NCBI GenBank assembly: GCA_010093815.1
Contig: ML996569.1
Length of the DNA stretch: 38,950 nucleotides
From: Pseudovirgaria hyperparasitica
Taxonomy: Eukaryota
Reading direction: 5' to 3' (one strand)
Numbering within the stretch: the first letter of the stretch is position 1; every line of letters begins with the position of its first letter. The translations under genes and the position numbers were made by a program. The notes below the pieces were generated by a model. It did not search any database, was not told the origin of the DNA, and worked only from the letters and a program-made list of their open reading frames with translations. Positions 1 through 38,950 of this stretch are shown piece by piece.

Positions 1-1861
1 TACTATAAATTAAAGATAGAGAGTAAGAAGACCGGCTTAGAAGAGTAGTTATATAAAGAAAGAAGAACTAATGAATTTAACTACCCCTCTCTAGTCGTAG
101 TACACGTCGCGCTAGGATCGGATAAGTTTAATAAGATAGTAGAGAGATTTAGTAAACTAGACCTTACGTTAATTAAGATAAAGTCCTACTTTACCTCTAA
201 TCCCTTATTCCCATCCCTTAAGAAGTACGAACCTAAGCTACTTTCGGCCATTATTAACTAGTAGGCGCGAAGGCTAAATCTTTTAGTATATCCCTAAGCA
301 CGAGGCATGCCCATAGAACTAACATAAGTTTATCTATAGAATTATATATAGAATAGAGAATACGTCTCTACCCGAGACTCCTAAGGAGGTATTATAGCCT
401 AGGATAGGCCTTAAAGACCAATTATATACATTACGTACGGAGGAGATCACCTAATATATAGATATCCGGAGATAGTAGAATATATTAGAGACGGATTACT
501 AAATATTAACGGGGTACGAGTATTCTAAGGGCGTTTCGGGGCGAATAGAGAAGAAATCCTATTACTACCCTCCTTAGTAGAGCTATAAGCTACTCTATAA
601 GCTATCCGGAACTACGTAGTAACGGTTTAAAACGGTCTAAGCTAGTGCGGAGGAGGAGTAAAGGTTTCTACGTCCGTAGTAAATATTAACGCTTTATAGA
701 GAGTACTAGTATATAGTATTAGTATAAAACCTACGAAGGGTCTCTACTAGGCCTTAGCGGATAGTAATTTAGAAGAAGAAGTTATATCGCCCGAGAGTAA
801 GAAAGATAGATATATAGAATTCTATAAACGCTTCGACGTGGCTAGTAATAGATATATCCACGAGGAGATAGCTCTAGAAGAGCCCGCTATACTTATAATA
901 TCTAGAAGGGGGATTACGAAGAGTATACCTAATTATACTAAGAAAAGAAAGATCGCCTATCTCTACGGAATGCGTGAAGGGTAGTATATAAGAATTATCG
1001 AGAAATAGAAGGACGGCGAGAAGAGTAGCGACTAGAGAACGTCTAAATAAGAGCCAACGGCGCTAGAGGATAAGATAGATAAAGGGGATAGCCTAAATCC
1101 TAGTTAAAAGGTATATATCTAAGGCGTTAAGCTTAATAACTATCTACGCGAAGGATAGCGGCTAAGCATAGAAGCTAGCGAAGTATAGCTAGTGCGCGTT
1201 CTAGGGATAACTATAAATATTACTATTAGCGAACTATTTAGCCTTAATAGTAACTTATATCGTACGGTATTTAAGAAGGGCGCCCTTGACTTTATAGCTA
1301 GAGAGGTCCGTAAGGCTCGAGAAGAGAAAGCCGAGAAGAAAGGAAGAAATGACCATACTATAGCTCCCGAGATAAATAAACTTAATATATTAGCACCCCT
1401 CTATACCACGGGGACGGCTATTATATAATAAGATATTAATTAGCTTAAGGAAGGGATAGTAAGACTAGTACCCGAGTATCTAAGATACCCCGTGGAAGTT
1501 AGTCCTAAAAGGGCGACTAGTATAGTACTATTTAATAGTGGCGTATAGGTAAATAGTATTCGACTAGATACTATAAGGCGTCTTAGGCTAGCGATATCTT
1601 CGCTTCTACTATATATAAAGAACTCGAGTTTAGTTAGCGCTACTTAGTATAGTACTCTATTCGTAGGAATAGTATAGTAATACCCTATCCGCATAGGTTA
1701 GATTATTACGGCTACTTCGATATTTATATATAGCGAACTTAATTATAACCTTATCCTAGAGGAGCCATATACTAGATAGGCCTTACTTACGGTATAGAGG
1801 TTAGCCTCTAGGTAAGTACTCTTAATAGTCTACTCCGTATATAGATAAGAATATATAACCT
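1..1861 (+). mobile_element. Gypsy family A internal fragment (gag 3' part with zinc knuckle, plus aspartic protease), RIP-degenerate
   Basis: Colinear with 7738-9598, differing mainly by C>T/G>A. Protease motif VLF[N<D]SG[V<A][*<Q]VN at ~1525-1555; CCHC-like knuckle at ~425-470. Confidence 0.9.
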
Positions 1862-2846
1862 NNNNNNNNNNNNNNNNNNNNNNNNNNNNNNNNNNNNNNN
1901 NNNNNNNNNNNNNNNNNNNNNNNNNNNNNNNNNNNNNNNNNNNNNNNNNNNNNNNNNNNNNNNNNNNNNNNNNNNNNNNNNNNNNNNNNNNNNNNNNNNN
2001 NNNNNNNNNNNNNNNNNNNNNNNNNNNNNNNNNNNNNNNNNNNNNNNNNNNNNNNNNNNNNNNNNNNNNNNNNNNNNNNNNNNNNNNNNNNNNNNNNNNN
2101 NNNNNNNNNNNNNNNNNNNNNNNNNNNNNNNNNNNNNNNNNNNNNNNNNNNNNNNNNNNNNNNNNNNNNNNNNNNNNNNNNNNNNNNNNNNNNNNNNNNN
2201 NNNNNNNNNNNNNNNNNNNNNNNNNNNNNNNNNNNNNNNNNNNNNNNNNNNNNNNNNNNNNNNNNNNNNNNNNNNNNNNNNNNNNNNNNNNNNNNNNNNN
2301 NNNNNNNNNNNNNNNNNNNNNNNNNNNNNNNNNNNNNNNNNNNNNNNNNNNNNNNNNNNNNNNNNNNNNNNNNNNNNNNNNNNNNNNNNNNNNNNNNNNN
2401 NNNNNNNNNNNNNNNNNNNNNNNNNNNNNNNNNNNNNNNNNNNNNNNNNNNNNNNNNNNNNNNNNNNNNNNNNNNNNNNNNNNNNNNNNNNNNNNNNNNN
2501 NNNNNNNNNNNNNNNNNNNNNNNNNNNNNNNNNNNNNNNNNNNNNNNNNNNNNNNNNNNNNNNNNNNNNNNNNNNNNNNNNNNNNNNNNNNNNNNNNNNN
2601 NNNNNNNNNNNNNNNNNNNNNNNNNNNNNNNNNNNNNNNNNNNNNNNNNNNNNNNNNNNNNNNNNNNNNNNNNNNNNNNNNNNNNNNNNNNNNNNNNNNN
2701 NNNNNNNNNNNNNNNNNNNNNNNNNNNNNNNNNNNNNNNNNNNNNNNNNNNNNNNNNNNNNNNNNNNNNNNNNNNNNNNNNNNNNNNNNNNNNNNNNNNN
2801 NNNNNNNNNNNNNNNNNNNNNNNNNNNNNNNNNNNNNNNNNNNNNN
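1862..2846. other. Assembly gap (N run)
   Basis: 985 consecutive N. Confidence 1.
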
Positions 2847-3052
2847 GTAGAGTAGTACTCTATAGGCCTATGCCTCCTCTAGTCTAAGCCACTATATAAG
2901 AAGAAACCCCATAGGGAAAAACTTCCTTATATCTATAACTATATCTCGTTAAATCTCTATTTTATCTTAAGTATATAGCTATAGGGTACGCCTATTAGCC
3001 TATAGCCTATATTACTATTATTTTACCCTTAGGTAGCACGTATAGGTGCGGA

Positions 3053-3087
3053 GGTTATTAGTTAAGGGCTACCCTTAACTAATAATC
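3053..3087. repeat. ~35-bp palindrome, copy 1 (LINE L1 ORF2 end)
   Basis: TTATTAGTTAAGGG-CTA-CCCTTAACTAATAA, with 14-bp perfect arms. Confidence 0.97.
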
Positions 3088-6000
3088 GGGGTTCTCCTAG
3101 GGTTCTTCCGGTATATATCGGGTTACTACTAGCGTATACCGGGTCTCTTCTAGTATATATTTCTAGGTCCACTAGTACTAGAGGAGTAGTAGATATATAA
3201 GTATCTATTAGGAGACGTCCTTAGGGTACTTATTAAGCTATTATATAACATCTAAAGTCTTCGTAACGTGGATAAGCCATTACCGTTATATATAGAGGTT
3301 AGGGTATATAGCTAGATAGTGGCGTATTATACCTCTCCGGCCATACGCCTTATACTATAGGGAGGTATCAGGAACGCCTCTCTTATAGATATAGTATAGG
3401 AGTTCTATAGCGCCCGTTCGGGCTTAGATAAGTATAGATGCTTAGGCTTTCGTTAGCCCTTTATATATCTATTTACTTAGTTCCTTCTATAGCCCTCGAA
3501 TCTACTCTAGGTACCTATCCTACTAGAAGGTCTAGTAGGTATAGAGTGTCTCTTTCTACTTATCTTAAGTCCACGACCGTATGTTTTTCACGAGTTCTTA
3601 AAGGCTCTACTAGTCTAGGAGAGCGTCCGGGTTATCTCGGACTTCTTATACTACTTAGCTAGAGTCGGCTTCTATTAAGCATCTATACTATATTCGATTC
3701 CGGCCTATATATAGGAGTGCGCGGTAATATATACTAATTCGTATATATAGCGCGGCGAAAGTATATTCTACGTTTCCTATACGTTCCTATACTTATTATT
3801 TAGTAAAGTATACTACCCTCTATATCTAGTAGAAGTTATATATACTTATAACGTCTATCTCGCGTCGTAGTAGTACCGTGTTAGTAGCTTTATATACGCC
3901 TAATATAAGACGGAGTATACGGTTCTATATGGATTTAAGCTTTATTCGCCTAGTCTATATAAGGGCCGTATACTAGTACTCGTATCCGTACGTGAAGGCG
4001 GGTCGTACTATAGATATATATAGCTGGCGTGCCTTATCCCGGGCGGTTCCCTACGTGGAGACTATAATCCGTTATATAGCGGCTTCTACCCGGAGGGCCC
4101 TAGAGACGGCGTATACTACTTATGGTCCCTATTTAAGCTTACTATCTAGTATGACTCCGAGCGCGCGCATGCTTTATACTAGTAGTTTATTAAATGCGTC
4201 GATTCGGGGGCGTTGTTCGCCTTCCCTAGTTACCTATTTCCCTTAATAATTAATAAAGTGCATGAGCTGGTATTTCTCCGGGGCGAACTTTACTCCGTGG
4301 CGTTTTATCTACTAGAGGCACCTCTCGTAGTCCTATTCTAGTCGTCTATATGTTCGGTTAGTATTATTATTAATAGCTAGGAGGTATATATTATTAGCGT
4401 ATCTAACTATCTCTATATACTCTATTTCTTAAAGAAGATCTACTATAAAGAAGAGGAATAGAATCGGAGAGATGGTGCTCCCTTATAGGATGCCGTATAC
4501 CGTCTCTTTGTATTCGCTCTAGTACCTAGAAATATATATCTAAGTTATTCTTTCTATAAGGAATGACTATATAAAGCGTATAATCTATTCTAGTATTCGT
4601 CTTATCCGGAGGTTATAAATAAGTCTTATATGGTTTACCTTATTAAACGCTCTAGCTATATTAAGGGAGAGGAGCGATACTACCCGTCCCTATTTCTATA
4701 CGGCCTAGACGACTTCAATAATATATTAGATAGCTATTATTAGAGAGCTATCTACCTTTGCCTTCTGGTTCGGAGGGAGGAGATTATGTTCCTATACCGC
4801 GGTACTTATCTTCTTCACTATCATAGCCTCTAGTATCTTACCTAGATAGGAGAGAAGGGCGATTAGTCTCTATCCCTTTAGGGAGTTAGGGCTCTTTCCT
4901 AGTTTCGGGAGTATAATAGTATAGGCGACTTAGAAGCTCTAGGGGTAGTACCCCTATATGACGTATACTTAGAATATACAAGTAATAAGCGGTAGGGTCG
5001 CTTTTATAGTACTTTTTAGACATCGATTTAGAATTCCATCTAGTCCGGGTACTTTATCATTTAGGAGTATCTTAATAATATTAAGTATATCCTCCTCCGT
5101 AACTTCTTCGGGAATATCTACCGTATATAGATATTCGGCGCCGTGAACATCTAATAGGTCTACTAGTTCCGGGAGAGGGAACATGGCCTCCCATAGGGCC
5201 TTAGTTTTCTTAAGGCTCGTGGAGTATATTCTCCCCTAATATATTAGGGGAGGCATAAGTAGCGGGGGTATCGGAGTGTCTACGCCCTTAGCCTATTTCG
5301 CTATACGCCATAGCCCTATTACGTATCGTGTCTATTAACTAGTAATTATACGCTACTATTTACGCCTTTTATTACGGAGGACTTTATCGCGTTATCGTAT
5401 CACTTCCTTCTATTCTTTCTATGACTCGGGTGTTCTCGTACGGTATACGCGTCTATATAGCCTTCGGGCGTCTTATCTACTTTCCCGTACTTAAGGAATC
5501 TCCTTTACTTCCGGGGGCCGGTATATTCGGTATAGTACGTGTTTATTTCTTATATTCTAGTATATTTATAGGAGTGTCTATACGGCCTAGTCTATGGCTA
5601 GATCGTTAGATATATCGACTATAGAGGGATCTAGGATCGCCGATTCTAGGTCCTTCAGGTACTTTTCCTAGTCGGTGTCCTTCTATATCTATCATCCCCG
5701 TTATTCGTTCGGGGTATATACGTTTATTACGGTTTCCATGTATTCATGGTCGGAATCCGTCTATACCTAGCCTAGGCGGTAGTATTAGATCCGGTAACTA
5801 ATATACTCCGTAGCGAAGGTAAGGTTAAGCGTAGACCCGTCTTTATCCTATTTATATTTTTTCTATATAACTTATCCTATAGGTGTAAGTAGATATAGGA
5901 AGTCGTGGTAGCGGGTACGTAGTTCCCTTACTCTAAGTTCTTCCCTAACCACGGCTAGACCTCCTTCCCATTAGTAGTAGAGGTTAAAGTCTCCTAGGAG

Positions 6001-6218
6001 GATATATTACCCTGGTTCCGTGGTACCCTCGAGTATCTCGTCTAGTATAAGTACACGTTATTAGTTATATATGTTATATATATATAGGGGGCCTATATCT
6101 ATTTATAGGTATAGTGTTATCCTAAGGTTATCGCGCTTAGTATACGACTATAATAAGAGTAGTATTAACCTATGAATGTAGAAGAGGACTCGTCTTTCTA
6201 GTCCTAGAGGGTATATAG
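3079..6218 (-). pseudogene. LINE ORF2 (AP endonuclease - reverse transcriptase - CCHC), RIP-inactivated, N-terminus missing
   Basis: Endonuclease motifs LLGDFN.. and SDH, the RT YADD box, and a C-terminal Cys/His knuckle. Ends ...ENPDY* inside the palindrome. Confidence 0.85.
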
Positions 6219-6590
6219 TGTGGAAGGCCGCTCCTGTAGCCCTACATGTATGTGTCCCTAGCTCGATCACATGGCTTCATTGTATATTTAAGGAGGGCGT
6301 TTTCCTTGGTCATTCTACTCGGCGCGCTCCCCCCATTACTAATATTCGACTATTCGACCTTTTCTTACGTTCATAGGCCTCTATAGGTATTGATTATTAG
6401 GCTTAGCTATTAAAGAATTGATTAAGAGTATTATATAGACCCGTCCTATTATAAAAGAGAACTAATAAGAAGTCGTACGTTCAAAGAGAACTCATAATAC
6501 CTGGGAGAGATACTTGTAAGTTCGTCGCGACTACTATACTAGGAACATAGCCATTTATAAAAGGGATACACGTGGCGATAGCTTACCATA
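6219..6590 (+). repeat. Gypsy A 5' LTR (372 bp)
   Basis: Starts TGTGG and ends CCATA (<CCACA). Direct repeat of 17189-17560 with the same length. Confidence 0.93.
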
Positions 6591-6594
6591 ATTT

Positions 6595-6611
6595 TAGAGG
6601 TCGTACCCGGA
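6595..6611 (+). promoter_or_regulatory. Primer binding site, probably complementary to the tRNA-Gln 3' end
   Basis: TAG(<TGG)AGGTCGTACCCGGA, 4 nt after the LTR. Resembles the complement of fungal tRNA-Gln ends (...CCGGGYNNGACCT-CCA), recalled rather than aligned. Confidence 0.6.
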
Positions 6612-7227
6612 CTATAAACTTATAGGGAGAGATTAGGACTCCGAAACTAGCTTAGGGGAAGTATATAGCGTGCCTAATAAGGTAGTCTAGAGTTACTAGA
6701 TCGAAGCCACGAGTCCGGAAAACAGGGAGTCTAGAGTCGCTAGGGGCTAGCCTCTTAAAAGTAGCCGTAAAAAGCATGCGTATACTAACACGGGTAATAG
6801 CGCGACTCGAAAATGTCTTAGGGGAATAGGATATAAAACAGGGCTAGATAAAGCAGTAAAGAAGAGTTTAAAAATGATAAATATAACCTATTTAGTGCTA
6901 CCATAGCTGTTATTTATAAATACGGCCATACGAGTATACTACTTTAGGAACGCCTTATACGAAGATAATAATATAAGTAGAATACCGTGAACCTTATATT
7001 AATAAAGACGATAGTAATAGTTCACCTTATAAAGGGATTAGTTAACATGGAGAAGGGATGATAGGTGTTATAGGTAGACGCATTAGGCCAACCTTTAGTT
7101 AAGGTAATCCCTTGACTAATAACCTTACCCCCAGCGTCTCTACTAGTATACCTACTACTAGTAATAGTGCGATAGGAGCTTAAAATAACGACCTAGTAAC
7201 TCGTAGAGAGATACTTAACTTCTTCGT
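6612..7227 (+). mobile_element. Gypsy A leader and probable start of gag
   Basis: Follows the LTR and PBS. A Ser/Thr-rich frame with only RIP-type stops runs at ~7082-7227. Confidence 0.65.
7095..7124. repeat. Degenerate palindrome copy (Gypsy A gag region)
   Basis: TTAGTTAAGG-TAATC-CCTTGACTAATAACC. Retains the G of CTTGAC; reads S[*<Q]GNPLTNN. Confidence 0.75.
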
Positions 7228-7737
7228 NNNNNNNNNNNNNNNNNNNNNNNNNNNNNNNNNNNNNNNNNNNNNNNNNNNNNNNNNNNNNNNNNNNNNNNNN
7301 NNNNNNNNNNNNNNNNNNNNNNNNNNNNNNNNNNNNNNNNNNNNNNNNNNNNNNNNNNNNNNNNNNNNNNNNNNNNNNNNNNNNNNNNNNNNNNNNNNNN
7401 NNNNNNNNNNNNNNNNNNNNNNNNNNNNNNNNNNNNNNNNNNNNNNNNNNNNNNNNNNNNNNNNNNNNNNNNNNNNNNNNNNNNNNNNNNNNNNNNNNNN
7501 NNNNNNNNNNNNNNNNNNNNNNNNNNNNNNNNNNNNNNNNNNNNNNNNNNNNNNNNNNNNNNNNNNNNNNNNNNNNNNNNNNNNNNNNNNNNNNNNNNNN
7601 NNNNNNNNNNNNNNNNNNNNNNNNNNNNNNNNNNNNNNNNNNNNNNNNNNNNNNNNNNNNNNNNNNNNNNNNNNNNNNNNNNNNNNNNNNNNNNNNNNNN
7701 NNNNNNNNNNNNNNNNNNNNNNNNNNNNNNNNNNNNN
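7228..7737. other. Assembly gap (N run)
   Basis: 510 consecutive N. Confidence 1.
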
Positions 7738-10700
7738 TACTATAAATTAAAGATAGAGAGTAAGAAGACCGGCTTAGAAGAGTAGTTATATAAAGAAAGA
7801 AGAACTAATGAATTTAACTACCCCTCTCTAGTTGTAGTACACGTCACGCTAGAATCGGATAAGTTTAACGAGATAGTAGAGAGATTTAGTAAACTAGACC
7901 TCACGTTAATTAAGATAAAGTCCTACTTTACCTCTAATCTCTTATTCCTATCCCTTAAGAAGTACGAACCTAAGCTACTTTTAGCCATTATTAACTAGTA
8001 GGCGCGAAGGCTAAATCTTTTAGCACATCTCTAAGCACGAGGCATGCCTATAGAACTAACGCAAGTTTATCCATAGAATTATATATAGAATAGAGAATAC
8101 GTCTCTACCCGAGACTCCTAAGGAGGCGTTATAGCCTAGGATAGACCTTAAAGACCAATTATATATATCACGTGCAGAGGAGATTACCTAATATATAGAT
8201 GTCCGGAGATGGTAGGATATATTAGAGATAGATTACTAAATATTAATAGGGTATAAGTATTCCGAGGGCGTTTCGGGGCGAACGGAGAAGAAATCCTATT
8301 ACTACCCTTCTTAGTAGGGCTATAAGCTACTCTATAAGCTATCCGGAACTACGTAGTAATGGTTTAAAACGGCCTAAGCTAGTACGGAGGAGGAGTAAAG
8401 GTTTCCACGTCTATAGTAAACATTAACGCTTTATAGGGGGTACTAGTATATAGTATTAGTATAAAATCTACGAAGGGTCCCTACTAGGCCTTAGCGGATA
8501 GCGATTCGGAAGAAGAAGTTATATCGCCCGAGAGTAAGAAAGATAGATATATAGAATTCCACGAACGCTTCGACGTGGCTAGTAACAGATATATCCGTAA
8601 GGAGATAGCCCTAGAAGAGCCCGCTATGCTCGTAATATCTAGAAGGGGGATTATAAAGAGTACACCTAATCATACTAAGGAAAGAAAGATCGCCCGTCTC
8701 TACGGAATGCGTGAAGGGTAGTATATAAGGATTATTAAGGAATAGGAGGACGGCGAGAAGAGTAGCGACTAGGGAATATCTAAATAAGAGCTAACGGCGC
8801 CGGAGGATAAGATAGATAAAGGGGATAGCCTAAATCCTAGTTAAAAGGCATGTATCCGAGGCGTTAAGCTTAATAACTATCTACGTAAAGGATAGCGGCT
8901 AAGTATAGAAGCTAGCGAAGCATAGCTAGTGCGCGTTCTAGGGATAACTATAAATATTACTATTAGCGAACTATTAAGCCTTAATAGCAACTTACGTTAT
9001 ACGGTATTCAAGAAGGGCGCCCCCGACTTTATAGCTAGAGAGGTCCGTAAGGCTCGAGAAGAGAAAGCCGAGAAGAAAGAAAGAAACGACTATACTATAG
9101 CTCCCGAGATAAATAAACTTAATATATTAGTACCCCTCTATACTATAGGGATAGCTATCACGTAACGAGATATTAATTAGCTTAAGAAAGGGATAGTAAG
9201 GCTAGTGGCCGAGTATCCGAGGTACCCTATAGAAGTTAGTTCTAAAAGGGCGACTAGTATAGTACTATTCGATAGTAGCGTATAGATAAATAGTATTCGA
9301 CTAGATGCTACGAGGCGTCTCAGGCTAGCGATATCTTTACTTCTACTATATATAAAGAACTTAAGTTTAGTTAGCGCTACTTAGTATAGTACTCTATTCG
9401 TGGGAATAGTATAGTAATACCCTATCTATATAGGTCGGATCGTTACGGCCACTTTAATATTTATATATAGCGAACTTAATTATAACCTTATCCTAGGGGA
9501 GCTATATACTAGATAGGCCTTACTTACGGTGTAGAGGTTAGCCTCTAGGTAAGTACTCTTAATAGTCTACTCCGTATATAGATAAGAACGTATAACCTTT
9601 AAAACTAGTCTAGATAAGTATATTCTAGTCTTAGAGAAGAAGGGTAACTCCATAGCTAGAGACTAACTATATAGCGGAGTATATCGCCGGAAGCCGGAGT
9701 TAAGCCGGATTATTAGTTAAGGGCTACCCTTAACTAATAATCCGTACTAAATGGGGTCCGGTAAACCTACTAATAAAGAGGATAGGCTATATTTTTATAC
9801 GGATATAGAAATAAGTTATATAGAGTTGCTTTCCGAGAAAATCCGGCCTAAAAATATTACTCGGTTATCGAGAAAAGATAACTTAGCCGCCCTAGTTACG
9901 GCGGTAAGGTACGCTACCTTCGTATATAAATAAGGTATAATAATAGAATAGCTTATAGTAGGCTCCACCGGCCTCTAAAGATAGTATTTATCTAGGGTAT
10001 TAAAGGGATTTAGTATAGCTACTATATATAAAAGAAAGGGAGTTAAAGTGTACCCTATGGATGACTCCGAAGCCTACCGAAAGGTTCCTAGGAATCTATT
10101 AGGGTATCTAGACTAGCGTAAACGAGTAATCGCACGGTAGGCACTTCTTCTAGCTATCTATCTAGGCCTTAACGCGTTTAATAGGCTAATAGAGCCTCGA
10201 AGGGTAACTATCCCGCTAGGAATACGTCTAACGCCTCTACGTATAAGTTAGCTAAAGATTAGAATAGAGCTATATCCTACGGAACTTAAGTTACTATATA
10301 TAATCTTATTACATCGCGAGGAAGTACTAGCATGGGAATTCTTATACCTTAGTAAATTTAACGAAGAGGTGGCACCTCCGTAGGAGATCCGAACGGTAGA
10401 ATATAAGGTATAGTAGGCTAAGAACTTTAATATTCCTAGAGCCCTTTATAGAAAGGTACTCACGATCCTAAAAGAGCGTCTTAATAGTAGAAGGCTCGAG
10501 CCCTATAGTAGTCCTTATCGAAACGCCTATTTTCTCGTGGAAAAGAAGAAGAAAGCCAATAAGGAACGAGATCATAGGTTAATTAATTCGGCGATAGAAA
10601 TCAACCGAGTCACTATTCGTAATGCGGCTACGCCGCCCTCATATAAAGAGTTCTTAGAGTACTTTATAGGGATGGCCGTCTTAACGTTTACCGACTTCTT

Positions 10701-13377
10701 CTTAGAATATAATTAGATTCTATTAGTAGAGTATTACCGAGACTTAATAGGGTTTATAACGCCCCTAGGATTGCTATACGAGATAATATTACCTTAAGGG
10801 GCCACTAATTCAGTAGCTTAGTTCGTTAGGATTATGTTAACTATTATATAAGAATACATCCCGGAGAGGGCTCTGCCATTTCTAGATGACTTAGGTATTA
10901 AAGGACCTACGACGAAATATAACTCTAAGGAGGCCCTGCCTAGAATTCGTAGGTATATCCTAGAATATTTAATTAACGTGGATAAGGTTCTCGCGGATAT
11001 AGAGCGCGCCGGATACGCCCTAAGTAGTAAGAAGACTTAGTAGTATATTAAAGCCGCTAACGTTATAGAATACGTCTACGATATTAAAGGGAGGCGACTA
11101 AGTAATAAAAAGGTTACTACTATTAGGGACTAGAAACCCTATAAAAACACGACGAATATGCGAGCCTTCCTTAGCGTTTATATATATTTCTAGATATAGA
11201 TCCCCGGGTACGCTATTATCGCATCGCCGCTATTTACACTATTAAAGAATAAATCGGCCTAGTAGTAGATAGCTAAGGAGTAGACCTCGATGGACGCGCT
11301 AAAGATAGCTCTAACCACTGCTCCCGTACTAATAACGTTATAGTACGGGATAGATATAGGAGATATAATCCTAGTAGTAGACTCTAGTAACGTTAGGTAG
11401 GGAGCTACGTTAATATAGGAGAACGAGGATTATAAATATTAGCCATCGCGGTATAATAGAGAAATATAGTTAAAAGCTAAGAGAAACTACGACACCGTGA
11501 AGCTAGAGTGCCGAGCCCTCCTCTACGCGTTATAGAAGTTCCGGTAATACCTCTATAGCACGCACTTTATTATAGAAATAGACGCGAATACTCTAGTCGC
11601 TTAAATCAACCGTACTATAACTAACTTACTAGGGGCGCTCGTTACTAGGTGGCTCGCGTGGATTTAGCTATAGAACTTTATAGTTAGGCACGTACCTAGG
11701 AAGCGTAACGTAGTCGCCGACGGTATCTCACGGATATACGAAGGAGAAGAACCACTAGACGTCCCTACCTTTAACCTAGACGAGTTCGTGGACATGGCTC
11801 TATATATAGACGTGCTAGAGATATTATTAATTAAGCCCGTTAGCGGGAGAGATTACACGATAGGGATACTCGACTATACCGCCATTAAGTCTCCCTTAAT
11901 AGATAAATATAGTAATAAATGGTAGAGGATTACGAAGTACCTTACTATACTTAAGAGGCTAACTAACCTAACCGACCGAGCGTATAAGGCCTTTATAACT
12001 AACTGCCTAAAGTTCCTCGTGCGTGACCGAATACTCTAGCGGAGAGGAGATAGGCATTACTAATATACACGAGTAATTAAGGATCCGAATACTAGGGCGC
12101 GTATAATTACCGCCACTTATAATAAGATAGATTATAGAGGTAGCGAAGGGACCCTCGGAAGGATTAAGGATAAGTATTAGTAGATAGATATACGTAGAGA
12201 CGTGCGATAGCACGTAAAAACCTATAATAAATATTAACGACGAAGTAAACTCCTCGGAGGTCTTAATAAAGGGCTCCACCACGTTATAACGCCTATTCTT
12301 TAGTAAAGAATATACTTGGACATAATAACGCTACCACCTTCCATAGGGTATAGTAAAGTAGTATCTATATAAGAATAGCTAAGCGGATAGACTAAGGCGG
12401 AGGCATGTACGGCGGCCACGTCTATAGTTATTATAAAGTTCCTCTTTAAGAACGTAATCTATAGATACGGAATCATTTCTAAAATCACCTATAACGGTGG
12501 TAGAGAAAATATAGGTGCCATAGAGGAGCTCCTCTAACTCTATAGAATTTATTAGAAGGTTACGTCTACGTATAATCCCCGAGTAAATAGGATTATCGAG
12601 AGAAGTTTTATACTACTCGCTAATGCTCTCGCGAAGATAACTAATGGCGGATTCAAGAACTAGCCCGGCTACCTCTATATGGTCGTCTAGATAGATAGAA
12701 TAACGACACGTGCTAGCATAGGGTATAGTACTATATACCTCGTGCTCGGCCATAAACCAATCATGCCTATCGAAGTCGAATTCAAGTTGCTCCGAATACT
12801 CCCTTAGGACGAGGTGCAATTAACGTCCGACTTACTCGCTCTTCGAGCTAGATAACTTAAGAGAAGATCCGAGGATCTTAAGAAGGCCCATGCCCATGCG
12901 ATACGAACGCGTAAGGAATCGAGAGAGATATAGAATAATAACTATTACCTTTATTAAGAGTCGTTACTAGTTAATACGATTATCCTTCTTTACGACTCGT
13001 AGTAATAGAAGGATATAGAGCGGAAGCTAAGGTAGCATTAGAGGGAGCCATATAAAATCCAGTCCGTGTTTAATTATACTTATAAGCTCGCGGAGCTTAA
13101 TAGAGCCATACTTAGAGAGACGTTTCCTAGCTATAGGTTAAAGAAATATTTTATAAGAAATATAAGTAATAAGAGTTACGATAAGCCCTTACGACTACTA
13201 ATTAGAAGAATTACCGAGGAAAATAAGGAGAGTAGCGATAAGGAAAACTATTATAAATAACTTACGGAATACCTTGACGACGCTACACGAACCCGGGTAA
13301 AAGTGGTAATTCCTACTCCGTAAGACTTTAATAGAGAAGAATATTTACGTTTCCCTAGAATTAATATCTCCTTCTAG
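7738..13377 (+). pseudogene. Gypsy A single-frame gag-pol (zinc knuckle, protease, RT, RNase H, integrase; no chromodomain), probably Ylt1-like
   Basis: All motifs are in frame +1: knuckle ~8164-8202, protease FDS[S<G] ~9268, RT PFLDDLGIKGPTTKY 10876-10920, RNase H VDSS..G ~11380, integrase HVKT[C]..[C] ~12211 and DDE core, GPY-like motif ~13045. Confidence 0.92.
9706..9744. repeat. Palindrome copy 2 (39 bp), in frame within the Gypsy A protease-RT linker
   Basis: CGGATTATTAGTTAAGGG-CTA-CCCTTAACTAATAATCCG, with 18-bp perfect arms. Reads RIIS[*<Q]GLPLTNNP in the pol frame. Confidence 0.97.
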
Positions 13378-13394
13378 GGGATAGAAGTTTTTTT

Positions 13395-13408
13395 AAGGAG
13401 GGAAGGAA
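13395..13408 (+). promoter_or_regulatory. PPT-like purine tract right after pol, not followed by an LTR
   Basis: TTTTTTT-AAGGAGGGAAGGAA about 20 bp after the pol end; the 3' LTR is 3.8 kb downstream. Confidence 0.6.
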
Positions 13409-13430
13409 TACTTATAAAAGTAGTCTTATA

Positions 13431-13530
13431 ACGATAAACTCTATTATCGAAAAAGGACGATAAACTCTATCATCGAAAGAGGATAATAAACCCTATTATC
13501 ACTATAAAATAATAAAACTTATTATTAAAG
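13431..13530. repeat. 26-bp tandem repeat, ~3.8 units, decaying rightwards
   Basis: ACGATAAACTCTATTATCGAAAAAGG / ACGATAAACTCTATCATCGAAAGAGG / ATAATAAACCCTATTATCACTATAAA / partial fourth. Unit 1 has an internal CGATAA..TTATCG dyad. Confidence 0.85.
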
Positions 13531-13733
13531 TAAGTAATGCTCGAAAGAAGATATAATGGCGTTTACGCGAATTCCACCTACTATATATTAAAGCCGGTCG
13601 TGTAATCGAAGCCTACCTATCGAAGGCCCATTTCGTTACTATAGAACGGGCCCTATTAGAAACTAATAAGGAAGAAAAGAAGGAGGAGGTATAGAAGAAA
13701 AAGATACTTATAGGAAGTCTTATAAGGATGAGA

Positions 13734-13838
13734 ATATACCCGGTATCTATTTATTTATAGATTCCGCCATATACCCGGTAGATATATTCATTTATAGATT
13801 TCCTATATACCTAGCATATATTTATTCATAGATTCGAC
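13734..13838. repeat. ~35-bp tandem repeat, 3 units
   Basis: Units of the type ATATACCCGGTATCTATTTATTTATAGATT start at 13734, 13769 and 13805; a partial unit is at 13888. Confidence 0.85.
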
Positions 13839-14056
13839 ACGTATACGGGCCTACAGCCGTTAGTAAGAATTATTTATAAAAATTACTATATACCCGGTAT
13901 TCGAGGAGGCATAAAAAGAGAACTTAAGATAGTATATAACTCTTCCCTCTTATACCTCTCCATACCTCCTTAATTAATAAAACCTCCTCCTCTACTTCCG
14001 CCTCGCTTAACTACCTCTCCTTAGAATATAACTCGCCGATAGAACTAATAATAATA

Positions 14057-17017
14057 ATAGTCCCGCCGAAAAAGAAAACGCCTACCCGTGAAGAGTTATA
14101 AGATCGTTAAGTACTAATAAGATAGACGCGGTCCTAGTTAAGAGTCGTAAGTGCTAAAGTAGGGCTATCGACGGCTATCGTGGTATTAAGGCTATCTACT
14201 ACTCCGTATAGATAGGCTATAGAAGCTATAGAAGTAAATAAGTCTACTATTAACCGAATTATCGCTATCTAGGACCCGTAAGAGTAATAGAACTATATTC
14301 TAGACACGTTTAATAATCTCCTTTATATTACTAGCCTTATAGAATAGCTCTTAAGTAGTATAGTTAACCTCTTCTAGGAAGTAGGAGCCGTAATAGGGTA
14401 TAGTAAGGCAAAGATTAACTCCTCCATTCCGAAAGAAGTCCATGAGATAATTCGTTATAGAAGAGATACTAACTCCCGCATCCTAAAAGCCAAAAATATA
14501 ATCCTATAAAACTAGCGAAAAGACCTCCCTAATAATAACGGCTAGTTACTCTAATCCGCCCTCGGATAGCTCTAGTAAATATAGAACTTTATAGAAAAGC
14601 TAGTAGCGCTCTTACGAATGCGGACATGGGCGAGAGCGAGGAACTAGTTAAATGTATCTCTATAGTCCCGAATTAGCTAGGGATAGAAGGGAAGAGAAAT
14701 TAAGGTATATCTTTAGAGCTCTAATATTAATGCCGCCCTAGCTAGTAATAGTAATAAGGACGGTCTATCTCTCTAGTAACTCTTAAACTACCCTAGCCGA
14801 TAAAATAAACTAACGTTCTATAATAAGACGGGACTTATTATCCCCGCTAGTTAATAGTTATAGATAAGTAGAATAGTTTATAGGCCCGTTAAATACTACC
14901 TATAAATCAAAGAGATAAGTACATCGCCTCCGCCTTAGACCTTACCATCGCTAAAACTAGCGTAGATAACACCTACGGTAAAGTCCCCTCCACGAAGTAC
15001 GCCTTCTAGTTTAGTAGTATATTATCTCTTTAAAGCTAGTCATTTATTTAAAGTAAGTATTCCTTCTACTACCACTAGTATATATCCCTTACCGGGCCAT
15101 ATAAGAACCTCTTTAGTATCTATTACAGCCACGCCGATAAAACCCACTCGCGGACGTGCCTTATCTACCGGCCCTTAGTAATTACCAGGGGCGCCTATAT
15201 AATAATCCCCGGTTATTCTTAGTTCGCACCCTAAGATAATAGCATCGGTCGAGGAAGAGGACGAGCCTAAGAAGTATTAATGCGCGCCTTTAGTAACGAA
15301 GACTTTTAAGGCAGCTATATTATTAAAGAAGAATTTCACGAGTATTAAGGGAATGGCCCTACTAGTACGCTAGAAAGCGTAGATAGGTAATATAGCTATT
15401 CCGTATAAAGTCTACTATAAGTATTACTAAGACGTGGCTAGAAAGAATAATATACTTATTAGTATATCCTACTTAAACCTAGTAGCGAGACTTAAAATAG
15501 TATATAAGTTTAGAGATAACGTGGGGGCCCTTAAAGTTTATAAGGACTACTACACCTAGTTTGCGAAGTACGCGCGGCCACCTTATCCGATAGAGGCATT
15601 AGATATCTATCGTTACTAGGCCCTAGAGACCCCGAAGTAAGTTATTAATATTAAAACTATCCTTACTAGTATCGTATTTATGATTTAGAAGGAGGATAGT
15701 AGGATAGGTAGGTAACTCTTCGACGAGTAGGAACGTACTAGAAGTATTAATATTAAAGGGCTCTTCGAGCTACTTAAAAAGACGACCTCTATACTTAATA
15801 AGAGTATTCTAGAACTCGCGAGGGATGAATTTAATATATATAAGTACTACCAGCGCATGTTTAATAAGAAATCGAACTACGGCTGGCTACGAACTATATA
15901 CCACTCCTATATCTAATAGTTTATTAGGTAATATCTACTTTACTAGCTTACCTATATCGCTCTTCGGCCCGATCTTAACTACTATCTAATCTCGTACCCG
16001 TACTATGCGAAGTCCTAGGATAGGGGCGATAAGACGGGTTTTAAGCATCTCGATAACGCTATTAATCGAATCCTTAATCCTAGCGATAGACACGGGTTTA
16101 ATATAATCTAGAGGAGTATTAGTCTCGACGACGAACGAAGTAATAACTATACTATAATCGTTCCCTACTTCTATAAGTTCTTAAATAAATAGTAGTCGAA
16201 GGCTAAGCTCCGCGAGGGGGTTAATCGAAACGGTATAATTACGGCTATTAACGATAAGATCTATAATACGGACGATAAGAAACGATTTAGTCCCTTCGTC
16301 CTAGTCCTCTACTAGTCCCTTAAAGTATATATCTCTAGCCCACTAATAATATACGGCGCCTAGGGTCCCGTAAAGGGTAGAAGACGTATAATACTTCTAT
16401 AGTATATCGCGATTAGCCCTAATCATATAATAATAGAAGTACCTAAAATAGGCATATAGGAATAACTCGTAGTAGCTTATAGGAATTTAACTCCGGGACC
16501 TACGTCTCCGTCGGGATTTTCTAATAAATATAGCGCGATTCCTTTTGCCTTCCTAGCCGTAGTTTAACTCCTAAGTTTTAACGCCGTTAGTAACGCATTA
16601 GTCGGCCGTAAAAGATAGGATAGCTAGGAGGTAAAAGAAGAGGTAGCTATGTGGCTTAACGTAAGTCCTTAATAACTTAAAGCTAAGGTAGACGCCTAGT
16701 TTAAGGAGGGCTTAAGGGTATTCATAGAGACCTTTAAGAAAATAGTAAGGTAGGAAAGGCTAGTCTATAGGGATAGGTCGTTCTAGAAGGAATTTCATGA
16801 GGCGCGCACCGCTAAGCGGCTAATTAATTTTAAGAAATTCGAGTCTAACGCGGGCCTAGATAACGTTAAAGAGAACTTCTATAGATAGGAGAGGTCTAAC
16901 GAACTATCTAATAAGGAGGAATCTAACCTCTCTAAGATAAGCGATACGATTCTTTAGGAGCTAGCTCGCGACCTTAAGTACTAAGATTAGGCGCCTAAAA
17001 ACCTACCTAATTATTAG
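14057..17017 (+). pseudogene. Gypsy A cargo gene: ~990-codon protein with a C-terminal Fe(II)/2OG dioxygenase-like (PhyH-like) domain, RIP-inactivated
   Basis: Continuous frame +2 with only TAA/TAG interruptions, starting [M]VPPKKKTP. Conserved-looking block GWLRT..HS / ALRPD..ISYPYYAKS..GDKTGFKHLD (H 16046, D 16052) / I[Q][G]S[V]SLDDE..[C]TIIVP / [H]GA[Q]GP..GRRR..L[P][W] (16352-16402). Both ends are uncertain. Confidence 0.8.
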
Positions 17018-17042
17018 TTAAGGGCTGCCCTTAACTAATAAT
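17010..17042. repeat. Palindrome copy 3, at the end of the cargo ORF
   Basis: ATTATTAGTTAAGGG-CTG-CCCTTAACTAATAAT. Its TAG (17015-17017) is in the cargo frame. Confidence 0.97.
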
Positions 17043-17188
17043 CCGGGCTAAGGTTTACCCGCGCCGAGAGGTTTACTAGAGGCGCATTTTATTTATATTA
17101 AGGTCTTTCTTTTAGGCGTTCTTCATACGGTTTCTTACACGGTTACTATACTACTAAGGGTAGTAGTTCTATAGGCCGGGGAGGTATA

Positions 17189-17560
17189 TATAGAAGGCCG
17201 CTCCTATAGCCCTATATGTATATGTCCCTGGCTCGATTATATGGCTTTATTATATATTTAAGGAGGGCGTTTTCCTTGGTCATTCTACTCGGCGCGCTTC
17301 CCCCATTACTAATATTCGACTATTCGACCTTTTCTTACGTTTATAGGCCTCTATAGATATTAATTATTAGGCTTAGCTATTAAAGAATTAATTAAGAGTA
17401 TTATATAGACCCGTCCTATCGTAAAAGAGAACTAATAAGAAGTCGTGCGTTTAAAGAGAACTTATAATACCTAGGAGAGATACTTATAAGTTCGTCGCGA
17501 CTACTATACTAGGAACACAGCCATTTATAAAAGGGACATACGTAGCGATGGCTCACTACA
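17189..17560 (+). repeat. Gypsy A 3' LTR (372 bp), preceded by a PPT (GGGGAGG, 17178-17184)
   Basis: Direct repeat of 6219-6590; ends CA. Confidence 0.93.
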
Positions 17561-18059
17561 CTAGACACCTACTTAACTACTATAATACCTCTAAAACCTA
17601 TAGAATAATATCCCTACGCTATAGGAAAATATTTATATATTCTAGTTTCGCGAAGTACTACTTCCGTTAATCCGCGAAAGACTAGAAATAGTATTATTAA
17701 GTTTTAACTATCTACACGAATTAGAGGAGAAAGCTAATAAATACTACCGCATCCTTAAGGAACGCGGCTCTCTAGGTAAAACCGACGAACCCTATATAGG
17801 TTAGAAATAAGGTTAATTAAATATATTTAATTAAGAGTAACCTTACCGCGATTAGTACTAGAAGAGTATAAATCGGGGTAGAAACGCGTTAAGAGGATAC
17901 CGAAATAATTAAGGCGGTACTCCTTAATATAGAAAAGGATAAGGTATAGACTTAAATATAACGCCTATCGTAAAATAGTAGGATTATAGCGTACTTTATT
18001 ACTATAAGTATAGAGAAATAGAATATATTTTATCTAACTATAAGAATCCGAAAAAAGAA

Positions 18060-20327
18060 TAGGCTAGTATATAAGACCTAACTACGTTCTTAGCTAAATT
18101 ATATATACTTAGAAGGAGCTATAGCGTCTTCTAGTAAGTAAAGATCTAATATTACTAAAAGTATCGTTATCTATAGTAAATAGTAATAAAACTATATAGA
18201 CCCTCATAGATACTAGTATAGAAAATAACTATATTTCATCAATTCTCATAAAGGAGTATAGATTATTATATAATCTTAGTAAAGTTAGCTAAACTATTAT
18301 AGTTAATAGATATAAAGTTAGAACTTTAGATAAAGCTATAATAAATTATAAAGTTCATAACTTAAAGATAATAAAATAGTAGATATCTAATAAATTTATC
18401 GTGGCTAATATTAGCTAATAGAATATAATTCTAGGGATGCCTTAGCTTAGACATCTAAACCCTATCCTTAATTTTTAGAAGAAGATATTAACGTTCTAAC
18501 GATACCGTGGTAAATTATACTAGTAAGTTATAACTATTAGTAAGGAGGCATAGAACCTTACCGTACGGACCCGATCGTCGCTAATCTATCTTATATCCTT
18601 ATTAATCATCGATAAAGATAAGGATAATAGTAATAATCGGGGCGAAGACACGCTACCCGATATATATTCGTAGTATATAGATGTATTTTCGGTAGGAGAT
18701 ACGTTACTTCTCCCTAATTACGGGCTATATAAGCTAAAGATTAAGCTTAAAGAGGGAGTAGACGTCCCTTATAGCCTACTTTACCTACTTTCGAGACTAG
18801 AACTTAAAGTTCTTTATAAATATATTAAAGAATACCTCGAAAGAGGCTAGATATATTATAGTATATTATCGGTCGGTGTATCTATTCTCTTCGTAAAGAA
18901 GAAAGACGGAAGTTTACGTCTATATATTAACTATTAGATACTAAATATAGTAACTAAGAAGAATCGTGGTCTATTACTACTAGTTAGTAAATCTTTAGAC
19001 TAATTAATAAAGGTAAAGTACTTTATAAAGCTAGATTTATAAGATATATATTACTAGCTTTAAATTTATCGCGGAGATAAGTGGAAAACTACATTTCGGA
19101 CTAGATATAGTTATTTTAAGTATACTATTATACTATTCGGGCTAATAAATATACTAGGAGCGTTTTAAGGATATATTAATACTATACTCGTAGGATTACT
19201 TAACGTGATTTACGTAGTTTATCTTAATAATATACTAATTTACTCTAATAGTATATAGAATTATAAAGAACACGTGAAATCGGTACTAAATCGTCTAAGG
19301 TAGTATAAACTCTATATAAAATTATCTAAATACGAGTTTCACTAATAAGAAGTTAGGTTTCTCGGCTTTATTATAATATATAGAGGCCTAAAAATAGAGC
19401 CGGAGCGTGTAAAGACCATTATAGAATAGCTAGAATCTACTACTATATATTAAATTAGAATATTTATAGGTTTTATAAACTATTATTATAAATTTATTAT
19501 AGGCTTCTTATAAATTACGGCGCCGCTTAATAAACTTATAGAGAATAGTAGTAAAATCTCTATAGATGGGCGAGTATAGCGTAAAGCTAAGTCGGTCGAG
19601 ATATAGTTAATACTAGAAGCGCGAGATACGTTCTAATTATTAAAGAATTACTTTATAACTACGCCGATTCTTAGGTATTTTAATCCTAAGAAGTATATTT
19701 AGGTTAAAACTAACGTGTTAGAATTCGTAATTACTAGAATTATTAGTTAACCGTATAAAGATACGAAAGATAAGGTATAATAGTACCCGGTCGCTTTCTT
19801 TTTCTATAAAATAGCGGATATAGAGACGCGTTATAATACGCATAACTAGAAACTACTTATAATTATTAAGAGTTTTAAGTAATAGCGATATTATTTAGAA
19901 GGCTCCGTATATTAGATTAAATTATTATTAGATTATATAAATCTATATTACTTTATATTAACTAAGGTCCTTAATCGCCGATAAGTATATTAGGCTAAGT
20001 AGATATTAATATTTAACTTTAAAATCTTATATAAAGCTAGAAGAGAGAATAAAGCTAATCCTCTATCACGGTATAAAGATTATAAGAAATTATCATAGAA
20101 TAACGTAGATAGTTAGTATAAGTTAGACTATACTATACTTTAGATACTATAAGACTAGTTATCTAATAGAATACTAGAAGCTAGGATACTTTTAGCGATT
20201 CTCCGCGGGAATTAGAGCGGGTATTAAGTAATCTAAATAAACGTCTAAGAAACTAAGAAAACCCTTAAAGACTTAATTAAATCTACCTAGAATTCTAATA
20301 TATTAGTAAAGAAAGTTATAAGTATAA
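18060..20327 (+). pseudogene. B1 pol, 5' part (protease, RT, RNase H)
   Basis: LIDT[G][A]ENNY ~18203; FVKKKDGSLRL ~18889; VVYL[D][D]ILIYS ~19213; RNase H motifs YPVAF and ELL.I. Confidence 0.9.
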
Positions 20328-20563
20328 TAATAATAATAATAATATTAGTAAACTAGGTAGAGTACCACTCTATAGGCGCATGCCTCCTCTAGTCTAAGCT
20401 ACTATATAAGAAGAAACCTACGAATAGGAAAAACTCCCTTATATCCATAACTACGCTCTATCTATCCTCTCGTTCTTTATATATATATAGCCCTAGGGGC
20501 TACCCATAGGCCTATAGCCTATATTATAATAGTTTACCCTTAGGCAGCACGTGTAGGTGCGGA

Positions 20564-20598
20564 GATTATTAGTTAAGGGCTACCCTTAACTAATAATC
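20564..20598. repeat. Palindrome copy 4 (LINE L2 ORF2 end)
   Basis: GATTATTAGTTAAGGG-CTA-CCCTTAACTAATAATC, with 16-bp perfect arms. Confidence 0.97.
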
Positions 20599-23500
20599 GC
20601 GGTTCTCCCGGGGTTCTTCCGACGTATACCGGGGTTCTTCCGGCATATATTAGGCTTCTTCTAGTATATATACGCGGGTCTACTAGAACTAGGGGAGAGG
20701 AAGGTGTACGAGTATCTATCGGGCGACGTTCTTAGGGTACTTATTAAGCTATCGCGTAATATTAGAGGTCCTCGTCATACGGACGAGGGCTTATCTTAGG
20801 GTATAGAGACTAGAGCACGTCGCGAGATAGTAGTATATTATACCTCTCCGGCCGTAGTCCTCGCACTAGAGAGATATATCTAGGACGCCTCTCTAGTAGA
20901 GGTAATATAGAAGATCTATAGCGTCTATTCGGGCTTAGAGAAGTATAGATACTTAGGCCTTCGTTAGCCCTTTATATATCTATTTACTCGGTTCCTTCTA
21001 AGGCCCTTAGATCTATTCTAGATACCTATCCTATTAGGAGGCCCACTAGGCTTTAAGTACCTCTCTCTATTTATTCTAGATCCACGACTATATAACGCGG
21101 CTAAGCTCCTTAGGGCTCTATTAGCTCGGGACGGCATCCGGGTTATTTTAAACCTTCTATACGGTCTAGCTCGAGTCCGCCTCTATATAGTATTTATATT
21201 ATACTTAAGTTTATTCTATAGTAGGGAGGGCCTAGTAATACGCGCGGATACGTGTGCGTAGTACGGCGAAGGTATATACCCTATCTCCTCTATATTCTTA
21301 TACTTATTATTTAGTAAAGTATATAAGTCTCTATATCTAGTAGAAGTTCTATATACTCGTTATATTTATCTCGCGTTAGAGGAGCGTTGTGTTAGTAGCT
21401 TTATATACACTAGAGATAAGGCGGAGTATATAGTTTTATATAGACTTAAGCTTTACCCGCCAAGCTTATATAAGGGCCGTGTACTAGTACTCGTATCCGT
21501 ATATAAAGGCTAGGCGTACTAGGGAGACGTATAGCTGTCTTATCTTATCCTAGGCTATTCCCTATGTGGATGCCGTAATCCGGCGTATAGCGGTTTCTAC
21601 CTAGAGGGCTCTAGAGACAGCGTGTGCCACCTATGGTCCCTATTTTAGCTTATTATCGATTATAACGCCGAGTACTCGTATACTCTATACTAGTAGTTCT
21701 ATAAAGGCGTCGATTTAGGGGCGACGTGCCCCCTCCCTAGTAGCCTATCCTCTATAGTAGTTAATAAAGTATATAAGCTAGTATTTTTTAGGTGCGAATT
21801 TTACTCCGTGGCGCTTTATCTACTAGACGCATTTCTCGTGGTCTCGTTCGAGTCGTGTACATGTTCTACTAGTACTACTATCGACCGCGAGGAGGTATAT
21901 ATCGTCCGTATATCCGACTACCTCTATATATTCTATTCCCTAAAGAAGGTCTACTATAAAGAAGAGGAAGAGGATCGGGGAGATAGTGCTCCCTTACGGG
22001 ATGCCGTATACCGTCTCCTTATATTCGCTTCGGTATCCGGGGATATATATTTAAGTAGTCCTTTACGCGAGAAAGGACTATATAAATCGTATAATCCACT
22101 TAGGTATTCGCCTTATCCGGAGGTTATAGATAAGTCTTATATAGTTTACCTTATTAAACGCCCCTACTATGTCTAGGGAGAGTAGCGTGATAACTCGTCC
22201 TTATTTCTATATAGTCTAGATAATCTTAAGGATATGTTAAATAGCTATAATTAGGGAGCTTTCTACCTTCGCCTTCTAGTTTACTAGAAGAAGGCCGTAT
22301 ACCTATACTACTATACTTATCTTCTTAGTAATCGTGGCTTCTAGTACCTTACTAAGGTAGGAGAGGAGGGCGATCGGCCTCCATCCCTTCGGCGTGTTTA
22401 GACTCTTCCCTGGTTTTAGAAGTATAACCGTGTGTACGGTTCGGAAGCTCTATAGGTAGTATCCTATACGGGCGCACGCTCGGAATATATAGCCTATAAT
22501 CGGTAAGGTCGCCTATATAGTCCTCTTAAGGCATCGATTCGGAATTCTATCTAGCCCGGGCGCTTTATCGTTCGGGAGTATCTTAATAGCGCCGAGTATA
22601 TCGTCGTCTATGATTTCCCTAGGGATACTTACGGCTTCCGGGTATTCCGTACCATTAATATCTAATAGGTCTACGGGTTCTAGGAGAGGGAATATAACCT
22701 CTTATAGAATCTCTATTTTCTCGAGGCTCGTAGAGTACGTCTTTTCTTAATATATAAGGGGGGGTATAAGTGGTGTAGGTGTTAGGGAGGCGGTGCTTTT
22801 GGCCTATTTTACTATATACTATAGTCTAGTAGTATTACGTGTATATCTATCCGTGACTATATACTACTATTTACGTCGCTTATTACGGAGGACCTTATCT
22901 CGTTATCTTCTCGCCTCTCTCTATTTATCCTACGCTTTAGGTATACGGTTATAGTATACGCGTGTGTATAATCTCCGGACTTCTCGCCTATGCTCTTACA
23001 CTTAAGATATGCTTTTCGGGTCTAGGGGTCTATATATTTAGTACGGCACGTGTTTATCTCTTACTCCCTAGTACGCCTATAGGAGTATGTTCACGGCCTA
23101 GTCGATAGCCGGGCCATTAGATACATTAACTATAGACGGGTCTAGGATCGTCGATTCCAGGTCCTTTAGATACTTTTCCTAGTTAGTATCCTTCTATAGC
23201 CATCGCCCTCGTTAGTCTTAAGGGGTAGATACATCTATTACGGTCTCCATGTATTCGTGGTCGGAGTCTATCTATATAAGGCTTAGGCGGTAGTATTAAG
23301 TCCTATTATAAATATATCTAGTAGCTAGGGTAAGGTCGAGTGTGGATCCGCCCTTATCTTATTTATATTTTCGCTAGGTAATCTATTCTACTAGTATAAG
23401 AAGGTATAGGAAGCCGTAGCATTAGGTGCGTAGTTCTCTAGCTTAAAGCTCTTCGCGGGTGATAGTTAGTCTACCCTACTAGCTATGATAGAGGTTGAAG

Positions 23501-23892
23501 TCTCCTAGGAGGATGTATTATTCTAGCTCGGTAGTACCCTTAAGTATATTATCCGCCTAAAGCGATTAGTTCTAATTATATATATTATATATATAGAGGG
23601 GTCTAATATTCGTCTAGAGGTGTAGTATTATCCGGAGGTTATCCCGTTTAGTATACGACTATAATAAGAGTAGAATAGACTTATAGATATGGAAGAGGAC
23701 TCTCCTCTCCGGTCCTAGGGGGTATATTATATAATATTCTAGGTGTGCTATTGGTTTATTCGTCTGGTAGTATTTATATAGCTCCTATATAGCGAGTATT
23801 ACAGCTCCGGTCTCCTCGAGGAGTATCACCTAGTTCTTACGTTTATACTATACGTTTACCTATATAATTAGAAGTATATCTTGGTCTCTTAT
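20590..23892 (-). pseudogene. L2 ORF2, full length (~1100 codons): AP endonuclease, RT, CCHC knuckle
   Basis: One frame throughout: [Q]E[P] and [H]N.YN motifs, ILLGDFNL, SDHEY, GY[T<A]DD at 21901-21915, CED[C]..[H]....TC at ~20815-20865, ending ENRDY*. Confidence 0.9.
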
Positions 23893-24342
23893 TAGATACT
23901 AGGGAATATATAGGCCTATATATTCGTTCCTCTAAGACGCGACTATCCTCGTACGGCGGCGGCCTTAGTAATTCCTCGGGGCCGTCCTATTATTAGCTTT
24001 CTTAGGACGGTTTACTATTCCTAACCGCTTCCTCGTGAGGAGGTAGTCTATAGTAGTAGTATTATAGTAAAGAGAGGAACGGTAGTAGGTCGTATCGTTT
24101 ATAGCTACCTTACTCCCTTTATCCGGATTAAGTAGATATATTCGGTAACCTATTTACGTTTCACGCACGTAGCCGACCATGACGGGTGCTTGCCGTCGTA
24201 GTTGGAGTACTTCGCCGTGTCCCTATCCCTCTAGCCCTCTCCTCGTGTCCCGTAGGGGCACTCCTAGGTACTATATTCTTATCGATACCACCCACACCTA
24301 GTCTTTTAGGAGTACCACTATACCGTGTACCCGTATCCCTAA
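23892..24342 (-). pseudogene. L2 ORF1 3' part (gag-like, tandem CCHC knuckles)
   Basis: G[H]T..W[C]; CGW[C]..E[H]ST.EC; [C]SN[C]DGKHPSWSATC. Confidence 0.85.
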
Positions 24343-25857
24343 AAAGTTATAAGTATAAAAGGAAGCGCTATAGATCCGCCGTAGTTATTAAGGTAGAAAC
24401 AATAATTAGACGCGATCTACTTCTAAGGCCGACTCTATATACCGGAAGGCGGCTTATAAATTAATATTTTAAGGGAATAGTATAATTACGCGTTAGTAGA
24501 GTACTTTAGTATTATAAGGATAGTTAATTTAATCTAAAGGACGTACGACTAGCTAGGTCTTTATAAATATATAAAAGACTACGTAAAAACGTATAACGTT
24601 TACTAGTATACAAAAGTATATAGATACTTACCATATAGTAAATTAAGGCTATTACCTATACTAAAGGAGGTATAAAAGGAATTATTAATAGATTTTATTA
24701 TAGATCTACCCCTAAGTAAGTATTCTAGGTATATTTATAATAGTTTACTTATGGTTCTAGATAGATTTACGAAGATATTATACTATATCCCTATAAGAAA
24801 GACGATCTAAGTACTAGATCTTATAGATATACTACTCTATAACGTAGTCCGGCTCTATAGTATACTAAATAGTATAGTTTCGGATAGAGGTCCGTAGATA
24901 ACGTCTAAATTTTAGAAGGATTTCTACTATACGCTAGGAATTAAGCGGAAACTTAGTACTATATTCTATCTATAAATAGATAGATAGACGGAGTAGTAGA
25001 ATTAGATAGTCGAGGCGTATTTACGCGTATATTATAACTATAAGTAGAATAACTAGGTAAGGTTAGTCTATATTATAGAATTCGTATATAATAATAGTCG
25101 ATATACATTAATCTACGTAAGTCTATTTAAAGTAAACTTCGGTCGGAACTATAATATATAGTTCTTAGGGACTTAGTTTAAAGTAGAATAACCTAACGTT
25201 AAAGTAATAGAAATTACTATAGAACTATTCTAAACGTAAAGAAGCGTTATAAAGTGACTATAAGATACTATAAATTATAGTAAATCGCACTATAATAAGG
25301 GTAGAAAACCTATAATCTTTAATATTAGAGATAAAGTTTTACTAAATAGTAAGAATATTTATAGTATTAGACTAAAGAAGAAGCTTAACTATATAATAAT
25401 AGGTCTATATAAGATTACTCGTATAATTAATAACTAGGTATATAAGTTATAACTCCCTCCTACGTTAAAGATATATAATATATTCTATATTACGGTTCTC
25501 GAGCCATTTCATGCCTTATTATTACCGGATCGTTCTAAATAGATACTATATAAAGTAGTTACGTAAGAAGGTATAGATATCTATGAAGTTAAGTAGATAC
25601 TTAGCTAGTAATACACCGAAGATAGTACGTGGCTATATAAGATTTATTAGAAAGAATATAATCCTAATAAAGATACTTAGGAACCTATAATAAATATTAG
25701 TAAAGTAGTAATATTAGTATATAAGTAGTAATTAGTAGAGGAAGCCGCGGAATCGTAGAGAATTATACTAAAGTATAGATTTAACGTTTTTTAGTATAGT
25801 TCGGTACTAAGAACGGCCGCCTAAAAGGAAGAAGGTGAAAGAGATATAGATCTTTAA
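24343..25857 (+). pseudogene. B1 pol, 3' part (integrase and chromodomain)
   Basis: DFIIDLP ~24690, IVSDRGP ~24875, GPY-like motif ~25402, and chromodomain YEV..IL..WLYKI.[W]K.Y..DT[W]EP at 25582-25700. End is approximate. Confidence 0.9.
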
Positions 25858-26196
25858 AATATTCTAAGGAATTAAGGAACTTCCTTAGAAAGTTTAAACT
25901 TAGAACTTTAAAAAATTTAACTAAAAAGGAGACTTAGAAAAATGATTTACTAAGAGAAATAGATATTAAAAATCGGTGCCGATTAGTATAGATCGGTATA
26001 GATTACTAAAGAGATTAAAGAAGTTATTATTAAAGAAAGATAAAATTAAGAAAGCTAAAAGAAAATATAAAGATCTATATAGATCTATATAAACTTATAC
26101 TAATCTATCTAGAAGAAGTAAGATCGCTTTAAAATTAAAACTAAAAAACCAAAAACACTAGATAAAAGAGATATATTAGTACCGATCGGTATAGAT

Positions 26197-27794
26197 CTAA
26201 ACTAATTAAGTCGGAGTAGGAGTAGAAGTACTAATTACCGCGATGGTTATATCTAATTCCTTCTACTAGTTCTTATTTAGTATAGTATAGAGCTTTATAA
26301 TATAAGTCTCTAGCCTTTTATTCCGATGCTATAAATTCTATATAGCGCGCCTTATAGCTATGAACTCCTCTATAGAAATCTACGGAGTAGCGGGACCTAG
26401 GATAGAGAGAGATAGACTAGCGTAGGCACGCTAAGAATTATATAAATTAGTGAAAAGATTTAATGATTAGTATAGAACTATATACCTTTAGTATAGAAAC
26501 TTCTAGATTAGAGCTATCTTCCCTAAATTTACGGCTCTTTAGTACGCGCGAGAAAGGAACCTTAGCCTTTTTACTAGAACCTTTTCTAGGAATTTTAATA
26601 TTACTAGTATATAGAAAGAAGTCCGAAGTAGTAGAGATTTTAGTACTATTATAGAGATTAATATATATTAGTAAGAATCTATAACGATTTAAGAAAAATA
26701 ATATTACCTAGTAATCGCGGTAATAATAGCTATAGTAGATTCTAATAAATCCTTATAAATCTTATTAGAATCGTACTCCTAGGCGTAACTCTTACCTTAG
26801 ATATATAGCTTATAGAAAGCCTTCTCTAAGGCGTTATAATTAGTAGTACTACGCTTCTTATTAGTAGGGGTTACTAGAGGCCTAGTAGTAATCTATTAGG
26901 CACGTGCCTACCAGTTAATTATATATGTATGTAGTAGTCGTATATAAGTAGTATACTCTACCCTTAAAGCAGTAGCTTTAAGATTCGGTCCTTTTAGTAT
27001 AGTTGGTTAGTACGTGGAGCCCGCCTCCTTATATAATCTTAAAGCTACTACGGGGTCACGGGTTTAACTCTCGGTCTAGTTAACTATTATTGAATTTCGT
27101 ACGATTCCGTTTAGCTTACCACGTCACGTGTACTTTATACACGTGACGGATAACATGGTAGTAACATTACTACGGTAAGTTAGCGTATCTAGTACTAGAG
27201 GCGGCATTACGAATATTAATTATATGCATATGGTTTATACTAGGCCTAGTGTGGCTAGCGCGTATACTAGGCCTATTATAGCTAGTTTAGTTTATCTTTC
27301 GTAAGGTAGATGCCTACAACGCGTAAGAGCACGCGCCTTCGAAAAGGGGAGATATTATTAGGCACGTGCCTACTAGTTAATTATACATGTATATAGTAGT
27401 TGTATATAAGTAGTATACTCTACCCTTAAAGTAGTAGCTTTAAGATTCGGTCCTTTTAGTATAGTTAGTTAGTGCGTAGAGCCCGCCTCCTTATATAATC
27501 TATACTAATATAAGTAAATCTATATAAAGTTCTTTAAACTTACTTAAATATCTATAAGTAATAATACTTCTTAGTTATATAAGTACCGTATATTATAGAT
27601 TTAGTACTACCGTAAGTAATATACGATAGAAAGTAATAACTATAATAATATATAGCTAGATTATTAGAGCCCGGCCTAGGTTAGAGTAGATTAATAGCTT
27701 TCGATATATTAGTAATATATATAAGATAGGGATTATTTAAAGGCGTCTATTTCCGCGCTAATTACTTTAGAGTATCGAGATTTTAGGAAACTAT
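26197..27794 (-). pseudogene. B1 copy of the antisense spliced accessory gene, disrupted by the TRIM
   Basis: Reverse complement of 29826-30816, with the TRIM inserted at the intron 1/exon 2 junction. Confidence 0.6.
26894..27495 (+). mobile_element. TRIM-like non-autonomous mini LTR retrotransposon (602 bp; 140-bp LTRs at 26894-27033 and 27356-27495)
   Basis: Direct repeats TATTAGG(<TG)...CCTTATA(<CA). TSD TAATC at 26889-26893 and 27496-27500. PPT GAAAAGGGGAGA at 27341-27352. Absent from the matching site in B2 (~30120). Confidence 0.92.
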
Positions 27795-28278
27795 ATTATA
27801 ATTATTACTAATTTATACGGATTATTATGAATTATATTATTACTAGCTAAGAACGGTACGAAAATTAGTAAATTGCGTAAATCGTACTAAATTATAGTAA
27901 ATCTATATAAATCTATATCTATAAGAATCGGGTAATATATCTAATAATCTAAAAAACTCTATAAAGAGTTAAGAAGTTTTTTAAAGAAAGGAATATTTCT
28001 AAGAAAAGATTTTAATATAGGTAGTACCCGGGCTTATCTAATTATATTACGTGATACGCTAGGCCTAATTAGGTAATCTTACCTATATAAGAAGTTAAGA
28101 TAGATAAAATCTAGTTTATTAGAAAAACACTTATATAAATCTTAGATTAGCGAATATTAGTAAGTATCTAAGACGAAGTATAGAGAACGACTAAGGTCTT
28201 ATAAGACTTAGAATAGGGATATAGAGATAGATAATAATCTAGGTTACTAAGGGTAGCTTCCTAGAGAGAAGGAATAAT

Positions 28279-28506
28279 TATTAGGACTTAGCCTTAGATA
28301 GGACCCGACCTATATATACCTTAGCTAATAGGGTTAGAAGGTAACGTAAAGGGCGGTAAATAGTTACGTACTAGATAGATTGGCGTCCCTTTATATATAT
28401 ACTCTTAGATTTCTATTAAAAGGGCTCGGTAGTAATTCGTTCTATAATAGAATACACCCTATTATTCTATCTAACTATACTACTATCTAATAACTCTATT
28501 CTTACA
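28279..28506 (+). repeat. Gypsy B1 3' LTR (228 bp), preceded by a PPT
   Basis: Reverse complement of 29114-29341 and 36268-36495; ends CTTACA. Purine tract at 28263-28274. Confidence 0.93.
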
Positions 28507-29113
28507 TCTCCTCTATAAGTAGTACTAGTAGATTATTAATATAGATAGTAATAATAATATATCTAATAAAGATATATAGATTAAACTATAACTATTAGAA
28601 TTTAAGAGATTAAAGAAGGTTATATAAGGTATAAAACTATTTCTAACTAGATTATTTTAATCTATAAATTACCTTTTAGAGCTTAAGAATCTTACCTAGT
28701 TTTTTAAAGTCTAGTAGGTATTATATATAGATGTTTTTAGATAGACTACTATTTAGATAGATAGTATTAAAATTAATCTAGTAAACATGCTTATTAAATT
28801 ATACGGTCTATTAGAGTATAATATAAAGAGAATTATATTTAATAATAGGTATAAAGGTTTTATTATAATTAAGACTATATTTCTATATAAAGCCCTATAT
28901 AACGAGATATACCTTATAAACTTTAGTATTATCTATAGTAGTTTTAATATTAAATATCTATCTAGAGCTAACTATTATAGAGATATTTATAGTAAGTAGA
29001 GCTTCCTACTATAATTAATTAATCTTATAACTTCTTAGCTCTCTCTTAATAGCTATTTACTACTAATACTAATTAGAAGAATTTCTAGCCTCTTTTAGAT
29101 TTAAAGGAATATC
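28507..29113 (-). mobile_element. Copia relic, RT segment (extremely RIP-mutated)
   Basis: Minus strand gives Copia RT motifs: LV.[Q]GF.[Q]KY.L[D]Y.KTF.P, IY[G]LK[Q]S, and YI[D][D]LL near 28530-28545. Confidence 0.85.
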
Positions 29114-29341
29114 TATAAGAATAGGGTTATTAGATAGTAGTATAGTTAGATAGAATAATAGGGTGTATTCTATTATAGAACGAATTACTACCGAACCCTT
29201 TCGGTAGGAATCCGAGAGTATATATATAAAGGGACGCCGATCTATCTAGCACGTAACTATTTACCGCCCTTCACGTCACCTCCTAACCCTATTAGCTAAG
29301 GTATATATAGGTCGGGTTCTACCTAAGGCTAAGTCCTAATA
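29114..29341 (-). repeat. B2 3' LTR
   Basis: Repeat of 36268-36495, adjacent to a PPT (TCCCTTCCCTCT on the + strand, ~29346-29357). Confidence 0.93.
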
Positions 29342-29825
29342 ATTATCCCTTCCCTCTAGGAAGCTACCCTTAGCGATCTAGATTATTATCTATCTCTATA
29401 TCCCTATTCTAAGTCTCGTAAGACCTTAGTCGTTCTCTATACTTCGTCTTAGATACTTACTAATATTCGCTAATCTAAGATTTATATAAGTGTTTTTCTA
29501 ATAAACTAGATTTTATCTATCTTAACTTCTTATATAGGTAAGATTACCTAATTAGGCCTAGCGTATCACGTAATGTAATTAGGTAAGCCCGGGTACTATC
29601 TATATTAAAATCTTTTCTTAGAAATATTCCTTTCTTTAAAAAACTTCTTAACTCTTTATAGAGTTTTTTAGATTATTAGATATATTACCTAATCCTTATA
29701 GATATAGATTTATATAGATTTACTATAATTTAGTGCGATTTACGTAATTTACTAATTTTTATACCGTCCTTAGCTAGTAATAATATAATTCGTAATAATC
29801 TATATAAATTAATAATAATTATAAT

Positions 29826-30816
29826 ATGGTTTCCCGAAATCTTGATACTCTAAAGTAATCGGCGTGGAAATAGGCGCCTTCGAATAATCCCTATCTTATA
29901 TACGTTACCGATATATCGAAAGCTATTAATCTACCCTAACCTAGGCCGGGCTCTAATAATCTAGCTATATATTATTATAGTTATCGCTTTCCGTCGTATA
30001 TTACTCACGGTAGTACTAAATCTATAATATACGGTACTTATATAACTAAGAAGCGTTATTACTTATAGGTATTTAAGTAAGTTCGAAGAACTTTATATAG
30101 ATTTACTTATATTAGTATAGATTACTACTAGGCCTCTAGTAACCCCTACTAATAAGGAGTGTAGTACTACCGATCGTAACGCCTTAGAGAAGGCTTTCTA
30201 CGAGCTATATATCTAAGGTAAGGGTTACGCCTAGGAGTACGATTCTAATAAGATCTATAAGGATTTATTAGAATCCGCTATAGCTATTATTACCGTGATT
30301 ACTAGGTAATATCGTTTTTCTTAAATCGTTATAGATTCTTACTAATATATATTAATCTCTATAATAGTACTAAAATCTCTACTACTTCGGACTTCTTTCT
30401 ATATACCGGCGATATTAAAATTCCTAGAAAAGGTTCTAGTAAAAAGGCTAAGGTTCCTTCCTCGCGCGTGCTAAAGAGCTATAAATTTAGGGAAGATAGC
30501 TCTAATCTAGAAGTTTCTATACTAAAGGTATATAGTTCTATACCGATCGTTAAATCTTTTCGCTAATTTATATAATTCTTAGCGTGCCCGCGCTGGTCCG
30601 TCCCTCTCTATTCTAGGTCCCGCTACTCTATAGGTTTCTATAGAGGAGTTTATAGCTATAAGGCGCGCTATATAGAATTTATAGCGTCGGAACGAAAGGC
30701 TAGAGACTTATATTATAAAGCTCTATACTATACTAAATAAGAACTAGCGGAAGGAATTAGATATAACTATCGCGGTAATTAGTACTTCTACTCCTACTCC
30801 GACTTAATTAGTTTAG
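29826..30816 (+). pseudogene. Antisense four-exon accessory gene inside Gypsy B (putative Cys-rich N-terminus, basic middle, coiled-coil-like C-terminus)
   Basis: Intact ATG at 29826. Candidate GT-AG introns at 30069-30120, 30306-30367 and 30528-30582 (52, 62, 55 nt; CTAAT branch sites in introns 2 and 3). Removing them gives one frame with only RIP-type stops. Confidence 0.65.
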
Positions 30817-31159
30817 ATCTATACTAATCGGTACTAATATATCTCTTTTATCTAGCGTTTTTAGTTTTTTAGTTTTAATTTAAAGCAATCTTACTTCTTC
30901 TAGATAGATTAGTATAAGTTTATATAGATCTATATAGATCTTTATATTTTCTTTTAGCTTTCTTAATTTTATCTTTCTTTAATAATAACTTCTTTAATCT
31001 CTTTAGTAATCTATATCGATCTATACTAATCGGCACTAATTTTCGATGTCTATTTCTCTTAGTAAATTATTTTTCTAAGTTTCTTTTTTAGTTAAATTTT
31101 TTAAAGTTCTAAGTTTAAACTTTCTAAGGAAGTTTCTTAATTCCTTAGAATATTTTAAA

Positions 31160-34100
31160 GATCTATGTCTCTTTTACCTTCTTCCTTTTAGGCGGCCGTT
31201 CTTAGCGCTAAACTATACTAAAAAACGTTAAATTACTATACTTTAGTATAATTCTCTATGATTCCGCGGCTTCCTTTACTAATCGCTACTTATATACTAA
31301 TATCGCTACTTTACTAATATTTATTATAGATTCCTAAGTATCTTTATTAGGATTATATCCTTTCTAATAAATTTTATATAGCCACGTGCTATCTTCGGCG
31401 CGTTACTAGCTAAGTATCTACTTAACTTCGTAGATATCTATACCTTCTTACGTAACTACTTTATATAGTATCTATTCGGAACGATCCGGTAATAATAAGG
31501 TATAAAATAGCTCGAGAAGCGTAATATAGAATATATTATATATCTTTAACGTAGGAGGGAGTTATAACTTATACGCCTAGTTATTAATTACATAAGTAAT
31601 CTTATATAGACCTATTATTATATAGTTAAGCTTCTTCTTTAGCCTAATACTCTAAATATTCTTACTATTTAGTAAAACTTTATCCCTAACATTAAAGATT
31701 ATAGGTTTTCTACCCTTATTATAGTACGATTTACTATAATTCATAGTATCTTATAGTTACTTTATAACGCTTCTTTACGTTTAGAATAGTTCTATAGTAA
31801 TTTCTATTACTTTAACGTTAGATTATTCTACTTTAAACTAAGTCCCTAAGAACTACGTATTATGGTTCCGACCGAAGTTTACTTCGAACGGACTTACGTA
31901 GGTTAACGTATATCGGCTATTATTATACGCGAATTCCGCGATATAGACTAACCTTACCTAGTTATCCTACTTATAGTTGTAATATACGCGTAAATACGCC
32001 TCGACTATCTGATTCTACCGCTCCGTCTATCTATCTATTTATAGGTGGAATATAGTACTAAGTTTCCGCTTGATTCCTAGCGTATAGTAGAAATCCTTCT
32101 AAAATTTAGACGTTATCTACGGACCTCTATCCGAAACTATACCGTTCGGTATACTATAGAGCCGGACTACGTCATGGAGTAGTATATCTATAAGATCCGG
32201 TGCTTGGATTATCTTCTTTATAGGGATATAGTATAATATCTTCGTAAATCTATCTAGAACTATAAGTAAACTATTATAAATGTGCCTAGAATACTTACTT
32301 AGGGGCAGATCTATAATAAAATCCATCGATAATTCCTTCTATGCCTCCTTTAGCATAGGTAATAGCCTTAATTCGCTATATAGTAAGTATCTATATACTT
32401 TTATATGCTGGTAAACGTTATACGTTTTTACGTAGTCTTTTATATATTTATAAAGACCCAGCTAGTTATACGTCCTTCGGATTAAATTAACTATCCTTAT
32501 AACGCCGAAGTGCCCTACTAACGCGTAATTATACTATTCCCTTAAAATATTAATTTATAAGCCGCCTTCTAGCACGTAGAGTCGGCCTTAGAAGTAGATC
32601 GCGTCTAATTATTATTTCTACCTTAATAACTATAGCGGATCTATAGCGCTTCCTTTTATACTTATAACTTTCTTTACTAATATATCGGAATTCTAGGTAG
32701 ATTTAATTAAGTCTTTAAGGGTTTTCTTAGTTTCTTAGACGTTTATTTAGATTACTTAATACCCGCTCTAATTCCCACGGAGAATCGCCAAAAGTGTCCT
32801 AGCTTCTAGTATTCTATTAGATAACTAGTCTTATAGTATCTAAAGTATAGTATAGTCTAACTTACACCGACTATCTACGTCATTCTATAACGATTTCTTA
32901 TAATCTTTACGCCGCGATAGAGGATTAGCTTTATTCTCTCTTCTAGCTTTATATAAGATTTTAAAGTTAAATATTAATATCTACTTAGCCTAACGTACTT
33001 ATCGGCGATTAAGGACCTTAGTTAATATAAAGTAATGTAGATTTACGTAATCTAATAATAATTTAATCTAATATACGGAGCCTTCTAAATAATATTACTA
33101 TTACTTAAAACTCTCGATAATTATAAGTAGTTCCTAGTCATGCATATTATAACGCGTCTCTATATCCGCCATTTTATAGGAAAAGAAAGCGACCGGGTGC
33201 CATTACATCTTATCTTTTATATCTTTATACGGTTAACTAATAATTCTAGTAATTATAAATTCTAACGCGTTAGTTTTAACCTAAATATACTTCTTAGGAT
33301 TAAAATACCTAAGAATCGGCGTAGTTATAAAGTAATTCTTTAACGATCGGAACGTATCTCACGCTTCTAGCGTTAACTATATCCCGACTAACTTAGCTTT
33401 ACGCTATACTCGCCCATCTATAGAGATTTTACCGCTATTCTCTATAAGTTTATTAAGTAGCGCCGTAATTCGTGAGAAGCCTATAATGAATTTATAATAA
33501 TAGTTTACGAAACCTATAAATATTCTAATTTAACGTATAGTAGTAGGTTCTAGCCATTCTATAATAGTCTTTATACGCTCCGGCTCTATTTTTAGGCCGC
33601 TATGTATTATAATAAAGCCGAGAAACCTAACTTCTTATTAGTGAAACTCGTATTTAGATAATTTTACGTAGAGTTTATACTACCTTAGACGATTTAGTAC
33701 TAATTTTATATATTCTTTATAATTCTATATACTATTAGAGTAAATTAGTATATTATTAAGATAAACTACGTAAATCACGTTAAGTAATCCTACGAGTATA
33801 GTATTAATATATTCTTAAAACGCTCCTAGCGCATTTATTAGCCCGAATGGCATAATAGTATACTTAAAATAACTATATCTAGTCCGAAATGTGGTTTTCT
33901 ACTTATCTCCGCGACGAATTTAAAGCTGGTAATATATATCTTATAAATCTAGCTTTATAAAGTACTTTACCTTCATTAATTAGTCTAGAGATTTACTAAC
34001 TAGTAGTAATAGATAACGATTCTTCTTAGTCACCGTATTTAGTGCCCGATATTAACGTATAGATATAAACTTCCGTCTTTCTTCTTTACGAAGAGAATAG

Positions 34101-34930
34101 ATATACCGGCCGATAACGTACTATAACGTATCTAGTCTCTTTTAAGATATTCTTTAATATATTTATAAAGAACTTCGAGTTCTAGTCTTAAAAGTAGGTA
34201 GAGTAGACTATAAGGGACGTCTACTCCCTCTTCGAGCTCGATCTTTAGCTTATATAGCCTATAATTAGGGAGAAGTAACGTATCTTCTACCGAAAACACA
34301 TCCGTATACTATAAATATACGTTAGATAGCGTGTCTTCGCCCTAATTATTACTATCGTTCTTATCTTTATTAATAATTAATAAGGACGTAAGATAGATTA
34401 GTAATAATTAGGTCCGCACGGCGAGGTTCCATGCCTCCTTACTAATAGTTATAACTTACTAGTATAATTTACCACGGTATTATCGGAACGTTAATATCTC
34501 CTTCTAAAAATTAAGGATAGGGTTTAGGCGTCTAAGCTAAGGCATCCCTAGAATTATATTCTATTAGCTAATATTAGCCATGATAAATTTATTAGATATC
34601 TACTATTTTATTATCTTCGAGTCATGAACTTTATAATTCGTTATAGCTTTACCTAAAGTTCTAACTTTATATCTATTAACTACGATAGTTCGGCTAACTT
34701 TACCGAGATTATATAATAATCTATACTCCTTTACGAGAATCGACGAAATATAGTTATCTTCTATACTAGTATCCACGAGGGCCTATATAGTTTTATTACT
34801 ATTTACTATAGGTAATAATACTTTTAGTAATATTAGGTCTTTACTCGCCGGAAGGCGCTACGGCTCCTTCTAAGTATATATAATTTAGCTAAGAACGCGG
34901 TTAGGTCTTGTATACTAGCCTATTCCTTTT
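31160..34930 (-). pseudogene. B2 pol (protease, RT, RNase H, integrase, chromodomain)
   Basis: The ORF track at 32117-32326 shows the integrase core MDFIIDLP...IVSDRGP. Other motifs as in B1. Ends are approximate. Confidence 0.9.
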
Positions 34931-36233
34931 TCGGATTCTTATAGTTAGGCGAAATATATCCTATTTCTCTATACTTATAGTAATAAAGTATACTATAATC
35001 CTACTATTTTACGATAGGCGTTATATTTAAGTCTATACCTTATCTTTTTCCGTGTTAAGAAGTACCGCCTCGATTGTTTTAGTATCCTCTTAACGCGTTT
35101 CTACCCCGATTTACACTCTTCTAGCGCTAATCGCGGTAAGGTTACTCTTAATCGAACGTATTTAATTAACCTCGTTTCTAACCCGTATAGGGTTCGTTGG
35201 TTTTACCTAGAGAGCCACGTTTCTTAAGGATGCGGTAGTATTTATTAGCTTTCTCCTCTAATTCGTGTAGATAGTTAAAACTTAATAATACTATTTCTAG
35301 TGTTTCGTGGATTAACGGAAGTAGTACTTCGCGAAACTAGAATATACGAATATTTTTCTATAGCGTAGGGATATTATTCTATAGGTTTTAGAGGTATTAT
35401 AGTAGTTAAGTAGATGTCTAGTTCGGTCGTTATACTACGCTTCTTAACTTAGATAGTACCTTTCTTTCACGTTCTCTATCTATTCCGAGGGTATTTAGTA
35501 TAAATATAGCTAAATGTTTCTAGGTTATCGTAGATAGTAGCTATACTTCCTTCTATCTATTCTATTAATCGCGGGATTATAAGTCTAGGTATCGTTCTCT
35601 AAACGAAATACGTTATACTTTAGTAGAAAAGAGTAGAGGGTTATCAAGGAAGTACTTTTCGTAGTCTCTCTTCTAGTCTTTCCACTCCTTTTAGTTCTTC
35701 CCTATAAATATAGTCGGGTCTTTAGGTTTTAGTATACCTAGGGAAGGAGTAGAGTAAATCGGTAATAAAGCGGCTGGGTATACGGTAGATTATCGTAACT
35801 CTAATAGTAGGTAAACTAATTCCGCCTAAATTAGTATAGAAAGTCGTCCACCTACTATTATTCGGCGTAGTTCTTTAAGAGACTCCTTAAGTTCTCGTCT
35901 CTTTACGAGGAGTTTCGCGCGTTCTACCTATTCTTTAAGGGTTTAAATCTCTCGAGCCTAATTCGCAACGTATTCCTAAAGTTTAGCGATGGTTTATTAT
36001 AATACCTCGCGTAGCTCCGCTATAACTTATTATCCGGCTTTATATTATTAGAAGTTACTTAGTGTATCTACCATTTCTTCGTCTAAAAGCTCCGTGATTC
36101 GGTCTAATATTTCTACTTCTCAGTTAGAAACGGCCAGAATTAATACCAATTATAGAGGATCCCTATTATTTAATATAGTATTACTTATCCCTATAGTAGA
36201 TCGTGTCGACCTTCTCGGTTCTAGTTAGACTAT
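34920..36233 (-). pseudogene. B2 gag
   Basis: Starts [M]V[Q].EPRRSTRS just after the PBS. Ends with a zinc knuckle and KNPKKE* at an A-rich gag/pol junction. Confidence 0.75.
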
Positions 36234-36267
36234 CTTAACTATAGTACTATATAGGGAGTAATTCGAA

Positions 36268-36495
36268 TATAAGAATAGGGTTATTAGATAGTAGTATAGT
36301 TAGATAGAATAATAGGGTGTATTCTATTATAGAACGAATTACTACCGAACCCTTTCGGTAGAAATCCGAGAGTATATATATAAAGGGACGCTAATCTATC
36401 TAGCACGTGACTGTTTACCGCCCTTCACGTCACCTCCTAACCCTGTTAGCTAAGGTACGTATAGGTTAGGTCCTATCTAAGGCTAAGTCCTAACA
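36268..36495 (-). repeat. B2 5' LTR with adjacent self-priming-type PBS
   Basis: CGAATTACT just downstream of the LTR (36257-36265) is complementary to AGTAATTCG inside the LTR, ~30 nt after a TATA run. Confidence 0.9.
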
Positions 36496-37767
36496 ATATC
36501 TATATTAGAGATAGTATTAACTAATAGAATATAGATTATTTTCTTCTCTTCTATATCTATAAAATTTATAGAGTTATTAAAATAAATTATATACTTACGT
36601 TTCCTTCTAAAATAAGATATATTAGAAGATAATCTTAATAGATATAGATTTTTATAAGGTAGGTTATAGCTAGAGAAAGATTTAAATTTTAGTTAATTTA
36701 CCCTAGGCGTAGTAGAAGGCGTTCTACTATAAGAAAGGGTAGATAATCTTCGTTAGGGTGTCTTAGTAAGACTTATTATATTATCTATATAGGGCTAGAG
36801 GTTCTATATATTTTAGACTACGATTAGTATATTATAAGATACTCCTCTATTATCCGACTCTTCTTTAGACCTATCTCTTTCTATAATAATTAAGAAGAGA
36901 GATTACTACGGAAGTAGTCTCGGATTAAAGGGTATAAAAGTAATATCTTATAACTTAATAATAATCTTATAGTTAGAAATATAGTACTTATAGATTTTAT
37001 CTAATTTATTATAGCTAACTAGAATACCTTTCTCTAATCTATAAAGAAGCTTACTATCTAGCTTTTATACTTCTTTTAGAATATATATATAGTAGATAAT
37101 TCTAAATAGATATAAGTTTTAGATAGAAGGCTTCTTACTAAAGAGAATATAATATAGTATATTAACTATTAGAAGAGAGATATATAGTATAATATTCTTA
37201 ATAAACGTTATTATATAAATTACTTTAGTCTAGAATTTTAACTTAGTATTAGAAGAGAGAATAGATCTTACTAATATCTAAACTATATAGTTAAATCTTT
37301 CGGCTATTCTATTTAACTTATAAGAGTAGACGGGAGAGATAATATATATAGTACTAGTCTTATAAAAGAAGTCTTAAAGACTTTTAGTAATATACTTACT
37401 ACCTTAGTTAGATATAAACTCCTTAATATCTATATTAAATTACTTCTTAATATATATAAAGAACTATATAATAATATTAGAAGCTTCTAACTTATACTTT
37501 ATAAAGCGAATCTATATAAAGTAGATTAATTCTTTAATAAAGGAGATATAGTACTATAACCTATTTAGAGATTTATATAGTATTTTACTAGAGAGGTCGC
37601 TATAAACTCTACTAAATTATATTTTATATTACCTATTTAAGCTTAAAGGCTTCTTATACATAGATTTAGATATACTATAACTCTTATAGTAGAAGTTACT
37701 TAGCTACTTAGAAATTATATTAAAATCTTTATAAAGTCTTTTAGAATTTATAATATAATAATAATCT
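36496..37767 (-). mobile_element. Copia relic, integrase and SH3-like segment (continues into 28507-29113)
   Basis: S[D][Q]G[G][E]Y ~37390-37410; N[G]IAERFN ~37290-37315; F[G]..[C]Y.[H]I.K..KL..EKGILV[G]Y ~37010-37110. Confidence 0.85.
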
Positions 37768-38950
37768 ATAATAATAATAATAATAATAATATTGTATAAC
37801 TAGGTAGAGTAGTACTCTATAGGCTAATGCCTCCTCTAGTCTAAGCCACTATATAAGAAGAAACCCCATAGGGAAAAACTTCCTTATATCTATAACTATA
37901 TCTCGTTAAACCTCTATTTCGTCTTAAGTATATAGCTATAGAGTACGCCTATTAGCCTATAGCCTATATTACCGTTATTTCGCCCTTAGGTAGTACGTAT
38001 AGATACGGAGGTTATTAGTTAAGGGCTGCCCTTAACTAATAATCGGGGTTCTCCTAGGGTTCTTCCGGTATATATCGGGTTACTACTAGCGTATACCGGG
38101 TCTCTTCCGGCATATATTTCCGGGTCTACTAGTACTAGAGGAGTAGTAGATATATAAGTATCTATCGGGAGACGTCCTTAGGGTACTTATTAAGCTATTA
38201 TACGATATCTAAAGTCTTCGTAATATAGATAAGCTATTACCGTTATATATGGAGGTTAGGGTATATAGCTAGATAGTGGCGTATTATACCTCTCCGGCCG
38301 TACGCCTTACACTATAGGGAGGTATTAGGAACGCCTCTCTTATAGATATAGTATAGGAGTCCTATAGCGCCCGTTCGGGCTTAGATAAGTATAGATACTT
38401 AGGCTTTCGTTAGCCCTTTATATATCTATTTACTCGGTTCCTTCTATGGCCCTTAAATCTACTCTAGGTACCTATCCTACTAGAAGGTCTAGTAGGCACG
38501 GAGTGCCTCTTTCTACTTATCTTAAGTCCACGACCGTATATTTTTCACGAGTTCTTAAAGGCTCTACTAGTCTAGGAGAGCGTCTGGGTTATCTCGGACT
38601 TCTTATACTACTTAGCTAGAGTCGGCTTCTATTAAGCACCTATACCGTATTTAATTCCGGCCTATATATAGGAGTATACGGTAATATATACTAATTCGTG
38701 CGCGTAGCGCGGCGAAAGTATATTCTACGTTTCCTATGCGTTCCTATACTTATTATTTAGTAAAGTATACCACTCTCTATATCTAGTAGAAGTTATATAT
38801 ACTTATGACGTCTATCTCGTGTCGTAGTAGTACCGTGTTAGTAGCTTTATATACGCCTAATATAAGACGGAGTATACGGTTCTATATGGATTCGAGCTTT
38901 ATTCGCCTAGTCTATATAAGGGCCGTGTACTAGCACTCGTGTCCGTACGT
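37768..38950 (-). mobile_element. Tad-like LINE, subfamily 1 (copy L3), 3' end with (TTA)n tail; runs out of the window
   Basis: (TAA)n on the + strand at 37768-37792. Near-identical to 2847-3993 apart from transitions. Confidence 0.93.
38010..38044. repeat. Palindrome copy 5 (LINE L3 ORF2 end)
   Basis: TTATTAGTTAAGGG-CTG-CCCTTAACTAATAA. Confidence 0.97.

Follow-up and report, generated by a model that had tools for sequence, protein, structure and literature searches.

A perfect palindrome in the non-coding spacers of a Ty3/Gypsy element and of LINEs from Pseudovirgaria hyperparasitica as a candidate cis-acting cassette

The same palindrome of 35–39 bp lies in the non-coding spacers of two retroelement families of Pseudovirgaria hyperparasitica, an 11.3-kb Ty3/Gypsy element and a LINE, and we tentatively regard it as a cis-acting dyad cassette of such spacers, exchanged by recombination and serving as a DNA protein-binding site more probably than as an RNA hairpin. 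The window, i.e. the whole stretch of DNA analysed, comprises 38,950 nucleotides of contig ML996569.1 (assembly GCA_010093815.1); our census of families carrying the palindrome covers this one window of the genome, so that "two families only" is a statement about 39 kb. The positions of the palindromes and of the elements that carry them are collected in Table 1.

Table 1. Palindrome copies and retroelement features located in the window
Feature	Position	Strand	Description
Palindrome	3053–3087		LINE A 3′ UTR, position homologous to that in the other LINE copies; single outer mismatch
Palindrome, degenerate	7095–7127		Leader of Gypsy A copy 2, 507 nt past the 5′ LTR
Palindrome	9706–9744		Best-preserved copy, 18-bp arms, CTA centre; between end of ORF1 homology and pol ATG, Gypsy A copy 2
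Palindrome	17010–17042		16-bp arms, 1-nt centre, CTG form; directly past Gypsy A ORF3
Palindrome	20564–20598		LINE B 3′ UTR, just past the conserved ORF2 end
Palindrome	38010–38044		LINE C 3′ UTR, homologous position, CTG centre
5′ LTR, Gypsy A copy 2	6219–6588	+	TGTGG...CCA; 92% identity to 17183–17556
3′ LTR, Gypsy A copy 2	17189–17558	+	Preceded by polypurine tract 17174–17184
pol (RT, RNase H, integrase), Gypsy A	9751–13300	+	Broken by RIP stops; RT_RNaseH E 1.5e-13
ORF3, Gypsy A	14966–16981	+	Conserved family; aligns to L001 ORF3 residues 458–852
LINE A, visible part	2847–6216	-	RVT_1 E 7.4e-17; 3′ end inside N run; 5′ end abuts Gypsy A 5′ LTR
LINE B, complete insertion inside Gypsy B	20328–24342	-	(TTA)n tail in sense

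A scan of the window found the 31-nt core of the palindrome, with R at its centre, exactly and on the + strand at 3055–3085, 9710–9740, 17011–17041, 20566–20596 and 38012–38042 (five places, or ten rows with both strands), while 100 dinucleotide shuffles of the window gave no match. These are the five places named in the original prediction, whose starts were right within 0–4 nt. The degenerate copy that it placed at 7095 is real as well, with 5 mismatches in the 28-mer, and retains the un-RIPped TTGAC that had been pointed out, against TTAAC in the other copies; only 2 of 200 windows simulated under a Markov model contained any match at up to 6 mismatches. The centre reads CTG in two copies and CTA in three, a RIP-type TpG>TpA change, and weak outer arms widen the copy at 17010–17042 to 16990–17065. 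Save for one AT-rich 18-mer (12219/25682), the palindrome is the sole 18-mer common to non-homologous parts of the window. A short perfect palindrome is the form typical of some linkers, yet an artefact (the library adapter considered in the original prediction, a linker or an assembly palindrome) or a chance convergence made by RIP is very improbable in view of the empty shuffles, the matching location in all three homologous LINE copies, one of which is flanked by a target duplication, and the existence of both RIP-type G/A centre variants and a degenerate copy. Moreover, two contig sets (X1 and X2) of one sample, possibly the source of the assembly itself, span the palindrome sites gap-free.

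The stretch 6219–17558 is a single complete three-ORF Ty3/Gypsy element with 370-bp LTRs (Gypsy A copy 2). Its LTR pair differs by 28 transitions and no transversions, its polypurine tract resembles that of locus L001, an intact relative with the same order of gag-protease, pol and ORF3, and in the X1 and X2 contigs a loose end past 17558 resembles the beginning of the leader at 6589. The segment 6219–6588, formerly taken for the 5′ part of a LINE, is in fact the 5′ LTR of this element. Runs of N at 1862–2846 and 7228–7737 conceal the corresponding site in Gypsy A copy 1 together with a portion of the copy 2 leader. The palindrome at 9706, earlier assigned to a pol linker, is located at the ORF1/pol junction: homology to ORF1 (gag-protease) ends at 9657, and the pol ATG, 6 nt past the palindrome, opens a reading frame whose MGSGKP matches the start MGGKQKP of P0001. 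Further into pol, tblastn matched 10006–13239; a separate comparison gave 41% identity to P0002. Likewise, the "cargo ORF" at 17010 is the element's own conserved ORF3, which aligns to that of L001 and has homologues in 583 representative clusters at E ≤ 1e-3; a Pfam search of this ORF gave no match, and by Atlas features and structure it is PhyH-like. The palindrome that follows it is separated from the downstream 3′ LTR by 146 nt.

The six copies are therefore three in one Gypsy element plus three at one LINE 3′-UTR site. The claim of four non-homologous contexts in two retroelement orders is literally true, but three of the four come from a single Gypsy element, so the independence of the contexts was overstated. 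Every copy is found in a non-coding spacer or UTR (leader, ORF junction or 3′ UTR) that is transcribed, the three Gypsy A copies and the LINE copy all falling outside conserved coding sequence.

For the LINEs, the sites described as ORF2 ends belong to the 3′ UTR, just past the conserved end of ORF2. LINE B, whose homologues carry endonuclease and RVT_1 domains, is flanked by a target duplication of ~15 bp (20312–20326 and 24343–24358), and LINE C is 94% identical to LINE A. The reported identity of the arms between diverged LINE subfamilies has two sides. In 3372 columns, LINE A and LINE B are separated by 660 transitions and 244 transversions, and the palindrome window shows one difference against a mean of 9.5 per 35-nt window, which places it among the 30 of 3338 windows (0.9%) with at most one difference; however, the CTA form contains no CpA or TpG on which RIP could act, so that this identity is only partly remarkable. 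A functionless relic of a LINE–Gypsy recombination, for example of a template switch at the hairpin, kept identical merely by the lack of RIP-able sites, would agree with that composition and with the divergence between close element copies, which is nearly all transitions (68 to 1, 152 to 2 and 28 to 0). We nonetheless consider such neutrality improbable: one event cannot yield three Gypsy positions plus the LINE, LINE A and LINE B show 7% transversions overall and none within the cassette, and a palindrome of a sister family (below) has been retained with a compensatory swap. Across the two intact Gypsy sites and the copies of LINE A and LINE B, the 31-nt core is free of transversions.

This distant sister family of Gypsy elements, found in metagenomic fungal contigs, has a pol 36–41% identical to that of Gypsy A and bears, in the pol–ORF3 spacer of 28 of 29 loci, a distinct palindrome that is 27 bp long and centre-perfect. 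It is the sole perfect stem of at least 12 bp in ~361 kb of loci and the strongest hairpin of the intact copy L001, where it takes the form 13+1+13. One of its pairs is swapped between C·G (15 rows) and G·C (4 rows), the other 11 rows having G·U, A·U, U·G or unpaired bases; the swap is compensatory. In 33 loci, the interval from −200 to +30 around the pol start held no hairpin with 9 or more perfect bp. The sister palindrome and that of the window are unrelated in sequence and occupy different spacers, so the analogy between them is structural and not one of homology; centre-perfect dyads are present in both fungi (17010–17042 here, L001 there). In L001, CCAAT at 7359 and ATTGG at 7397 bracket the palindrome, 69 nt before the ORF3 ATG at 7462, and this pair could simply extend the stem. 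RIPped copies of the family have CTAAT and ATTAG in their place, the very pentamers contained in the arms of the window's palindrome.

The core of the sister palindrome is not confined to that spacer. A 46-bp core occurs at 9976–10023 of L048, in surroundings homologous to 3823–3972 of L038, a segment located 3′ of an unrelated chromovirus pol and devoid of the core, and a 125-bp piece lies at 7419–7544 of L048, in a second, inverted sequence of the same kind. The core (46–125 bp) thus recurs in LTR-like sequence associated with an unrelated chromovirus. The "empty" site of L038 keeps the outer arm sequence and has 4 nt where L048 has 36; this filled and empty pair fits a central deletion of the palindrome no less than an insertion.

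Two readings had been offered for the palindrome, a REP/MITE-like miniature element and a signal, either protein-binding or hairpin, that different TEs have acquired, and it is the signal that we favour because of the non-coding placement of the copies, the lack of a common empty site among the rows listed for the sample contigs, the conservation in LINEs and the sister palindrome with its swap. A miniature non-autonomous palindrome that inserts itself, whether MITE/REP-like or a hairpin-borne patch, would survive only in dispensable spacers of active TEs and then be amplified by them, so that the spacer location is what survivorship would predict. The presence of the same 35–39 bp at four positions points in the same direction, as the sites are not connected by homology of their flanks: comparisons of the non-LINE flanks with one another and with the LINE 3′ region gave nothing significant (best nhmmer E 0.059), contrary to the shared flanks that the original prediction had weighed against itself. 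The second fungus adds the pol–ORF3 and chromovirus-tied locations of its core and one empty homologous site, although the latter, as stated, is equally explained by central deletion. We still hold this explanation to be unlikely. A search for target site duplications gave no flanking direct repeat at any of the four contexts, in agreement with the original prediction, the CG beside 9708–9742 being a mere extension of the palindrome, and no partner transposase was seen. Solitary arms with up to 3 mismatches outside the palindromes gave 4 matches in the window, 2 of them independent, against 1.84 expected, and no larger element with a single arm at either end was found there. Among the rows listed from sample contigs at ≥80% identity (48,792 pieces of X1 and 16,737 of X2), there was no common empty palindrome site; the corresponding indel table, with a 5% reporting threshold, listed at least 5 rows and none at a palindrome, a count of listed rows that leaves some differences uncounted and that rare empty sites could escape. 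Elsewhere, a RIP-aware pattern had no matches in three public collections of metagenome, viral and prokaryote contigs, the last of which holds 185,579 species genomes.

Bacterial REP elements are mobilised by RAYT transposases, and the RAYT/REP type combines a Y1/HUH transposase with many intergenic copies. The palindrome of the window resembles MITEs and REPs as a tiny palindromic unit at several unrelated positions, but differs in that all of its copies lie inside TEs, with no target duplication, no common empty site among the listed contig rows and no partner transposase seen, and, as regards REPs, in its absence from the prokaryote collection. The unit is itself an inverted repeat with 16–18 bp arms, so terminal inverted repeats of the MITE kind are trivially present and do not discriminate.

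The reading that we prefer would make the palindrome a discrete cis-acting cassette of retroelement non-coding spacers rather than a separate transposon, forming part of the master sequence of both families. One family most likely gained the cassette from the other through a recombination event or a template switch at the palindrome, after which it would have been retained through recognition by a putative sequence-specific factor. The cassette would act chiefly on the DNA copy of the element in its double-stranded form, as a putative dyad-symmetric protein-binding site of the promoter or enhancer kind, since the dyad of the un-RIPped CTG form is perfect up to the single central base and the cassette occurs in either orientation relative to transcription. 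The ATTAG and CTAAT pentamers may be RIP products of ATTGG and CCAAT; such a CCAAT reading would depend on undoing RIP, and both pentamers are frequent in the window (7.4 per kb). Two points speak against a DNA site: a cassette 6 nt from the pol ATG is awkward as a pol promoter, and a perfect symmetry of 35–39 bp exceeds what an ordinary transcription-factor site needs.

Since all positions of the palindrome are also transcribed, they are equally compatible with a role in RNA. The same TE-intrinsic cassette, with a hairpin in the element transcript as its selected form, is conceivable, though on balance rather doubtful. Possible roles are a 3′-UTR or inter-ORF structure for stability or export, packaging or dimerisation, 5′–3′ cyclisation between the leader and the post-ORF3 copy, and coupling of ORF1 termination to pol initiation. 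The predicted hairpins are highly stable (−24 to −35 kcal/mol, z-scores −5.2 to −5.6), the sister family shows its compensatory swap, and TACTAA followed by ATG at 9745–9753, directly past the palindrome, forms a stop-start arrangement. Nevertheless, complementarity up to a 1-nt centre is unusable by RNA, the sense loops differ (CUG in Gypsy, CAG in LINE), and the exact sequence is conserved beyond mere pairing; Rfam 15 at gathering score gave no match over the entire window.

Examples of stringent LINEs with 3′ stem-loops include that of the eel. PMC5135761 describes such 3′-UTR stem-loops as being recognised by the element's own reverse transcriptase, and the palindrome of the window is similarly a stem-loop-forming LINE 3′-UTR sequence kept between subfamilies. 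Yet signals of the stringent type sit at the 3′ terminus, whereas the LINE B copy precedes the (TTA)n tail (20327–20345) by ~240 nt in LINE sense and does not adjoin it; the palindrome is moreover centre-perfect in DNA, and an LTR retrotransposon carries it at three places. PAL/DIS and 5′–3′ cyclisation sequences are self-complementary and occur in LTR retrotransposons and retroviruses, and the RNA structure of Ty1 has reportedly been the subject of a published study. The likeness, judged from sequence alone, lies in self-complementarity within non-coding RNA regions and in leader and near-3′-end copies that could pair; in contrast, our palindrome is far longer, perfect, repeated at an ORF junction and common to a LINE, and the leader holds only its degenerate copy.

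Promoter and enhancer cassettes, including pairs of CCAAT boxes bound by the CCAAT-binding complex, are features of LTR U3 regions and internal promoters. The sister palindrome recalls these modules by its CCAAT/ATTGG brackets shortly before ORF3 and by the recurrence of its core in LTR-like sequence 3′ of another Gypsy pol, while the window has only CTAAT/ATTAG and one copy almost at an ATG. Finally, according to PMC5408684, LTR elements of bdelloid rotifers acquire ORFs that are likewise present in other classes of retroelement. The module of the window differs as a 35-bp non-coding palindrome with no ORF, yet here too one module is carried by an LTR and a non-LTR element of the same genome.

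The 31-nt core of the palindrome, with G or A at its centre, was found exact on the plus strand of the window at 3055, 9710, 17011, 20566 and 38012 by a pattern scan, and none of 100 dinucleotide shuffles reproduced a match to it. At 17010–17042 and 38012–38042 the centre reads CTG and the symmetry is unbroken to one central base; the remaining three exact copies have a CTA centre, differing by a RIP-type change of TpG to TpA. At 7095–7127 there is a sixth copy, a degenerate one, with 5 mismatches out of 28 (a match at 6 or fewer mismatches arose in 2 of 200 Markov simulations), and it does keep TTGAC where the other copies have TTAAC, as was first noticed. Otherwise non-homologous parts of the window have no 18-mer in common except that of the palindrome and a single AT-rich one. 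The signature of RIP mutation extends across the whole window (TA/AT 1.4–1.85; (CA+TG)/(AC+GT) 0.09–0.37). The case also illustrates how a functional motif can stay legible in heavily RIP-mutated DNA, as long as it retains no RIP-able dinucleotides.

Features of the window and of L001, an intact metagenomic locus of the sister Gypsy family (coordinates on the window unless L001 is named)
Feature	Coordinates	Strand	Description
LINE A	2847-6216	-	self-comparison and Pfam
LINE B	20328-24342	-	self-comparison and Pfam
LINE C	37775 to window end	-	self-comparison and Pfam
Gypsy A copy 2	6219-17558		complete 11.3-kb Ty3/Gypsy: 370-bp LTRs, gag-PR, pol, ORF3
Gypsy A LTRs	6219-6588 (5') and 17189-17558 (3')		370 bp each
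ORF3	Gypsy A 14966-16981; L001 7462-10422		no Pfam match
Best palindrome copy	9706-9744		CGGATTATTAGTTAAGGGCTACCCTTAACTAATAATCCG; 18-bp arms
Arm-like LTR matches	6336-6345, 6393-6402; also 17306-17315, 17363-17372		upstream of TATA-like runs
L001	ORF1 582-3515, pol 3737-7105, ORF3 7462-10422		intact; 274-bp LTRs
Sister palindrome in L001			GATTTTCCATGCCGGGCATGGAAAATC; 1-nt centre

The palindrome resides in three LINE copies and in Gypsy A, a three-ORF Ty3/Gypsy family. The two LTRs of Gypsy A copy 2 are assigned to one element because self-comparison of 6210–6586 with 17183–17556 gave 92% identity with 28 transitions and 0 transversions, because the polypurine tract ahead of the 3' copy resembles that of a related element, and because in other contigs the sequence after 17558 continues, as a loose end, into the sequence following the first LTR copy. 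The segment 6210–6586, once considered as a LINE 5' end, was thus reassigned to this LTR. No target duplication is evident at the ends of Gypsy A copy 2, whose 5' LTR adjoins the LINE A 5' end and whose 3' LTR adjoins a truncated Gypsy B, another Gypsy. LINE B interrupts Gypsy B as a complete insertion of 4.0 kb; its bounds are marked by a duplicated target of some 15 bp (20312–20326 and 24343–24358), its sense strand ends in a (TTA)n tail (20327–20345), and its empty site is found at about 32656–32671 within the uninterrupted inverted Gypsy B copy at 29114–36497. Two runs of N interrupt the window. The first (1862–2846, 985 nt) begins 112 nt before the expected ORF1/pol palindrome of Gypsy A copy 1, masking that site, and also spans the LINE A 3' end; the second (7228–7737, 510 nt) spans part of the leader and the ORF1 start of Gypsy A copy 2.

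Within Gypsy A, the degenerate palindrome copy lies 507 nt past the 5' LTR, the 9706–9744 copy follows the stretch with ORF1 homology and ends 6 nt ahead of the pol ATG (9751), and the 17010–17042 copy lies directly past ORF3, 146 nt ahead of the 3' LTR. The pol start is placed by alignment of MGSGKP with the MGGKQKP start of the homologous protein P0001. In the LINEs the palindrome follows the conserved end of ORF2, with some 240 nt between it and the tail; alignment of ORF2 to the homologous protein P0153 reaches the CCHC region, beyond which a variable tail follows. The original count of four non-homologous contexts therefore holds for four positions, all non-coding spacers, yet within the 39 kb read these belong to two elements only, since three sites are in one Gypsy and one is in the LINE. 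No similarity was detectable among the flanks of the palindrome sites, or between them and the LINE 3' region, and homology of the flanks, which could have reduced the copies to one recombination event, was not found between sites. Of about 45 pairwise flank tests, two gave borderline scores (z of 3.8 and 3.0), as expected by chance, and derivation of the Gypsy copies from 5'-truncated LINE tails or other LINE fragments was rejected (best E 0.059 against the LINE 3' profile).

Several other origins were considered and set aside. The copies at 7095 and 17011 do not mark the same LTR position, as their flanks are unlike and the true LTRs lie elsewhere. A hairpin-repair or excision footprint would copy local sequence, and here the same sequence recurs. 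A Helitron 3' hairpin was rejected on conserved Gypsy or LINE sequence at both sides and on the lack of an A|T junction, and a hammerhead-like motif seen after un-doing RIP is speculative, without the helix II/GAAA context. A mini-palindrome at 13652–13672, in the pol-ORF3 spacer of Gypsy A, shows the outer arm motif of the cassette around AAA and may be a centre-deleted copy, but enrichment of this motif pair is not significant (13 against 4.58 expected, 5 of the 13 being known copies). In the Gypsy A LTR, moreover, 9 nt agree exactly with the outer left arm (GATTATTAG) and 13 of 16 nt with the right arm, which may be chance in AT-rich DNA.

We compared 7738–24300 with the contigs of two runs at at least 80% identity (48,792 and 16,737 pieces), both runs being from one sample that is possibly the source of the assembly. 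Differences were nearly all transitions, no common empty site appeared in the contigs compared, and, among the differences listed at the 5% reporting threshold, five rows were indels, none of them at a palindrome; 1,084 differences and 1,103 loose ends lie beyond those listed. Contig joints 9741>20677, 20597>20677 and 20597>20825 have sides of 21–24 nt that consist of a palindrome arm, and are given no weight. An artefact is hardly credible. A self-mobile micro-element, which would insert itself into different transposons, could be imagined from the recurrence of one sequence between dissimilar flanks; no target duplication was found at the palindrome sites, as had been noted before, and we consider it unlikely.

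LINE A and LINE B differ by 244 transversions over 3372 columns and are, by this sequence measure, true subfamilies. The 35-nt window of the palindrome has 1 difference between them, the window mean being 9.5, and 30 of 3338 windows are as conserved. The identity of the arms across diverged LINE subfamilies is remarkable only in part, since the CTA form, having neither CpA nor TpG, explains some of this conservation. The palindrome shows no transversion when two Gypsy sites are compared with LINE A and LINE B, which points to a constraint on the sequence itself. On these two observations turns a further alternative, a neutral relic of recombination, which is improbable in our judgement.

Our tentative preference, held at a little short of even confidence, is for a control-type signal intrinsic to the transposable elements. 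The cassette belongs to their master copies, its sequence itself is conserved, and with respect to transcription it is found both ways round. It would act as a dyad-symmetric protein-binding site of the promoter or enhancer type on double-stranded DNA, and elements might pass it to one another when recombination or template switching takes place at the palindrome; any direction of transfer is a matter that we infer. The loop reads CUG in the Gypsy sense and CAG in the LINE sense. An RNA hairpin role would fit all the positions too, but RNA folding cannot use a symmetry that extends to one central base; such a role is unlikely, if worth keeping in mind. The DNA-site reading is favoured because of the sequence-level keeping, the presence of both orientations and this symmetry. 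If the palindrome is indeed a shared control signal, this may mean that cis-regulatory modules of very small size pass between LTR and non-LTR retroelements of the same genome and that unrelated retroelements rely on the same sequence-specific factor, which would provide a single handle on several TE families as well as a marker of recombination between them.

A counterpart was found in a distant sister Gypsy family, comprising 48 metagenomic loci and reached through P0001, a homologue of pol with 41% identity in the RT part. A different perfect palindrome occupies the pol-ORF3 spacer in 28 of the 29 loci covering it; it is the strongest hairpin of L001 and the only perfect stem of at least 12 bp in about 361 kb of loci. 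The 33 loci that contain the pol start showed no hairpin of at least 9 perfect bp close to it, and therefore the position of the palindrome differs from that in the window. The sister palindrome is flanked by CCAAT and ATTGG, which in RIPped copies become CTAAT and ATTAG, pentamers that are present within the arms of the window palindrome; we infer that these arms could be read as CCAAT boxes in the same way. In L001 a CCAAT...ATTGG pair occurs both in the LTR (162–216, with TATATAG adjacent) and around the spacer palindrome (7359–7401), and over the whole 10.9 kb these motifs number 24, no enrichment over the roughly 21 expected. At one base pair of the sister alignment, 15 rows have C·G, 4 have G·C and the other 11 have G·U, A·U, U·G or no pairing. 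The swap from C·G to G·C is beyond what RIP can make, and the bias of G·U over mismatch reflects flanking dinucleotide context, not RNA selection.

Moreover, one locus of this family, L048, has two extra copies of the sister cassette, a 125-bp spacer piece at 7419–7544 and one of 46–48 bp at 9976–10023. The flanks of the latter (L048 9918–10152) are homologous on both sides to 3757–3972 of another locus, L038, which lies past a purine run just 3' of an unrelated chromovirus-type Gypsy pol (RVT_1, RNase H, integrase zinc and SH3_Tf2-1 domains) and is probably the start of the chromovirus 3' LTR. L038 is without the core, having 4 nt in place of the 36 of L048, and the 125-bp piece sits in inverted sequence of the same kind. 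Because of these patches, the second palindrome, unrelated in sequence to the first, is seen by sequence comparison to be common to unrelated retroelements as variable-length patches centred on the palindrome. The cassette is thus either missing or present as a patch of 46 or 125 bp, three states with which capture followed by trimming and central deletion both fit, and this series is natural material for studying how cassettes move or decay.

Two fungi, each with a palindrome unrelated to that of the other, show cassette behaviour independently. Perhaps short centre-perfect palindromes form a class of hitch-hiking cassettes in filamentous fungi, passing as 35–125-bp patches between non-coding spacers, UTRs and LTRs of unrelated retroelements, for instance through template switching set off by a hairpin or recombination directed by a cruciform, and spreading with the active TEs that they ride; we regard this generalization as a rather long shot. 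They would then represent a counterpart of REP-like elements in eukaryotes, living in other transposons. A RIP- and deRIP-aware 31-mer gave no match in JGI metagenome contigs, in IMG/VR or in one genome per prokaryote species, Rfam gave none, and the portions of the literature retrieved described neither this palindrome nor one common to LINE and Gypsy elements in fungi. Gypsy B has its own shorter palindromes with 11 matched bp (29184–29211 and 36338–36365; 27122–27148; 25862–25890 and 31122–31150), one within its LTRs of about 230 bp and one with two CACGTG motifs. It may be generally true of such elements that their LTRs and spacers carry short palindromes.

Finally, this analysis also yields, as a by-product, a picture of a fungal Gypsy lineage that is widespread and has three ORFs. 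Tblastn of the L001 ORFs on the window placed gag-protease at 9190–9657, pol at 10006–13239 and ORF3 at 15455–16660, so that what had been taken for a cargo ORF is the lineage's own ORF3. Pfam gave no family on 13201–17200 in six frames with stops read as X; ORF3 is a large conserved family, with 583 representative clusters at E≤1e-3. In the ESM Atlas, ORF3 residues from about 500 to 830 group with PhyH-type Fe(II)/2-oxoglutarate dioxygenases (features 0.96; TM 0.50–0.51 by query and 0.66–0.74 by matched row). As a lead only, ORF3 would resemble a PhyH-type dioxygenase; published orchid Gypsy elements whose RNA demethylase domain is of the dioxygenase type (PMC9289625) offer a parallel.

Follow-up and report, generated by a model that had tools for sequence, protein, structure and literature searches.

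A RIP-inactivated Ty3/Gypsy retrotransposon of Pseudovirgaria hyperparasitica from a lineage whose third gene probably encodes a PhyH-like Fe(II)/2-oxoglutarate dioxygenase

Positions 6212-17558 of a 38,950-nucleotide stretch of Pseudovirgaria hyperparasitica DNA (contig ML996569.1; the whole stretch is called the window below) very probably hold a RIP-inactivated copy of a Ty3/Gypsy LTR retrotransposon, of a lineage whose third gene, ORF3, encodes a Fe(II)/2-oxoglutarate (2OG) dioxygenase. In intact members the gene would be expressed and its product active, to the benefit of the element.

The element is highly repeated and spans about 11.3 kb, including a gap. ORF3 lies inside the LTR pair, between pol (integrase) and the 3′ LTR and on the same strand, which is where the preliminary description had placed it (Table 1). 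The LTRs are direct repeats with 92% identity; in self-BLAST, 6210-6586 was paired with 17183-17556, also at 92%. The end of the 5′ LTR at 6588 was set by contigs that run from the LTR end (loose end 17558) into TAATTTTAGAGG. Contigs that exit the window at 17558 carry on with the sequence found after the 5′ LTR. No target-site duplication of 4-6 bp was found adjoining the LTR ends and no primer-binding site was recognised for this copy; the flanks are RIP-mutated. CTAGA is present on both sides of the LTRs, 2-3 nt off the ends. The pol domains were found in the order reverse transcriptase, RNase H, integrase. An intact pol from locus L012, which carries RVT_1, RT_RNaseH and Integrase_H2C2, was used as tblastn query and matched the window colinearly at 36% identity over 1088 aa (residues 125-1182), and RT_RNaseH/RT_RNaseH_2 was matched by Pfam at nt 11278-11661 (E 2e-13). 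The leader/gag region had no Pfam match; its assignment to gag follows the layout in the intact relatives L012, L016 and L042. The spacer between pol and ORF3 measures 451-467 nt in intact relatives.

Two DNA runs of the same organism yielded 21,944 and 7,407 contig pieces that map to 9600-17560. These filled all 30 bins of the interval and covered pol and ORF3 alike, and their differences were nearly all transitions (about 352, against 4 transversions; X1). A different study has two runs labelled with this species, and these contained next to none of the stretch. The runs listed as containing the sequence included no RNA run.

Table 1. Coordinates of the features in the window, with the basis for each assignment.
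Feature	Position	Strand	Basis
Partial second copy, same element family (gag side)	1..1861	+	92% identity to 7738-9598, self-BLAST
N gap ending the partial second copy	1862-2846		
5′ LTR	6212..6588	+	Self-BLAST and alignment; start approximate
Leader and gag/protease region, RIP-degraded	6589..10005	+	Low-stop frame (pos%3=1) from 7738
Assembly gap (N) inside gag/protease region	7228-7737		
pol: reverse transcriptase, RNase H, integrase	10006..13239	+	tblastn and Pfam
pol C-terminal tail and non-coding spacer	13240..14056	+	Low-stop frame of pol fades at about 13500
ORF3, RIP-inactivated	14057..17017	+	E 6e-73 to an intact 911-aa homologue; A3 profile
ORF3 N-terminal helical domain, fold not recognised	14240..14761	+	Profile positions 26-196, same frame, i-E 3e-4
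ORF3 C-terminal region, predicted Fe(II)/2OG dioxygenase	15251..16819	+	Profile positions 342-852, 5e-110
H-L-D, predicted first two iron ligands, intact	16046..16054	+	Residues 664-666; H664 and D666 invariant in A1
Codon of predicted distal iron ligand, TAC (Tyr)	16352..16354	+	His in 8/8 homologues; one C>T from a His codon
Arg-Arg (R776-R777), predicted 2OG C5-carboxylate binder	16382..16387	+	Invariant in A1
Purine run GGGGAGG, polypurine-tract-like, abuts 3′ LTR	17178..17184	+	Direct reading
3′ LTR	17185..17558	+	Self-BLAST, alignment and contigs

The ORF3 frame comprises 987 codons with 73 stops (25 TAA, 48 TAG and no TGA), in agreement with the earlier reading of a sense frame of about 990 aa that is interrupted by TAA and TAG alone. 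Stop density is clearly low only at about 15000-16800, and the antisense frame in phase with ORF3 has fewer stops (59). Stop density by itself is thus insufficient to pick out the frame, and on the sequence evidence the proof is homology. A profile of 31 intact ORF3 homologues (A3) was searched against all six frames of the whole window and gave a single match, in the ORF3 frame, at 6e-110. The match is colinear (profile positions 28-851 to nt 14246-16816) and stays in one frame, so there is no frameshift over about 2.6 kb, as had been claimed. The antisense frame was discarded, the minus strand being without any profile match. A Pfam search of the three X-read forward frames of 14057-17017 returned nothing, PhyH included, because this copy is too degraded for such a test.

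Decay was quantified at the 166 columns that have the same residue in at least 6 of 8 homologues. The window matches this residue at 94 and differs at 72; 46 of the 72 differences are undone by T>C or A>G changes within the codon, and one by the opposite changes. Twelve stops at agreed columns replace Trp (7), Gln (4) and Pro (1). The RIP indices of the region are 1.8 (TpA/ApT) and 0.2 ((CpA+TpG)/(ApC+GpT)). Read in this way, the stops and most of the substitutions are RIP-type transitions. At six degraded positions (Q685, G686, V688, C698, H706 and H766) the residue guessed in the preliminary description is the homologue consensus, and each of these positions is 1-2 RIP-type transitions away from it. 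The H-L-D reported as intact at 16046-16054 is so, and the distal His reported as lost by CAC to TAC at 16352 is a His in all eight homologues of the alignment (A1). The Arg residues expected downstream (R776-R777) lie 10-11 codons past the distal His position. ATA at 14057 is aligned with the Met of a homologue beginning MPPKLKK, and the basic N-terminus, helical region and Pro/Ser/Thr linker that had been described were all found. The window copy is judged to be dead because of its 73 stops and because the distal His is now Tyr.

The search with the window ORF3 gave 12 homologues (E 6e-73 to 1e-12). The family comprises 563 clusters at 50% identity at E<=1e-3 (295 at E<=1e-10) and occurs at 480 or more metagenome loci. 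Intact proteins are about 900-950 aa long. The names among the homologues are 'hypothetical protein' and one generic dioxygenase label; the family is large yet almost unannotated. The order gag-pol-ORF3-LTR is repeated in about eight pol lineages in metagenome contigs, some of them with 100%-identical LTRs. At 36 loci, ORF3 is preceded by at least 3 kb of sequence. In 22 of these the part immediately before ORF3 matches pol in the same orientation, and in 19 of the 22 the pol is full. Many of the 22 are copies of the L012 family from one metagenome, so the independent lineages number about 8 and not 22. Intact gag/PR/RT/RNaseH/IN ORFs precede ORF3 in L012, L016, L042, L064 and L080; L041 and L044 are permuted contigs, with part of ORF3 standing ahead of the gag/pol ORFs. 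LTRs surround all three ORFs of L012 (100% identical) and L016 (99.6%), and between these two elements dN/dS is 0.071 for ORF3, 0.086 for pol and 0.197 for gag. From this recurrent layout and a dN/dS of 0.07, like that of pol, ORF3 is taken to be an integral third gene, constrained like pol, and not a one-off capture. The suggested linkage of pol, ORF3 and LTR recurs in many other elements. The term 'cargo gene' used previously is too weak for a third gene that is conserved in this way.

Some relatives of ORF3 adjoin Helitron genes (L027, L031, L047) or Plavaka genes (L049), and large upstream ORFs that have no Pfam match were seen at L017 (1044 aa), L009 (1279 aa), L013 (1288 aa) and L055 (905 aa).

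The ORF3 protein consists of an N-terminal helical domain, a disordered Ser/Pro-rich linker, a conserved CxC...CxxH motif and a C-terminal dioxygenase. The dioxygenase region begins with a helical lead-in that holds the Cys/His motif and continues with the double-stranded beta-helix (DSBH) core. In the 31 sequences of A3, H630 and H730 are invariant and D632 is at least 90% conserved (P0001 numbering). In 139 sequences (A4), H602, D604, H703 and R713 are each at least 90% conserved (P0003 numbering), so that the distal His, the conservation of which had been in question, is kept across the family. The Arg 10 residues past it (R740 in P0001, R713 in P0003) is invariant or at least 90% conserved in A3 and A4 and, from its position, should hold 2OG.

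Structure work was done on the intact homologue P0003 (ORF3 of the Gypsy locus L012) instead of the degraded window copy. The AF2 model has a mean pLDDT of 79.6, with values above 90 over residues 345-865, and the C-terminal region has the DSBH core that had been predicted. Foldseek gave 222 matches to PDB at E<=1e-3; the best matches listed are all PhyH-type 2OG oxygenases (E about 1e-6, probability 1.0). In VIA, the highest scores were to YbiU (4rgk; Z 21.2, 278 aligned) and Gig2 (6akz; Z 19.6, 282 aligned), and the match to both spans model residues 387-789, including the helical lead-in before the DSBH core. PhyH-type enzymes scored Z 13-16 (PhyH itself 13.7), against 8.4 for ALKBH3, 8.4 for NgTET1, 8.3 for the AlkB-type 3h8o and 8.7 for NMAD-1; the NgTET1 score is no better than that of generic DSBH proteins. 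No JmjC protein was among the best 50 VIA matches listed. Nucleic-acid or histone oxygenases were not found near the top of the structure matches. The N-terminal domain of the homologue model was predicted with a pLDDT of 88.5. Searched alone, it had no Foldseek match at E<=1e-3, and its highest VIA score was Z 5.0, to helical hairpins; no fold was recognised.

Sequence profiles agree with this placement in part. Pfam PhyH (PF05721, gathering cut-off 22 bits) was matched above the cut-off by 3 of 12 homologues (26.2, 39.4 and 27.4 bits) and below it by three more; at E<=0.01 it was matched by 11 of 31, with no second family. PF07350 (DUF1479) was matched by 0 of 31 at E<=0.01, and the resemblance to this family is structural alone. 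TET_JBP, AlkB-type and JmjC families were likewise matched by 0 of 31. Membership in TET/JBP was rejected on this result together with the NgTET1 score, and membership in the AlkB type on the missing Pfam match together with the ALKBH3 score of 8.4 against 21.2 for YbiU. The A3 profile matched no PDB chain at E<=0.01; the best row (0.029) was Nop56, through the low-complexity linker, and the seven rows at E<=1 included no dioxygenase. An Atlas search gave scores of 0.89 only, to PhyH and Gig2-like clusters, one of which has PF07350 on 41% of its members; these are leads only. The enzyme is a distant, divergent PhyH-like branch rather than a clear member of PF05721, which bears out the earlier preference for a PhyH-like affinity over AlkB or TET/JBP. 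Going by the predicted structure, the C-terminal half of ORF3 belongs, among Fe(II)/2OG dioxygenases, to the PhyH/DUF1479 structural class.

Three other explanations of the gene were weighed. It is extremely unlikely that the 3-kb stretch goes back to a single event in the window copy, whether insertion of a different element or capture of a host gene. The unusual length of the element and the nest of repeats in the window speak for such an event, but self-BLAST showed no extra terminal repeats around 14057-17017, the same-organism contig pieces cover ORF3 like pol, and gag-pol-ORF3-LTR stands in many independent contigs with near-identical LTRs. L040, moreover, is the nearest relative of the window for both pol and ORF3. 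It is also unlikely, if less decidedly so, that the homologues are ordinary metabolic host genes (DUF1479/Gig2-like) which were captured repeatedly, the element copies being dispensable passengers. The closest folds are indeed small-molecule or uncharacterised oxygenases, and no pol precedes ORF3 at 14 of the 36 loci with enough flank. Branches are short and dN/dS is 0.14-0.29 in one free-standing clade (L007, L008, L010, L046 and others), a pattern typical of host genes inherited vertically. The Gypsy-linked ORF3s are not monophyletic, a single clade being rejected by the AU test (p 3.8e-6), which indicates that the gene changed context or lost its element several times, in moves that may have been captures or escapes. 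Against repeated capture of dispensable genes stand the constraint on the element ORF3, equal to that on pol, and its constant position and strand over about eight divergent pol lineages. Two sister pairs, window with L040 and L064 with L080, are common to the pol and ORF3 trees. Copies inside and outside elements have the N-terminal domain and the architecture of about 900 aa in common. At the 'free' copies L017/18/26, L021/22 and L045, remnants of a decayed integrase directly upstream point to element loss rather than capture.

The other alternative is that ORF3 is a demethylase of 5mC or 6mA in DNA, of m6A in RNA or of histones, which would shield the element from RIP, methylation or heterochromatin. 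Roles of this kind have been described for 2OG dioxygenases carried by transposons (PMC9289625, PMC12730594), and the Helitron and Plavaka neighbours mentioned above are the company that TET/JBP genes keep. The basic start (PPKKK/PPKLKKR) of the window copy and one homologue also speaks for this reading, but it is found in only 1 of the 8 aligned homologues. ALKBH3 and NgTET1 score far below YbiU, JmjC is missing from the 50 best structure matches listed, and none of the 31 homologues matches a TET_JBP, AlkB-type or JmjC family. The window family is heavily RIP-mutated regardless. A demethylase is accordingly considered improbable, and ORF3 is treated below as a PhyH/DUF1479-type oxygenase and integral gene of the element.

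A working scheme would run as follows. ORF3 would be made from the element via a spliced or internally promoted sub-genomic RNA, its product would be a working oxygenase, and oxidation of some substrate would raise the fitness of the element. Tentatively, and at somewhat under even likelihood, this substrate may be a macromolecule (a protein of the host or of the element, or a nucleic acid) that takes part in host control of the element; a small molecule is a rather doubtful candidate. In its strongest form the scheme describes a widespread, hitherto undescribed fungal Ty3/Gypsy clade that depends on ORF3, an active PhyH/DUF1479-type oxygenase with a novel-fold domain, as a counter-defence factor, the free homologues being domesticated copies; the combination as a whole is somewhat unlikely. 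In such a role ORF3 would act by oxidation on the genome-defence system of the host (RIP, DNA methylation, heterochromatin or RNA silencing), its target being either a component of that system or a mark. Action on nucleic acid or chromatin marks, as was first suggested, would be a purely conjectural step, because the nearest folds are small-molecule enzymes or enzymes for which no substrate is known.

Dioxygenase genes have been described in other transposons. A Ty3/Gypsy element of the orchid Phalaenopsis has an extra ORF of the AlkB type with m6A RNA demethylase activity (PMC9289625). It resembles the window element in being an unusually large Ty3/Gypsy element with an added Fe(II)/2OG dioxygenase ORF, for which an idea of countering host control has been put forward; it differs in its plant host and AlkB branch, the window element being fungal and PhyH/DUF1479-like. 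The orchid acquisition is recent as presented there, whereas ORF3 is spread over about eight divergent pol lineages and 563 clusters. TET/JBP genes are present in fungal DNA transposons and some Helitrons, and a 2025 survey reports that it found no fungal retrotransposon encoding a TET/JBP dioxygenase (PMC12730594). These genes are like ORF3 in that a 2OG dioxygenase is thought to serve the transposon and exists in many divergent copies, and some ORF3 relatives likewise stand beside Helitron/Plavaka genes; ORF3 itself is not of the TET/JBP family by either Pfam or fold.

YbiU and Gig2 (PF07350), to which the C-terminal region is structurally closest, are single-domain proteins of about 400 aa and are not transposon-borne, and ORF3 has no PF07350 sequence match. 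To our knowledge, their substrates are not established. The PhyH family (PhyH, PHYHD1, EctD, SnoN/SnoK, proline and leucine hydroxylases) shares with ORF3 the DSBH fold and the H-x-D...H with an Arg about 10 residues on, and the spacing from distal His to Arg in human PhyH is comparable. The substrates known for its members are CoA esters, free amino acids and natural products. ORF3 is set apart from them by its length of about 900 aa, two extra regions and its transposon context. In position, ORF3 resembles the env-type ORFs of errantiviruses, retroviruses and plant Athila/Tat elements, which are also separate ORFs after pol and just before the 3′ LTR; a third ORF placed there usually implies a sub-genomic mRNA. 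The env-type product is a membrane glycoprotein, whereas ORF3 is a predicted soluble enzyme. Searches of the openly available full-text literature found no fungal LTR retrotransposon described as carrying a dioxygenase of the PhyH or DUF1479 type, and a dioxygenase gene as third gene appears to be undescribed for fungal retrotransposons.

The ORF3 elements are distinguished from the TET/JBP transposons and the orchid AlkB element by another branch of the superfamily, by ascomycete LTR carriers and by constraint of the kind seen in core genes. Since intact natural copies with identical or near-identical LTRs exist (L012, L016), no reconstructed sequence is needed for experiments. The family offers a concrete way to test how retrotransposons might counter genome defence in RIP-using fungi, and it bears on the question whether the host genes of the ORF3 family are domesticated transposon genes.

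The frame opening at 14057 spans 987 codons and contains 73 stops (25 TAA, 48 TAG, 0 TGA). The stop count alone is weak proof of a gene, because the antisense frame in phase has 59 stops, and the frame of ORF3 (the third gene, between pol and the 3' LTR) was settled by homology. With stops written as X, nt 14996-17017 matched 12 proteins of 512-950 aa (E 6e-73 to 1e-12). With the full frame as query, 563 clusters (50% identity) were reached at E<=1e-3; the number fell to 295 at E<=1e-10 and to 79 at E<=1e-30. The six frames of the whole window were searched with a profile of 31 intact homologues, which matched one frame, nt 14246-16816 (6e-110); this match is colinear, so ORF3 contains no frameshift. 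A local profile run gave two pieces, N-terminal (14240-14761) and C-terminal (15251-16819). The single reading frame of about 3 kb, free of frameshifts and broken by TAA and TAG only, was thus borne out.

At 166 columns at least six of eight homologues agreed, and the window copy agreed with them at 94 and differed at 72. Forty-six of these 72 differences were reverted by T>C or A>G changes within the codon, and one by the opposite changes. Stops at agreed columns fell on W (7), Q (4) and P (1). By this comparison, the differences follow a RIP-like pattern. Of the motifs named in the preliminary description, H-L-D (16046-16054) is preserved, the distal His position carries TAC (Tyr) at 16352 against His in 8/8 homologues, and the Arg residues are present as Arg-Arg at 16382-16387. 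The description's restored residues Q685, G686, V688, C698, H706 and H766 equal the homologue consensus and lie one or two RIP-type transitions away. Its basic N-terminal start also held: the ATA at 14057 was aligned to the Met of one homologue, which begins MPPKLKK.

The window consists of nested, RIP-mutated fungal repeats, whose coordinates are collected with those of the related loci in the table. Across the element, TpA/ApT was 1.7-1.8 and (CpA+TpG)/(ApC+GpT) 0.2-0.26. Between the LTRs, the frame with position modulo 3 equal to 1 is poor in stops from 7738 to ~13500. The LTR ends were set at 6588 and 17558, because contigs in the organism's own DNA runs exit the window at 17558 into sequence found after the 5' LTR. 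A purine run directly adjoins the 3' LTR; neither a target-site duplication nor a primer-binding site was recognised for the copy in the window. At seven adjacent pairs TA replaces the CG of most other copies in the organism's DNA runs, so CpG sites were mutated on both strands in the window copy, which hints at a CpG-directed component beside CpA depletion. In the middle LINE copy, minus-strand Pfam matches were Exo_endo_phos_2 and RVT_1. The second Gypsy family recurs in inverted orientation, forming a large palindrome around 28.5-29.1 kb; the ORF3 profile, run on six frames of the whole window, found no homologue in this family.

Coordinates of features in the window, in the ORF3 protein P0003 and in metagenome loci carrying homologues (L numbers)
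Feature	Sequence	Position	Details
LTR pair, direct repeats	window	6210-6586; 17183-17556	92% identity, window self-comparison
RT-RNase H Pfam match	window	11278-11661	position modulo 3 = 1
pol (RT, RNase H, integrase)	window	10006-13239	colinear with intact Gypsy pol residues 125-1182; 36% identity, 1088 aa
TA for CG	window	9982-3; 14285-6; 14674-5; 15083-4; 16075-6; 16144-5; 16302-3	
N gaps	window	1862-2846; 7228-7737	
LINE (non-LTR) retrotransposon, 3 RIP-degraded copies	window	minus strand: 2847-6216; 20357-23727; 37804-38950	73-94% alike
Second Gypsy family (RVT_1, RT_RNaseH, SH3_Tf2-1)	window	17560-20327 + 24343-28504	interrupted by LINE at 20324-24342
Second Gypsy family, inverted copy	window	35422-29116	
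N-terminal helical domain	P0003	11-210	pLDDT ~90; L012:8746-9390; window 14240-14761
Disordered linker	P0003	212-341	
Large C-terminal region	P0003	345-865	pLDDT above 90
Repeated contig ends	L044	1-207 = 10826-11032	99.4-99.5% identity (both loci)
Repeated contig ends	L041	1-167 = 10054-10220	
Homologue tail-to-tail with Helitron Rep/PIF1 helicase gene	L027; L031	5553-10642; 9038-17121	0.2-0.5 kb apart
SNF2-related/helicase C-terminal ORFs	L008; L055; L005	12380-13744; 13985-15721; 7401-8648	few kb from free-standing homologues
Large ORFs upstream of homologues	L009; L013; L055	+ strand: 1409-5245; 3263-7126; 1320-4034	905-1288 aa
Intact homologue ORF	L017 (also L018, L026)	9764-12721	986 aa, stop to stop
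Integrase remnant, before homologue	L017	8588-9568	
Unannotated ORF, before homologue	L017	4938-8069	1044 aa
Inverted repeats bounding the unit	L017	2254-2543 + 12971-13260	290 bp, 92%; unit recurs in three samples

ORF3 belongs to the element. JGI metagenome contigs were scanned, 480 relatives were confirmed and 80 loci kept. Thirty-six loci extended at least 3 kb before the estimated ORF3 start; 22 of them had same-strand pol homology directly upstream, and none was found there in the other 14. Full pol was present in 19 of the 22; the remaining three (L017, L018 and L026, one element seen in three samples) had a decayed integrase piece only. In L012, L016, L042, L064 and L080, ORF3 is preceded by intact ORFs for gag, protease, RT, RNase H and integrase; L041 and L044 are permuted contigs, in which an ORF3 piece comes first and the gag/pol ORFs after it. 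The repeated ends of L044 and L041 mean that each contig is a whole element of ~10-10.8 kb assembled in tandem or with circular permutation, as expected of a recent multi-copy LTR element. LTRs enclosing all three ORFs were 100% identical in L012 and 99.6% in L016; in both, the spacer before ORF3 is 451-467 nt and the ORF3 stop lies 50-58 nt from the 3' LTR. Many pol-linked loci represent one family in one metagenome; distinct lineages, counted by pol, number ~8 (the L012 group, L014, L040, L041, L042/44, L064, L080 and the window). The pol and ORF3 trees share the sister pairs window+L040 and L064+L080. Values of dN/dS between L012 and L016 were 0.071 (ORF3), 0.086 (pol) and 0.197 (gag). These comparisons point to a gene co-inherited with its element and under constraint. 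Two DNA runs from the source organism gave 21,944 and 7,407 pieces on 9600-17560 at >=80% likeness, the pieces being contigs and not a measure of copy number. All 30 bins were covered, pol and ORF3 alike, and differences in run X1 comprised ~352 transitions against 4 transversions. The genome holds many variant ORF3 copies.

P0003, the intact ORF3 protein of L012, was modelled with 139 sequences (mean pLDDT 79.6). Among the Foldseek matches listed, all were PhyH-type Fe/2OG oxygenases (E ~1e-6, probability 1.0), including SnoN, proline hydroxylase H11, EvdO1, EctD, GriE and YbiU. In an all-against-all structural search the DUF1479 oxygenases YbiU (Z 21.2; 278 residues aligned, model 387-789) and Candida Gig2 (Z 19.6) ranked above PhyH-type enzymes (Z 13-16; human PhyH 13.7, PHYHD1 13.2), and ALKBH3 and NgTET1 reached Z 8.4. 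H602, D604, H703 and R713 are each conserved in >=90% of 139 sequences, and a CxC...CxxH motif N-terminal to the core is invariant in 31. Pfam PhyH matched 11/31 members (E<=0.01), was above its own cut-off in 3 of 12 homologues, and was the only family matched in the 31 at that threshold. The N-terminal domain modelled alone (pLDDT 88.5) matched only helical hairpins (best Z 5.0), with no Foldseek match at E<=1e-3; in >=90% of 74 sequences its R152 and D170 are conserved, suggesting a functional site. ORF3 is a conserved element-borne gene whose protein carries a complete 2OG-oxygenase active site. The described dioxygenase-like frame was confirmed, and its structural interpretation was supported by homology, fold and pol-ORF3-LTR linkage.

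The ORF3 family also occurs beyond Gypsy elements. A single clade of Gypsy-linked ORF3s was rejected (AU p 3.8e-6, 8 rows vs 11; LG+G4 model) for a group named after the tree had been seen, with the window and L039 rows left out. Decayed integrase lies just upstream of otherwise free homologues in L017/18/26, L021/22 and L045, so the element was lost around a surviving ORF3 at least three times. The L017 unit may have arisen by domestication or re-mobilisation. Besides the Helitron neighbours in L027 and L031, transposon genes lie upstream of the homologues in L047 (Helitron, 4 kb) and L049 (Plavaka transposase, 3.4 kb), neighbours as for fungal TET/JBP genes. The proximity of SNF2/helicase ORFs in L008, L055 and L005 may be coincidence or reflect a common larger unit. 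The large upstream ORFs of L009, L013 and L055 had no Pfam match at E<=0.01.

From its env-like position behind the 450-nt spacer, ORF3 would be made from a sub-genomic RNA. Its protein would bind Fe(II) via H-x-D...H and 2OG via the Arg ten residues further on, and would oxidise some substrate to the element's benefit. A macromolecule tied to host control or the replication cycle is the best guess for the substrate, at rather less than an even chance. Nucleic-acid or chromatin marks, the target raised in the preliminary description and counted within this macromolecular share, are by themselves unlikely; a nucleic-acid enzyme is not favoured by the fold neighbours but is by precedents in other transposons. 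A small molecule is somewhat improbable.

The two nearest precedents are an AlkB ORF in an orchid Gypsy element (PMC9289625) and the TET/JBP genes carried by fungal DNA transposons and Helitrons, for which a 2025 survey reports no carrier among fungal retrotransposons (PMC12730594). Passages of a giant-transposon review name dUTPase for fungal LTR elements and no oxygenase (PMC6431247); Botrytis Gypsy elements carry different extra ORFs, brtn among them (bioRxiv 10.1101/2021.04.13.439636). Searches of full texts outside subscription journals, Repbase and supplements turned up no description of ORF3 in fungal LTR retrotransposons. Organism-named homologues are "hypothetical protein" entries from MAGs of the lichen-forming ascomycetes Caloplaca, Xylographa, Peltula and Candelina. 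Transposon-borne 2OG dioxygenases are known; the enzyme branch, the carrier class in fungi and the N-terminal domain appear to be new. The ORF3 copy in the window is a dead relic, and its interest lies in the family that it reveals.
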